Part shown: positions 1-64,000 of the stretch, piece by piece | How positions within the stretch are numbered: position 1 is the first letter of the stretch | How the letters are laid out: the number at the start of each line of letters is the position of its first letter | Assembly (NCBI GenBank): GCA_051362555.1 | Contig: CM120640.1 | Coordinates: 32,011,967-32,075,966, forward strand | Reading direction: 5' to 3' | Source: Lingula anatina | Lineage: Eukaryota; Animalia; Brachiopoda | DNA length: 64,000 nucleotides | Position numbers and translations under genes: made by a program | The notes under the pieces: generated by a model | Database searches by the model: none | What the model was told of the DNA's origin: nothing | Seen by the model: the letters and a program-made list of their open reading frames with translations, nothing else

Positions 1-1832
1 TGACCTAGGTTTTGCCATTTCTGTAAACAGCAGCGCATGGAACCAGTTTGCTATTGTAGTGCTGTTTAATCGCCCACAGAGCCAAGGGTCATGTGGCCCA
101 ATGCAGCAAAAACCTTGAGATGGATGGGACATAGGCAGCCCCTTTGTTCCGGTGGCTTAGCCGGCTTGATTAACATAAGAAACACAGTATAGCTCTGCTT
201 CCAGCTATTTGTGCTAGAAAAATAAGATCCATATCAAACCTTTTACTCCATTTGAGAAATGTTTTTGGGTGCGGGGTGGTAGAAAATAAAATCAGCTCAC
301 GGTTGAATAATTGATAAATTGAAAAATAACAAAGAAACTGAGACATATTGATTTGATTTCTCTTAACCCCATTGATTTCCAAACATCAACATTCTGTAAG
401 GTTGATGAGACATGTTTTCCTGACCTAATTTGCCTTCCCACCTACCTAATGACTCAGTAGTAGAAAAATTAACAATACACCAGCTGTGACAGTAAGGGTA
501 CGTGCAGGTAACAGTTGGGGCATGGGCTAGGCACCAGAGGTATGAAGGTTCATTAAAATCATCAGCAGAAGGAAATTAAATGCTTCCAAATTCAAGGAAT
601 TGTAAATAAACATTGAAATTGCAGAGACCTATTTGCACCCTGTCCCGATATGGAATTTGTCAGGATTTCAGTCCGTTAGGTTAGATAGGTCTTTACATGG
701 GTGTAAGAAGTTCACTTCTTGCCATTAAACACGTGAATCCCCAGTGACTGCTACTTTTTGCCCCTAGTGAGTTGTATATGTGTGTGCCATGTTGTTGCTA
801 AAAAAAAAAGTATTCCCATTTTGGTGTTTATAGAAGGAACAGCTAGGCATTTAAACCACTTCACAACTGTGCAGGGTAACCTTTTTGGACTTGTCAAAAT
901 TCATTGTGCATAAAATGTCAGCATCAGCAGCTGCCACTTGAGGTCCATTCCTTCTCAGAGTGTTGTGATATGTAACAGATTATGGAGTAGCCAAGGCCGT
1001 GGATGCATGTCTGTATGTATTGACCCCTCTGGAGTTATCAGTTTGGGTGTACATGATTGTAATCAGCAGCAGGTGGTGTTCACATTAGTCTGTCCTGTGG
1101 AATTTATAATTGCTTTGTAAGGAGAAGGTAGTATGTGTTAATGGCTGTAGTCATGGCTCGTAACCAGCTAGTCAAACACAAAATGATGGACCTGCTTTTT
1201 TTCCTTCCAAGTATTTCTGCGTAAAGGGAGTACAACTTGATTCAAAAGAGCAGATTAAAGGGAACTTATCTGTGATAAGTAGTGAGATAAATGAAAGGAA
1301 GGAAGTGAGCATGGCCAGGTCTCCAGGGACTGCTGCATGCAATGCTTCATCACTGTGGTTTTCTGACAGAGACAGAATGTCCTGTGAGTCCATTACTTGT
1401 GAAACGGGATACAGGATAGGCTGTAATTTTACGATAACAGCTCTGCAGTTTCATAAATACACTAGAAAGCTGTTTCATCAGAAGGTCTGACATTTAAAAA
1501 ACAGCATCATCAGGATTCGTGCCCCGCGGCCTGATTTTGATCATATTATGTGGCTTGACTAGTGTGATCTACAACAGTTTTATGTGCATGTTGATGAGAG
1601 ATGCGGCTCTTTATGCAGCATCATTTGCCGACCCAGAAGGTCAAAAATAGCATGTAAAAGCTGCAGTTTCATGAGGGTGAAAAAGGTCTCTAGAATGTGT
1701 GTTTTATTACTTCAGCAGCTGCCATAAAAGCTGTCTGGATCAGCTTCACAGGTACTAGTTGAGATGGTATTTATTAAATGGTCTTGGGTACACCATTATG
1801 TAGAATCTGATGCATGTGTTGTCTATTTGCAG

Positions 1833-3828
1833 AACGTGAGGTGTTGGAGAAGCCCAGCAGTACTACCAGGCCCAAGTTACAGAGGGAACAGCGTAAACGC
1901 AAACCTGATCCTCAAGAACCAGAAGTTACTGATGAAGCTACTACTGAAATTCAAACCTCTTCATCTATAGAAAACAGGCCTTCACCTACTATTTCTACTA
2001 CAAGTAAACGCAACAAGTCTCAGGAAGTGAAAAAAGCAGAAAAGAAAACTTCGATTGATGAGAAAGTGGTTTCTGCCTCACCAAGAAAGGGTACCCCAGT
2101 TCCATTTGTAGCTGTGAGCCATCTCACAGCTGAAGACTTCAAACCCAAGAAAGAGAAACCAGAGAAGGCAAAGAACAAGAAACAAGCTAAACAAACAGAA
2201 CTTCAGCTGCAACCATCTGTGAAAGAAACCAAGGAGAGGAAGGAAAATAAGAGCAAAACTCGGGACTCTGCTCCTAAACAAAGAGCTGCTAAACCCAAGG
2301 AGGGGACCAACAGCAGTGAACCCACTTTTCAGCAAGAACAACAGCAGCCAAACCCAGAGCAGAAAACCAGGCAGCGAAAAAGTAGGCAAGCTACTAAGCC
2401 ACGCTCAGGGGGCAGACAGACAAAGTCTGCCGAAGGAAAGGAACTAGATTCAGCTTCTCAGCCCTTACCTCAACTACCACAGGAAAGTACAGTTGCTACA
2501 GAAGATCACTCCAAGACAAACAATGAAAGTCAGGGGGACACTGAAGAGGAAGTAAGCACAGCGGCTTCTGCAGAGGAAGAAGTTCCTTCGACTGCTACTC
2601 CTCCCTCCGGTAAAGAGGAGGAAGAGAATAGCGACAGCATGCATTATAAAAAGATGCATTTACTGGCGGCTGGGGAGCAGCGTGACAAGAGTGCAGCTGC
2701 ACCTACTACCACGAGCTCTGCCCCAAGTTCCATACAGTCACCAACAGCGTCAGCCCCAGCCCCAGCCTCCACTGTGGCAGCAGCTCCTTCACCACAGGAT
2801 ATCAATTTAAATCACTCCATAACAGACCAGATTGCCAAAATGTCAAAGACGGAAAAGAAGGAAAGTAGTGGTAGTGACACTAATGGCGGAGAGGCTGGAG
2901 ATCATTTTACAACAGTTCTCTCCCCGCGGACTGAACCTAAAAGTTCGGAGCTTCGTCCTGTTGGGAGTAGTGGAGGTGTTAAGGTGGAAGAAAGGATACC
3001 CAGGTACCCCACCTTGGATCCTGGAAGGGACAGTAATAAACCTGAGGACTTGAGTGTGAGAAGGTCCCAGGAACGATCAAGTTCCAGAACAAGTGATACT
3101 AGTACTAGGTCTGGAGATGATAAAGGTCCACATGGCCGCATCGAAGAAATGCGAAGGGCCAGGGATAACCCTCCTACAAGCCCATTAGTTTTAGATAAAA
3201 ATGAACCAGTTACTGTGTATAGAGATCCAGAGTTGATCAAAAGAGACATTGAAACACGCCAACAGTTAGCCAGCTATGGTATATCAAGGCATCACACACC
3301 CACACCCCATTCTGCTTCCCCGTACCCCACAGTTCACACACCAATTCCAGGTCACCACCCCTCTTCCCACCCTGCTCTCCAGCAAGGCATTCACAGGTCG
3401 GCAGGTCTCCTACCTCCTTCCATGTACCCAGCCACAACCATGGGCCTGTCCTCGTCTCTGATCGGAGCCAGTGCTCTGCCGAGCTCCCTCAGCATGTTGG
3501 CCCATCACGCCCCTGTCGATACCCTGACCCGCTTGGCGGCCCACCCTCACTTACTCAACTACCCTGCCTCACTGTTACAACAGCAGCAACAGCAGCTGCT
3601 CTCCCTGTACAGCCAGAGCCTCCATGGTGTGTCCACGGCCAGGTTGGAAGGGCTGTGGCAGCAGAAGTTCCCCAGTGTCCCCGTGCCACCCCCCTGGATG
3701 CTTATACAATACCAGGATGAACTGTTGAGAGACACCTTCACCAGGGAGAGGGACCTGCTGGTGGAGAGGGAGAGGCAGGAACGGGAGCGCCTAGAGCGGG
3801 AGAAGATTGAGAGGGAACGCAAAGAAAG
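1833..3828 (+). CDS. KDM3: KDM3 large low-complexity exon (K/E/S/P/Q-rich, ends in an ER repeat)
   Basis: 672-aa ORF bounded by tttgcag| and AAAG|gtaggt. The ER repeat continues in frame into the 6818 exon. Confidence 0.85.
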
Positions 3829-6800
3829 GTAGGTCAATTAACATACGCTTTAGAGCTCTATAAAAGTGTTTTATGTGTGTTTGAAGGGTACAAAAAGATA
3901 TTTATCATGGCAATTGGCATTTTGCTTCACCGCCCTGGAATTACCATATACTTGAGCTTGTTACTTCACTTTTATGTTAAAGGTATATTTGAATTGATGA
4001 TTAATGAGGTCATGATATGATATTTGCTGAGTAGGAAATTTAATACTATTAAAGGAAATATTGTATGGAGGTGAAATTGAGGATATTGATTTATGGCACT
4101 AGTGTGAATAACTTGGTCCACGGCAATTTGAAAACAAAATTTTGCTATTTTGAGTAGACTGGTTAATGATAATGGAAATGTATGGGAAAGCTTAAATAAT
4201 TCCAGCATGTCATGCAAATGAAGATAGGGCTTATCTGTTATGACTAGCAAGATGACTGGTATGATGGTAATATTGTCAAGTCAACAACTAGGACAGGATA
4301 TGTTAAGGGGAATGGGCTGTGATTATGAAGTGAATTTAAATGAAATGGAATATTATGTATTCTGTAGGGTACAGTTACCCTTCCTCCCTGCCTTCAGGTT
4401 CCCCGTATATAAAAATGATGACAAGGTAGAAGCGAGGTGCTTTACACAGCCTACAACATTCATTGTCCTCTGTTATTAGGCTCCTGTGTGCTTTAAGAGA
4501 CCTAGAAGTGTCTGGTTACATGCTCCCAGTGACAGGTCTTTAGTTGTTGTAGTTCAATTGTCTGACAAGCCATCAATGCTAGAGGTTATACAGCTGAAAG
4601 AAAGCTGGTCCCCACCTGTGTATGTGTGACAGCATGGACCCATACAAAACTGCCAGATAGAAATGTCATTACACTGGTTAAGACACCTTAGGAAAGTAGC
4701 CAGCCAGGTGTGCAAACTGTCCCTCATTTGACTTTTTTCAACTATTACAGACTCCCAGGTCTCATTTAATGCAAGAAATACTTTATTGCCTCGTCTAACA
4801 TGGTAATGATAAGTGTGCCGTTCTCATCAGTTGTGCAATCTTTACGGCCTCCTGATAAAATGCCTCTGTCGTGATGCGTTGAGAGAAATTTATTATTAAC
4901 CACATGTTAGGGCTGGGTGGACTTTCCTTCAGCTGTTTGGGTTTTGCATGTTCAAAAAACAACTGTGGAATGAAAAGAAGTATGGTAAAAAAAGGAGAAA
5001 TGCAAGGGCGATATTTTGAGTTTGAATGCCAGAGCTGTCAGCAGCACCTAAGTCAGCTGCTAGTTGTTGGTGGTTGGCAGCCGGCCCACGTCTGAGCTCA
5101 TGCATGCATGCATGTGGAAATCATATCTATGGAGAAAGTTCAGCCTGCAACCTCTTTTTCTCCCTCTTTCTTTCTCATCTTACTTGTCTGTGACCTACTT
5201 TGGGGTTCCCACCACATGACAGTGCCGTCTTTGTTCACCATACTATCTGGCCATATATCAAGCTGGTGGCTGTCAGGGTGTACTCATGCATGAACTACCA
5301 GCTAATCCCAGGCTCCAAGTTTTAACATGCAACACCTGTATACCACAGCCAGACCATAGAGGCATTAAGCCGCTCTGTAACCTCAGAAATACACCGCATA
5401 TTAATCCCATCACACCTATTTACTGGGCAGAAATAGGATTCAGGGCAGTAAATGGGTTTGTGAAATACCGCTGTGGTTACTGTGGAGTGTTGATTTTGGG
5501 AAGTTTCCATGGCAGACCTCCATTTATTGAAAATTTGGAAGTGCAAATGGCATACATCCCGCTACTTCACCATCCTGTCTGCTCTTGACTCAAGCATACG
5601 GCACATTTTTTGGAGAAAAAATAAAGTTCAATCAACGCAGGTGACTTGACTTCCCAAGAGGTAATATATTGTCTCCTACCTGAAACCACACCCACTGAAT
5701 TCATTGACCTGCATTGTAATTGGTTGGTCATTCTGCTTATTGCAGTAACACATGTCACCATGGGGCGATGAGTGTTAGTTAATTCAGCTCCGTTTTTTTC
5801 CTGCTGATTTAATTTAACTTAATTAACACGTGGGGATCATTCCTGTCTCAAAGTCATGGCAAAACTGCATTCCTATGGTGTATATTTTAAGAACTTGGAA
5901 ACACCTGGATCTCTCTGTAGTATATATGGAAAGGTGAGATTGGGGTTAGATGATAATCGAAACACCTGGTTTGAGGGAAGGTCTGGCGTTGCTACACACC
6001 TTTGATTACTTTTGGCAAGCCTCATTTCTGTGCCAACAGCTATAGGAAAACTGAAAACAAGCCATGAATAGTCACAGCCTGTGTGCCTCTGTAGGCTTTT
6101 TCCACGAATAGTATAGTAAATAAAACTTGAGTGGTTTTGCTATTGTTTCCCTGAGTAATTTATTGGTGTGTATTAAACGCAAACATCTGGACACATTCCA
6201 TAATATATACAATTTTATTTAAAAAAAAAAAACTCCACAGGGAAGATTTGTAATTTGGTCATTAATCAGGCCTGTTACGAAAACCACTTTTCCAGTCACT
6301 GTTTCCTGAAATACCGAGCATAAATACGGCTGTAGCCTGTTGTTTCCCCCCACATACACATTGGACCATTAATCTTTCTAATGGGCCATTTTGGAGGGCA
6401 TGGGAGTGTTTGAAGTTGAATGAGGCAGCTGAAGTAGAGATTGATATTCAGTTGTCTCTGTTGTAAGGATGTGAAGTCAGTATGGGTGGTTTTGATATGG
6501 TTATATTTGTGTCAAAACAGAAGAAATATTGTTTCATTAAATGCAACTGATTGTGCAATGTAAACAGATTGTGCGTGTGGTTTCTGTACAATCTCATTGG
6601 CAGCAAATGAGGCATATATTTATCTCTTCTATCCTCAATATATATGTCATAATCTATCATCTGTTAAAGACATTGGCATGTATGTTTTCCATCAATTAGT
6701 TTTTCCTGTAGATTTCTGGGCTTGTTATTGATTTAGATAGCTATGCCTGGGATTTTCTCATTACTTTTAACCTTGAAATTGATTGCGTTGTATTGAAACC

Positions 6801-7748
6801 TAAACTGTGTGTTTCAGGGACAGGCTTGAAAGAGAAAAAGCAGAAAAAGATCGAGCAGAAAAGGAGAGAGCAGAGCGTGACCGGCAGGAACGTGAGCGCC
6901 AAGAACGAGAGCAGCGTCAAGAACGAGAGCGTATTCTCAGGGAGTCTGCACAGACTGCTGCTGAAGCTGTAGAACAGCATTTCAGCAAGTCTTTGTCCCA
7001 GGTAACCTACAGTTCATTATTGTGACTGTTCCGGATATATGTCTTGATCACTCCTTCTGGTTCACAGTAATCTTGCAGACTAGAAACTGGTTCAGAGTCC
7101 ACCTGTATCATGCTGGAACGATTATATCATTTATTTCACTTTTGCGTGATGGCATCTGTATTATAAAATCAATAGTTTTTCTCTATGGTTGTATTTACAA
7201 CTTGGAACAAAAGTACCCTGGATGGAGGCTTGTGAATGATTTATAGGAAGAGGGTGATAAGAATCTCTGGGCAGCAATTGAAAGCAGATGCGAAATTTAT
7301 CTCCTTGTGGCAGAATGTTTTTTTTTTTACTCTGGAATATGGAGGTATTTGCCAGCATTAGGTGATCTAAGAAGTGTGTGGTATTTATCAACAGCTGTAT
7401 TGAATGCTTTCATCACTCACCACACACACACATACATAGACAGGCACGCATGCACACACACACACACAACCCCTTACAGAATTACACAGAGAGGATTCCT
7501 GGATACAATAGGTTTGCCTTGTAATGATAATTGGACTAATTAACACAGTGGTTAAGAGGCATTTTTCCCATCATTTTGCTATCCTCGCCTATGAAGTATT
7601 AAGAGAAAGGGGGGAGGTCATTGTTCAGCACGTTATTCGGTGGAAGTCATATTTTTTTCCAATTTTTTATTTTAAACTGAGCATGGGTTTAAAAAAGCAA
7701 CCCCTTTACATACACACACTATTTAAGCACACGTGCACACACACGCAC

Positions 7749-7786
<38 letters not shown>

Positions 7787-10700
7787 ATGTATTTTTTGCT
7801 TTCAACCCACATTCCAGCCCAGATAGATAAATCTTTCTCCAGTATTCCAAGGTCAGAACCAGAGCTGGGCTCCTGCTGGGCCTATCTTCAGTAGCCTACT
7901 TCCTTCAGCTCTCTAGACCCAGTAGGTGGCGGTGTCTTAGGGTGATCTAGGCCTCATTACAAATTTGACCCATGTTTTGATCAGGCTTGATGAGCTTAGC
8001 AAAGCACTGCTGAGCTTCCTGTGTTTTTCTCATAACATGAGTAGACTGGATTGTTATTGGAGCCAGAGCAAGATCGGCAGGTTAAGCCTGTATGTGCATG
8101 CAGGTTTTTTTTTTTTATGTTTTCCCATTTGGGATGTTTTGGCAGCATCTTCCAAGAGAGATGAACAGTTGCATACTTCCCCATGTGTCAGATTCACTTA
8201 CTATAGTTGTTTGGGGCCTGCTGGAAATCGGTGGCATACTTCATAAAACTGAACAAATTGCATTGCACTGCAATAACCGTCTTCTTGACAAGGATGTGAA
8301 CCCTTCAACAAGACCATTATGGAAATTTTAATGTCGAGAACTTTCTGTACCCTATGCAGCAAATTTAAGCTGCCCAACTTTTTAGGGGAAAATATTTTAA
8401 GTGATGAATAGCTTTGAGGGAATACATATTTTATATTATTACAGATTTAGAAATGTGTTCTTAAATAACCCTAGCAGGAGGGTTTTTTCCCTTTGAAAGG
8501 ATACTTAATATATAGTCTTCCAGTGTTTCAACCCTGTGCAGATCAACAGAATGAAGATGTAAGTAAAGCAAGTGAACTTTGTAGTTAACACGATTTTCCT
8601 CTCTCTTCTCTGTTCAGTATGCTGCAGCAGCCAGGGCCCCATGGGGAAGCCATTCCATCAGTCGAGGCCTTCCAAAAGCCCCTGCCACCACGTCAGCAGG
8701 TGCGTCCACGGGACTGGCCAAGGGGTTGACCAAACCTCAGCCAGTCTACCCGGCCACTGCAACACCACAGACACGGGACCAAAAAGAGGACCCCAAGGAG
8801 AAGGATGAGAAGATGAGAATGGTGCGTGTAAGTGACTGAAAAAATTTTTTTTTTATTGTAAGTGTTACTGAAAATAATTGCTTAGGAGAGAGAGTACACA
8901 GATTGGAAAGTACCCTTCTAAAATTTTTCTTTGTTCTTAAACCTTGAAAAATGTTGTTTAAGTCATAGAATGTGCCATGAAATGTTAAGGTGAAGGATCT
9001 TTTAATTTTTAACTCACACACACACAAAATAAAAAATTAAAAAAATTGTCAGAATTGCTGGAAAGGTCAACATGTTTGTTATTGTCATGTATTATCAGTC
9101 TGATTGTCAGAAATGTTAAAAAAATTGACACGAGTAATATATGCTGTGGGTGAAAAGTACTTTTAACAGTGATATGTGACTAATCATATCTTTTGAGCCG
9201 ATTTTTTTTTTTTTTTTTTTTTTAATGAAAGACAACAAAATAAATAAAAGGTGATGCAGTTCAAATGCTGCCCCGAGGGCCATTACCCCAGTTATCCAGG
9301 CTGTTTTCAACTTATTATGCCCATTATTAGATTTTATGTAGGATGCTATTTGAAGTAGACAGATTGGAGCTGCATTAAGTAGATCTCTAAGGAATATTAT
9401 GCATAGATGAGTCGCTTGGAAGTCTGGTATGGAAATCAATAACTGTCATTGATTCTGTCTGTTTTCTAGGAATGGGAGCGAGAGCGTGCTCGTCAGCAGC
9501 AGCACTTGGAGCTGCAGCAGAAGGTGAAAGGGCTGCATCCTGCCGCCAAGGCCATGGCGTCCCACTCCAGCTACATCCTCAGCCAGACGGACGACAAGAG
9601 CAAACTAGCACTGCAGCAGGAGGAGCTGATGAAACAGATGCAGATTCAGGAGGAAATACGCAAGACTTACCCTGCTGATCAGAGGATAGCAGAGATGCTG
9701 GCCAAGGGTGCAGCAGCCGAGGGAGGCAAGCCCGTGTTCTTTTCCCATTACACAGCAGCTTTGAATGAGTATGCCCGCGTAGCATCAGAGGGAAGAGTGA
9801 AACAAGAACCGCCAAACTTCAGTTTATACGGCTATCGACCATTCCAGAATCCTACGTTTATTTCCCCTGATAAGTTGCATGATTTGGACGTTAAGAAGGA
9901 ACCTCAGGATGTGAAGCCAACAGTGGACCAAAAAACCCATGGAAAGAAAACACTAACACCACCCCCTCCATTAATAAAGGACTCTCCCAAATCTACAGTC
10001 ATAGTGGAGAATAAACAGGCAAGAACAGGGAGTGCACATTCTGATATGGGTAGACCAGGATCACCGCGGCAACAACAACAAGACAGGCGAGGACTGCCTA
10101 CTTCCAGTGCACAACACGTGCCATACACGCAGTCTCTTCCATCGTCTCATGCATTTCGTCATGTAGACCCCAAGTCCTCGTCCTATTCCCAAAGTCCCTT
10201 GCGTGTGGCCAGCCCACAGCAGCTCTCGGCAGCAGTGATGCAGCCTATGGAAATAAAGAAAAATCCTGCCATGTTATCAGGAAAAGAGGGTCACACCAGC
10301 CCGGGAGGGAGACCCACAGCTGCTCAAGGACACCCTTCAACTTCATCTTCATCCTCTCAACCCAGTCTCATGCAAAGCCAGGGGGTGTATTCAGGTTATG
10401 GCCACCATAGTGGCTTCAGCTCATCATACAAGCCAAATGATCCTCAGATCTCACAATCTACTTCATTGACTGCAACTAGTGGCATGCAGTATGCACACAA
10501 TAGTAGTAGTAATAATACCAATAGTGCATCCTCTGCTAAACCACAGAACTTATCAACGGGCAGCAACAAGAGAGGGAAACCTATGAACAGCAGAGAGGCA
10601 GGGTTTAAGAAAAAGCCACGTGTAGGAGGAGAGGTGAGTGGTGCCACCTCACACTTACCCAGCACCACTTCTCAAACAGCAACATCAAGCTCCTCCATAA

Positions 10701-13700
10701 ATAGCAGCTTACGAAGCGGCTTTATAGACAGTTTTAAATCATTTGTCGAGAACACTGTACAGCATGCTTTCTACCAAGATCGGGAGCTAAATCCAAAGGG
10801 AAATGTTGCACCCAGTGATGTGGAAGCTGAGGAGAAGGTGCCATCCAGCTCTTCTCAGCAGCCAACTCAACTAGCACCTCTAACATCAACACAGCAACAG
10901 CTAACCCCCACACCATTACAGTCATCATCCAAGCCACCATCTACAGCATCGTCATTATCGCCATCAGCATCATTGTCAGTCGCAGTTACAGCTACCACCA
11001 CAAGCAGCAGCACCGCCAGTGCTATCAGTACCACTCATCTTCCTCCCAGTAGCAGTGGTGCTAGCAGTGGTGGCAGCACCACTAGTGTCAGCACCAGTCA
11101 GATCCTGACGCCACCGGGCTCTGGCTCAGCAGCATCCGTCACCAGTTCCACCTCTTCTATCATGGAGACCATCAACCGCGTCGCAAACGGAATGATCGAT
11201 ACAGACAGTGATACGTTAAGTGCACCCAGTCCACCACCTCATATAAAAAACTGTGATGTCAGTGTCTCTCCATCCAGGTCGGGAAATCACACTAAACTTA
11301 AGAAGGCCTGGCTGCAGAGACACTCCGATGAGGATCGCAGTGGGGATAAAAGCCAAGATTCAAAAAACGGGGAATGTTCAAAAAAGTCCAAAATTGACTT
11401 CAGGGATTGCGTTACAAACTGTTCTTATTCTGGAAAAGAGGAAGAAACGGAGGAGAGGAAACCTAGTTACCCCCTTCCAAAAAAGGATTTTTCCAGGGCA
11501 GCCGCAGATGAGTCCACCAGCTCTGCATCAGAATCAGAATCTCAGGTAATATAACCCACTTTTTTTTTTTTTTTTTTCTGTCTTAGAAGTATTTCCCACC
11601 TAGCAATTATTCACAGCTGCTATGGTATTCTCTTGTGAAATGATGTGATGAGATTCCTTAAAAAAATTAATGATGCAGAAATGAGCAGTATTACTCATTC
11701 ACAGATGGTCTTGTTGGGGTTAATTTCATATCTCTTTGACTGCAGTGAAGTGATAAACTTAGTGGTTGTTTGATGGGCCAGATGTTTTTATCATCTGTTG
11801 GATTATTTTTTTCATATCGTTTATCTGTAATTGTAAAACTTGTAATGCACAATGAAATGAGTTGATTACTTTGAAATATGGACGCTGTGCCACAGCATGC
11901 ATATTTTTCATGCATCTGTCATCCGGTTCAAATGTTAATTAAACATGTCTATTAGAACATTGCACAGCTATATGCTTAGATAAAAAAAATACCAAGAATT
12001 GTTTGTGTTTTATGGTGATGTTTAAGTGATGTCTTATATGTTCATAGGGAAGCGATGCCAGTAAAAGAAAAATAAAGACCAAAAGAAGATCTGGTACAAA
12101 AAAGTTGAAGAACGATTCTGGAAAAAGTGAATCCAGTGATTCTAATGCTGTCCTGAATAAAAAGAAAAATACTGTGAATAAGAAGTCAAAAAACGATGAG
12201 TGCCCAAAGTCAAAGGTAAGATTTTTAACCAAAAGAAACAGAAAGTCTTTCTAAATTGGTGAAATTTTATGTAAAATGTTAATTATTTGAACACAGTTAT
12301 GCCTTACAGCTTTCTTGAATAAATTAGTGAGAGTATAGGTGAATGACCGGCCACTAAACTTGTGTAAATTTATTACAGTCTGGTGACCCTTATGAGAAAG
12401 GCAGAGATGCAGAGAAATCGAAGAAGACTGAAAATAAACAGAAGAGAGTCTATGATCTCAGTCGTGATGACAGATATGATACCTCAGGATCAGAGGCAGA
12501 AAGCCGCAGTGGGAAAAAAAAGGGTCGAAGATTAAAAGAAAGAATTGTGAATAAGTCAGAACCAGAGCAAGGACAAAACTCAAATGGTAAATATTTGGGC
12601 ATGTACTTTCGCTTATCCTTCAACTTGAATATCAGGTGTATGAAGGAAGAGCTATTTTTCACTTATCTAGATTTATTTGATAAATAAAATCATGAATGTT
12701 TTAAAAAGGTCAGTGTTTTCTTTGCTAATGAATTATTTTCTTTCTTTATAGCTGTGGTTAGCAAGCCTCTAAATAAGAAATCTACACATAATCTCAAAAA
12801 GTCTAGTGAGGCCTTTCTCCAAGATGGGCCTTGTTCCGAAGTTACACCAAAACTGATGAAATGTCGAGAATGTAAGATGAGTCCAAGTCAACGCAACAAG
12901 AAGCTTCCCAACATATTTTGCCGATTCTTTGCATTTAGAAGGTATGGTAACATATTTCTGCAGAATTAATTTTTAATGGTATCCAGAAGAAAATGCACTA
13001 ATACTAGATTTACTTTGATTTGACATGCTACGTTAGCAAACCATATGGAGGTAGTGCTTGTCATTTAATCACAGATTAATATTTAATGTAGAAATACTCA
13101 AATATGAAAATTGAGTTCAGTGATCACCACGTAGTATTCACATTCATTTATGTGTACAGGGAACATGAAAGTAATAAGTTGAAAGTATACAGTTCTGTCA
13201 CCTGTAAAAGGCAGCTGTTAGTAGCTGACTACAATAATGGAGTTGGATATTACAAGGAAAGTCCATTAGCACGCAGGATCATTATGTGTGCATGGTGGCG
13301 GATGGCTGGTAAATGAATAATATGTTTGGTTTCATGTCTGTAATGTATGTTGATGGACACAGCGAGGCCCCTTATTACCTGTAAGACCAATTAGTGCCTG
13401 TCACAGGGACGCTGAAAACCTGTTTACAACAAAGGTTATTACAGGGACCTCAAAGGCTTATTATTAGATTGAATGAGATTTCCTAATCCTTTAATAATTC
13501 CACAGATTAATTTTTGTTATGCTGCATGGACATGTTCATGTATATTTGCTTTGATCCTGATATATATTTATCACCCAAATATAGATATGAGAGGCATTTA
13601 TCTGGTTATTCATAAGCCAGGGCTCTTTAAGAATAGATAATGGACATTGCTGCTATTATCAGTGGCTGGACTATCTGCTGATGTGCGTGCTGGTGATGAG

Positions 13701-16700
13701 ACATCGGGGCTGCTGCACCCAGCTCCATTCATTTATCATTACAGATGGTAGAAGACCATTAGACTAAGCTGTGTTATTAGGCAGTTCATTTCGTGCAGAA
13801 GTAATGAAAAAACCTCAGACTGATGTAATTAATCTTCCCGCATGTTTTGAGATATGACTTGGCATGTTTTCAGCAGCCTAGATATAACTCGGGTTATGGG
13901 TGGAAGCCAAGCTAGAAATAGTACAAAGCAGCATACCAGAACTCCCAAGTCCCATTAAATCTCTATAACATTATCGTAGATCAGTTGGCTTAGGTGGGCT
14001 GAGTGGGAGCCATAGTTAACCATTGATTTCCTAATTAGACTACCTTGCCTCAGACTCCTCATCTAAGACCTTTAATGTAACTGCATGTGTCAGACTATGC
14101 AAAGTGGCTGCCATGGTTTGGAAATAGGGGTCAGGCCGACTGTGAGTGGCGTCACTACCCCAGTTGTGGTCTCTCACAGGCCCTCTTTGTTCCATTGAGG
14201 TCAGTGGCATGTTCTGTGATGGAAGAGTAATTGCCCATTCTGTGGCTGCCTAAATGGGCCACCAGCTTGATAGATGGGTTTTCTGGACATGTCCTTGTTT
14301 TTGTGTAATAGAAATGGAGTTTGGTGGATAGATTAATACATTCCCTTTGCTCCAGATAATGACCAGGATGGAAAGCATGTACTTAAAAAAGTGACAGTGC
14401 AAAGCTTTACGAAAACCATGTAAATGCAAATGAATTGATAGCAGAGGCTCCTATTCAGCACTGTGTTCATTATTGCCCTTGCACATAAAATGTCTGATTC
14501 CCCCTCCAGCTGTAGACTGTGAGCAGTCAGAGAGTCTGGTGGCTGCCATGTCATTTATTGATAAGACCATGTGACCACATAATGCCAGCTTGTTTATCCA
14601 GTTGTTAGAAGGCCTTGTAGAAATGTGCCTGCACTGCCATAAAGGTCATGTGAGGATATAAGCTGTCTTATGCTGGGAGACTGTAAATTAAGCGTGCTGT
14701 TTGGAGTTCATTGTTCCATTGATCTAATAAAATAAGAGAACAAGAGAATATATGCATTTAAATTTAGTATATTAAAGATGAACGTAGTGCTGAAATAAGG
14801 GGAAAAAACTTCAATTTCAGTACTCAAGAGACCTTAGTTGTGCATTTAGATATTATGACTAAGTACAAGTCTTTTTGAGTGACAGTTCAGATTACGTTTT
14901 CCTGTTGTTGAACAGGTTTGACAATTTTGTGGGTAGATTGTGGTAGAGCAACTTGGGCTGATCATTGACCCGTAACAAATTACAAACAATTTCCTACATG
15001 ATATTGCATGACATTTCTTTTTGTATTGTATTTGAAGATTTAAAAAAGAATTATTTTTATTTATTTATTTATTTTCTCAATGCAAAGCTATTACTATATT
15101 GAATATTGTTGGTTTTCAGATTGCGGTTTAGCCAAAAAGGGTTCTTGATGATCGCCGGCTTCTCTCACCCAAGTGATGCAGAAGTTGATGACATTGCTCC
15201 CTGGATGCCGCAAACACCTGGTAAATATGATCTCTTCTTTTTTCCATTAATAAAACAAGAAGGTACTGTAGAATAATGTAAACATCAAGGAATGGGAACT
15301 TGAGTATTGCATTATTGCTCTTCTGATATATATATCAGTACAACTGTACAAGAAAACATTAGTCTTTGTTTTACTCTCCTTGCAGATTGACAAATACTGA
15401 ATAAAAAATGCACAATAGAAGTAAGTTAAACTGACTGTTAAACTAAGTTGACTGTGTGTTCTTTCCAGTGATCCACCCTCGCCTGGATGTGGAGACTGCC
15501 TTGTATATCATCACCCGGGTGGGGGATAAGTTCTGTGAGCTGGTCATGCAGGAGCAAGCTGCCATGTCATGGGCAGGAGAACACCGTAAGTTGGATTTTA
15601 GGGTAGTTTGCAAGATTTGATTGCTGGATTCATCGAGTCCAGGTTTGAATGATTTTCCAAAGCCCATTCTACATTTTAATTCAGTTAAAGCTGGGCTTCA
15701 GGATTGTGTTTGAATTAGAGTTGTGTACACCTTTATCAGTCATTTCTTGCAATCAAGGGCTCATTATGTATGGATTATAAAGGTAGAACCAAGAGCAATA
15801 AAGTATATCCAGAAAAGTAATATCATCCTTCTAACTATTTCCAGAAGACAAGATAGCATGGAAGCGTCAGGTGCAGGGCGTGCGTGAAATGTGTGATGTG
15901 TGCGACACCACCTTGTTCAACATGCACTGGGTGTGTCAAAAGTGTGGCTTTGTCGTCTGCCTGGACTGCTACAAGGTGAAGAAGGACAATGCTGTCTCCG
16001 AGTATGACATGGAGGAAGAGTCAAAGGAAGGTGACGAACACAACTGGTTGACATGCAGCTCCAACAGACAGCCTCACGACCCTGACAAGCTGATGCTTAC
16101 ACAGATCATCCCTGGAGATGGTAATTGTCTTCCACGTCATGCTCTGATTTTATACTTTTGAAGATCATATTGATTCATTGTGGGCTGTGATATAGTAATC
16201 TCATAATTGAATGTGAATTTGAGCAGTTGTTGCATATTTCATAATGTGAACTTGAGACCTGATGTATGAGTTTTGCAAAACCAGCTTTGTTGACTGTCAA
16301 TTTATTCTGTTATTTATGTATCTGGATATATCAGTTCAATTTTTACAAGAAATCTTTGCTTGTGTAATTTTCCAGCATTGTGGGAGGTTGGTAGGCTGAT
16401 CCATGAAGTCCGTCCAAAGTGGTCCATCCCAGTGTACTGCCCCTGTGGTGCCGGGGATGACCTCGTCTTACCACCCAAGAATGGGGTCAGCCAGGTAAGA
16501 ACTGATCTGTGGTGTCTTAACGTGGGGGTCTTTGTCTTGATTTTTTTCTACAGCCAGGTTTTAAGTTGGTTCAAACTTTATTTCACCCATCATATATATT
16601 TATTTGCATATATGATTTTCAAACTTGATTTAAAAAGAAATGGATATAGTCTTCTACAATGTTTATCTTCCAGTTTACTGCTTTTCTTTCTAGACAGTTG

Positions 16701-18669
16701 AGATATTTGGATTGTTTTCTTTCTCAGAAGGTTTTATGTAAAATCTTTTCTCTTTCTTCAGCAACTTCTCCATGCAGTCAACAATTGCATATCTCCAGAG
16801 GGGAAGAAACTGGTCAATGGATTTGGTCACAATGGCGGTCACAACCACCATGGCAAAAAGCTCAGTTCATCCTATCCAGATGGCTTACTTAATTCCAAAG
16901 ATGCTCTCTCCAATGGCCCCCTCAGCCAGAGCATGAATTCTGTGGGCAGTAAGGGGATGGCAGGGGGGAACATTGACCCTCTCAGCTTACTGGCAGATGT
17001 GGCTTCCATGGACTCCGAGAAAAACAAAGGACAGAATAAACAGGAGTCTCTGAACAAAATCAGGGAAAAGAAAAACGCCTCGGACTTTCCTTCTTACCAA
17101 GAAACAAAGGCCTATGCCCTGAATGCTCCCGCCATTAACTCAGCCCAGATAGGGAAGAATTTGCCTGCTAACTTGGAGGCTGGTTTAGTGTGTGGGCCAG
17201 AGTGTACGGGGGACCATAAGGGCCACCACAATGCAGACAACTGTTCCACCTTGAAGATGCTTCTCACCAAGAGAGCCAAGATGAATAACAGCAGTGTGGT
17301 AGGGGATGGGAAGATGTACACCAGCACCTTGAGTGAGATCATCCAGTCTGTGGTGGAGAAAAATTTGCCGCGTGAGGATGCCAAGCTGATGGACGGAACC
17401 ACTCCGAGTCCACTGAAACTGATGCACTATATCCCAAAGAACGGCTCTGCCCCCATGTCTGGGCGTGAGGCCCCCATCCCAGTACATAACCTTACCGAGA
17501 CCAGTCTTCTTTACCCAGATGTGCCTCACACTTGGCTGTGTGACGGACGCCTCCTGCGCCTGCACGACCCCCGCCACGCTAACAACCTCCAGTTGTTCCA
17601 GGATCAGTGGCGGCTGGGGCTGCCTGTCATGGTGTCTGGGTTGGAGAAGCTCCTGAACATGGATCTGTGGAAGCCAGAGACCTTTGCCAAAGAGTTTGGT
17701 CATCTGGAGAATGACCTGGTCAATTGCCTGACTGGTGTGGTCATTGTGGGTCAGAAAATGAAAGCCTTTTGGGAAGGCTTTGAAGTCTGTAGAGGTAAGT
17801 CTCTTCGATATTGTGAAACACTGTCACTTTCATATTTTTCTGTTCAAATACTCTTAAACAAGATATGTTATTTAATCAAGTTCATGTACTACATATTATT
17901 CAATTGTAACTTATTGGAAAGCTAAAGGTGTTATTCCTTTAAAAAAATTTTTTTTCTAGCAAAATTGTTTCACCTACACCAGAACTTAGGACAAGTGGTT
18001 GATATGATCATATTAATTTCCTATCCTGTTATTTCTCCAGAGCGACTGCTGGATGATGATGATGAGCCGATGGTGATGAAGCTGAAGGACTGGCCTCCTG
18101 GGGAGGACTTCAGTGATTTGTTACCCACACGGTTCCAGGACCTGATGCAGGCCCTGCCTGTCCCTGAGTACACCCACCGCACTGGCCGCCTCAACCTGGC
18201 CTCCAGACTACCAGATTTCTTTGTCAGGCCCGACCTTGGCCCCAAAATGTACAATGCTTATGGTTAGTTGATCACATTTTATTTATACTTAGAGACAGTT
18301 TTAGGTATTTTGATTGAGTTAGAAGAATTCACCCAGAAAGTATAAATGTCCATTCATTATTGAATTACAAGTTGTTTTAAGCATCCAACTAATTCATGTC
18401 ATTTTTAAGGGTAAGGCATCATCTGATTCCTGTCGTCTTAAGGGGAAGGCTGACAGAGATTAATACTTGTCAGGTTCTGTGTTTGTCGGGATAAAGATTT
18501 GTCTAACTATTAGTTCTAATGATGCACACGGTTTCTCTTACTCCAGGACTTGCCCACAAGACTGAGACAGGCACCACCAACTTGCATTTAGATGTCTCTG
18601 ACGCTGTCAATGTGATGATGTATGTGGGAATACCAGTGGATGACAAGGAAGAATATGAAAGGGGTAAGT

Positions 18670-18723
<54 letters not shown>

Positions 18724-20507
18724 GTTGACTACTCACTGATGTTAATTGATATCATCTTAATTTTCAGTGCTTGTTTGTTTCTTTCCTGTTCTTGTCTGAT
18801 GTGAACTCTAATGTGGCGGATATATGCTGTGGTGTAGGGTTGAATGTGAAGTGTGAGAATTTCCTCCAGCATGTGCTCACCCCAGTGGCAGTGGCACACA
18901 AAACAGAAAATGTATTGGGTTTGCTATGTTTCATGCATTAGGATCAGAATAAGTATCAGGCAACTTTTCCGATGTTGACTAGGTGATGGCGGCTTTTTGA
19001 CTTGCACTTGAAGGCATCTGCCGGTCAAAATGCCCCATACACTCCTATCCTTCAGTAAAGTCTGCCGATCTCATTCTCATTTTAGTGTGTGCAAACATCA
19101 ATCGACATTTTCTGGGGTTGTGTTTTAAAGCATAGTAACCAACAGGCGTCATGTCTTCATTTTTTCTAGCAGCCATACGAGCTATTAATGAGGCTGGGGC
19201 TGACCTCCTCACAAAACGGAGGGTGGTCGAAATGAAGGAAAAACCAGGAGCTCTTTGGCACATATATGATGCTCAAGATGCAGACAAGATTCGGGACTTC
19301 CTAAACAAGGTTGCCAAGGAGACTGGGGAGGCCATTGAGCCTGACCATGATCCCATCCATGACCAGTCCTGGTACTTGAACAAAGAACTGAGGGAGCGTC
19401 TGCTGAAGGAGTATGGAGTCCAGGGCCACTGTATTGTGCAGTGCCTGGGGGATGCCATCTTTATTCCAGGGGGTGCCCCACATCAGGTAAGACACAACCT
19501 GATGCAAATCTCTGGTGTGAAAAAGGAATTAAGTCAGAGAAAAAAAAAAAAACTACTGATTTATGATTAGCTGTATATTCAAGACAATAAATGTATGGAG
19601 ACTTAAATAGAACAACACTGTAATTACGAAATTACATTCTGGTCTGTATAGAGCTTCACTTGAAAAAGATAAATTTCTCAGTACTTCTGTTTATTGCATT
19701 AGTGAACTGAACTTGGAACTCCTTGCACGAGAATACATTGCTTGCTTTCTTAGAAGCAGCCAATCATAGTCGGATGATTATTTTTTCAGAAAGCTATTAT
19801 GATCATTGGTTTTGTACACAGAAATGCAATAACAATGGTTTTCTGCGAAATTTAATGAAATAATGCTTTGATTATGCTTTTGATCGATTTTTCACAGGGG
19901 TACTATTCAGGGCACTTCATTAACTAGGCTTTTGACAATTCATTTGTGTTTTCTTTGTAGGTTCAGAATCTTCATAGCTGTATTAAAGTGGCTGAGGACT
20001 TTGTTTCGCCAGAACATCTTAACCATTGTTTCAAACTAACTCAGGAGTTCCGTCACTTGTCTGACACCCACAGTAACCATGAGGACAAACTACAGGTGAG
20101 AACTCCCTACCACTGGCTAGTTTTTAATGTAGGTTTTAAAGGGAAAAAAACGGCAGGAGTAAAGTTCCCTTTTAAATTATTTATTTATTTATTTATTTAA
20201 CCTTCCAAATATCAGGATCTGTTTTATTTTCATGTCCAAGAAGTTATGAAGTATTGTTAGAGATTCATATATAATTGGAGGGAAGATGAGATATGAAGTC
20301 ATAAAAAGAAATTTTGCGAACAATCTTATCTACTCTGGTTGTAATTGTTATGGAAAGCAATTTTAATGATTCAGAAGTAGATATCCTGGAACATAAAGAA
20401 TCAAATTGTCTCTTTTGTAGGTGAAGAACATCATCTTCCATGCTGTCAAGGATGCTGTGGCTGTCCTGCATGAAAACGACCCTAAGGATTATCTTGGCAA
20501 GAGATAA
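1833..20507 (+). CDS. KDM3: KDM3/JMJD1-family lysine (H3K9) demethylase, 5'-incomplete, 17 exons: 1833-3828, 6818-7001, 8618-8827 (or 8821), 9470-11545, 12048-12215, 12379-12586, 12752-12941, 15120-15220, 15469-15585, 15845-16120, 16376-16494, 16762-17794, 18041-18262, 18547-18663, 19170-19486, 19961-20095, 20421-20507
   Basis: GT-AG exons join in a consistent phase. Family motifs: [58 protein letters not shown] (C6 zinc finger), [102 protein letters not shown]. Confidence 0.95.
6818..7001 (+). CDS. KDM3: KDM3 exon (ER-rich coiled coil)
   Basis: tttcag|G GAC AGG ... CAG|gtaacc; encodes [20 protein letters not shown]. Confidence 0.85.
7709..7783. repeat. Imperfect (CA)n microsatellite; a second tract lies at about 7418-7468
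   Basis: Directly visible CA runs. Confidence 0.9.
8618..8827 (+). CDS. KDM3: KDM3 exon with tandem in-frame donors at 8821 and 8827
   Basis: Strong pyrimidine tract + cag|TAT GCT; open phase-0 frame [10 protein letters not shown]...EKMRM(VR)|gt. Confidence 0.75.
9470..11545 (+). CDS. KDM3: KDM3 large S/T/Q-rich exon
   Basis: 682-aa ORF bounded by ttttctag| and CAG|gtaat. Confidence 0.88.
12048..12215 (+). CDS. KDM3: KDM3 exon (K-rich)
   Basis: catag|GGA ... AAG|gtaaga; open phase-0 frame. Confidence 0.75.
12379..12586 (+). CDS. KDM3: KDM3 exon (K/R/E-rich)
   Basis: tacag|TCT ... G|gtaaat; open frame, phase matches the next exon. Confidence 0.75.
12752..12941 (+). CDS. KDM3: KDM3 exon (FLQDGPC...CREC...FCRFFAFRR)
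   Basis: Conserved KDM3 motif; canonical splice sites. Confidence 0.9.
15120..15220 (+). CDS. KDM3: KDM3 exon ([14 protein letters not shown]...)
   Basis: ttttcag|A ... G|gtaaat; continues the RRL motif. Confidence 0.85.
15469..15585 (+). CDS. KDM3: KDM3 exon ([21 protein letters not shown])
   Basis: Conserved motif; ttccag| and |gtaagt. Confidence 0.9.
15845..16120 (+). CDS. KDM3: KDM3 zinc-finger exon
   Basis: CDVC..CQKC..CLDC; LMLTQIIPG. Confidence 0.95.
16376..16494 (+). CDS. KDM3: KDM3 exon ([23 protein letters not shown])
   Basis: Conserved motif; canonical splice sites. Confidence 0.9.
16762..17794 (+). CDS. KDM3: KDM3 exon (LxxLL-like motifs, start of catalytic region)
   Basis: [34 protein letters not shown]. 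Confidence 0.92.
18041..18262 (+). CDS. KDM3: KDM3 JmjC exon
   Basis: [11 protein letters not shown]...[12 protein letters not shown]. Confidence 0.95.
18547..18663 (+). CDS. KDM3: KDM3 JmjC exon with HxD iron ligands
   Basis: [20 protein letters not shown]. Confidence 0.95.
18674..18718. repeat. (GA)n microsatellite in a KDM3 intron
   Basis: About 22 perfect GA units. Confidence 0.95.
19170..19486 (+). CDS. KDM3: KDM3 JmjC exon with distal His (NAGNAG acceptor tagcag)
   Basis: PGALWHIY...[11 protein letters not shown]...GAPHQ. Confidence 0.95.
19961..20095 (+). CDS. KDM3: KDM3 exon ([18 protein letters not shown])
   Basis: Conserved motif; canonical splice sites. Confidence 0.95.
20421..20507 (+). 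CDS. KDM3: KDM3 last coding exon
   Basis: [16 protein letters not shown]...KR, then TAA. Confidence 0.92.
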   Translation: MKNIIFHAVKDAVAVLHENDPKDYLGKR

Positions 20508-22269
20508 AAAAAGTTGATACCACACAGGCAGACTAAATGACAAAAGTTGACAACCAAATAATTCAAGACTGGAGCAAAAAATGGATACTGGAGCCTGGAT
20601 TGGCTGGTTCCATGAAGATGATGAAATCTGAAACTAGTGAATGTCAGAGTACCCTGCTGTGCTCTGAATGCAACTTGGAAGTGGAAATGGATTGCTTTCT
20701 ACACAGGGAATATCAGAAATAATGTATAAAGAAGTATATCGAAACCATATTTTGTGGAATTATACTACAACAACAGGATTATTTCTTATTTATGTGGAGT
20801 TATTTAAAGGCAGACTACATTAAAGTGCTGCAAAACTGGATTATTTAATGACTTGCAAAGCGATAGAGAAGAGGATTTTGGCTTTGGGCACACTATTGTT
20901 GTACTTATTATTGGGAACTTATTTCCCCCCCTGGAGCCGTCTTTGAATCTTGGCTGGCCAGGGTGGACTGGGGACTGCAGCTTGACTTAAGCAACATGGT
21001 GGACATCAATATTCACATTACGTGTGTCTTCAAGGAAGACAGACTGGTCATTAATTATTACGTTCATCTTTTCATTCATCATTGTCATCGGTGGCTTAAC
21101 ATTACTTTAAATGTGTGTGTGTGTAGTAGATTGGATCTTTTCTTTTTTTTTTTTTAATCATTATATAAAGTAAGACTATGTCTTATATACAGAGTACAAA
21201 TTCATCGAAGTAATATATGAGTACTATTGTATAACGTGACATTCTAAGAGTAAGATCACAATCCCTATTGGAGGATTGATCCAATATATAAAAGCACTGC
21301 CAGGGTGGGCTGGGGGGAGGGGCGCTTAGAGAAGTTATTTTCCAATCAGATAATGATTTTTCAATCAAATGATTTAATTATATACTGTTGCTGTTAGCAT
21401 TGGAGGTGTTGTATGAACTGTTGTAAAAATATCAAATCTTGGGGGAAATGTATCGAGAGACGTTCGTAAGAAAGCTTTCAGTGCCACTGATACTGTTGGA
21501 GCGAAGGATGTGAAAGCGTACAGAATAGTAGGGCAGAATTTTATTACGAGGTAAATGCCATGTTGTTGAGCTGTTTGAAATGTAGGTTTACATTGGCTAA
21601 GTTTAGTCTTAAATGTTTTGACTACTCTTATAAAGTAACAGTTTTACTTTTGATTAAATCGTCTTTTCTGACTTGGTTTCTAGTACTTGACAACACAGGA
21701 CTGGTGAAGTTCAGTGGAGTTTTTGAAGGAAATTCCTGTGAAATGTTATGAAGTTTTGTAAATAGGCGTTGTACATTTGTGCATAGTATAATGAGTGAGT
21801 TTAGACAAGCAGCAAAGCAGAGTTATACTTAAAAAGATAAGGGGGACATTTGAACTAGGAACTCAACACTGGAATCATTTTGGCCAGTGGATCTTTCAAA
21901 AGGGTCTGGCTTCATTTGCATTCTACTTTTTAAATAAGTTTTAGCTTCTAGTTGCCCTACTGTTGATAGCACCTTTGTCACTGTTGCTATGTTTGGGGTT
22001 GCTTCTGTTGAAAACTACATCATGGCTTCATATTGTTTCCAATTGTTTGCTGCAGATTTCTGGTCTCACTTGAAGTTGCTGCTTTGTTCACTGTTCAGAA
22101 AGATTTCTCTCTAGACTTGGCTGCTGTATATAAATAGGACTATTTTTATACAAAACTACTGTCAAGCATGTGTGTTAAGTGGTAATATACTTGTAATTTG
22201 CTATGAAAGAAGCAGAATGAAGCACACGTCTTGATTAGACTTTTAGAAAAACATTCTCCCACCATTCTT

Positions 22270-22275
22270 AATAAA
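22270..22275 (+). promoter_or_regulatory. Likely polyadenylation signal of KDM3 (3' UTR about 1.8 kb)
   Basis: AATAAA followed about 25 nt later by a GT/T-rich tract (tgttttgtctgtttttctttgtt). Confidence 0.55.
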
Positions 22276-22812
22276 AAAAATCTATTCATGATAAATGTTT
22301 TGTCTGTTTTTCTTTGTTATTTAAAAATAAATTTCTACATAAAGTGAATGACTAACAACGCAAATTATTTTTGCAAGCAATGTACAAATACTGTAAAAAG
22401 TTTCTCATACAAAAAAGCTAAAATAGCAAAAGTAACTGCAGTTTAATCTATTATGATGACAAAAACCTTTAAATGAAAGTGGCACAAAAAAATCATGTAA
22501 AAAAACATTTCACTTTTTCAAATAAAGAATGTCTTACATAAGAAACAAGGTAACTGTAAGAGACAAAAATATTCTACCTTGAAGCCATATTTACCTGTTC
22601 TAGCCTTTCTTAGATGATTAAGTAAAACAAATAATCCTCAAATATCTCTGAGAATTAAAAAAAAAAAGCACTTTAAGGGACTAAAGACATTCAAACTTAA
22701 CAGAATATACAAAAGTTTGACTTTCATGTAACTCTTAAAAAAAGGCTGTGCTTATCACGTATGTGTGCACCATGTCCATCTTCAAAAAATCTTTTTAAGA
22801 TTACTGTGACAT

Positions 22813-24328
22813 CTATGTCAAGTCCACCACATTTCTTGGACTCCCAGCTTCCTCCTCATCCAGCAAGACTGACACACATCTCTCCACATCAATATTACAA
22901 TCCAGCAGCGCAGAGATGGCTCTCTCCTGGCTGACATGGGGCAGAATACCCAACAATGTTTGGACTTTGTTGTCAAATTCCGCCTGAAGTCTTTCATTAT
23001 TACATTGTGCGGTCATACTGCAACTTTTATCGGAAGAGGTATTTGAACCATATTTCACCGAATGAAAATCTGTGAGTACACTAGAGGCCGTTTCTATCTT
23101 TGTTTTCTTAACACGTGGACCTTTGCTGATAGAATAGGTGGTGAGGTCTGGCAGACCTTGATTGCTGTCATCATCTGACAACTCGCCAAAAACGGTTCTT
23201 CTGACAGCGACCTGCCCCTTGCCGCCTTCTGGAGCACCAGTTGAAGGAGGTGACTTTGGGGAAGAACTGGCTCCCTTTCCTGGTGGGGTCTTCATCAAAT
23301 ATATCCTAGCACCTGTACTTGATGATGGAGTGCTGGCTGTTGAGGATGGTGTGACTTCTGGGGAGTTGAGGTGATAACTCATTTTAAGCTTTGGCACTCT
23401 CCTCGGGACTCCTGGTGAGGTTGCTTTCTGCTCCGTGATATTAGAGGAGTCAGAAAAGGCCTTCCTTGTTATTGTCCTTGCAGGTTTATGTTGTTTACCA
23501 GTCACTGAAACACTACTAGCGGCAAAATTGTCATCGTCAGCAATGACGCTCTCACTGCCTGCAGTGATTGCTTTATGTGGATTGCCTAATACCTTGGGAA
23601 CTGCGCTAGCAGAACCCAAAGATGATAAAACTGGTGGTCTTACCCATGCAGTTTTGTTATAGTTCTCACCAGTCTTAAAAGCACCTTGCATACTTGGCCC
23701 TGCCTTGATGGTGGTTGTTGGTTGGGCAGTGTCACTTTCTGGTTGGTATCTACCTATGATTTTCGGCAGCACTCCCTCCTGGATGTGAATTGTGGGGACT
23801 GGTTTTGGTTTCTTGACCAGAGGAACGTTGACCGATGTCCCTGGTGTAGAGTGATATTGGGCAAGTTGTATGGGGGCTTCATCTTCTTCAACAGTAAGGT
23901 AATTATTATTTTTCTCTTGAGGGCTTCTGCTGTTGTTGCTCTGTTGTGGTCTCACCTTCATAGTTTGTTTCTCTGTGACATTGGGCAATTTTTCATAGTC
24001 CCCTGACAACAACTGGCTCTTTCTGACAATACGATTTTCATCATCATCATCATCATTGCTTTCAGTGTGTTTCACTGAATCTCTAGTTTTGTGCTGGTCC
24101 ACACTCGCGTCAACCTGTAACTCATCTGCCCAATGTGACGTGCTGGGATCTTCAGACGTAACAGTAGCAGAGGTTTTGCGCCTTTTCTTGAAATTGTTGG
24201 CCTTTGCTGAGGTATGCCCCCTTTCTGAGCCTTCTGAACCCGTTGCAGCCGACTCTATCCGAGTGGACATAAATTGGTCTGGGTTAATGTCCTTCACTAT
24301 TAGGTCATCAAACTCACCACAGTCCGAC
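22813..24328 (-). CDS. MUS81-like last exon: disordered tail, CUE-like domain, SIM-like C-terminus
   Basis: 510-aa ORF entered at ttcacag|G; ends KVQTLLGILPHVSQERAISALLDCNIDVERCVSVLLD...NVVDLT*. Confidence 0.85.
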
Positions 24329-27300
24329 CTGTGAATTAAAAACAAAATTCAGTGCTCAGTGATCTTTCTGGCAAATAATAAGTACAACTTTAATCAAGGA
24401 CGAGACTGCCATTCAGTGAAAAAATCGGAAAAAAATGGTGTTAGGTCCAGGGTCTGCTCAAGTTAATGACATTTTTGACTCCCAAAAAGTCAGAAATCTG
24501 CCAATAATCGGGAAAATCTCATCCCTGTTTAATGTTTAATTTTCCTGAAAATTTTTTAACACCTTCCCTTGATGATACTAATGATGCTATGTCTTATATA
24601 AAACAATGTACCGTCTACATAAATAAATGTTGTTCTTACTTTAAACCAGAATTTCATACCAAAACTCCTTTTTTTTCAACTAAAACTACTGAAATTGTTA
24701 TCATATCATTTAATTTATTCGTTACAGATTAGAATGAAATTTTATCAGACTGTTAGCATCACTTTCCATTCAAATTTGAGAATATTTCAAACAGTTTCAT
24801 AGCCAAAAAAACAAGATGAACTTCTATTTTTATTCCTCAATGCGGAAATTTGAATTAAAAAACCTAAAAATAGCATTCACCTCTGCTGCAGTTCTGCAGT
24901 TATTATTGCCAGCATTTCCACAGTGTGACCAATGTTGTCCGTCTTCAAAACTTCAAAATCTTGGCAATTCTCCAGATCTTCAATAGCTTTCTACAAAGAA
25001 TAAGTGTAAGCATATGTTAAAAAACATGCCAGTTACAAATATATTAACCCCATGAAAACATATAACCAGAGAAGGCAGAAAATATTAACTTGAAGTCAAA
25101 AGCTATAAGAAAGAGTACTATCAGACAAGAATTTGTGGTGTTTTGAATCTTGTTTGATAAAAATAATGCACTACTCAGGCATAGTTTTCACTAACAATCT
25201 CAAATCTAAAGTTGTCTCAAATAATACATATAGTACAGCTGGTTGTTTATGAGAAAGTGTTCAAATAAGCTATTCCAACAAGTAACTAGAACGCACAATT
25301 CAATGAACTCAATATTCAGCAAAAATGGCTCCAACTGAAAAAAAAAAGGTACCAACATTTAACTGTAAAGCACTTGGGTAGCCACACTTGCCCACTCCAC
25401 CACACCCATCAGCACACTGCACCACAAACTGCTCTGGCCTGGACTCCAAGATGTACTTCAGCACAGCAGGAACGCCTTGGGACGTGAACGCTGCCTTCCA
25501 TTTCACCATATCCCGGCGCTGCTTCCCATACCTGCCATCTACTAGGCTTTTTGCCAGGTCATCTAAAAAAAAGGCACAAGTAGCTAGGGAATAAAATTTT
25601 ATATACCCTCGATTTCCAGGAATATCCCATTAAGTTCTTCTGGGTACTGTAGACAGGGTTCAGTGAGGGCTTTGAAATTTGGAATCCAAATTCACTTTCT
25701 TACACAGACAGGCAGTCTAGGTTCCATGTGATAAAAAAAACATTGAAATAGGGAGTCCAAGAGGCAGCTGGATGGTAACATGGCCAATGCCTTGTCTGTA
25801 ATCAAATTTTAGGCCTCTGTAGCAGAAATTCGCAGACAGACATGGTTAAAGAATACGATAATAGTTGTGCCTCTGCCATTTGACTGAACTGAGTCCTTAT
25901 TGGAAGAGTGCTCGCCTCAGTCAGGACAGGCCATGGGATCAGTTCACATCTCACAACTTGTGCTGTAAGGTTACCAGAATTTAAAGAATGTTTTTATGTA
26001 GTCAACAGGTGCTAATGACCAGACAAAAGGTATTATATGACAGACACAAAACATTTACTAACTCCCAACCCTTGGGACTGTTGTGAATAAAATATACTTG
26101 ATATTCAGGTATTTATTAACTAAATGGAGAAGAATTTTGCTCCAAGGCAATCTGTAATGCTTAAAATCAAATTAAGCCAAAGATACAATTCTGCTGTTAA
26201 AATAACAATAGTAGGGCTGGAAATAAAGCATAATATCAAAATACAACTCACTGTCATCCATGAGGACAAACACTGAGCCCCAGTGCTTGGTCACCAAACA
26301 AATTATTTACCTGCTCTCTTCCTCTCTACCAGTAGTGGCATCACTCTCTCCTCACCCCCACATCTCAGCAACCAGGAATAATCTCCACACGCCAACTTTT
26401 TGGTCCGATATCTCAGTCCCGTTTGTTTGATCAGGTCTATCAACTAAAATACAGCAAATATACAAAAATGATTCTAAATAGACTTATCTGGTAAATTTTT
26501 CTCTTCTCAAATATCAATATTACTTCGACAAGAAGCAAAAAGTTATTTCTGTTACATTCTTGCCTTTTTCTTTAACAAATACTAATATCTTCATTTACGG
26601 GAATATACCCAGATGTAAAAGAAAACATTATAATAACTAATACTCAGAATTCAAAGATTGAAAAATTTCCAGATTACAGCTTTTTTGCCTAATCAAGAGA
26701 GCCCACTCTAAGACTAACCTGTCCAAGTCCTCTGTGGTCACCTCCAAACTCCTGTGTGTCCACCAAAATGACCAGGCTACAATGTTATAAAACACTTGAA
26801 CAGATGAGATCAATAATCCACCACCAAATACCCTAAAAAAAGGCTTGAAAGCAATAACTGAGAAGTCATATTACACTTTGCACAGGGAGTTTATTTGGTT
26901 ATGAAATTTCGCCAAGACAAACCGAAAATAAGGATAAAACTTAAACATTATGTATTTTGAACATATCTAAAACAAAAATTACATGCATGCATGTGCATGT
27001 AGATGACCAGGCCCGTAGCCAGGGGGGGTTCGGGGGGTTCGAAAGAACCCCCCCTTTTGTCGGAAAAGGTCCATTTTGGGTAAAATTTCATCTAGGTTCA
27101 CATAAGTTTCATTATAAAAGGTCCACTTTTACAGAAAAAGAACCCCCCCTTTTGAATTTCCTGGCTGGATACGGGCCTGTGACATCTGTTATTTCGTGAA
27201 AAGTTTATGCTCAATTCCAGCCATATAATATTTGTCTAAATCAAAAATTGCTAGACAAGTTTGTTACACACCCATCAGAACCGTCATCATTAGTGTAAAG

Positions 27301-29418
27301 AGTTCCATACTGCTGATCCTCCTCTTTCTCCACCATATTGCTACCCGAGTGTTGTGTGGAGCTAGGCTGGAATGTTGCTGCAAATAAACCAACATAAACC
27401 TGTTAACAAAGATGGCTTTTTCATAGAACATCTTCCAAAGTTAAACAAATTTGTTGCAATGTAAAGCAAGACTGTTCAGTGTTTTGACCATGTATCTTGG
27501 TCTGCTCTCAAATGAAATCTTTAATTGAAATATCAAACTTTGCATTAATTCTTGGACTGAAACAATTACATTTCTCTTTGAAAATACCATAAAAGGAAAG
27601 GACTTGAATTTGTTTTTAAACTGTTGATATTCACCCCTCAGTCTGGTAGCCTCTTCTTCCCCAAGTGGCAGCAATTGATAGACTGGTGTTTGAGCCAAAG
27701 ACCTCTTCTTGATCAAGTCTCTGTTACACAGGACGTTCAACCTCCAAGCTGCCATGCAGAATGCTAGAAACATACATACATACATAACAAACATTTCAAG
27801 CAAAATGATAAAGCAATATCTGAGAGCGAACACGAAATAAAGTTGATATTGTATTTCCACATTTTCAATGCAGCAAAATATTCAACTAGATTATTATGTG
27901 TATAATGATACTGAAATCAACTGTTTTTTTTTTTCATTTGGACAAAAAGAATAATATGTACTTGTGTGAGACTAGGAGGGTTTACCACACAACTAATTCA
28001 ACATTACCTTTAGGTATGTGGTTAAACTTTTCCTCACACAACTTTGCAGCTTCTTCTATAAGCATAGCCTCTGGTATCAAAATGTTTTCCTTTGGACTAA
28101 AATAATCAATTTAAAGTAAATTAATAAATAAAAGAAAAAAATCTCTAAATGTAATTTTCTTTTAGAGCAACCATGACACAAAAGGGGGGGGGGGGGGGGG
28201 GGGGGGGGGGGCTCAAATAAAAGAGTTAACTGATGACACTGTATAGCAGACAAATAACTTTGACACAAATAATAATAATATCTAACAATTGGTTTATCAG
28301 CTGTAATTCTACTATGTATATAGTATATAACGAAACTGAAAAATATGCCCTATTGTAACATTCATGTCTTATTTTTACCTGTTATCTTGAAGAGATTGTA
28401 CTTCAGTGAGATTCAACATGGCCACAAGGAACGCAGGAGCTGAACTCACAAACATGCCAGCAGGTGGTGCTTTATTGCTTAGGTGTTTGAATCCCATCAT
28501 CTCCTTCAACTTTTCCGACAATTCTTTCCCTATCTGAAGACACACACCAAATAAATGTTATGATCAGAACAAAACAAATGCAAAGCCATATTAAAAGGAT
28601 ATATTTCAGTTATATGTATGTCAATCCAAACATTAATAATGTGTTGCATTAGCAGCTAAAATATCTCTTGAAATACTCACAGATCTTACTGTCCAATGTA
28701 ATATGTAGAATTAAGTTATACAATATAAAAATAAGTCTTGTATTCAAACTTTCAAGAATTTTCATAACCTATTTAAATGGTTTAGTACTCTTCATTTTAT
28801 AGCCTTTACAGCACAATTTAAAATAACAAAACAAAGTATCCTATGGCTCACCCCCTCTAATTTGGCTGCCTGGTTGACAGATTTCACAGGTTCCTGGGAC
28901 AGCTCCAGGGAAATGATGGCTTTGGATGTCCATTCTGCTGCTGATTTCAAATAAACACAGTTCCTCTGGTATCCCTCATACTCAATCAAACCTCGGATGA
29001 ACTTGTACCTCTGGAAAGAATACGATACCAACAACTTCATACATTACTTGTAATGTAAAATGAAGGTGTACTGGTAGTAAAGGCAAAATATGAGCAGTAC
29101 ATACCTTGCATCATTTTCAAACTTGTACAGATAAATAATGTGGAATGATAAATAATGGAAACGATAATTTAAGACTACAACTTCACGAGCGTGGGAAAAA
29201 ATTCAATATTTCGCAAGTTTTAACTTAGCGGGTCAACAGGGAATGTTGCGAGTGAAATGAAACTAGTTACTACTGTTTGAAACAGACAACTAGCACGACC
29301 CTTACAATTACTATTCTCCTCATAATCTCGATGCTGAACTTGATAGATATATATATAATCACGACATTTACGAAACCAATATACTCACGAGGTCGAGATA
29401 ACTCCTTCCTCGTTTCAT
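22813..29418 (-). CDS. MUS81-like ERCC4/XPF-family structure-specific endonuclease, about 896 aa, 11 exons: 29418-29389, 29010-28852, 28533-28379, 28096-28008, 27763-27635, 27377-27272, 26776-26719, 26443-26311, 25562-25357, 24990-24881, 24328-22813
   Basis: All exon phases are consistent (2691 nt total). HhH: AAKLEGIGKELSEKL. Winged helix: SSAPAFLVAML..EAAKLCEEKF..AAWRLNVLCNRDLI..YQLLPLGEEEA. ERCC4: LVILVDTQE..LACGDYSW..VERKRADDLAKSLVDGRYGKQR..YILE. The start codon and the 25357 donor are less certain. Confidence 0.85.
25357..25562 (-). CDS. MUS81-like exon 9 (ERCC4 continued)
   Basis: DDLAKSLVDGRYGKQRRDM...LKYILE...CADGCGGVGKCGYP. Confidence 0.85.
26311..26443 (-). CDS. MUS81-like exon 8 (ERCC4 catalytic GD...ERK)
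   Basis: YRTKKLACGDYSWLLRCGGEERVMPLLVERKRA. Confidence 0.9.
27008..27179. mobile_element. MITE-like element in an intron of the MUS81-like gene
   Basis: Terminal inverted repeats CAGGCCCGTA / TACGGGCCTG, TGAC on both flanks (possible 4-bp TSD), internal repeated GAACCCCCC and AAAAGGTCCA. Confidence 0.7.
27635..27763 (-). CDS. MUS81-like exon 5 (winged helix)
   Basis: MAAWRLNVLCNRDLIKKRSLAQTPVYQLLPLGEEEATRL. Confidence 0.85.
28184..28212. repeat. Poly-G tract
   Basis: About 29 consecutive G. Confidence 0.9.
28379..28533 (-). CDS. MUS81-like exon 3 (end of HhH, start of winged helix)
   Basis: IGKELSEKLKEM...SSAPAFLVAML; canonical splice sites. Confidence 0.85.
28852..29010 (-). CDS. MUS81-like exon 2 (N-terminal HhH domain)
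   Basis: ttccag|AGG ... GGG|gtgagc; KAIISLELSQEPVKSVNQAAKLEG. Confidence 0.85.
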
Positions 29419-31213
29419 TTTAACTCGTTTGCACGTCTTTTCAACCTTCAATTATAGGAGATCAGAAGACGGGCTTACACCTCTCAGAGCGTGGCCCTCT
29501 TTTCTACAACATCACCAAATCCAGAAATCCTTCCCCTTCATTCTTGTCGACTGCCGCACCCCTCCCTATTTTAAAAGCAATGTGTATTTTGTGCATTTCA
29601 GAGCAGATTTCATAAAGACTAAAGAATGAATGGGATGAATGAATAAGCCTAAACCTAACACCAAATGAAAACATGCAGCTTTATGAAGACGACTGTTTTT
29701 TTTTCCTGAAAAATAAAACTGTTTAGATTAAAACGTTAAATTGGTTAGGTCCTTTCTATTTTGACATCCTGCTGTTTTGTCTTAATCTTGACTTGTTCAC
29801 AAACCGTCAGCAAGATGTCAAAATATGAAGGATCCAAACAATGAACATTTTTCATTAGGCCTACCACTATTTACAGATGCGATTAATTTATTTTCACAAC
29901 CATTTTTGGTGAGACAGAACGAGTGCAGTTTAATGTAATATGTCTAAACGTACCTTTATAAGCTTTGGATCATACAAAATGCATTTTAGATACGTAAAGA
30001 TATAGATCGTCTGCTTCCTAAAGCATTTTTCAATTATTTTGATTGATTCGTTTTATAAGGTAAAATACAGATCGGACAAATAGCCATCTTTGGGCTACAG
30101 CAGGCATATCTCTACCGAGGATCCAAACTGATGTATATTTTTACTAAGATAAGTAGGTCTATCAGTCCCGACAGAAATTGTACTTTTTTTTAAATGATCG
30201 AAATTGATAACATACTAAAATAGGGTCTTCAATGTACTTTTTTTCATACCAATGTAAGTGCAGTTCGATTCTAGATCTAAAATGGTCAGTTTGGAAAGTC
30301 AGTTTCTGATGTTTAGAATGGATAGTTTCAGGCAGTGATGTAGCCTACGCAATGGAGCCTGTGCTGGACGAATAAAAAACGCACATCACTGATTCTCAAT
30401 ATATATATACATGTATATAGATCTATGTAACACTTTTTTTATTTTATTAAAAGTAGTGGAATAATTGCTTGTCCAAGTGAAACCCTACTAGCATCAGTCT
30501 TGCAACTTAAATCACAGAAAAAAACGATCAAACGCATAAAAAAAACTAAATTTTGAACCTTCGTTACTGTCGTTCGCAGCATGCTCACATTCTATAATAG
30601 ATCTAGTTATTTTCCCAAAGTAGGCAGTTTGCAACTCGTCAGGAAGCGAGTATGATGTTTAACACCCGCAGAAATGTCTAGAAAGTTTATTTCAAATGAC
30701 ACAATAAATAGCTTGCAGCTACTTTCGCGCTGTCCCCTGGCTTTTAGAAATAGAAAAAAAAGCCTTCGTGACGACTTTTGCCGCAGGTCGATATTTTTAG
30801 TTGATTTTTTAAAAATATTTTAGCTATTAATAAAATCTTCAATTTATTTACTTCCACGTTAAGTAAGACGATATGGTGACAGGCCACAGTTAAATGTTTG
30901 ACAAGAAACACGCCAAAACAGCGTTTCCTTAGAAAGTAATTTGCAAAACCTTCACTAAAAGCCACTATGAAAAAAAAAACATACTTTCAGTTGAGAACAA
31001 AATGTTCCAGTTAAATAAACACACATCCCGTAATGCCCTTTAGTGTTAGCAAACGTGCAAATATTATCCAAAAAGGTTGTTGATTTCAAAACTTTTGTTA
31101 CTTAAACCTTCGTCATTGAATACAAAAACTGTTGCATACTAGCAAGGCATGAGTCGGAAAATGTTTGCATGATTACACAAAAAGCACTTTCTGTCACCAG
31201 AGTTTTAGAAAAT

Positions 31214-31464
31214 CAGTGGCGGATTTAGAGGGGGGGTCCTGCCCCCCCCCCCCCCCCCTTCGGTTTCTGAAAAATATATCACACCAGTATTCCCCTCTTG
31301 AAATAAAAAATTGACTTGCTGAATCATAGTTCTAAACAGTACCAAAGGGCACCGTTTACCCTCCAAAATACCAAAAAAATTTCGGGGCCCTTGAGCAGTC
31401 CCCATCTCGCGTGCGAGACCTGTCGTTCCGGACCCCCCTACAAATAATCCTGGATCCGCCCCTG
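31214..31464. mobile_element. MITE-like element
   Basis: Imperfect TIRs CAGTGGCGGAT / ATCCGCCCCTG with G/C-rich subterminal tracts; no clear TSD. Confidence 0.6.
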
Positions 31465-32320
31465 AAACCCATCAATTTAGGAAATTTATCTTTAATAAGA
31501 ATATAAAAATGTATCGGCTAAAATATTTGTTTTCATAGTTTTTTGTCTATTGAGAGTAAGGGGATAGAAGTACGGGAATGATTAGACCTTCGATTACCCA
31601 TTTTTCTCAATCCCCGTTATTTAGATTGACATCACTAAATAGGCTTCATCTTTAAGTAGCAAAACCACCTATTCTACGCACATCACACCATTGAAATCGA
31701 AAATTAATTAACGACACGTTTCAACAACTGTTATTTCTTTAAGTCCAATACTTAATTTCTCAGATCATTGGCCTTACCTCCATTTTCAGCGGGGGGCACC
31801 AACTGTAACTCTCTGCCGTCTATCCATGGCCTGGCCACCATATCCCACGATGTCCCCGCCTTGTTTTCTTGCTGCATATCTCTAGCGGGTATTGAACGTT
31901 TAGCCTAAGTATCACTTACATTAAATTCCATGTGTTTAAAAATGAAAACTCCACGCCAGTCAGAAAAATATCCTTCGTATAAGCTGTGTAATTTCATATT
32001 AAGGTTATTTCATCATTTTGGCTTTCTGCTTTTTTTACTTGTCACCCCAACCCCTGAACCCGTTGAGGCAGATTGTTTAACTCAATCTTCAGCTAAAAGT
32101 ATACTTTTTTATTTTGGTTATTAGAGACTCAGTCTTCTGATGAAATGTACAATGTCCTCTTCATTACATGGTTGTATGATTTTTGTTAATCCTTTTTAAA
32201 ATAAAAGACCATTTGGGTAGGCCTAATTACAGGAGATTTAGATTATCAAAATATATCCATATTTCTGTATCCAACTTATAAGGAAAGAATTGAAAGAAGG
32301 AAAAAGAAATTGTAGACGAC

Positions 32321-32465
32321 CAGGCCTGTACCCAGCCATTTCAAAGGAGGGGTGTCATTTCCTGCAAAAGTTGACCTTTTAGCATGAAATCTCCGTGTAC
32401 GTAGGCCTGGGTTACCCTGAGCAACCTTCTTCGTACGACCTCCCCCCTTTCCGGCTACAGACCTG
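32321..32465 (-). mobile_element. MITE-like element related to 27008-27179, opposite orientation
   Basis: TIRs CAGGCCTGTA / TACAGACCTG; contains AAAAGTTGACCTTTT, the reverse complement of the AAAAGGTC(C/A)ACTTTT motif in the other copy. Confidence 0.6.
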
Positions 32466-32518
32466 TTTATTTTGGTAATTAAACAACATAAAAGATCACA
32501 GGAGCTGACGGAGGTTAA

Positions 32519-32570
32519 TCCCCCCCCCCACCCCCCCCCACCCCCCCCCCCCCCACACACACACACACAA
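32519..32570. repeat. Poly-C / (CA)n tract
   Basis: Directly visible. Confidence 0.85.
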
Positions 32571-33749
32571 CAAACACGAAAGTTTTTTTTAAATCATGCC
32601 AGTTCTGAACAGTGAAAAGTGGGACTATGGATCCCTGCATGCCATCTTCTTTTAAGCAATTATAAGAATTAGTTAAAATATTTAAGCAAATGTAAAAAGT
32701 AACTAAAGCATTAAATCTCACCAAGCATTTTCCTTTCGTTATCCTTTCTCCTTGCAAAACTAAAGCTACCAAAAACTCCACATGAATGTTTATAGCAAAA
32801 ATGTATTATCACTTTATCTTTATTTCCATCATCTGTGAAACAAGATATGAAATGGAAGTTTCTTCTATATTGTGGATAAGTGTTCCAGTGTACGCGGACA
32901 AGGTCGTTCACTAATGGCCTGGGGCAGGTTAGTAAACTTCAGGTTGATATCATGTCAACAAGATGCAAGGACACTGTCAATAATAGGGGAGAAGTAAAAA
33001 ACTATTATATCACTGATTATTATCTCCGAAATAAATGCGTGTTTTCCCCTCTCTAAACAAAAAAGTTAAGGTATGAAAACGCTGAATGCACTTCAAACGT
33101 AGATATATATATACAATACAATAAGAGCGGGCAATTGTGAACATGTGATCACATTACAGCACACTGAGCAGCGGGATGGACTTATTGCGTTGCACTCCAG
33201 AGGAGAAAAAGGACGCGAAGTGAGAGTGATTTTCTTCGGCCAACCGCCTTCAAATCTCATGTGATCCTACGCCAATGCATCGCACTTGAGGATAGTTTCT
33301 TTACTAACACAAAACACCCAATGTTTCGTCTTTTTCCCATGGTGTGCTTCTGTGAATTCGACTCTTCAATCCATGCGGACTCATCGCTCTGGGAAATGTA
33401 CATGTACAAAAAAACACAGCTCTCAGCCCGGACGTCTAATAACCGCCGCATAGAAATTATTGGGAAACGGACAGCAATCCAAGCTACTGGAGATGGGTTA
33501 GTGCCACCATGTCATAGTCTTTTCATTTCTGCCATATTCCTCCTCTGCCCATGTTTGCCTTTTGAGGCTAGAACCAAAACCGTCATATGTCCTATTTAGA
33601 TCAACCTCATCGAGTTTTGTTGTCGTAGTTCTCTTCTAAGGCTGATTTGCATTTTCTCGTTTTTGTATTGTCTTGCATTTGTAATGTACTGTGTCAATAA
33701 CAAACTAAAAAAAATCTCATCTCATTTTCCTTTCCTTTTTGAGGGGGTG

Positions 33750-36700
33750 GAGGAGGGAGGGTACGTAAATTGAAAAAGTTCTAATCTCATTCTAATTTCT
33801 TTTTACAGGACATAGAAGATGATGAGTGCCAACCATCGAATATTGACTTCTCTTCGGATCAAGAATTTAAGGTTAGTAAATTTCATTTTTTTGGAGGGGA
33901 TTGGTAAATTGACTTAAAATCTAATCTAGTTTTATTTCTTTTTTACAGAACATTGAAGACAATGAGCGACTCTACCCAGACATAGACTTCACACATCGAT
34001 AGAAGTTAAGGTTAGTAATCTTTTTATTTGGGGGAGGGGGGGGGAGGATTGCGACAGGGTAAATTAAAAAGATCTAACCTCATTCCTATTTCTTTTACAG
34101 GACATAGAAGATGATGAATGCCTACCAGCCTACCAGCCTACCATCAAGCATTGACTACTCTTTGGATCAAGAATTTAAGGTTAGTAAATTTCATTTTTTT
34201 GGAGGGGATTGGTAAATTGACTTAAAATCTAATCTAGTTTTATTTCTTTTTTACAGAACATTGAAGACGATAAACGACTCTACCCAGACATAGACTTCAC
34301 ACATCGATAGAAGTTAAGGTTAGTAATCTTTTTATTTGGGGGAGGGGGGGGAGGATGGGGGAGAGGTAAATTAAAAAAGATCTTACCTCATTCCTATTTC
34401 TTTTACAGGACATAGAAGATGATGAATGCCTACCAGCCTACCAGCCTACCATCAAGCATTGACTACTCTTTGGATCAAGAATTTAAGGTTAGTAAATTTC
34501 ATTTTTTTGGAGGGGATAGGTAAATTGAATAAAAATCTAATCTAGTTTTATTTCCTTTACAGAACACAGAAGACGATGAAAGACTCTACCCAGACATAGA
34601 CTTCACACATCGATAGAAGTTAAGGTTAGTAAACTTTTTATTTGGGGGAGGGGGGGGGGAGGATGGGGGAGAGGTAAATTAAAAAGATCTAACCTCATTC
34701 CTATTTCTTTTACAGGACATAGAAGATGATGAATGCCTACCAGCCTACCATCAAGCATTGACTACTCTTTGGATCAAGAATTTAAGGTTAGTAAATTTCA
34801 TCTTTGGAGGGGATAGGTAAATTGAATTAAAATCTAATCTAGTTTTATTTCTTTTACAGAACAAAGAAGACAATGAAAGACTCTACCCAGACATAGACTT
34901 CACACATCGATAGAAGTTAAGGTTAGTAAACTTTTTATTTGGGGGAGGGGGGGGGGAGGATGGCGGGAGAGGTAAATTAAAAAGATCTAACCTCATTCCT
35001 ATTTCTTTTACAGGTCATAGAAGATGATGAATGCCTACCAGCCTACCAGCCTACCATCAAGCATTGACTACTCTTTGGATCATGAATTTAAGGTTAGTAA
35101 ATTTCATTTTTTTGGAGGGGATAGGTAAATTGAATAAAAATCTAATCTAGTTTTATTTCTTTTTACAGAACATAGAAGACTATGAGCGACTCTACCCTGA
35201 CATAGAATTCACACATCGATAGAAGTTAAGGTTGGTAAACTTATTATTTGGGGAAGGGGGGGATGTGGGGAGAGGTAAATTAAAAAGATCTAACCTCATT
35301 CCTATTTATTTTACAGGACATAGAAGATGATGAATGCATAGAATACGATGAGCGACTCTACCCAGACACAGACTTCACACATCGATAGAAGTTAAGGTAA
35401 GTAAACTTTTTATTTGGGGGAGGGGGGGGGGGAGGATGGGGGAGAGGTAAATTAAAAAGATCTAACCTCATTCCTATTTCTTTTACAGGACATAGAAGAT
35501 GATGAATGCCTACCAGCCTACTAGCCTACCATCAAGCATTGACTACTCTTTGGATCAAGAATTTAAGGTTAGTAAATTTCATTTTTTGGAGGGGATAGGT
35601 AAATTGAATTAAAATCTAATCTAGTTTTATTTCCTTTACAGAACACAGAAGACAATGAAAGACTCTACCCAGACACAGACTTCACACATCGATAGAAGTT
35701 AAGGTTAGTAAACATATTATTTGGGGGAGGGGGGGGATGTGGGGAGAGGTAAATTAAAAAGTTCTAACCTCATTCCTATTTCTTTTACAGGACATAGAAG
35801 ATGATGAATGCATAGAAGACGATGAGCGACTCTACCCAGACACAGACTTCACACATCGATAGAAGTTAAGGTTAGTAAACTTTTTATTTGGGGGAGGGGG
35901 GGGATGGGGGAGAGGTAAATTAAAAAGATCTAACCTCATTCCTGTTTCTTTTACAGGACATAGAAGATAATGCATGCATAGAAGACGATGAGCGACTCTA
36001 CCCAGACACAGACTTCACACGTCGATAGAAGTTAAGGTTAGTAAACTTTTTATTTGGGGGAGGGGGGGGGGAGGATGGGGGAGAGGTAAATTAAAAAGTT
36101 CTAACCTCATTCCTATTTCTTTTACAGGACATAGAAGATGATGAATGCATAGAAGACGATGAGCGACTCTACCCAGACACAGACTTCACACATCGATAGA
36201 AGTTAAGGTTAGTAAACTTTTTATTTGGGGGAGGGGGGGGGAGGATGGGGGAGAAGTAAATTAAAAAGATCTAACCTCATTCCTATTACTTTTACAGGAC
36301 ATAGAAGATGATGAATGCATAGAAGACGATGAGCGACTCTACCCAGACACAGACTTCACACATCGATAGAAGTTAAGGTTAGTAAACTTTTTATTTAGGG
36401 GAGGGGGGGGGGAGGATATGGGAGAGGTAAATTAAAAAGATCTAACCTCATTCCTGTTTCTTTTACAGGACATAGAAGATGATGTATGCATAGAAGACGA
36501 TGAGCGACTCTACCCAGACACAGACTTCACACATCGATAGAAGTTAAGGTTAGTAAACTTTTTATTTGGGGGAGGGGGGGGGGGGAGGATGGGGGAGAGG
36601 TAAATTAAAAAGTTCTAACCTCATTCCTATTTCTTTTACAGGACATAGAAGATGATGAATGCATAGAAGACGATGAGCGACTCTACCCAGACACAGACTT

Positions 36701-39700
36701 CGCACATCGATAGAAGTTAAGGTTAGTAAACTTTTTATTTGGGGGAGGGGGGGGAGGATATGGGAGAGGTAAATTAAAAAGATCTAACCTCATTCCTATT
36801 TCTTTTACAGGACATAGAAGATGATGAATGCATAGAAGACGATGAGCGACTCTACCCTGACATAGACTTCACACATCGATAGAAGTTAAGGTTAGTTAAC
36901 TTTTTATTTGGGGGAGGGGGGGGGGGTAAGATGGCGGGAGAGGTAAATTAAAAAGATCTAACCTCATTCCTATTTCTTTTACAGGACATAGAAGATGATG
37001 AATGCCTACCAGCCTACCAGCCTACCATCAAGCATTGACTACTCTTTGGATCAAGAATTTAAGGTTAGTAAATTTCAATTTTTGGAGGGGATAGGTAAAT
37101 TGAATTAAAATCTAATCTAGTTTTATTTCCTTTACAGAACACAGAAGACGATGAAAGACTCTACCCAGACATAGACTTCACACATCGATAGAAGTTAAGG
37201 TTAGTAAACTTTTTATTTGGGGGAGGGGGGGGGGGAGGATGGGGGAGAAGTAAATTAAAAAGATCTAACCTCATTCCTATTACTTTTACAGGACTTAGAA
37301 GATAATGAATGCATAGAAGACGATGAGCGACTCTACCCAGACACAGACTTCACACATCGATAGAAGTTAAGGTTAGTAAACTTATTATTTGGGGGAGGGG
37401 GGGGGGGAGGATGGGGGAGGGGTAAATTAAAAAGATCTAACCTGATTCCTGTTTCTTTTACAGGACATAGAAGATGATGTATGCATAGAAGACGATGAGC
37501 GACTCTACCCAGACACAGACTTCACACATCGATAAAAGTTAAGGTTAGTAAACTTTTTATTTGGGGGAGGGGGGGGGGAGGATGGGGGAGAGGTAAATTA
37601 AAAAGTTCTAACCTCATTCCTATTACTTTTACAGGACATAGAAGATGATGAATGCATAGAAGACGATGAGCGACTCTACCCAGACACAGACTTTACACAT
37701 CGATAGAAGTTAAGGTTAGTAAACTTATTATTTGGGGGAGGGGGGGGAGGATGGGGGAGAGGTAAATTAAAAAGATCTAACCTCATTCCTGTTTCTTTTA
37801 CAGGACATAGAAGATGATGTATGCATAGAAGACGATGAGCGACTCTACCCAGACACAGACTTCACACATCGATAGAAGTTAAGGTTAGTAAACTTTTTAT
37901 TTGGGGGAGGGGGGGGAGGATGGCGGGAGAGGTAAATTAAAAAGATCTAACCTCATTCCTATTTCTTTTACAGGACATAGAAGATGATGAATGCCTACCA
38001 GCCTACCAGCCTACCATCAAGCATTGACTACTCTTTGGATCAAGAATTTAAGGTTAGTAAATTTCATTTTTTGGAGGGGATAGGTAAATTGAATTAAAAT
38101 CTAATCTAGTTTTATTTCCTTTACAGAACACAGAAGACGATGAAAGACTCTACCCAGACATAGACTTCACACATCGATAGAAGTTAAGGTTAGTAAACTT
38201 TTTATTTGGGGGAGGGGGGGGGGAGGATGGGGGAGAAGTAAATTAAAAAGATCTAACCTCATTCCTATTACTTTTACAGGACATAGAAGATGATGAATAC
38301 ATAGAAGACGATGAGCGACTCTACCCAGACACAGACTTCACACATCGATAGAAGTTAAGGTTAGTAAACTTTTTATTTAGGGGAGGGGGGGGGGAGGATA
38401 TGGGAGAGGTAAATTAAAAAGATCTAACCTCATTCCTATTTCTTTTACAGGACATAGAAGATGATGAATGCATAGAAGACGATGAGCGACTCTACCCAGA
38501 CACAGACTTCACACATCGATAGAAGTTAAGGTTAGTAAACTTTTTATTTGGGGGAGGGGGGGGGGGGAGGATGGGGGAGAAGTAAATTAAAAAGACAACC
38601 TCATTCCTATTACTTTTACATGACATAGAAGATGATGTATGCATAGAAGACGATGAGCGACTCTACCCAGACACAGACTTCATACATCGATAGAAGTTAA
38701 GGTTAGTAAACTTTTTATTTGGGGGAGGGGGGGGGGATATGGGAGAGGTAAATTAAAAAGATCTAACCTCATTCCTATTACTTTTACAGGACTTAGAAGA
38801 TAATGAATGCATAGAAGACGATGAGCGACTCTACCCAGACACAGACTTCACACATCGATAGAAGTTAAGGTTAGTAAACTTATTATTTGGGGGAGGGGGG
38901 GGGGAGGATGGGGGAGGGGTAAATTAAAAAGATCTAACCTGATTCCTGTTTCTTTTACAGGACATAGAAGATGATGTATGCATAGAAGACGATGAGCGAC
39001 TCTACCCAGACACAGACTTCACACATCGATAAAAGTTAAGGTTAGTAAACTTTTTATTTGGGGGAGGGGGGGGGGGAGGATGGGGGAGAGGTAAATTAAA
39101 AAGTTCTAACCTCATTCCTATTACTTTTACAGGACATAGAAGATGATGAATGCATAGAAGACGATGAGCGACTCTACCCAGACACAGACTTTACACATCG
39201 ATAGAAGTTAAGGTTAGTAAACTTATTATTTGGGGGAGGGGGGGGAGGATGGGGGAGAGGTAAATTAAAAAGATCTAACCTCATTCCTGTTTCTTTTACA
39301 GGACATAGAAGATGATGTATGCATAGAAGACGATGAGCGACTCTACCCAGACACAGACTTCACACATCGATAGAAGTTAAGGTTAGTAAACTTTTTATTT
39401 GGGGGAGGGGGGGGAGGATGGCGGGAGAGGTAAATTAAAAAGATCTAACCTCATTCCTATTTCTTTTACAGGACATAGAAGATGATGAATGCCTACCAGC
39501 CTACCAGCCTACCATCAAGCATTGACTACTCTTTGGATCAAGAATTTAAGGTTAGTAAATTTCATTTTTTGGAGGGGATAGGTAAATTGAATTAAAATCT
39601 AATCTAGTTTTATTTCCTTTACAGAACACAGAAGACGATGAAAGACTCTACCCAGACATAGACTTCACACATCGATAGAAGTTAAGGTTAGTAAACTTTT

Positions 39701-42700
39701 TATTTGGGGGAGGGGGGGGGGAGGATGGGGGAGAAGTAAATTAAAAAGATCTAACCTCATTCCTATTACTTTTACAGGACATAGAAGATGATGAATACAT
39801 AGAAGACGATGAGCGACTCTACCCAGACACAGACTTCACACATCGATAGAAGTTAAGGTTAGTAAACTTTTTATTTAGGGGAGGGGGGGGGGAGGATATG
39901 GGAGAGGTAAATTAAAAAGATCTAACCTCATTCCTATTTCTTTTACAGGACATAGAAGATGATGAATGCATAGAAGACGATGAGCGACTCTACCCAGACA
40001 CAGACTTCACACATCGATAGAAGTTAAGGTTAGTAAACTTTTTATTTGGGGGAGGGGGGGGGGGGAGGATGGGGGAGAAGTAAATTAAAAAGACAACCTC
40101 ATTCCTATTACTTTTACATGACATAGAAGATGATGTATGCATAGAAGACGATGAGCGACTCTACCCAGACACAGACTTCATACATCGATAGAAGTTAAGG
40201 TTAGTAAACTTTTTATTTGGGGGAGGGGGGGGGGATATGGGAGAGGTAAATTAAAAAGATCTAACCTCATTCCTGTTTCTTTTACAGGACATAGAAGATG
40301 ATGTATGCATAGAAGACGATGAGCGACTCTACCCAGACACAGACTTCACACATCGATAGAAGTTAAGGTTAGTAAACTTTTTATTTGGGGGAGGGGGGGG
40401 GGGGAGGATGGGGGAGAGGTAAATTAAAAAGTTCTAACCTCATTCTTATTTCTTTTACAGGACATAGAAGATGATGAATGCATAGAAGACGATGAGCGAC
40501 TCTACCCAGACACAGACTTCACACATCGATAGAAGTTAAGGTTAGTAAACTTTTTATTTAGGGGAGGGGGGGGAGGATATGGGAGAGGTAAATTAAAAAG
40601 ATCTAACCTCATTCCTATTTCTTTTACAGGACATAGAAGATGATGAATGCATAGAAGACGATGAGCGACTCTACCCTGACATAGACTTCACACATCGATA
40701 GAAGTTAAGGTTAGTTAACTTTTTATTTGGGGGAGGGGGGGGGGGTAGGATGGCGGGAGAGGTAAATTAAAAAGATCTAACCTCATTCCTATTTCTTTTA
40801 CAGGACATAGAAGATGATGAATGCCTACCAGCCTACCAGCCTACCATCAAGCATTGACTACTCTTTGGATCAAGAATTTAAGGTTAGTAAATTTCATTTT
40901 TTGGAGGTGATAGGTAAATTGAATTAAAATCTAATCTAGTTTTATTTCCTTTACAGAACACAGAAGACGATGAAAGACTCTACCAAGACATAGACTTCAC
41001 ACATCGATAGAAGTTAAGGTTAGTAAACTTTTTATTTGGGGGAGGGGGGGGGGAGGATGGGGGAGAAGTAAATTAAAAAGATCTAACCTCATTCCTATTA
41101 CTTTTACAGGACATAGAAGATGATGAATGCATAGAAGACGATGAGCGACTCTACCCAGACACAGACTTCACACATCGATAGAAGTTAAGGTTAGTAAACT
41201 TTTTATTTGGGGGAGGGGGGGGGGGGGGAGGATGGGGGAGAGGTAAATTAAAAAGTTCTAACCTCATTCCTATTTCTTTTACAGGACATAGAAGATGATG
41301 AATGCATAGAAGACGATGAGCGACTCTACCCAGACACAGACTTCACACATCGATAGAAGTTAAGGTTAGTAAACTTTTTATTTGGGGGAGGGGGGGGGGA
41401 GGATATGGGAGAGGTAAATTAAAAAGATCTAACCTCATTCCTATTTCTTTTACAGGACATAGAAGATGATGAATGCATAGAAGACGATGAGCGACTCTAC
41501 CCTGACATAGACTTCACACATCGATAGAAGTTAAGGTTAGTAAACTTTTTATTTGGGGGAGGGGAGGGGGGGGGTAGGATGGCGGGAGAGGTAAATTAAA
41601 AAGATCTAACCTCATTCCTATTTCTTTTACAGGACATAGAAGATGATGAATGCCCACCAGCCTACCAGCCTACCATCAAGCATTGACTACTCTTTGGATC
41701 AAGAATTTAAGGTTAGTAAATTTCATTTTTTGGAGGGGATAGGTAAATTGAATTAAAATCTAATCTAGTTTTATTTCATTTACAGAACACAGAAGACGAT
41801 GAAAGACTCTACCCAGACATAGACTTCACACATCGATAGAAGTTAAGGTTAGTAAACTTTTTATTTGGGGGAGGGGGGGGGGAGGATGGGGGAGAAGTAA
41901 ATTAAAAAGATCTAACCTCATTCCTATTACTTTTACAGGACATAGAAGATGATGAATGCATAGAAGACGATGAGCGACTCTACCCAGACACAGACTTCAC
42001 ACATCGATAGAAGTTAAGGTTAGTAAACTTTTTATTTAGGGGAGGGGGGGGGGAGGATATGGGAGAGGTAAATTAAAAAGATCTAACCTCATTCCTATTT
42101 CTTTTACAGGACATAGAAGATGATGAATGCATAGAAGACGATGAGCGACTCTACCCAGACACAGACTTCACACATCGATAGAAGTTAAGGTTAGTAAACT
42201 TTTTATTTGGGGGAGGGGGGGGGGGGAGGATGGGGGAGAAGTAAATTAAAAAGACCTAACCTCATTCCTATTACTTTTACAGGACATAGAAGATGATGAA
42301 TGCATAGAAGACGATGAGCGACTCTACCCAGACACAGACTTCATACATCGATAGAAGTTAAGGTTAGTAAACTTTTTATTTGGGGGAGGAGGGGGGAGGA
42401 TATGGGAGAGGTAAATTAAAAAGATCTAACCTCATTCCTGTTTCTTTTACAGGACATAGAAGATGATGTATGCATAGAAGACGATGAGCGACTCTACCCA
42501 GACACAGACTTCACACATCGATAGAAGTTATGGTTAGTAAACTTTTTATTTGGGGGAGGGGGGGGGTATGGGGGAGAGTTAAATTAAAAAGTTCTAACCT
42601 CATTCCTATTTCTTTTACAGGACATAGAAGATGATGAATGCATAGAAGACGATGAGCGACTCTACCCAGACACAGACTTCGCACATCGATAGAAGTTAAG

Positions 42701-45700
42701 GTTAGTAAACTTTTTATTTGGGGGAGGGGGGGGGGAGGATATGGGAGAGGTAAATTAAAAAGATCTAACCTCATTCCTATTTCTTTTACAGGACATAGAA
42801 GATGATGAATGCATAGAAGACGATGAGCGACTCTACCCTGACATAGACTTCACACATCGATAGAAGTTAAGGTTAGTTAACTTTTTATTTGGGGGAGGGG
42901 GGGGGGTAAGATGGCGGGAGAGGTAAATTAAAAAGATCTAACCTCATTCCTATTTCTTTTACAGGACATAGAAGATGATGAATGCCTACCAGCCTACCAG
43001 CCTACCATCAAGCATTGACTACTCTTTGGATCAAGAATTTAAGGTTAGTAAATTTCATTTTTTGGAGGGGATAGGTAAATTGAATTAAAATCTTATCTAG
43101 TTTTATTTCCTTTACAGAACACAGAAGACGATGAAAGACTCTACCCAGACATAGACTTCACACATCGATAGAAGTTAAGGTTAGTAAACTTTTTATTTGG
43201 GGGAGGGGGGGGAGGATGGGGGAGAAGTAAATTAAAAAGATCTAACCTCATTCCTATTACTTTTACAGGACATAGAAGATGATGAATGCATAGAAGACGA
43301 TGAGCGACTCTACCCAGACACAGACTTTACACATCGATAGAAGTTAAGGTTAGTAAACTTATTATTTGGGTGAGGGGGGGGGAGGATGGGGGAGAGGTAA
43401 ATTAAAAAGATCTAACCTCATTCCTGTTTCTTTTACAGGACATAGAAGATGATGTATGCATAGAAGACGATGAGCGACTCTACCCAGACACAGACTTCAC
43501 ACATCGATAGAAGTTAAGGTTAGTAAACTTTTTATTTGGGGGAGGGGGGGGGAGGATGGGGGAGAGGTAAATTAAAAAGTTCTAACCTCATTCCTATTTC
43601 TTTTACAGGACATAGAAGATGATGAATGCATAGAAGACGATGAGCGACTCTACCCAGACACAGACTTCACACATCGATAGAAGTTAAGGTTAGTAAACTT
43701 TTTATTTGGGGGAGGGGGGGGGGAGGATATGGGAGAGGTAAATTAAAAAGATCTAACCTCATTCCTATTTCTTTTACAGGACATATAAGATGATGAATGC
43801 ATAGAAGACGATGAGCAACTCTACCCTGACATAGACTTCACACATCGATAGAAGTTAAGGTTAGTAAACTTTTTATTTGGGGGAGGGGGGGGGGAGGATG
43901 GCGGGAGAGGTAAATTAAAAAGATCTAACCTCATTCCTGTTTCTTTTACAGGACATAGAAGATGATGAATGCCTACCAGCCTACCAGCCTACCATCAAGC
44001 ATTGACTACTCTTTGGATCAAGAATTTAAGGTTAGTAAATTTCATTTTTTGGAGGGGATAGGTAAATTGAATTAAAATCTAATCTAGTTTTATTTCCTTT
44101 ACAGAACACAGAAGACGATGAAAGACTCTACCCAGACATAGACTTCACACATCGATAGAAGTTAAGGTTAGTAAACTTTTTATTTGGGGGAGGGGGGGGG
44201 GAGGATGGGGGAGAAGTAAATTAAAAAGATCTAACCTCATTCCTATTACTTTTACAGGACATAGAAGATGATGAATGCATAGAAGACGATGAGCGACTCT
44301 ACCCAGACACAGACTTCACACATCGATAGAAGTTAAGGTTAGTAAACTTTTTATTTAGGGGAGGGGGGAAGGGAGGATATGGGAGAGGTAAATTAAAAAG
44401 ATCTAACCTCATTCCTATTTCTTTTACAGGACATAGAAGATGATGAATGCATAGAAGACGATGAGCGACTCTACCCAGACACAGACTTCACATATCGATA
44501 GAAGTTAAGGTTAGTAAACTCTTTATTTGGGGGAGGGGGGGGGGAGGATATGGGAGAGGTAAATTAAAAAGATCTAACCTCATTCCTATTTCTTTTACAG
44601 GACATAGAAGATGATGTATGCATAGAAGACGATGAGCGACTCTACCCAGACACAGACTTCACACATCGATAGAAGTTAAGGTTAGTAAACTTTTTATTTA
44701 GGGGAGGGGGGGGGGAGGATATGGGAGAGGTAAATAAAAAAGATCTAACCTCATTCCTATTTCTTTTACAGGACATAGAAGATGATGAATGCATAGAAGA
44801 CGATGAGCGACTCTACCCAGACACAGACTTCACACATCGATAGAAGTTAAGGTTAGTAAACTTTTTATTTGGGGGAGGGGGGGGGGGGAGGATGGGGGAG
44901 AAGTAAATTAAAAAGACCTAACCTCATTCCTATTACTTTTACAGGACATAGAAGATGATGAATGCATAGAAGACGATGAGCGACTCTACCCAGACACAGA
45001 CTTCATACATCGATAGAAGTTAAGGTTAGTAAACTTTTTATTTGGGGGAGGAGGGGGGAGGATATGGGAGAGGTAAATTAAAAAGATCTAACCTCATTTC
45101 TGTTTCTTTTACAGGACATAGAAGATGATGTATGCATAGAAGACGATGAGCGACTCTACCCAGACACAGACTTCACACATCGATAGAAGTTATGGTTAGT
45201 AAACTTTTTATTTGGGGGAGGGGGGGGAGGATGGGGGAGAGGTAAATTAAAAAGTTCTAACCTCATTCCTATTTCTTTTACAGGACATAGAAGATGATGA
45301 ATGCATAGAAGACGATGAGCGACTCTACCCAGACACAGACTTCGCACATCGATAGAAGTTAAGGTTAGTAAACTTTTTATTTGGGGGAGGGGGGGGGGGA
45401 GGATGGGGGAGAAGTAAATTAAAAAGACCTAACCTCATTCCTATTACTTTTACAGGACATAGAAGATGATGAATGCATAGAAGACGATGAGCGACTCTAC
45501 CCAGACACAGACTTCATACATCGATAGAAGTTAAGGTTAGTAAACTTTTTATTTGGGGGAGGAGGGGGGAGGATATGGGAGAGGTAAATTAAAAAGATCT
45601 AACCTCATTCCTGTTTCTTTTACAGGACATAGAAGATGATGTATGCATAGAAGACGATGAGCGACTCTACCCAGACACAGACTTCACACATCGATAGAAG

Positions 45701-48700
45701 TTATGGTTAGTAAACTTTTTATTTGGGGGAGGGGGGGGGTATGGGGGAGAGGTAAATTAAAAAGTTCTAACCTCATTCCTATTTCTTTTACAGGACATAG
45801 AAGATGATGAATGCATAGAAGACGATGAGCGACTCTACCCAGACACAGACTTCGCACATCGATAGAAGTTAAGGTTAGTAAACTTTTTATTTGGGGGAGG
45901 GGGGGGGAGGATATGGGAGAGGTAAATTAAAAAGATCTAACCTCATTCCTATTTCTTTTACAGGACATAGAAGATGATGAATGCATAGAAGACGATGAGC
46001 GACTCTACCCTGACATAGACTTCACACATCGATAGAAGTTAAGGTTAGTTAACTTTTTATTTGGGGGAGGGGGGGGGGGTAAGATGGCGGGAGAGGTAAA
46101 TTAAAAAGATCTAACCTCATTCCTATTTCTTTTACAGGACATAGAAGATGATGAATGCCTACCAGCCTACCAGCCTACCATCAAGCATTGACTACTCTTT
46201 GGATCAAGAATTTAAGGTTAGTAAATTTCATTTTTTGGAGGGGATAGGTAAATTGAATTAAAATCTTATCTAGTTTTATTTCCTTTACAGAACACAGAAG
46301 ACGATGAAAGACTCTACCCAGACATAGACTTCACACATCGATAGAAGTTAAGGTTAGTAAACTTTTTATTTGGGGGAGGGGGGGGAGGATGGGGGAGAAG
46401 TAAATTAAAAAGATCTAACCTCATTCCTATTACTTTTACAGGACATAGAAGATGATGAATGCATAGAAGACGATGAGCGACTCTACCCAGACACAGACTT
46501 TACACATCGATAGAAGTTAAGGTTAGTAAACTTATTATTTGGGTGAGGGGGGGGGAGGATGGGGGAGAGGTAAATTAAAAAGATCTAACCTCATTCCTGT
46601 TTCTTTTACAGGACATAGAAGATGATGTATGCATAGAAGACGATGAGCGACTCTACCCAGACACAGACTTCACACATCGATAGAAGTTAAGGTTAGTAAA
46701 CTTTTTATTTGGGGGAGGGGGGGGAGGATGGGGGAGAGGTAAATTAAAAAGTTCTAACCTCATTCCTATTTCTTTTACAGGACATAGAAGATGATGAATG
46801 CATAGAAGACGATGAGCGACTCTACCCAGACACAGACTTCACACATCGATAGAAGTTAAGGTTAGTAAACTTTTTATTTGGGGGAGGGGGGGGGGGAGGA
46901 TATGGGAGAGGTAAATTAAAAAGATCTAACCTCATTCCTATTTCTTTTACAGGACATATAAGATGATGAATGCATAGAAGACGATGAGCAACTCTACCCT
47001 GACATAGACTTCACACATCGATAGAAGTTAAGGTTAGTAAACTTTTTATTTGGGGGAGGGGGGGGGGAGGATGGCGGGAGAGGTAAATTAAAAAGATCTA
47101 ACCTCATTCCTGTTTCTTTTACAGGACATAGAAGATGATGAATGCCTACCAGCCTACCAGCCTACCATCAAGCATTGACTACTCTTTGGATCAAGAATTT
47201 AAGGTTAGTAAATTTCATTTTTTGGAGGGGATAGGTAAATTGAATTAAAATCTAATCTAGTTTTATTTCCTTTACAGAACACAGAAGACGATGAAAGACT
47301 CTACCCAGACATAGACTTCACACATCGATAGAAGTTAAGGTTAGTAAACTTTTTATTTGGGGGAGGGGGGGGGGGAGGATGGGGGAGAAGTAAATTAAAA
47401 AGATCTAACCTCATTCCTATTACTTTTACAGGACATAGAAGATGATGAATGCATAGAAGACGATGAGCGACTCTACCCAGACACAGACTTCACACATCGA
47501 TAGAAGTTAAGGTTAGTAAACTTTTTATTTAGGGGAGGGGGGAAGGGAGGATATGGGAGAGGTAAATTAAAAAGATCTAACCTCATTCCTATTTCTTTTA
47601 CAGGACATAGAAGATGATGAATGCATAGAAGACGATGAGCGACTCTACCCAGACACAGACTTCACATATCGATAGAAGTTAAGGTTAGTAAACTCTTTAT
47701 TTGGGGGAGGGGGGGGGGAGGATATGGGAGAGGTAAATTAAAAAGATCTAACCTCATTCCTATTTCTTTTACAGGACATAGAAGATGATGTATGCATAGA
47801 AGACGATGAGCGACTCTACCCAGACACAGACTTCACACATCGATAGAAGTTAAGGTTAGTAAACTTTTTATTTAGGGGAGGGGGGGGGGAGGATATGGGA
47901 GAGGTAAATTAAAAAGATCTAACCTCATTCCTATTTCTTTTACAGGACATAGAAGATGATGAATGCATAGAAGACGATGAGCGACTCTACCCAGACACAG
48001 ACTTCACACATCGATAGAAGTTAAGGTTAGTAAACTTTTTATTTGGGGGAGGGGGGGGGGAGGATGGGGGAGAAGTAAATTAAAAAGACCTAACCTCATT
48101 CCTATTACTTTTACAGGACATAGAAGATGATGAATGCATAGAAGACGATGAGCGACTCTACCCAGACACAGACTTCATACATCGATAGAAGTTAAGGTTA
48201 GTAAACTTTTTATTTGGGGGAGGAGGGGGGAGGATATGGGAGAGGTAAATTAAAAAGATCTAACCTCATTTCTGTTTCTTTTACAGGACATAGAAGATGA
48301 TGTATGCATAGAAGACGATGAGCGACTCTACCCAGACACAGACTTCACACATCGATAGAAGTTATGGTTAGTAAACTTTTTATTTGGGGGAGGGGGGGGA
48401 GGATGGGGGAGAGGTAAATTAAAAAGTTCTAACCTCATTCCTATTTCTTTTACAGGACATAGAAGATGATGAATGCATAGAAGACGATGAGCGACTCTAC
48501 CCAGACACAGACTTCGCACATCGATAGAAGTTAAGGTTAGTAAACTTTTTATTTGGGGGAGGGGGGGGGGAGGATATGGGAGAGGTAAATTAAAAAGATC
48601 TAACCTCATTCCTATTTCTTTTACAGGACATAGAAGATGATGAATGCATAGAAGACGATGAGCGACTCTACCCTGACATAGACTTCACACATCGATAGAA

Positions 48701-51700
48701 GTTAAGGTTAGTTAACTTTTTATTTGGGGGTGGGGGGGGGGGGGTAAGATGGCGGGAGAGGTAAATTAAAAAGATCTAACCTCATTCCTATTTCTTTTAC
48801 AGGACATAGAAGATGATGAATGCCTACCAGCCTACCAGCCTACCATCAAGCATTGACTACTCTTTGGATCAAGAATTTAAGGTTACTAAATTTCATTTTT
48901 TGGAGGGGATAGGTAAATTGAATTAAAATCTTATCTAGTTTTATTTCCTTTACAGAACACAGAAGACGATGAAAGACTCTACCCAGACATAGACTTCACA
49001 CATCGATAGAAGTTAAGGTTAGTAAACTTTTTATTTGGGGGAGGGGGGGGAGGATGGGGGAGAAGTAAATTAAAAAGATCTAACCTCATTCCTATTACTT
49101 TTACAGGACATAGAAGATGATGAATGCATAGAAGACGATGAGCGACTCTACCCAGACACAGACTTTACACATCGATAGAAGTTAAGGTTAGTAAACTTAT
49201 TATTTGGGTGAGGGGGGGGGGAGGATGGGGGAGAGGTAAATTAAAAAGATCTAACCTCATTCCTGTTTCTTTTACAGGACATAGAAGATGATGTATGCAT
49301 AGAAGACGATGAGCGACTCTACCCAGACACAGACTTCACACATCGATAGAAGTTAAGGTTAGTAAACTTTTTATTTGGGGGAGGGGGGGGAGGATGGGGG
49401 AGAGGTAAATTAAAAAGTTCTAACCTCATTCCTATTTCTTTTACAGGACATAGAAGATGATGAATGCATAGAAGACGATGAGCGACTCTACCCAGACACA
49501 GACTTCACACATCGATAGAAGTTAAGGTTAGTAAACTTTTTATTTGGGGGAGGGGGGGGGGAGGATATGGGAGAGGTAAATTAAAAAGATCTAACCTTAT
49601 TCCTATTTCTTTTACAGGACATAGAAGATGATGAATGCATAGAAGACGATGAGCAACTCTACCCTGACATAGACTTCACACATCGATAGAAGTTAAGGTT
49701 AGTAAACTTTTTATTTGGGGGAGGGGGGGGGGAGGATGGCGGGAGAGGTAAATTAAAAAGATCTAACCTCATTCCTGTTTCTTTTACAGGACATAGAAGA
49801 TGATGAATGCCTACCAGCCTACCAGCCTACCATCAAGCATTGACTACTCTTTGGATCAAGAATTTAAGGTTAGTAAATTTCATTTTTTGGAGGGGATAGG
49901 TAAATTGAATTAAAATCTAATCTAGTTTTATTTCCTTTACAGAACACAGAAGACGATGAAAGACTCTACCCAGACATAGACTTCACACATCGATAGAAGT
50001 TAAGGTTAGTAAACTTTTTATTTGGGGGAGGGGGGGGGGAGGATGGGGGAGAAGTAAATTAAAAAGATCTAACCTCATTCCTATTACTTTTACAGGACAT
50101 AGAAGATGATGAATGCATAGAAGACGATGAGCGACTCTACCCAGACACAGACTTCACACATCGATAGAAGTTAAGGTTAGTAAACTTTTTATTTAGGGGA
50201 GGGGGGAAGGGAGGATATGGGAGAGGTAAATTAAAAAGATCTAACCTCATTCCTATTTCTTTTACAGGACATAGAAGATGATGAATGCATAGAAGACGAT
50301 GAGCGACTCTACCCAGACACAGACTTCACATATCGATAGAAGTTAAGGTTAGTAAACTCTTTATTTGGGGGAGGGGGGGGAGGATATGGGAGAGGTAAAT
50401 TAAAAAGATCTAACCTCATTCCTATTTCTTTTACAGGACATAGAAGATGATGTATGCATAGAAGACGATGAGCGACTCTACCCAGACACAGACTTCACAC
50501 ATCGATAGAAGTTAAGGTTAGTAAACTTTTTATTTGGGGGAGGGGGGGGGGAGGATATGGGAGAGGTAAATTAAAAATATCTAACCTCATTCCTATTTCT
50601 TTTACAGGACATAGAAGATGATGTATGCATAGAAGACGATGAGCGACTCTACCCAGACACAGACTTCACACATCGATAGAAGTTAAGGTTAGTAAACTTT
50701 TTATTTGGGGGAGGGGGGGGGGAGGATGGGGGAGAAGTAAATTAAAAAGACAACCTCATTCCTATTACTTTTACAGGACATAGAAGATGATGTATGCATA
50801 GAAGACGATGAGCGACTCTACCCAGACACAGACTTCACACATCGATAGAAGTTAAGGTTAGTAAACTTTTTATTTGGGGGAGGGGGGGGGGAGGATGGGG
50901 GAGAGGTAAATTAAAAAGATCTAACCTCATTCCTATTTCTTTTACAGGACATAGAAGATGATGAATGCATAGAAGACGATGAGCGACTCTACCCTGACAT
51001 AGACTTCACACATCGATAGAAGTTAAGGTTAGTTAACTTTTTATTTGGGGGAGGGGGGGGGGTAGGATGGCGGGAGAGGTAAATTAAAAAGATCTAACCT
51101 CATTCCTATTTCTTTTACAGGACATAGAAGATGATGAATGCCTACCAGCCTACCAGCCTACCATCAAGCATTGACTACTCTTTGGATCAAGAATTTAAGG
51201 TTAGTAAATTTCATTTTTTGGAGGTGATAGGTAAATTGAATTAAAATCTAATCTAGTTTTATTTCCTTTACAGAACACAGAAGACGATGAAAGACTCTAC
51301 CCAGACATAGACTTCACACATCAATAGAAGTTAAGGTTAGTAAACTTTTTATTTGGGGGAGGGGGGGGGAGGATGGGGGAGAAGTAAATTAAAAAGATCT
51401 AACCTCATTCCTATTACTTTTACAGGACATAGAAGATGATGTATGCATAGAAGACGATGAGCGACTCTACCCAGACACAGACTTCACACATCGATAGAAG
51501 TTAAGGTTAGTAAACTTTTTATTTGGGGGAGGGGGGGGGGAGGATGGGGGAGAAGTAAATTAAAAAGATCTAACCTCATTCCTATTACTTTTACAGGACA
51601 TAGAAGATAATGAATGCATAGAAGACGATGAGCGACTCTACCCAGACACAGACTTTACACATCGATAGAAGTTAAGGTTAGTAAACTTATTATTTGGGGG

Positions 51701-54700
51701 AGGGGGGGGGGGGAGGATGGGGGAGAGGTAAATTAAAAAGATCTAACCTCATTCCTGTTTCTTTTACAGGACATAGAAGATGATGTATGCATAGAAGACG
51801 ATGAGCGACTCTACCCAGACACAGACTTCACACATCGATAGAAGTTAAGGTTAGTAAACTTTTTATTTGGGGGAGGAGGGGGAGGATGGGGGAGAGGTAA
51901 ATTAAAAAGTTCTAACCTCATTCCTATTTCTTTTACAGGACATAGAAGATGATGAATGCATAGAAGACGATGAGCGACTCTACCCAGACACAGACTTCAC
52001 ACATCGATAGAAGTTAAGGTTAGTAAACTTTTTATTTGGGGGAGGGGGGGGGGAGGATATGGGAGAGGTAAATTAAAAAGATCTAACCTCATTCCTATTT
52101 CTTTTACAGGACATAGAAGATGATGAATGCATAGAAGACGATGAGCGACTCTACCCTGACATAGACTTCACACATCGATAGAAGTTAAGGTTAGTAAACT
52201 TTTTATTTTGGGGAGGGGGGGAGGATGGCGGGAGAGGTAAATTAAAAAGATCTAACCTCATTCCTGTTTCTTTTACAGGACATAGAAGATGATGAATGCC
52301 TACCAGCCTACCATCAAGCATTGACTACTCTTTGGATCAAGAATTTAAGGTTAGTAAATTTCATTTTTTGGAGGGGATAGGTAAATTGAATTAAAATCTA
52401 ATCTAGTTTTATTTCCTTTACAGAACACAGAAGACGATGAAAGACTCTACCCAGACATAGACTTCACACATCGATAGAAGTTAAGGTTAGTAAACTTTTT
52501 ATTTGGGGGAGGGGGGGGGAGGATGGGGGAGAAGTAAATTAAAAAGATCTAACCTCATTCCTATTACTTTTACAGGACATAGAAGATGATGAATGCATAG
52601 AAGACGATGAGCGACTCTACCCAGACACAGACTTCACACATCGATAGAAGTTAAGGTTAGTAAACTTATTATTTGGGGGAGGGGGGGGGGAGGATGGGGG
52701 AGAGGTAAATTAAAAAGATCTAACCTGATTCCTGTTTCTTTTACATGACATAGAAGATGATGTATGCATAGAAGACGATGAGCGACTCTACCCAGACACA
52801 GACTTCACACATCGATAGAAGTTAAGGTTAGTAAACTTTTTATTTGGGGGAGGGGGGGGGGGAGGATGGGGGAGAAGTAAATTAAAAAGATCTAACCTCA
52901 TTCCTATTACTTTTACAGGACATAGAAGATAATGAATGCATAGAAGACGATGAGCGACTCTACCCAGACACAGACTTTACACATCGATAGAAGTTAAGGT
53001 TAGTAAACTTATTATTTGGGGGAGGGGGGGGGGAGGATGGGGGAGAGGTAAATTAAAAAGATCTAACCTCATTCCTGTTTCTTTTACAGGACATAGAAGA
53101 TGATGTATGCATAGAAGACGATGAGCGACTCTACCCAGACACAGACTTCACACATCGATAGAAGTTAAGGTTAGTAAACTTTTTATTTGGGGGAGGGGGG
53201 GGGAGGATGGGGGACAGGTAAATTAAAAAGTTCTAACCTCATTCCTATTTCTTTTACAGGACATAGAAGATGATGAATGCATAGAAGACGATGAGCGACT
53301 CTACCCAGACACAGACTTCACACATCGATAGAAGTTAAGGTTAGTAAACTTTTTATTTGGGGGAGGGGGGGGGGAGGATGGGGGAGAGGTAAATTAAAAA
53401 GATCTAACCTCATTCCTATTTCTTTTACAGGACATAGAAGATGATGAATGCATAGAAGACGATGAGCGACTCTACCCTGACATAGACTTCACACATCGAT
53501 AGAAGTTAAGGTTAGTTAACTTTTTATTTGGGGGAGGGGGGGGGGTAGGATGGCGGGAGAGGTAAATTAAAAAGATCTAACCTCATTCCTATTTCTTTTA
53601 CAGGACATAGAAGATGATGAATGCCTACCAGCCTACCAGCCTACCATCAAGCATTGACTACTCTTTGGATCAAGAATTTAAGGTTAGTAAATTTCATTTT
53701 TTGGAGGTGATAGGTAAATTGAATTAAAATCTAATCTAGTTTTATTTCCTTTACAGAACACAGAAGACGATGAAAGACTCTACCCAGACATAGACTTCAC
53801 ACATCAATAGAAGTTAAGGTTAGTAAACTTTTTATTTGGGGGAGGGGGGGGGAGGATGGGGGAGAAGTAAATTAAAAAGATCTAACCTCATTCCTATTAC
53901 TTTTACAGGACATAGAAGATGATGTATGCATAGAAGACGATGAGCGACTCTACCCAGACACAGACTTCACACATCGATAGAAGTTAAGGTTAGTAAACTT
54001 TTTATTTGGGGGAGGGGGGGGGGAGGATGGGGGAGAAGTAAATTAAAAAGATCTAACCTCATTCCTATTACTTTTACAGGACATAGAAGATAATGAATGC
54101 ATAGAAGACGATGAGCGACTCTACCCAGACACAGACTTTACACATCGATAGAAGTTAAGGTTAGTAAACTTATTATTTGGGGGAGGGGGGGGGGGGAGGA
54201 TGGGGGAGAGGTAAATTAAAAAGATCTAACCTCATTCCTGTTTCTTTTACAGGACATAGAAGATGATGTATGCATAGAAGACGATGAGCGACTCTACCCA
54301 GACACAGACTTCACACATCGATAGAAGTTAAGGTTAGTAAACTTTTTATTTGGGGGAGGAGGGGGAGGATGGGGGAGAGGTAAATTAAAAAGTTCTAACC
54401 TCATTCCTATTTCTTTTACAGGACATAGAAGATGATGAATGCATAGAAGACGATGAGCGACTCTACCCAGACACAGACTTCACACATCGATAGAAGTTAA
54501 GGTTAGTAAACTTTTTATTTGGGGGAGGGGGGGGGGAGGATATGGGAGAGGTAAATTAAAAAGATCTAACCTCATTCCTATTTCTTTTACAGGACATAGA
54601 AGATGATGAATGCATAGAAGACGATGAGCGACTCTACCCTGACATAGACTTCACACATCGATAGAAGTTAAGGTTAGTAAACTTTTTATTTTGGGGAGGG

Positions 54701-57700
54701 GGGGAGGATGGCGGGAGAGGTAAATTAAAAAGATCTAACCTCATTCCTGTTTCTTTTACAGGACATAGAAGATGATGTATGCATAGAAGACGATGAGCGA
54801 CTCTACCCAGACACAGACTTCACACATCGATAGAAGTTAAGGTTAGTAAACTTTTTATTTGGGGGAGGAGGGGGAGGATGGGGGAGAGGTAAATTAAAAA
54901 GTTCTAACCTCATTCCTATTTCTTTTACAGGACATAGAAGATGATGAATGCATAGAAGACGATGAGCGACTCTACCCAGACACAGACTTCACACATCGAT
55001 AGAAGTTAAGGTTAGTAAACTTTTTATTTGGGGGAGGGGGGGGGGAGGATATGGGAGAGGTAAATTAAAAAGATCTAACCTCATTCCTATTTCTTTTACA
55101 GGACATAGAAGATGATGAATGCATAGAAGACGATGAGCGACTCTACCCTGACATAGACTTCACACATCGATAGAAGTTAAGGTTAGTAAACTTTTTATTT
55201 TGGGGAGGGGGGGAGGATGGCGGGAGAGGTAAATTAAAAAGATCTAACCTCATTCCTGTTTCTTTTACAGGACATAGAAGATGATGAATGCCTACCAGCC
55301 TACCATCAAGCATTGACTACTCTTTGGATCAAGAATTTAAGGTTAGTAAATTTCATTTTTTGGAGGGGATAGGTAAATTGAATTAAAATCTAATCTAGTT
55401 TTATTTCCTTTACAGAACACAGAAGACGATGAAAGACTCTACCCAGACATAGACTTCACACATCGATAGAAGTTAAGGTTAGTAAACTTTTTATTTGGGG
55501 GAGGGGGGGGGAGGATGGGGGAGAAGTAAATTAAAAAGATCTAACCTCATTCCTATTACTTTTACAGGACATAGAAGATGATGAATGCATAGAAGACGAT
55601 GAGCGACTCTACCCAGACACAGACTTCACACATCGATAGAAGTTAAGGTTAGTAAACTTATTATTTGGGGGAGGGGGGGGGGAGGATGGGGGAGAGGTAA
55701 ATTAAAAAGATCTAACCTGATTCCTGTTTCTTTTACATGACATAGAAGATGATGTATGCATAGAAGACGATGAGCGACTCTACCCAGACACAGACTTCAC
55801 ACATCGATAGAAGTTAAGGTTAGTAAACTTTTTATTTGGGGGAGGGGGGGGGGGAGGATGGGGGAGAAGTAAATTAAAAAGATCTAACCTCATTCCTATT
55901 ACTTTTACAGGACATAGAAGATAATGAATGCATAGAAGACGATGAGCGACTCTACCCAGACACAGACTTTACACATCGATAGAAGTTAAGGTTAGTAAAC
56001 TTATTATTTGGGGGAGGGGGGGGGGAGGATGGGGGAGAGGTAAATTAAAAAGATCTAACCTCATTCCTGTTTCTTTTACAGGACATAGAAGATGATGTAT
56101 GCATAGAAGACGATGAGCGACTCTACCCAGACACAGACTTCACACATCGATAGAAGTTAAGGTTAGTAAACTTTTTATTTGGGGGAGGGGGGGGGAGGAT
56201 GGGGGACAGGTAAATTAAAAAGTTCTAACCTCATTCCTATTTCTTTTACAGGACATAGAAGATGATGAATGCATAGAAGACGATGAGCGACTCTACCCAG
56301 ACACAGACTTCACACATCGATAGAAGTTAAGGTTAGTAAACTTTTTATTTGGGGGAGGGGGGGGGGAGGATATGGGAGAGGTAAATTAAAAAGATCTAAC
56401 CTCATTCCTATTTCTTTTACAGGACATAGAAGATGATGAATGCATAGAAGACGATGAGCGACTCTACCCTGACATAGACTTCACACATCGATAGAAGTTA
56501 AGGTTAGTAAACTTTTTATTTGGGGGAGGGGGGGAGGATGGCGGGAGAGGTAAATTAAAAAGATCTAACCTCATTCCTGTTTCTTTTACAGGACATAGAA
56601 GATGATGAATGCCTACCAGCCTACCAGCCTACCATCAAGCATTGACTACTCTTTGGATCAAGAATTTAAGGTTAGTAAATTTCATTTTTTGGAGGGGATA
56701 GGTAAATTGAATTAAAATCTAATCTAGTTTTATTTCTTTTACAGAACACAGAAGACGATGAAAGACTCTACCCAGACATAGACTTCACACATCGATAGAA
56801 GTTAAGGTTAGTAAACTTTTTATTTGGGGGAGGGGGGGGGGAGGATGGGGGAGAAGTAAATTAAAAAGATCTAACCTCATTCCTATTACTTTTACAGGAC
56901 ATAGAAGATGATGAATGCATAGAAGACGATGAGCGACTCTACCCAGACATAGACTTCACACATCGATAGAAGTTAAGGTTAGTAAACTTTTTATTTGGGG
57001 GAGGGGGGGGAGGATGGGGGAGAAGTAAATTAAAAAGATCTAACCTCATTCCTATTACTTTTACAGGACATAGAAGATGATGAATGCATAGAAGACGATG
57101 AGCGACTCTACCCAGACACAGACTTTACACATCGATAGAAGTTAAGGTTAGTAAACTTATTATTTGGGGGAGGGGGGGGAGGATGGCGGGAGAGGTAAAT
57201 TAAAAAGATCTAACCTCATTCCTGTTTCTTTTACAGGACATAGAAGATGATGAATGCCTACCAGCCTACCATCAAGCATTGACTACTCTTTGGATCAAGA
57301 ATTTAAGGTTAGTAAATTTCATTTTTTGGAGGGGATAGGTAAATTGAATTAAGATCTAATCTAGTTTTATTTCCTTTACAGAACACAGAAGACGATGAAA
57401 GACTCTACCCAGACATAGACTTCACACATCGATAGAAGTTAAGGTTAGTAAACTTTTTATTTGGGGGAGGGGGGGGGAGGATGGGGGAGAAGTAAATTAA
57501 AAAGATCTAACCTCATTCCTATTACTTTTACAGGACATAGAAGATGATGAATGCATAGAAGACGATGAGCGACTCTACCCAGACACAGACTTCACACATC
57601 GATAGAAGTTAAGGTTAGTAAACTTATTATTTGGGGGAGGGGGGGGAGGATGGGGGAGAGGTAAATTAAAAAGATCTAACCTGATTCCTGTTTCTTTTAC

Positions 57701-60700
57701 ATGACATAGAAGATGATGTATGCATAGAAGACGATGAGCGACTCTACCCAGACACAGACTTCACACATCGATAGAAGTTAAGGTTAGTAAACTTTTTATT
57801 TGGGGGAGGGGGGGGGGGAGGATGGGGGAGAAGTAAATTAAAAAGATCTAACCTCATTCCTATTACTTTTACAGGACATAGAAGATAATGAATGCATGGA
57901 AGACGATGAGCGACTCTACCCAGACACAGACTTTACACATCGATAGAAGTTAAGGTTAGTAAACTTATTATTTGGGGGAGGGGGGGGGAGGATGGGGGAG
58001 AGGTAAATTAAAAAGATCTAACCTCATTCCTGTTTCTTTTACAGGACATAGAAGATGATGTATGCATAGAAGACGATGAGCGACTCTACCCAGACACAGA
58101 CTTCACACATCGATAGAAGTTAAGGTTAGTAAACTTTTTATTTGGGGGAGGGGGGGGGGGAGGATGGGGGAGAGGTAAATTAAAAAGTTCTAACCTCATT
58201 CCTATTTCTTTTACAGGACATAGAAGATGATGAATGCATAGAAGACGATGAGCGACTCTACCCTGACATAGACTTCACACATCGATAGAAGTTAAGGTTA
58301 GTAAACTTTTTATTTGGGGGAGGGGGGGAGGATGGCGGGAGAGGTAAATTAAAAAGATCTAACCTCATTCCTGTTTTTTTTACAGGACATAGAAGATGAT
58401 GAATGCCTACCAGCCTACCAGCCTACCATCAAGCATTGACTACTCTTTGGATCAAGAATTTAAGGTTAGTAAATTTCATTTTTTGGAGGGGATACGTAAA
58501 TTGAATTAAAATCTAATCTAGTTTTATTTCCTTTACAGAACACAGAAGACGATGAAAGACTCTACCCAGACATAGACTTCACACATCGATAGAAGTTAAG
58601 GTTAGTAAACTTTTTATTTGGGGGAGGGGGGGGGGAGGATGGGGGAGAAGTAAATTAAAAAGATCTAACCTCATTCCTATTACTTTTACAGGACATAGAA
58701 GATGATGAATGCATAGAAGACGATGAGCGACTCTACCCAGACATAGACTTCACACATCGATAGAAGTTAAGGTTAGTAAACTTTTTATTTGGGGGAGGGG
58801 GGGGGGAGGATGGGGGAGAAGTAAATTTAAAAGATCTAACCTCATTCCTATTACTTTTACAGGACATAGAAGATGATGAATGCATAGAAGACGATGAGCG
58901 ACTCTACCCAGACACAGACTTCACACATCGATAGAAGTTAAGGTTAGTAAACTTATTATTTGGGGGAGGGGGGGGGGAGGATCGGGGAGAGGTAAATTAA
59001 AAAGATCTAACCTGATTCCTGTTTCTTTTACAGGACATAGAAGATGATGTATGCATAGAAGACGATGAGCGACTCTACCCAGACACAGACTTCACACATC
59101 GATAGAAGTTATGGTTAGTAAACTTTTTATTTGGGGGAGGGGGGGGGGAGGATGGGGGAGAGGTAAATTAAAAAGATCTAACCTCATTCCTATTTCTTTT
59201 ACAGGACATAGAAGATGATGAATGCATAGAAGACGATGAGCGACTCTACCCTGACATAGACTTCACACATCGATAGAAGTTAAGGTTAGTTAACTTTTTA
59301 TTTGGGGGAGGGGGGGGGGGTAGGATGGCGGGAGAGGTAAATTAAAAAGATCTAACCTCATTCCTATTTCTTTTACAGGACATAGAAGATGATGAATGCC
59401 TACCAGCCTACCAGCCTACCAGCCTACCATCAAGCATTGACTACTCTTTGGATCAAGAATTTAAGGTTAGTAAATTTCATTTTTTTGGAGGGGATAGGTA
59501 AATTGAATAAAAATCTAATCTAGTTTTATTTCTTTTTACAGAACATAGAAGACTATGAGCGACTCTACCCTGACATAGAATTCACACATCGATAGAAGTT
59601 AAGGTTGGTAAACTTATTATTTGGGGAAGGGGGTCATGTGGGGAGAGGTAAATTAAAAAGATCTAACCTCATTCCTATTTATTTTACAGGACATAGAAGA
59701 TGATGAATGCATAGAAGACGATGAGCGACTCTACCCAGACACAGACCTCACACATCGATAGAAGTTAAGGTAAGTAAACTTTTTATTTGGGGGAGGGGGG
59801 GGGGGGAGGATGGGGGAGAGGTAAATTAAAAAGATCTAACCTCATTCCTATTTCTTTTACAGGACATAGAAGATGATGAATGCCTACCAGCCTACCAGCC
59901 TACCATCAAGCATTGAGTACTCTTTGGATCAAGAATTTAAGGTTAGTAAATTTCATTTTTTGGAGGGGATAGGTAAATTGAATTAAAATCTAATCTAGTT
60001 TTATTTCCTTTACAGAACACAGAAGACGATGAAAGACTCTACCCAGACACAGACTTCACACATCGATAGAAGTTAAGGTTAGTAAACTTATTATTTGGGG
60101 GAGGGGGGGATGTGGGGAGAGGTAAATTAAAAAGTTCTAACCTCATTCCTATTGCTTTTACAGGACATAGAAGATGATAAATGCATAGAAGACGATGAGC
60201 GACTCTACCCTGACATAGACTTCACACATCGATAGAAGTTAAGGTTAGTAAACTTTTTATTTGGGGGAGGGGGGGGGGAGGATGGCGGGAGAGGTAAATT
60301 AAAAAGATCTAACCTCATTCCTATTTCTTTTACAGGACATAGAAGATGATGAATGCCTACCAGCCTACCAGCCTACCATCAAGCATTGACTACTCTTTGG
60401 ATCAAGAATTTAAGGTTAGTAAATTTCATTTTTTGGAGGGGATAGGTAAATTGAATTAAAATCTAATCTAGTTTTATTTCCTTTACAGAACACAGAAGAC
60501 GATGAAAGACTCTACCCAGACACAGACTTCACACATCGATAGAAGTTAAGGTTAGTAAACATATTATTTGGGGGAGGGGGGGGGATGTGGGGAGAGGTAA
60601 ATTAAAAAGTTCTAACCTCATTCCTATTTCTTTTACAGGACATAGAAGATGATGAATGCATAGAAGACGATGAGCGACTCTACCCAGACACAGACTTCAC

Positions 60701-63700
60701 ACATCGATAGAAGTTAAGGTTAGTAAACTTTTTATTTGGGGGAGGGGGGGGATGGGGGAGAGGTAAATTAAAAAGATCTAACCTCATTCCTGTTTCTTTT
60801 ACAGGACATAGAAGATGATGCATGCATAGAAGACGATGAGCGACTCTACCCAGACACAGACTTCACACGTCGATAGAAGTTAAGGTTAGTAAACTTTTTA
60901 TTTGGGGGAGGGGGGGGGAGAATACGGGAGAGGTAAATTAAAAAGATCTAACCTCATTCCTGTTTCTTTTACAGGACATAGAAGATGATGTATGCATAGA
61001 AGACGATGAGCGACTCTACCCAGACACAGACTTCACACATCGATAGAAGTTAAGGTTAGTAAACTTTTTATTTGGGGGAGGGGGGGGAGGATGGGGGAGA
61101 GGTAAATTAAAAAGTTCTAACCTCATTCCTATTTCTTTTACAGGACATAGAAGATGATGAATGCATAGAAGACGATGAGCGACTCTACCCAGACACAGAC
61201 TTCACACATCGATAGAAGTTAAGGTTAGTAAACTTTTTATTTGGGGGAGGGGGGGGGGAGGATATGGGAGAGGTAAATTAAAAAGATCTAACCTCATTCC
61301 TATTTCTTTTACAGGACATAGAAGATGATGAATGCATAGAAGACGATGAGCGACTCTACCCTGACATAGACTTCACACATCGATAGAAGTTAAGGTTAGT
61401 AAACTTTTTATTTGGGGGAGGGGAGGGGGGGTAGGATGGCGGGAGAGGTAAATTAAAAAGATCTAACCTCATTCCTATTTCTTTTACAGGACATAGAAGA
61501 TGATGAATGCCCACCAGCCTACCAGCCTACCATCAAGCATTGACTACTCTTTGGATCAAGAATTTAAGGTTAGTAAATTTCATTTTTTGGAGGGGATAGG
61601 TAAATTGAATTAAAATCTAATCTAGTTTTATTTCATTTACAGAACACAGAAGACGATGAAAGACTCTACCCAGACATAGACTTCACACATCGATAGAAGT
61701 TAAGGTTAGTAAACATATTATTTGGGGGAGGGGGGGGGGATGTGGGGAGAGGTAAATTAAAAAGTTCTAACCTCATTCCTATTTCTTTTACAGGACATAG
61801 AAGATGATGAATGCATAGAAGACGATGAGCGACTCTACCCAGACACAGACTTCACACATCGATAGAAGTTAAGGTTAGTAAACTTTTTATTTGGGGGAGG
61901 GGGGGGGGATGGGGGAGAGGTAAATTAAAAAGATCTAACCTCATTCCTGTTTCTTTTACAGGACATAGAAGATGATGCATGCATAGAAGACGATGAGCGA
62001 CTCTACCCAGACACAGACTTCACACGTCGATAGAAGTTAAGGTTAGTAAACTTTTTATTTGGGGGAGGGGGGGGGGAGGATACGGGAGAGGTAAATTAAA
62101 AAGATCTAACCTCATTCCTGTTTCTTTTACAGGACATAGAAGATGATGTATGCATAGAAGACGATGAGCGACTCTACCCAGACACAGACTTCACACATCG
62201 ATAGAAGTTAAGGTTAGTAAACTTTTTATTTGGGGGAGGGGGGGGGGAGGATGGGGGAGAGGTAAATTAAAAAGTTCTAACCTCATTCCTATTTCTTTTA
62301 CAGGACATAGAAGATGATGAATGCATAGAAGACGATGAGCGACTCTACCCTGACATAGACTTCACACATCGATAGAAGTTAAGGTTAGTAAACTTTTTAT
62401 TTGGGGGAGGGGGGGAGGATGGCGGGAGAGGTAAATTAAAAAGATCTAACCTCATTCCTGTTTTTTTTACAGGACATAGAAGATGATGAATGCCTACCAG
62501 CCTACCAGCCTACCATCAAGCATTGACTACTCTTTGGATCAAGAATTTAAGGTTAGTAAATTTCATTTTTTGGAGGGGATAGGTAAATTGAATTAAAATC
62601 TAATCTAGTTTTATTTCCTTTACAGAACACAGAAGACGATGAAAGACTCTACCCAGACATAGACTTCACACATCGATAGACGTTAAGGTTAGTAAACTTT
62701 TTATTTGGGGGAGGGGGGGGGAGGATGGGGGAGAAGTAAATTAAAAAGATCTAACCTCATTCCTATTACTTTTACAGGACATAGAAGATGATGAATGCAT
62801 AGAAGACGATGAGCGACTCTACCCAGACATAGACTTCACACATCGATAGAAGTTAAGGTTAGTAAACTTTTTATTTGGGGGAGGGGGGGGGGGAGGATGG
62901 GGGAGAAGTAAATTTAAAAGATCTAACCTCATTCCTATTACTTTTACAGGACATAGAAGATGATGAATGCATAGAAGACGATGAGCGACTCTACCCAGAC
63001 ACAGACTTCACACATCGATAGAAGTTAAGGTTAGTAAACTTATTATTTGGGGGAGGGGGGGGGGGAGGATCGGGGAGAGGTAAATTAAAAAGATCTAACC
63101 TGATTCCTGTTTCTTTTACAGGACATAGAAGATGATGTATGCATAAAAGACGATGAGCGACTCTACCCAGACACAGACTTCACACATCGATAGAAGTTAT
63201 GGTTAGTAAACTTTTTATTTGGGGGAGGGGGGGGGAGGATGGGGGAGAGGTAAATTAAAAAGATCTAACCTCATTCCTATTTCTTTTACAGGACATAGAA
63301 GATGATGAATGCATAGAAGACGATGAGCGACTCTACCCTGACATAGACTTCACACATCGATAGAAGTTAAGGTTAGTTAACTTTTTATTTGGGGGAGGGG
63401 GGGGGGGTAGGATGGCGGGAGAGGTAAATTAAAAAGATCTAACCTCATTCCTATTTCTTTTACAGGACATAGAAGATGATGAATGCCTACCAGCCTACCA
63501 GCCTACCATCAAGCATTGACTACTCTTTGGATCATGAATTTAAGGTTAGTAAATTTCATTTTTTTGGAGGGGATAGGTAAATTGAATAAAAATCTAATCT
63601 AGTTTTATTTCTTTTTACAGAACATAGAAGACTATGAGCGACTCTACCCTGACATAGAATTCACACATCGATAGAAGTTAAGGTTGGTAAACTTATTATT

Positions 63701-64000
63701 TGGGGAAGGGGGTCATGTGGGGAGAGGTAAATTAAAAAGATCTAACCTCATTCCTATTTATTTTACAGGACATAGAAGATGATGAATGCATAGAAGACGA
63801 TGAGCGACTCTACCCAGACACAGACTTCACACATCGATAGAAGTTAAGGTAAGTAAACTTTTTATTTGGGGGAGGGGGGGGGGGAGGATGGGGGAGAGGT
63901 AAATTAAAAAGATCTAACCTCATTCCTATTTCTTTTACAGGACATAGAAGATGATGAATGCCTACCAGCCTACCAGCCTACCATCAAGCATTGACTACTC
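33750..64000 (+). repeat. Tandem array of >30 kb (runs off the window), roughly 180 units of about 140-170 bp; each unit is an exon-like segment plus a G-rich intron-like segment; three monomer types with higher-order repeats
   Basis: Main monomer, about 170 bp: GACATAGAAGATGATGAATGCATAGAAGACGATGAGCGACTCTACCCAGACACAGACTTCACACATCGATAGAAGTTAAG|GTTAGTAAACTTTTTATTT(G-run)AGGTAAATTAAAAAGATCTAACCTCATTCCTATTTCTTTTACAG. The unit count is estimated as length divided by period. Confidence 0.97.
33809..33871 (+). other. Intact 63-nt phase-0 exon-like founder unit, DIEDDECQPSNIDFSSDQEFK
   Basis: ttttacag|GAC...AAG|gttagt; open reading, length a multiple of 3; most divergent unit, at the array edge. Confidence 0.55.

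Follow-up and report, generated by a model that had tools for sequence, protein, structure and literature searches.

A 64,000-nucleotide stretch of Lingula anatina DNA (the window) encodes a MUS81-like protein that keeps the catalytic motif of the XPF/MUS81 nucleases but ends without their C-terminal (HhH)2, through which MUS81 pairs with EME1. This raises the question of whether a one-chain ERCC4 domain is able to select and cut branched DNA. The C-terminal (HhH)2 has been described as present in all XPF/MUS81 members (PMC3905867), and an (HhH)2-free, catalytically intact branch tests whether the family's rule of always carrying (HhH)2 and always forming a dimer is mechanistic or historical.

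Gene structure and transcription

The reading frame of the MUS81-like gene has no internal stop, and all of its introns are GT-AG (Table 1). All 10 introns are backed by spliced RNA reads, with 5 to 59 reads per joint in run X1. The RNA evidence comes from raw runs of the same label, whose reads are ~5% divergent from the window, indicating that the RNA was from other individuals. Tail and nuclease had been assigned to one gene in the first-pass annotation, and the reads bear this out: the joint 24328|24881, which links the last exon to those of the nuclease, is covered by 32, 30, 34, and 1 reads in four RNA runs, and no other joint between 22270 and 26990 was among those listed for these runs.

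Table 1. Position of the gene and its features in the window (all on the minus strand)
Feature	Residues	Window positions	Strand	Details or basis
Whole gene	1-896	22813..29418	minus	11 coding exons, ATG 29418, stop 22813, 896 aa
Coding exons 1-6		29418-29389, 29010-28852, 28533-28379, 28096-28008, 27763-27635, 27377-27272	minus	
Coding exons 7-11		26776-26719, 26443-26311, 25562-25357, 24990-24881, 24328-22813	minus	
N-terminal HhH (Pol-lambda 8-kDa-like)	11-76	28495..29010	minus	Weak Pfam HHH_8, profile comparison
Winged-helix domain	88-190	27370..28461	minus	Fold matches, profile alignment to MUS81 WH
ERCC4/XPF nuclease domain	222-405	24289..27276	minus	Pfam, fold match, residue census
Cys-rich insert in nuclease domain	329-350 (C336, D338, C340, C346)	25372..25437	minus	Conservation
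Disordered S/T/P/K-rich tail in place of (HhH)2	about 407-832 (~425 aa)	23008..24285	minus	pLDDT, conservation
Acidic short motif, then L-P-D-L	776-787	23143..23178	minus	Conserved in animal members
CUE/UBA-type three-helix domain	about 832-886	22846..23007	minus	Predicted fold, weak Pfam CUE
Terminal VVDLT, SIMb-like	892-896	22816..22830	minus	Last five residues

The 896-aa protein shares 97% of its residues with each of two Lingula anatina records (868 and 874 of 896), from which the window differs at 6/410 positions in the core versus 17/421 in the tail. UniRef labels the protein simply MUS81, and a plasmid tblastn search gave no match. That plain label and the poor conservation of the tail would suit a MUS81 copy that has decayed or been misannotated, or two genes joined as a chimera, but the spliced reads, the architecture common to five animal phyla, and a core that has changed less than the tail all speak against such an origin. 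It is hardly credible, and we consider it refuted by the read joints together with the conserved architecture.

The HhH-WH-ERCC4 core and its active site

The protein aligned with MUS81 over aa 37-394, in the order HhH, WH, ERCC4, at a profile probability of 100%. In the Lingula protein, Pfam HHH_8 was matched below cutoff at aa 40-74 (E 7e-4), and a match at E up to 1 recurs in 20/22 family members; the region is predicted with a pLDDT of about 55-74 and aligned to the MUS81 N-terminal HhH by profile comparison. The fold matches of the next domain are winged helices including that of MUS81 (2mc3, Z 8.3, rmsd 3.7, 92 residues aligned), while Pfam MUS81-like_WH was not matched in this region. 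Pfam ERCC4 was matched at aa 228-383 (E 2e-11, 44.4 bits, cutoff 24), and the best fold match of the nuclease domain is MUS81 (9f98_A, Z 17.3, rmsd 3.0, 158 residues aligned). The three domains named in the first-pass annotation, with an intact GDY...ERKRADD nuclease motif, are thus upheld, the HhH by a weak profile match.

The motif GDXnERKX3D is complete, with GDY at 262-264 and ERKRADD at 282-288 (G262 and D263; E282, R283, and K284; D288). All four metal ligands (D229, E232, D263, and E282) are kept in the ERCC4 domain, and these, R283, K284, D288, R297, and Q301 are invariant in 22/22 animal members, and 90% or more of 56 rows, algal ones included, keep the same nine residues. Of the 12 residues of yeast Mus81 given in section 8 of PMC12207449, nine are identical in 22/22 members and another is Ser or Thr in every case. 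K429 and R431 are not conserved: K429 is variable, and R431 is Asp in Lingula but Lys or Arg in the remaining 21. This conservation suggests that the protein is likely an active, magnesium-dependent, structure-selective nuclease.

ERCC4-fold paralogs with altered architecture are known in FANCM-FAAP24 and Zip2-Spo16 (SHOC1-SPO16), and Spo16 has only one HhH (PMC6411835). These complexes have no nuclease activity and dimerise via HhH, in contrast to the family described here, in which the catalytic motif is kept and the C-terminal HhH is not. The Lingula protein could nevertheless resemble them as a scaffold that binds DNA and cuts it little or not at all, marking branched DNA and gathering ubiquitin- and SUMO-bearing factors; it has no (HhH)2 to position a substrate, it carries a long interaction tail, and in FANCM a similar geometry of the active site goes with no cutting (PMC3905867). 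Against this, all motif residues show the invariance given above, whereas FANCM has an altered Lys and last Asp of the motif. We regard a scaffold role as quite improbable.

Absence of (HhH)2 and a charged helix at the dimer face

The reported absence of a C-terminal HhH was confirmed by a profile that detected (HhH)2 in 100/100 held-out canonical MUS81 proteins and in 0/1 window protein, 0/23 animal, and 0/42 other relatives; a profile of archaeal (HhH)2 found 1/100 canonical MUS81 and, lacking the sensitivity needed, was left out. The predicted structure likewise has no such motif, and its pLDDT indicates no folded segment between aa 407 and 831.

Comparison of the sequences newly recognises two traits of the family, a common Cys-rich insert within the nuclease domain and, at the dimer face, a helix that carries charges. 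C336, D338, C340, and C346 of the insert are invariant in 22/22 members. There are 3-5 Cys in the insert in 19/19 animal and 30/42 other non-canonical rows, compared to only 0-1 at this position in 23/23 canonical MUS81 rows, and the insert is absent in 13 prokaryotic XPF rows. It is predicted to form a metal-binding (zinc) knuckle.

The charged helix is alpha-4, as mapped by the order of helices and strands rather than by coordinates, where XPF-family proteins have an uncharged dimer face. In place of the canonical alpha-4 signature of Q, A, N, T, and D (20/23 each), the non-canonical family has charged residues that vary, and positions 359 and 363, where prokaryotic XPF and canonical MUS81 both have hydrophobic residues, are polar in it. 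The animal members exceed canonical MUS81 in hydrophobicity at position 370 in beta-6 and at positions 383 and 387 in alpha-5; the residue at 370 is mostly Lys in canonical MUS81, whereas prokaryotic XPF and the non-canonical family have a hydrophobic one. These residues leave room for a dimer via the remainder of the face. After alpha-5, the animal members share a conserved R-x3-G-[DE]-F-[DE] helix. Taken with the missing (HhH)2, the changes at alpha-4 point, with modest confidence, to a protein independent of EME1.

Two kinds of dimer have to be weighed against this. An active nuclease might still pair with EME1 or another ERCC4-fold protein via the nuclease domains alone, with the partner giving the only (HhH)2. 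The nuclease-domain interface of FANCM-FAAP24 buries 1021 Å2, as much as the (HhH)2 interface of 950 Å2 (PMC3905867), the modelled chains of entry 9f98 (185 and 144 residues) comprise nuclease-type domains only, mixing among ERCC4 proteins is reported as predicted in PMC11377751, and beta-6 and alpha-5 retain hydrophobic residues. However, the canonical alpha-4 signature is lost and 359 and 363 are polar in the family, and we consider such pairing unlikely, at roughly one chance in a handful. A homodimer built via beta-6, alpha-5, and the extra C-terminal helix appears somewhat less probable still. Archaeal XPF/Hef, which share the ERCC4 fold (1j22, Z 14.9; 2bgw, Z 13.4) and the GDXnERKX3D motif, are homodimers (PMC3905867), and both the hydrophobic position 370 and the conserved helix after alpha-5 would fit; but alpha-4 carries charges that the prokaryotic rows do not have, and the Lingula protein has no (HhH)2, which makes up the other half of the dimer in archaea. 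The archaeal proteins, unlike the Lingula protein, are also without N-terminal HhH, WH, insert, and tail. With two active sites, such a homodimer could cut a Holliday junction in a paired fashion.

A disordered tail with a predicted CUE/UBA-type domain

In place of (HhH)2 there is a tail in which each 10-residue block has a mean pLDDT under 50. Its S/T/P/K content is 38%, compared to 19-24% in the N-terminal folded parts, and its identity to relatives is 5-14% per 25 residues, compared to 28-62% in the core. The S/T/P/K-rich composition read at first from the sequence therefore stands, together with disorder, and only the length, put at about 450 residues, is slightly reduced. The acidic/L-P-D-L motif near its end occurs in 15/22 animal, 0/42 other, and 0/140 canonical proteins, by a pattern that was defined after seeing the matches. 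No PIP box or full CDK site was found in the Lingula protein, and Pfam PF28540, precomputed for P0001, gave no match in our own Pfam scans.

The tail leads to the CUE/UBA-like helical domain of the first-pass annotation, for which a fold of three helices was indeed predicted, with a block pLDDT of 93-95 over most of the bundle. With the last exon spliced in, no (HhH)2, and this predicted fold, none of the three findings named in the first-pass annotation as refuting it was obtained. Fold matches of this region are mostly UBA/CUE domains at Z 5.2-8.0, a range common for small helical bundles, and they do not tell CUE from UBA; the sequence match to Cue2 (1otr) is weak (E 0.64). Pfam CUE scored 17.4 bits on the isolated Lingula piece, under the 21.1 cutoff, but was matched in 18/22 animal members at E up to 1 (best relative E 2e-6) and above cutoff in the fragment P0049 (25.7). 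The hallmarks of CUE domains are an MFP-type loop and a di-leucine motif. The Lingula domain has a hydrophobic-hydrophobic-Pro loop and a di-leucine; a Pro-bearing hydrophobic loop is found in 20/21 aligned C-termini and LL or IL in 21/21. The CUE-type C-terminus is kept in 21/22 animal members, preceded by a tail that cannot be aligned, and the Nematostella member additionally has UIM-like repeats; no CUE match was found in the non-animal members scanned. Judging from the predicted fold, the domain probably binds ubiquitin, although SMARCAD1 CUE1, one of the top CUE fold matches, was solved bound to KAP1, not ubiquitin.

VVDLT forms the C-terminal five residues, as had been noted, within a disordered segment (pLDDT under 50). 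VIDLT and VDLT cores occur in PIAS1 and RNF4 (PMC3901395). SUMO binding by the Lingula motif is slightly more likely than not. Across the family, a strict SIM motif was found in 5/22 animal (0.05 expected) and 7/42 other members (0.06 expected), within the last 15 residues in four of those five and five of those seven, respectively; a loose SIM occurs in 7/22 animal members, far above shuffles but patchy. The strict motif is also present in 56/140 canonical MUS81 proteins, and in the three whose position was examined, all from fish, it lies between WH and nuclease. Of the initial proposal that a tail with CUE and SIM replaces (HhH)2, the SIM part is therefore ruled out as a family trait, being patchy in the family and frequent in canonical MUS81.

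An old family beside canonical MUS81

A search for paralogs in protein collections identified a separate canonical MUS81 with all four Pfam domains both in Lingula (P0219) and in Nematostella (P0268), which has both genes. The window protein is 27% identical to Lingula canonical MUS81 over 188 aa, compared to 38-51% for its relatives from other phyla. In the tree, the canonical rows including P0219 formed one side of a 100/100 branch that excludes the window protein (97/98 with outgroup). These data bear out the first-pass view of a divergent paralog, and the window gene is almost certainly a paralog of MUS81. As Lingula and Nematostella each encode a canonical MUS81 too, the paralog is older than the cnidarian-bilaterian split. 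It is not a Lingula-only oddity but one member of an old family marked by the Cys-rich insert, a feature that the first-pass annotation does not mention.

The animal members come from cnidarians (sea anemones), molluscs, brachiopods, and lancelets, with the same architecture in five animal phyla. Non-animal relatives were found in a choanoflagellate, a green alga, pelagophytes, and a diatom. Several of them carry a SAP domain, which was detected in 13/45 non-canonical proteins scanned (9 above cutoff). No named matches from vertebrates, arthropods, fungi, or land plants were among the 22 homologs and 20 representatives looked up. A single clade of all non-canonical proteins was not recovered (5% of bootstrap trees) and not rejected either (AU p 0.17), with no plant canonical MUS81 knowingly among the tree rows; a value of 0% for non-canonical monophyly applies only to sub-groups of the tree. 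Duplication within animals only was rejected (AU p 0.001), provided that the canonical rows P0127 and P0148 are non-animal. In the protein atlas, canonical MUS81 (0.93) and an ERCC4-only cluster (0.83-0.89) are the large clusters that come closest, and none is named for the non-canonical family, of which no published description was found in the literature searched.

Proposed mechanism and implications

The Lingula protein is like MUS81, the catalytic subunit of MUS81-EME1/Mms4, in domain order, active-site and wedge residues, and best fold match, and differs from it in having no (HhH)2, in the Cys-rich insert, the longer helix after the wedge, and the charged alpha-4, in the long tail with CUE, and in being a separate gene beside canonical MUS81. 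D229, E232, D263, and E282 would hold Mg2+ as in MUS81, and the R283-Q301 wedge would place branched DNA as it does there. The duplex grip of the missing (HhH)2 may be taken over by the N-terminal HhH, the WH, and the Cys insert (the predicted zinc knuckle), shared in stramenopile-type members by the SAP domain. With (HhH)2 gone and alpha-4 charged, both known dimer surfaces are altered, which suggests a monomer or a partner of its own. At the other end, the CUE on its ~425-residue flexible leash would hold ubiquitin and VVDLT would hold SUMO.

Ubiquitin- and SUMO-binding modules that target XPF/MUS81 nucleases are described for SLX4 (UBZ4 and SIMs; PMC8599992) and S. pombe Eme1 (SIMs; PMC9032445). 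There the modules are on the partner and binding is proven, whereas in the Lingula protein they are on the catalytic chain, include a CUE, and are predicted to bind, so the tail would do in cis what is done in trans by SLX4 and fission-yeast Eme1, and cutting of branched DNA would likely be controlled in another way than in MUS81. As a whole, we read the gene as an expressed, ancient MUS81 paralog without (HhH)2 whose product is likely a magnesium-dependent structure-selective endonuclease, probably EME1-free, and likely tethered via its tail to ubiquitylated, perhaps SUMOylated, chromatin; the combined reading has about an even chance.

A broader and more tentative reading, which we hold to be possible but do not favour, is that the family represents an ancestral eukaryotic sister of MUS81, as old as the animal-algal split, and the first single-chain XPF/MUS81 enzyme. 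The zinc-knuckle insert, together with grips particular to each lineage (SAP in members of the stramenopile type), would stand in for (HhH)2 and EME1, targeting by ubiquitin and SUMO would be its own, and it would have gone unseen because it was apparently lost in vertebrates, insects, yeasts, and land plants. In cnidarians, molluscs, brachiopods, lancelets, and several algae, the family would bring an unrecognised, predicted nuclease to DNA repair or meiosis. Since databases label its members MUS81 or uncharacterised, gene inventories may confuse both paralogs; Nematostella, with both genes, suits a direct comparison of the two.

Gene model and transcription

Three-frame reading combined with mapping of the exon borders places the MUS81-like gene on the minus strand, from 29418 to 22813, with 11 exons, GT–AG at all borders, and a product of 896 aa. 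Raw RNA runs under the same species label were mapped to the locus, and in run X1 all ten introns are supported by 5 to 59 reads each among the joints listed. The assignment of the last exon to the nuclease gene, on which the first-pass annotation depended, holds, as its joint is crossed by 32, 30, 34, and 1 reads in four runs. In the region 22270–26990 these runs give only the four expected joints, and among the RNA-read joints at the locus no (HhH)2 exon was seen to be spliced into the gene. First mates of the stranded run X1 lie on the plus strand across the MUS81-like gene but on the minus strand across the 3′ end of its neighbour (21500–22350), so their transcripts come from opposite strands. 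The MUS81-like gene is real and expressed. Of 16 candidates in a peptide search with exon 9, a single protein matched, Lingula anatina XP_013403533; this record and a second Lingula record share 868 and 874 identical residues with the 896 of the gene model, which assigns the window to L. anatina or to a form very near it. At 22804–22815, the Lingula record P0002 (899 aa) reads four codons beyond the window's stop, adding SMSQ after VVDLT, so the stop codon differs between alleles or between copies.

Domain structure and active site

The folded segments in the table come from an AlphaFold2 model built on a 22-row alignment (mean pLDDT 57.9, pTM 0.35), in which every block of aa 407–831 has a mean pLDDT below 50. 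The top structural match of the nuclease domain is MUS81 (Foldseek E 2.5e-10; Z 17.3). The order HhH–WH–ERCC4, as originally annotated, was recovered on comparing the family profile with 16 canonical MUS81 proteins, where all three domains align in a single run, aa 37–394, that ends there. Folded alone, the C-terminal piece matches mainly UBA and CUE domains at Z 5.2–8.0, a range common for small bundles, and at the sequence level there is a match to a mouse UBA (E 9e-5) and a weak one to Cue2; the proposed CUE/UBA-like helical domain is thus upheld as a predicted fold.

Features of the predicted protein (aa) and of the window (nucleotide positions)
Feature	Position	Strand	Evidence
N-terminal helical domain	aa 11–76		AlphaFold2, moderate confidence
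Winged helix	aa ~88–190		AlphaFold2
Nuclease domain	aa ~220–405		AlphaFold2, pLDDT mostly 85–96
C-terminal three helices	aa 832–885		AlphaFold2
Large multi-exon JmjC gene	about 1800–22350	+	Pfam JmjC E 5e-10
Repeat in intron 10	24399–24512		attracts loose-ended reads
Repeat in intron 6	27008–27179		15-base inverted ends; thousands of reads from other loci
Tandem array, 171-base unit	35647–63961 (28 kb)		83% matches

Section 8 of PMC12207449 describes, for yeast Mus81, four residues that bind Mg2+ and eight that belong to the wedge. When these were placed on the family by motif spacing, 9 of the 12 proved identical in all 22 members, a tenth is Ser or Thr throughout, and the remaining two are variable; at one variable wedge/ligand position Lingula has Asp and the other 21 members have Lys or Arg. 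This conservation agrees with the intact nuclease motif first reported, and by its residues the active site is intact.

A family without (HhH)2

A query with aa 1–410 found 22 proteins among 5497 candidates, with 38–51% identity, from a brachiopod, a nemertean, molluscs, lancelets, and anthozoans; databases label family proteins as uncharacterised or MUS81. The C-terminal CUE-like domain is present in 21/22, the exception being a protein of 568 aa that is possibly cut short. When 1.84 billion representatives were searched with a profile, the best 150 of 2073 matches included further relatives, more distant but sharing the N-terminal domain order; among 20 looked up, the named non-canonical ones are Cymbomonas (green alga), Choanoeca (choanoflagellate), two pelagophytes, Proboscia (diatom), and a Nonionella transcriptome.

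Among the best 120 of 900 matches to a canonical MUS81 query, Lingula P0219 (801 aa) and Nematostella P0268 each contain HHH_8, WH, ERCC4, and EME1-MUS81_C. Lingula therefore has a separate canonical MUS81, and the window gene product, with 27% identity to P0219 across 188 aa, is a divergent paralog, as had been suggested. In 68 proteins scanned, EME1-MUS81_C was found in 20/23 canonical versus 0/45 non-canonical proteins. A custom (HhH)2 profile, which finds 100/100 held-out canonical proteins, detected none in 66 family proteins, in line with the lack of C-terminal HhH motifs noted initially, although absence in the 42 non-animal rows weighs less because some are fragments. A SAP domain occurs in 13 of the 45 non-canonical proteins scanned. 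Individual members include P0096, with SAP and a zinc knuckle, and P0097, with an AAA_33 P-loop domain downstream of a partial ERCC4; the family freely exchanges its C-terminal part.

A 13–14 residue insert, absent from the first-pass annotation, lies immediately upstream of the penultimate helix in the nuclease domain, with the pattern C-x-D-G-C-x5-C in animals and C-x-C-x-C-x5-C in many algal-type rows. It has 3–5 Cys in 19/19 animal and 30/42 other rows, compared to 0–1 in 23/23 canonical rows; the diatom-type group has lost the Cys, and the insert is absent from 13 prokaryotic outgroup rows. We predict that it forms a zinc knuckle. The helix that follows, at the alpha-4 position and likewise newly noted, lies where the dimer face of XPF-family proteins is uncharged. 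It has on average 3.5 and 2.8 charged residues in the two non-canonical sets, against averages of 0.27 (canonical MUS81) and 0.62 (prokaryotic XPF); as a counterpoint, the hydrophobic residues of beta-6 and alpha-5 are kept or gained.

Phylogeny

The trees used 51 rows picked from larger sets, 15 of them canonical and the others non-canonical (13 from animals, 23 other), after the insert columns were taken out. All 15 canonical rows, including Lingula P0219 and Nematostella MUS81, form one side of a 100/100 branch in the tree of these 51 rows. With 13 prokaryotic XPF-like rows as outgroup, the canonical branch has support of 97/98, and the tree gives no firm order for the deepest splits among the non-canonical rows, which form a single clade in 5% of bootstrap trees; such a clade is compatible with the data (AU p 0.17). 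A topology joining animal canonical with animal non-canonical rows was rejected (AU p 0.001, assuming two unnamed rows are non-animal). It is secure that the duplication predates the cnidarian–bilaterian split. A much older origin of the family is suggested mainly by the shared insert, and its distribution may also have arisen through lateral transfer. As a separate observation, bacterial metagenome bins (Sumerlaeota, Gammaproteobacteria, Opitutia) contain XPF-like ERCC4 matches (L016:1501–1998, L014, and L029), and L016 clusters with a Poseidoniales archaeal row in the outgroup tree.

Tail motifs and possible function

The tail is unalignable between phyla, except for the CUE domain, an acidic L-P-D-[IL] motif (15/22 animal members, with the pattern defined post hoc from the matches), and SIM-like motifs. 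Strict V/I-V/I-D-L-T, frequently at the extreme C-terminus, occurs in 5/22 animal members versus 0.05 in shuffles and in 7/42 other members versus 0.06. As a control, 56/140 canonical proteins, a set heavy in near-redundant fish sequences, have the motif, never terminally. The SIM-like motif does not hold as a family-wide replacement for (HhH)2: it is far above shuffles in the family, but given its presence in canonical MUS81, the predicted SUMO binding may be a trait common to MUS81 rather than a replacement. In fish MUS81 P0186, P0193, and P0233, an acid-flanked VVDLT at residues about 250–265, between WH and nuclease, is a candidate SIM in MUS81 itself. The Nematostella member also has UIM-like repeats, which would fit selection for ubiquitin binding.

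The best reading is that the protein is likely an active endonuclease for branched DNA. The (HhH)2 would have been lost and the other dimer face altered, DNA would be gripped via HhH, WH, and the insert or SAP, and the tail would act as a leash to ubiquitin- and SUMO-marked sites. Such targeting is supplied by SLX4 for canonical MUS81 (PMC8599992) and by Eme1 SIMs in fission yeast (PMC9032445). The Lingula protein resembles MUS81 in fold and motif, with its activity predicted, but falls outside the MUS81 orthologs and is without one defining feature of the wider XPF/MUS81 family. No prior description of the family was found in searches of open-access full text, while subscription papers or supplementary ortholog tables might mention it; as searched, it appears new, as a variant on the MUS81 theme.

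Genomic neighbourhood

The neighbouring JmjC gene, KDM3/JMJD1-like by its sequence features, ends convergently with the MUS81-like gene about 500 bases from the latter's stop codon, with read coverage of its 3′ end up to about 22260. The repeat in intron 6 is MITE-like. In the tandem array, 156 units have a layout resembling an exon and intron (pyrimidine tract, AG, 62–87 bases, and GTTAG donor), and degenerate copies reach about 35200. Each of the three plus frames is interrupted by stops in the commonest units, so the array probably represents a non-coding satellite that arose by amplification of an exon–intron piece.

Follow-up and report, generated by a model that had tools for sequence, protein, structure and literature searches.

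A tandem array of splicing cassettes in the brachiopod Lingula anatina and its transcribed relatives

A stretch of Lingula anatina DNA in which every tandem repeat resembles an exon followed by an intron raises two questions: whether the splice signals are real or accidental and, if they are real, what such an array is. An earlier note, made from the sequence, had proposed either a coding exon-intron module that decayed into satellite DNA or a hyper-spliced repetitive lncRNA. We examined the array within a window of 64,000 nt (the whole stretch of DNA analysed), together with its flanking genes and RNA-seq runs carrying the matching species label.

Architecture of the array

The window holds 183 complete exon-intron units, whose 183 exons and 183 introns alternate without gaps from 33809 to 63940. 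The window end cuts a 184th exon, so the array runs past it. Three types of unit can be told apart (30 A, 30 B and 123 C), arranged in the order (AB)4 ABC ABC6 and onward. The principal features are:

33809..64000, + strand: tandem exon-intron array of at least 183 units, continuing beyond the window
33741..33808, + strand: 3′ part of the intron preceding the first exon, with G-run, branch point, pyrimidine tract and AG
33809..33871, + strand: first type-A exon, 63 nt, open in phase 0 (21 codons, acidic)
33872..33948, + strand: first short (A-to-B) intron, 77 nt
33949..34010, + strand: first type-B exon, 62 nt, with stops in all frames
34011..34100, + strand: first long, G-rich intron, 90 nt
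35317..35396, + strand: first type-C exon, 80 nt, the dominant unit (123 copies)

The intron preceding the first exon has a 5′ part that does not match the array donor. Later A copies carry one to three extra 8-nt units, giving exons of 71, 79 and 87 nt, and the C exon consists of the first 20 nt of A and the last 60 nt of B, joined at a 5′ motif that the two share. Exon lengths are 62 nt (30 exons), 63 nt (1), 71 nt (4), 79 nt (24), 80 nt (123) and 87 nt (1), and lie in the range of 62–87 nt given before. The introns had been put at 77–92 nt; they in fact form two classes, 73–77 nt (30 introns, all A to B) and 86–97 nt (153 introns). With one unit every 140–175 nt, each such stretch supplies one donor and one acceptor. 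The long head-to-tail layout, the homogenised monomers and the higher-order blocks are those of a satellite. No further monomer copy was significant in positions 1–33760 (best E 0.2).

Splice signals and RNA from the family

All 183 introns begin with GT and 178 of them end in AG. The donor hexamer is GTTAGT in 176 introns, GTAAGT in three, GTTGGT in three and GTTACT in one; it follows exons ending in AAG (177) or ATG (6), and acceptors read TACAG (178) or TACAT (5). A CTRAY branch motif lies within the last 45 nt of 176/183 introns, and in 169 of them the branch A lies 23–25 nt before the intron's end. These counts bear out the earlier description of about 180 monomers, each with an ordered cassette comprising an AAG+GTTAGT donor (GTAAGT in a few copies) and a branch point about 25 nt before the acceptor, and its report of GAAGA in the exons (one copy in 64, two in 119). 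The G-run said to lie just downstream of the donor holds for the long introns, in which it begins at about position +20; the short introns have just GGGG.

Donor and acceptor matrices were built from 23 donors and 26 acceptors of two flanking genes:

1811..20507, + strand: KDM3-type JmjC demethylase gene, contributing real splice sites to the matrices
22813..29418, − strand: gene with ERCC4 and helix-hairpin-helix domains (UniRef name MUS81; RefSeq LOC106168870), which also served as strand and identity control

Median scores were 9.4 bits for array donors and 8.7 bits for array acceptors, as compared with 8.6 and 7.9 for the flanking-gene sites. The units thus present GT donor, branch point, pyrimidine tract and AG of a U2-type intron in order and at host strength; GTTAGT serves as donor in 2 of the 23 real flanking-gene introns. 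Equally good cassettes appeared in dinucleotide shuffles 0/3000 times for A, 0/3000 times for B and 6/3000 times for C. When the first A and B units are compared, splice-signal positions are identical at 18/18 and other positions at 87/122 (p=0.004); an interior pair gives 18/18 and 87/135 (p=0.0007). Since the signals were kept while A and B diverged, the module was once a working exon-intron.

Nine RNA-seq runs, of poly(A) or unspecified type, matched the species label, of which eight were used and one (X6) was left out; about 6 in 100 of each run was read for P1 and P2, and 25–30 in 100 for P3. In the strand control, the minus-strand flanking gene, first mates fell on the + strand (19.5 vs 0; 21.6 vs 0.5). 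First mates of the array family fell on the − strand (39.2 vs 1.0 in X2, 21.8 vs 0.65 in X3 and 97.5 vs 1.5 in X1), and the family is transcribed from one strand, in sense, in these stranded runs (X1–X3), the RNA coming from related copies.

Joined in splice register were 51 reads from five of the eight runs, again from related copies (in all read counts, the mates of a pair may count twice). The end of B joins the start of A, in the long-intron register, in 5+16+11 = 32 reads (X7, X8 and X9), the end of A joins the start of A in 1+4 reads (X8, X9), and a variant exon with a different 3′ half, 52 nt in all as read in P1, joins the next exon start in 5+5+4 reads (X1, X7, X3). Three distinct exon ends are therefore joined to one exon start in splice register, across two studies. 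The 51 reads leave out four 33872-to-33807 joined reads with unknown letters between, and the 33831-to-33780 and 33893-to-33795 joints. X4 gave 8 reads and X5 gave 0. The B-to-A joint as reported falls three letters before the exon stops, and its two sides share no letters; for this, the variant would have to carry a C at exon position −3. Of the exon junctions predicted earlier, B end to A start was found, but no A-to-B joint (across the short introns) was listed in the eight runs, and among A and B units only the long intron type gave junction reads. In metagenome contigs, a 24-nt junction motif was matched 0 times.

We conclude that the array unit is a real splicing cassette, not a chance likeness: its signals exceed chance, they were kept across the A/B divergence, and family RNA is sense and spliced in register. 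The description of the RNA as hyper-spliced is not supported, because most family reads retain the intron. In the matched runs, 89, 113 and 43 reads continue into intron-like sequence, as against 5, under 3 and 4 that are spliced. Moreover, one read, in X2 only, shows the letters typical of the array's B and C units and differs little otherwise, so that the array's dominant type is almost absent from the runs matching the assembly. It is the P3 runs that supplied the spliced A and B reads, and in a 159-nt control exon these runs carry 5 fixed differences from the assembly; their libraries seem mostly unstranded, and the unspliced reads among them may therefore include DNA.

Two candidate exons lie upstream of the array:

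33150..33496, + strand: candidate leader exon, with related sequence sense-transcribed in three P1 runs
32847..32941, + strand: second candidate upstream exon end, with a donor at 32928

Read depth over the candidate leader falls off near a GG/GTTAGT donor at 33497, and no junction from it to the array was listed in the RNA runs. Its CpG observed/expected ratio is 0.99, not distinct from the rest of 29–32 kb. A reading of 33150–33715 as a piece of a LINE was unsupported by six-frame reading by eye and one Pfam scan. The donor at 32928 and that of the array have 14 nt in common (BLAST E 0.24); one stop interrupts the phase-0 frame that opens at an ATG in 32847..32941, and no junction was listed for this candidate.

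Coding capacity and spread of the units

Genes for repeat proteins duplicate phase-0 modules together with their introns by unequal crossing-over, and keep an open frame in doing so. The Lingula array does not: the joined exons (14,030 nt) contain 366–388 stops per frame, with a longest open stretch of 56 codons. Stops in all frames, which the earlier note had claimed for the spliced exons, are present in the 79-nt A exons and in the B and C exons, but the first 63-nt exon and the lone 87-nt copy are open in phase 0. The minus strand was rejected as coding, its longest open stretch being 118 codons.

A gapless alignment of A and B over 15 codons has 7, 2 and 9 differences at codon positions 1, 2 and 3, a second-position deficit (2/18) with p=0.01, or about 0.03 allowing for the three classes. 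The excess of synonymous differences is not significant (p=0.18). A Pfam scan for a protein origin gave no match, a protein word search gave six word-sharing candidates of which none reached E up to 10 (a weak test, the peptide being short), and an Atlas protein search gave no usable hit. Two hits of a profile search against 1.84 billion representatives (E 1e-4 and 7e-4) were taken as chance; both are repeat proteins unlike the exon outside a stretch of 11–13 residues, and this test too is weak for so short a peptide. A coding ancestor of the module, as proposed earlier, is thus weakly hinted at by the second-position deficit and not by synonymy or protein relatives.

Within the array, 8/34 signal columns are variable, as compared with 78/254 other columns (p=0.26; power is low with 34 signal columns). 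The earlier caveat that recent amplification might explain the conserved signals therefore applies inside the array. C exons differ from the commonest C exon by a mean of 1.15 per 80 nt, exact blocks repeat at lags of 9–19 units, and two separate AG-to-AT losses were both copied onward (5 units in total). The homogeneity of the C units, the recurring blocks and the copied losses would fit a recent neutral spread, and the copy number of the array is probably neutral. A plausible history begins with a single exon-intron module whose duplication gave types A and B at a time when selection still acted on splicing. Unequal crossover at the motif common to the A and B 5′ ends would then have produced the chimeric C unit, and more unequal exchange would have expanded C and A-B blocks to more than 30 kb, with no detectable selection on the signals. 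Read in this way, the locus would show a path from spliced gene module to satellite DNA caught under way, with the ancestral A-B dimer at the array edge, chimeric C dominating the interior, and relatives still transcribed and spliced.

Precedents and competing explanations

Three known systems resemble the array in part. The SNORD115/SNORD116 hosts and rat Bsr/RBII-36 are long non-coding transcripts whose exons and introns are tandemly repeated (PMC3413130), as in Lingula; each of their introns carries a box C/D snoRNA, whereas the 73–97 nt introns of this brachiopod array have no C box, Rfam match or hairpin. Chicken LL2R is a tandem array rich in splice sites, transcribed from a single strand, for which incomplete splicing was proposed (bioRxiv 10.64898/2026.03.19.712899). 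It shares one-strand transcription and many splice sites with the Lingula family, but its donors are unbalanced, while the donors and acceptors of the Lingula array are strictly paired, with exact junction reads from related copies. Firre is likewise a non-coding gene with exons that are copies of one local repeat, the RRD, which accounts for 7 of the 13 exons in human and 11 of the 23 in mouse and acts, as tests have shown, in nuclear retention and hnRNPU binding (PMC4820808). In Firre the repeat is exonic; in Lingula the monomer is the whole exon plus intron, in at least 183 adjacent copies. We found no published description of the Lingula repeat in the literature searched: none of the terms tandem repeat, satellite, lncRNA and intron occurs in the main text of PMC13121700, passages of PMC4595640 are silent on the repeat, and the supplement or repeat library of either may list the family.

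We favour, at slightly better than even odds (roughly 0.52), the view that this array arose by amplification of the body of a single gene from a Lingula family of non-coding repeat-exon genes, whose related copies are sense-transcribed and partly spliced. RNA polymerase II would read through the units, the G-rich introns of 86–97 nt would be spliced out in about one in four of the reads testing them, and the introns of 73–77 nt would mostly be retained, or the exon downstream skipped. With its short AUG frames and many downstream junctions, the spliced product may be a substrate of nonsense-mediated decay, in which case intron-containing RNA would dominate. An ordinary satellite with accidental splice-site likeness, its joints arising from intron-less DNA copies or library artefacts, is hardly credible; joined forms are indeed known from RNA runs alone and one joint is three letters off, but both the shuffles and the convergence of three exon ends on one start in two studies argue against it. 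Scarcely more probable is a gene that hosts small RNAs in its introns (snoRNA, mirtron or stable lariat), in the manner of SNORD115/116 and Bsr. It would account for the layout, and 126/153 long introns match a G-quadruplex pattern, yet the C box is found in 0/183 introns and CTGA in 7/183, so that the introns do not each hold a box C/D snoRNA. Within the array, Rfam gave no match with E as high as 1 (four weak matches in 29500–37500 all lie outside it), the introns leave scant room for cargo, and the folds of six of them are no more stable than those of shuffled sequences (z −0.58 to +0.78), on which ground the mirtron was rejected. Of the small-RNA source suggested earlier, neither a mirtron nor a snoRNA form is supported.

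Two further explanations are unlikely but deserve more weight than these. A protein-coding gene may have decayed, its 63-nt phase-0 exons once encoding an acidic 21-residue repeat until frameshifts killed the copy and left a satellite with residual transcription and splicing. The open first exon with phase 0 at both ends, the codon-position pattern and the in-phase upstream donor with an ATG frame (32847–32927) point that way; against it stand the lack of a significant synonymous excess, the 181/183 exon lengths that are not multiples of three, the 52-nt total of the P1 variant, the stop and lack of read support in the upstream frame, and, on the weak tests described, the absence of protein relatives. 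An equally doubtful proposal is a functional architectural RNA, whose dense splice sites would draw snRNPs and SR proteins to the locus in the way of LL2R RNA, perhaps in oocytes or embryos, with copy number tuning the sink. Strand-specific, mainly intron-containing poly(A) family RNA in three matched runs, splice signals kept across diverged types, and the scarcity of AATAAA (5 in 30 kb of array) favour it, with LL2R as precedent; it is opposed by the near silence of the array in matched runs, the ordinary rate of change at signal sites within it, the 173 occurrences of ATTAAA and the balance of its donors, which LL2R lacks. A bolder version, which we likewise consider improbable, is a cargo-free splicing-cassette satellite family that would serve spliceosome, SR and exon-junction factors as a scaffold or sink tuned by copy number, with this locus (at least 183 exons) active at an unsampled stage.

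If the RNA does gather splicing factors, architectural RNAs of the LL2R and Firre kind would extend to a spiralian, in a splice-site array far denser and strictly balanced; if amplification of the non-coding family member was neutral, the locus is chiefly an oddity of repeat evolution and one liable to mislead gene prediction. Near-identical cassettes differing in intron length and G-run form a natural test bed, in which minimal intron size and G-run enhancement become testable in a brachiopod.

RAU4-7GR is the Sm pattern of spliced-leader RNA. A spliced-leader RNA gene was rejected, since the full pattern occurs in one short intron and the units carry an acceptor; the simpler A-T4-7-GG is present in 29/30 short introns.

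Architecture and splice signals of the array

Tandem Repeats Finder reported a single 171-nt array reaching the window end, and parsing by donors and acceptors resolved it into a strict alternation of 183 exons and 183 introns (33809-63940, + strand), plus one cut exon. Every one of the 183 introns starts with GT; the terminal dinucleotide is AG in 178 and AT in five, and a CTRAY motif lies within the last 45 nt of 176, which bears out the earlier note's description of about 180 monomers with ordered splice signals. The exons fall into three types.

Exon types of the array
Type A: 30 copies; 63 nt in the first copy, 71-87 nt in the others through extra 8-nt units
Type B: 30 copies; 62 nt
Type C: 123 copies; 80 nt

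Every A exon is followed by a short intron of 73-77 nt and then by B, and B and C exons each precede a long, G-rich intron of 86-97 nt; these two classes replace the single range of 77-92 nt first proposed. Introns of the flanking genes are all longer (163-2989 nt; 23 of 23 measured).

Scored with matrices from the splice sites of both flanking genes (a small basis of 23 and 26 sites), array donors and acceptors equal or exceed the real sites' median, a level reached among decoys by 0.6% of 3730 GT and 1.3% of 4263 AG dinucleotides. The splicing cassette of the array exceeds chance. That it is an accidental likeness in an ordinary satellite is scarcely credible, since a cassette of the same quality, counting both strands, turned up in 0/3000 trials with shuffled A, 0/3000 with shuffled B and 6/3000 with shuffled C monomers; a lenient threshold yielded one in 4-6 of 1000 trials.

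Transcription and splicing of the family

A search for runs containing the array listed no RNA data set, which says nothing either way. Of nine RNA-seq runs bearing the same species label, we aligned eight at 80% likeness to stretches of the window that included no repeat beyond the first A and B unit, and listed joints carried by at least 3 reads. The minus-strand ERCC4-domain neighbour served as control gene: its known introns were recovered (14 reads in run X2 and 23 in X3 across 28533-28852), and its reads established the strand rule, with first mates opposite to the RNA. In control exons, X2 and X3 (study P1) agree with the window; X8 and X9 (study P3) are largely unstranded and carry five fixed differences from the window in the 159-nt exon 28852-29010. 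The single species label may therefore cover two diverged populations or two cryptic species.

The family signal was sense-strand (97.5 vs 1.5 in X1, 39.2 vs 1.0 in X2 and 21.8 vs 0.65 in X3). Its source in X1-X3 is a variant absent from the window, which retains the array's intron end and the first 23 nt of exon A; its exon, 52 nt in total, has a different 3′ half, yet its end resembles array exons. Variant reads extended upstream into intron-like sequence in 89 (X1), 113 (X2) and 43 (X3) cases, and joined exon end to exon start in 5 (X1), <3 (X2), 4 (X3) and 5 (X7). This variant, seen at 33780-33831, is a fourth unit type, a 52-nt exon with a short-type-like intron, and the main expressed member in X1-X3.

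In P3, reads of an A-B subfamily joined B end to A start in 5, 16 and 11 cases, which began at 5, 11 and 6 distinct places; joints of A end to A start numbered 1 and 4. The G-run of the long intron was entered by 47 and 35 reads vs 16 and 11 spliced, a soft count given that these ends consist of poly-G. In none of the eight runs was an A-to-B joint supported by 3 reads. Altogether, 51 reads from five of the eight runs were joined in splice register; X4 gave 8 reads and X5 none. One read (67 letters on its shorter side) appears, from its length, to have lost the long intron beside a retained short one. The B-to-A joint has the exact splice offset (202), but its reported position precedes the exon end by three letters; this would fit a splice only if the read variant carried a C at exon position -3. 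Such joints could be back-splices, but linear splicing is likelier because of poly(A)-type selection.

Related copies are thus transcribed in sense and spliced. Of the exon-exon junctions that the earlier note proposed to seek, the B-to-A joint was found and the A-to-B joint did not reach the 3-read threshold; its hyper-spliced lncRNA agrees with the sense transcription and splicing, but not with variant reads that mostly keep intron-like sequence in X1-X3. This array itself looks silent in samples matched to the window, since its typical B and C letters, with few other changes, appeared in one X2 read, although reads from over 150 copies would all pile up on the same reference unit.

Origin and reading of the array

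Alignment marks A and B as old paralogues. When the first A/B pair is aligned globally, donor, branch core and acceptor agree at 18/18 positions, vs 87/122 elsewhere (p=0.004); the figures for an interior pair are 18/18 vs 87/135 (p=0.0007), with alignment scores of our choosing and some non-signal blocks also conserved. This pattern is what selection for splicing would leave. Within the array, a low-power comparison of variable columns detected no present selection on the splice signals (signal 8/34 vs other 78/254; p=0.26); constraint on these signals is seen between A and B and was not detected among array copies. AG-to-AT arose as two separate changes, copied on to 2 and 3 units.

The C exon starts with 20 nt from the beginning of A and continues with the final 60 nt of B, the two fused at a motif common to both; this points to one unequal crossover. 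The array edge is exclusively A-B and the interior mostly C; C exons differ from the commonest copy by a mean of 1.15 per 80 nt, and identical blocks reappear 9-19 units apart. Two interior stretches, 59542-59862 and 63621-63940, carry rare variants also present in edge units 35169-35488 (GTTGGT then GTAAGT donors), pointing to long-range block duplication. CpG positions in C exons are no more variable than the rest (1/6 vs 19/74), so the array may carry little germ-line methylation.

The array is non-coding at present: the joined exons (14,030 nt) hold 366-388 stops per frame and a longest open stretch of 56 codons. Stops in all frames had been claimed, which is true of the joined exons but not of the first exon and a single 87-nt copy, the only ones that are open and also have a length divisible by three.

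We favour, at a probability of about 0.52, an origin as a non-coding repeat-exon gene, amplified by unequal exchange, whose short introns would be poorly removed and whose spliced product would be lost by the familiar route of nonsense-mediated decay. Descent from a decayed protein-coding gene, as the earlier note suggested, is unlikely: A and B differ little at second codon positions (7/2/9 at positions 1/2/3, over 15 codons; p=0.01), as it would predict, but synonymous changes are not in significant excess (p=0.18) and protein searches found no relative, a weak test for a 21-residue unit. A selected scaffold role for the RNA has a similarly low probability, and any function of the array is putative. 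SNORD115/116 and Bsr hosts have the same repeated exon-intron layout (PMC3413130); we rejected membership in that class because the array lacks snoRNA boxes, Rfam matches and hairpins, which also makes a small-RNA host very improbable.

The chicken repeat RNA LL2R is nearest in proposed working (bioRxiv 10.64898/2026.03.19.712899), but its donors are unbalanced and it is driven by a LINE promoter. Firre repeats exons, whereas the array repeats entire adjacent exon+intron units (PMC4820808). We found no description of this repeat in the literature accessible to us, including a term search of Lingula genome papers outside their supplements. The array is a real, unusual structure, probably a variant form of repeat-built non-coding gene, with splicing shown at the family level.

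Candidate 5′ end and flanking sequence

Two donors upstream are leads to the 5′ end of the array; no joint from either into the array was listed in the RNA runs.

Candidate upstream features
33150-33500, sense: candidate leader; related sequence transcribed in X1-X3 only, depth dropping near a GTTAGT donor at 33497
32928: second candidate donor, with 14 nt common to the array donor

Both neighbouring genes place the window in a Lingula genome. Over 300 residues, the product of the minus-strand gene (22813-29418) is 96% identical to Lingula anatina LOC106168870; for the plus-strand gene, 9 of 10 aligned pieces agree at 97-100% with a KDM3 protein of Lingula. The minus-strand gene has a long, low-complexity last exon whose end weakly resembles a CUE domain (E 0.11, short of the cut-off), and two RefSeq loci (895 and 899 aa) share one cluster. 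The KDM3 gene has very long low-complexity exons at 1811-3832 and 9470-11554 (open frames of 673 and 694 codons), both upstream of the portion covered by an 830-aa RefSeq isoform. Short elements with inverted ends were seen by eye at 31190-31470 and 27007-27180; at the one at 31.2-31.5 kb, numerous diverged reads from both strands aligned in each of the four runs compared, as would be expected of a high-copy MITE-like repeat.

Follow-up and report, generated by a model that had tools for sequence, protein, structure and literature searches.

A tandem array of exon-like units in Lingula anatina is probably a near-silent satellite derived from a repeat-protein gene family

Introduction

Satellite DNA with higher-order repeats, of alpha-satellite-like organization, is one well-described form of tandem array. 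Tandem expansion of exon cassettes is found in repeat-protein genes: the NBPF genes contain two-exon Olduvai units, and LPA contains a two-exon kringle IV-2 unit. The SNORD115/116 clusters are tandem host-gene arrays in which repeated non-coding exons are accompanied by intronic small RNAs. To our knowledge, the origin of most satellites is unknown.

Here, we describe an array in a window of 64,000 nucleotides from the brachiopod Lingula anatina, the window being the whole stretch of DNA that was analyzed. The sequence-only reading of this DNA had proposed that the array is a satellite derived from a gene for an acidic repeat protein built from symmetric phase-0 exons, that the array edge keeps the ancestral coding module, and that the amplified copies were broken by slippage. 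The array is best read as a gene-derived satellite, which can equally be described as an amplified unprocessed pseudogene fragment. In our preferred reading, to which we give a probability of about 0.7, this exon-plus-intron tandem array of >30 kb is non-coding and near-silent, having branched off from a repeat-protein gene family, and is not a working gene.

Results

Genes flanking the array

The + strand of the window carries a KDM3-type JmjC gene (Pfam JmjC, 5e-10; human KDM3B, 152.7 bits), and the − strand carries a second gene. Of nine raw-read RNA runs of the same species, five polyA-selected runs supplied the RNA evidence, with about 6–26% used of each. The region 14201–34200 was mapped with runs X1, X4, X7, and X2, of which X1, X2, and X4 are strand-specific. 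Within it, the flanking genes on both strands display polyA RNA coverage, with a depth of up to 45, and GT..AG joints, indicating that the runs fit this genome. These genes use the standard code and ordinary GT..AG introns.

Left of the array, positions 32210–33543 have zero RNA depth in the polyA runs. An open stretch of 143 codons at 33168–33599 has neither a Pfam match nor RNA depth. No upstream exon for the array was found left of unit 1.

Organization of the array

The array spans positions 33741 to 64000, more than 30 kb, and extends past the right end of the window. Its monomers are arranged head-to-tail at a fixed period, and the lengths of the spacers between them are tightly clustered. 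Tandem Repeats Finder reports a repeat at 35647–63961 with a period of 171, 171 copies, 83% matches, and a score of 36036. A tolerant census counts 170 units of three types, designated A (29 units), B (30 units), and C (111 units). The units follow the order ABABABABAB, then one C, then AB pairs parted by runs of C. Peaks of self-similarity lie at 989, 1159, 1330, and 1498 nt; these offsets equal 305 + n × 171 and correspond to blocks of one AB pair and 4–7 C units.

Three parts of the array can be distinguished on the + strand. The left boundary (33741–33808) is a 68-nt stretch with homology to the 3′ portion of the B-to-A spacer, and it ends with the acceptor-like sequence ttttacAG. The homology has a local alignment score of 69, compared with a maximum of 27 in 200 shuffles. 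No decayed or B-like units were found left of 33741. The edge zone (33809–35316) is composed of five consecutive AB pairs with a divergence above that of the core. The core (35397–64000) is composed of 171-nt C monomers broken by AB pairs and continues past the window end.

Lengths of 62, 79, and 80 nt prevail among the units, and only 63 nt and 87 nt, each present once, are divisible by three. Stops occur in all three frames in 164 of the 170 units. The other six units have one open frame each and comprise unit 1 (63 nt), four units of 71 nt, and the one of 87 nt. G-quadruplex motifs number 126 in the array, where every one lies on the sense strand; outside the array, the window contains two on each strand.

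Structure of the A, B, and C units

Unit 1 (33809–33871, + strand) is an A-type unit of 63 nt with one copy of the octamer GCCTACCA. It sits between ttttacAG and GTTAGTAA and is open in frame 0, which reads DIEDDECQPSNIDFSSDQEFK. The sequence-only reading had placed an open 63-nt unit here, and its coordinates, canonical acceptor and donor, and open frame are all confirmed. The openness itself is no better than chance, as 3830 of 20,000 letter shuffles (19%) are also open in frame 0.

The insertions in A units are additional tandem copies of the octamer, numbering one to three per unit. One unit has a single copy, four units have two, 25 units have three, and one unit has four. The second A unit, A2 (34101–34179, + strand), is 79 nt long with three tandem octamer copies and has no open frame. 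The only unit with four copies (59379–59465, + strand) is 87 nt long and is back in frame and open; Tandem Repeats Finder locates its copies at 59398–59429 with a period of 8. Removal of the extra octamers had been said to restore the later A units, and an A unit with its two extra copies skipped indeed reads DIEDDECLPSSIDYSLDQEFK. Unit 1 differs from array A at seven sites, all within exon nucleotides 18–47.

The first B unit, B1 (33949–34010, + strand), is 62 nt long and has stops in all three frames. Frame 0 reads NIEDNERLYPDIDFTHR up to a stop, which is TAG, and the tail of frame 2 reads ...HTSIEVK, flush with the donor. The two halves of the unit therefore lie in frames 0 and 2, split by a 2-nt excess in the CACACA run, just as had been claimed. 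Translated in one frame, the A and B modules can be aligned as peptides.

The first C unit (35317–35396, + strand) is 80 nt long and consists of A nucleotides 1–21 joined to B nucleotides 4–62. The A head is identical at 21 of 21 positions and the B body at 54–56 of 59. Both flanking spacers of C belong to the B-to-next type, to which they are identical at 90 of 91 positions, whereas they match the A-to-B spacer at only 60 of 90. The matches in head, body, and spacers suggest that C arose when approximately 136 nt were deleted, a stretch comprising the tail of A, the spacer between A and B, and B nucleotides 1–3. The C unit, which is the main component of the array (111/170), had not been described in the earlier reading.

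Spacers and splice signals

The spacers are 74–92 nt long, shorter than the RNA-verified introns of the neighboring genes, which measure 244–748 nt. The A-to-B spacer (33872–33948, + strand) is intron-like, with GT..AG ends and a length of 77 nt, and is letter-identical to 34180–34256. The B-to-A spacer (34011–34100, + strand) is also intron-like, is 90 nt long, and contains G-runs. The sequence TTAAG is followed by GT, forming a donor-like site, at 177 of its 178 occurrences, and the array contains 177 acceptor-like sites. These signals resemble the RNA-verified splice sites of the neighboring genes, in which GTTAGT donors are found at 18262 and 26443.

The tandem array and its splice-like signals exceed chance; the openness of unit 1 does not. 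It is the splice signals that carry the argument for an exon origin.

Folding of the spacers is no better than that of shuffled sequences, with z-scores of −0.14, +0.30, +0.30, and +0.63; the A-to-B spacer at 33872–33948 scores +0.30. Rfam returned no match for 33000–38000 at E up to 1 or for the whole window at the gathering score. The idea that the spacers are mirtrons or that the array is a snoRNA host was rejected on the basis of this folding result.

A homogenized core and a diverged edge

Against the consensus, the first six AB pairs carry 24, 11, 3, 7, 20, and 10 substitutions; of the 21 later pairs, 16 carry 0–2. The core is thus homogenized, and the left edge is the most diverged part of the array. 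The differences of unit 1 are clustered, and the 77-nt spacer that follows it is identical to the one after A2. This combination points to conversion tracts rather than to a uniform age.

The variable exon columns in 98 C monomers (13, 17, 48, 53, 60, and 61) are distributed 2:2:2 across the codon positions, giving no sign of coding constraint within the array. Variation in the C monomers is 0.019 in the exon part and 0.0375 in the spacer, a comparison biased by the G-run and by the pattern used to pick units. Differences at the three codon positions are 6:2:8 between A1 and B1, 5:4:5 between array A and core B, and 0:4:3 between A1 and array A; these counts are small and none is significant.

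Transcripts of the array and its relatives

The edge bin at 33544–34200 has a depth of 0.1–1.6 in both orientations in runs X1, X4, X7, and X2, and it contains none of the joints listed for the mapped region (15 of 23). A second region, 35231–35790, which holds one C, one A, and one B unit, was mapped at a likeness of 90 with runs X7, X1, X4, and X8. It collected 33, 15, 3, and 56 reads, respectively. Reads at least 99% alike number 0 in X7, X1, and X4 and 5 in X8, with at least 170 copies able to contribute. For the samples used, the array locus is close to silent. The mapped reads are mostly 90–95% alike and so stem from related copies at other places, perhaps past the end of the window. The five X8 reads at least 99% alike could originate from this array.

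Several joints connect the units of these related copies. One links the end of B to the start of A (35700 to 35486) and is seen in nine X8 reads with seven starts and in three X7 reads. Another links the C/B tail to the start of A (35393 to 35486) and is seen in six X8 reads. The 3-nt offset of the joints indicates that the expressed exons end in CAG, not AAG. A-to-A joints exit the A head at 35515, continue over 29 or 34 other letters, and return to the start of an A (15 reads in X8 and three in X7). The resulting exons have lengths of 27+34+2 and 27+29+7, each 63 nt, lack an octamer insert, and are open in frame 0. By hand translation, the expressed A exon reads DIEDDECLP followed by SNVDYSSDQDFK. 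A second A variant, present in X7 as a loose end in five reads, is open in that frame as well. A variant with 35 letters (two reads) makes 64 nt and would break the frame.

Run X1, which is stranded, contributes nine reads, all sense, which cover the tail of an A unit and the start of its spacer. These reads represent yet another copy, and its 61 known letters are open in the donor-ending frame by hand translation. The expressed B-like reads keep both the CACACA excess and the TAG and reach 30 nt or more into the spacer upstream. Over 35231–35790, the joints listed for X7, X1, X4, and X8 include none from A to B.

The RNA joints of the related copies fall exactly on the predicted AG and GT boundaries of the units. 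Since RNA contains spliced, open A exons of 63 nt without insert, the phase-0 A module of 63 nt is probably the older state and is in use in transcripts from somewhere. The expressed A exons lack the octamer expansions, which amount to 8, 16, or 24 nt. The CACACA excess and TAG are kept in the expressed B-like reads, so the break in B is not peculiar to the amplified copies; it predates this array. The transcripts seen may be non-coding or may come from another decayed array.

The seven sites at which unit 1 and array A differ were compared by hand with the expressed 63-nt exon. Unit 1 matches the expressed exon at two sites (codons 11 and 16) and array A at four, and one site differs in all three. 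Unit 1 thus retains the old length and some old states, yet it has drifted too.

Protein and literature searches

The protein query was the 40-residue stop-to-stop frame around unit 1 (33785–33904), of which 21 residues belong to the module. Among longer proteins, six candidates share words with the query, but none of them passes an E-value of 10. Proteins of similar length yielded no relative, and a search of 1.84 billion representative proteins gave 0 matches at E up to 0.001. A single metagenome match to the insert-free A head lies on a GC-rich contig without repeat units and was dismissed as chance.

No description of the A/B module was found in the portions of the literature accessible to the search. 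The peptide words DIEDDEC, IEDDECL, and IEDDECQ were likewise not found in the literature searched.

Discussion

Origin and coding state of the array

The array displays two traits of an unprocessed pseudogene. Exon–intron boundaries of the parent type are kept, and octamer expansions, the C fusion, and stops disable the units. The splice signals probably persist because the copies are young and homogenized, not because they are used. These features, together with the spliced relatives in RNA, make a non-coding and near-silent offshoot of a repeat-protein gene family the preferred reading.

More tentatively, the A and B modules may belong to an undescribed, lineage-restricted family, an acidic, cysteine-bearing repeat protein of 63-nt phase-0 exons that is active elsewhere in the genome and has no relative in 1.84 billion representative proteins. 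The array would then be a runaway offshoot becoming a G-quadruplex-rich satellite with approximately 177 usable splice-site pairs. We regard this fuller account as possible, with the odds somewhat against it.

The proposals of the sequence-only reading hold in part. Derivation from an acidic repeat-protein gene with symmetric phase-0 exons agrees with the spliced, open 63-nt A relatives, but the expressed B-like exons keep their stop and no protein relative is found. The edge does keep an open A unit, but only one, and B1 next to it is already a stop-bearing unit of 62 nt. Breakage of the amplified copies by slippage fits the A octamers, which are absent from the expressed exons; it does not fit B, whose CACACA excess and TAG are shared by the expressed B-like reads.

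Alternative explanations

The alternative that survives best is a spliced non-coding RNA gene, in which splicing would link the repeated non-coding exons and either the spliced product or the introns would function as RNA, much like hosts of intronic small RNAs or repeat-bearing nuclear lncRNAs. Such a gene would account for the preservation of splice signals at 177 sites, for the splicing of relatives at the boundaries of the array despite their stop-bearing B-like exons, and for the confinement of all 126 G-quadruplex motifs of the array to the sense strand. However, mapping leaves the array almost without reads in the four runs used for each of the two regions, Rfam provides no match, the spacer fold z-scores stay between −0.14 and +0.63, and recent amplification alone can preserve the signals. 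We therefore consider an RNA gene unlikely.

Alternatively, the array could be part of a live protein-coding gene whose broken units are skipped or decoded in an unusual way. In six units (unit 1, the four of 71 nt, and the one of 87 nt) a single frame is open, the splice signals are intact, and open 63-nt A exons exist in RNA. Against this stand the 164 of 170 units stopped in three frames, the standard code and ordinary GT..AG introns of the neighboring genes, the lack of an upstream exon together with zero RNA depth at 32210–33543, and the failure to find a protein relative. The units share no open frame, the portions used of the five RNA runs show no transcripts of this locus spliced from unit to unit, and the 40-residue query found no protein relative. 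This alternative is very improbable and already close to refuted.

The exon likeness could also be accidental, the array being an ordinary satellite with chance AG and GT motifs. The openness of unit 1, matched by 19% of shuffles, is unremarkable on its own, and the 177 sites are not independent because the copies stem from one or two founders. Against this stands the alignment of A and B as peptides in one frame, and the explanation is already contradicted by the RNA of related copies, which is cut and joined exactly at AG and GT sites of the array type. Its probability is accordingly slight.

The weakest proposal, which we consider scarcely credible, is that each AB pair encodes a small protein, the 16-nt insert framing the head ATGATG with the old tail so that spliced A79+B62 gives 40 codons up to the TAG of B: frame 1 of A79 does read ..MMNAYQPTSLPSSIDYSLDQEFK to the exon end, frame 0 of B does continue with NTEDDERLYPDIDFTHR to the stop, and the form is present in 23 pairs, but no A-to-B joint is listed in any run over 35231–35790, the dominant C units close the frame at once, and the ATGs simply result from GAT GAT codons.

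Proposed route from gene to satellite

A stepwise history would link the preferred satellite reading to the present array. The parent would have been a gene with short phase-0 exons of approximately 20–21 codons (63 nt for A and probably 60 nt for B) and short introns. A gain of 2 nt in the CA run of B may then have occurred before the array and the RNA copies diverged. Next, the AB pair of approximately 305 nt would have been multiplied in tandem by unequal exchange, starting from mid-spacer at 33741. In the A units, the octamer GCCTACCA would have slipped from one to mostly three copies, and homogenization would have spread that form. The deletion of approximately 136 nt would have joined the A head to the B body to give the 171-nt C monomer. 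Finally, C would have outgrown the other units, producing blocks of one AB pair and 4–7 C. Relatives with intact 63-nt A exons are meanwhile transcribed and spliced elsewhere in the genome.

The value of the locus lies in how much of this history is legible. The founder can still be read in the array as a two-exon cassette plus its introns. Within a single array, one can follow slippage of the CA run and the octamer, fusion of A and B to the winning 171-nt monomer, and the diverged copies at the edge. RNA shows sister copies in which splicing continues at these same sites, so that the transition from gene to satellite would become testable once the parent locus is located. The array is also an annotation trap, as gene finders will encounter approximately 170 very good pairs of splice sites and could predict one huge false gene.

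Comparison with known systems

With higher-order satellites, the array shares head-to-tail monomers of 171 nt, a length of >30 kb, a homogenized core with a diverged edge, and composite blocks. It differs from them in that its monomer is a recognizable exon-plus-intron module with splice signals of the working type and with relatives that are spliced in RNA. Unprocessed pseudogenes share with the array the intron–exon structure, splice signals, frame-breaking insertions, and stops, but a single unprocessed pseudogene contrasts with approximately 170 tandem copies of a piece of one or two exons.

As in the NBPF and LPA cassettes, tandem copying acts on two exons (A and B) together with their introns, and symmetric short exons would permit expansion in frame. 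In contrast to those genes, the array has lost the frame in 164 of 170 units, its units are far shorter (171–305 nt), and it is near-silent in the RNA sampled. The SNORD115/116 clusters resemble the array in their repeated exon–intron units, kept splice sites, and lack of a coding frame. However, the spacers of the array have no small-RNA family or stable fold, and their length of 74–92 nt leaves little room for one. The array is a clear and fresh example of an event type that is already known.

The left edge of the array

The array, a tandem exon-plus-intron satellite, occupies 33741-64000 on the plus strand and continues past the end of the window. At its left edge, the first A unit (unit 1, 33809-33871) and the second (A2, 34101-34179), compared together with their downstream spacers (33809-33948 against 34101-34256), differ at seven sites that all lie inside 30 nt, and the 77-nt intron-like spacers that follow them are identical. 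Divergence as patchy as this suggests that gene conversion has acted over short tracts near the edge of the array. A short way left of the array, a 25-nt stretch (33702-33726) is similar to the end of the spacer nearest the acceptor (its score is 30, and the highest among shuffles is 27) and may be a remnant of an older partial copy.

Strand asymmetry and coding potential of the array

In the array (33741-64000, plus strand), each long spacer carries at least four G-runs, G-quadruplex motifs number 126 on the sense strand and none on the opposite strand, and GC skew stays near +0.25 throughout. Poly-G RNA reads adhere to G-run spots of the array, as in bins 35402-35458 and 35725-35743, and thereby imitate expression.

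A hypothetical splice of a 79-nt A unit to a 62-nt B unit, as at 34101-34318 and in the other 79 + 62-nt pairs, would open a 40-codon frame from the ATGATG of the A head, terminating at the B stop. No A-to-B splice junction was seen in reads placed on 35231-35790 from four same-species polyA RNA runs (X1, X4, X7, and X8).

Repeats and genes left of the array

Two repeat patches lie left of the array. The first, 26999-27152, is a short dispersed repeat. It is covered by run X7 in both orientations at a depth of about 54, and more than 1000 X7 reads have ends continuing into other sequence. An odd junction within it, 27027 to 27116 (GT..AT), is present in 370 reads. A search of the whole window against Rfam at the gathering score gave no match to this repeat, which looks like a multi-copy element whose RNA comes from other loci. 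The second repeat-like patch, 31242-31464, adjoins a long C/G homopolymer; reads of X1, X2, X4, and X7 stop there with loose ends of poly-C or unrelated sequence.

A minus-strand gene (22800-29500), which includes a 511-codon exon (22813-24348), had no match in a Pfam search. Runs X1 and X2 cover it well, to a depth of as much as 50, and show it spliced; X4 and X7 have nearly no reads from it, so its expression is probably tissue-restricted.

The large plus-strand gene at 1800-22200 encodes a KDM3/JMJD1-type histone demethylase, with RNA and splicing in all four runs (X1, X2, X4, and X7). It contains long low-complexity exons (1811-3832 and 9470-11554), a zinc-finger exon (15835-16161), and a JmjC domain (Pfam, 5e-10), and matches human KDM3B at 152.7 bits.
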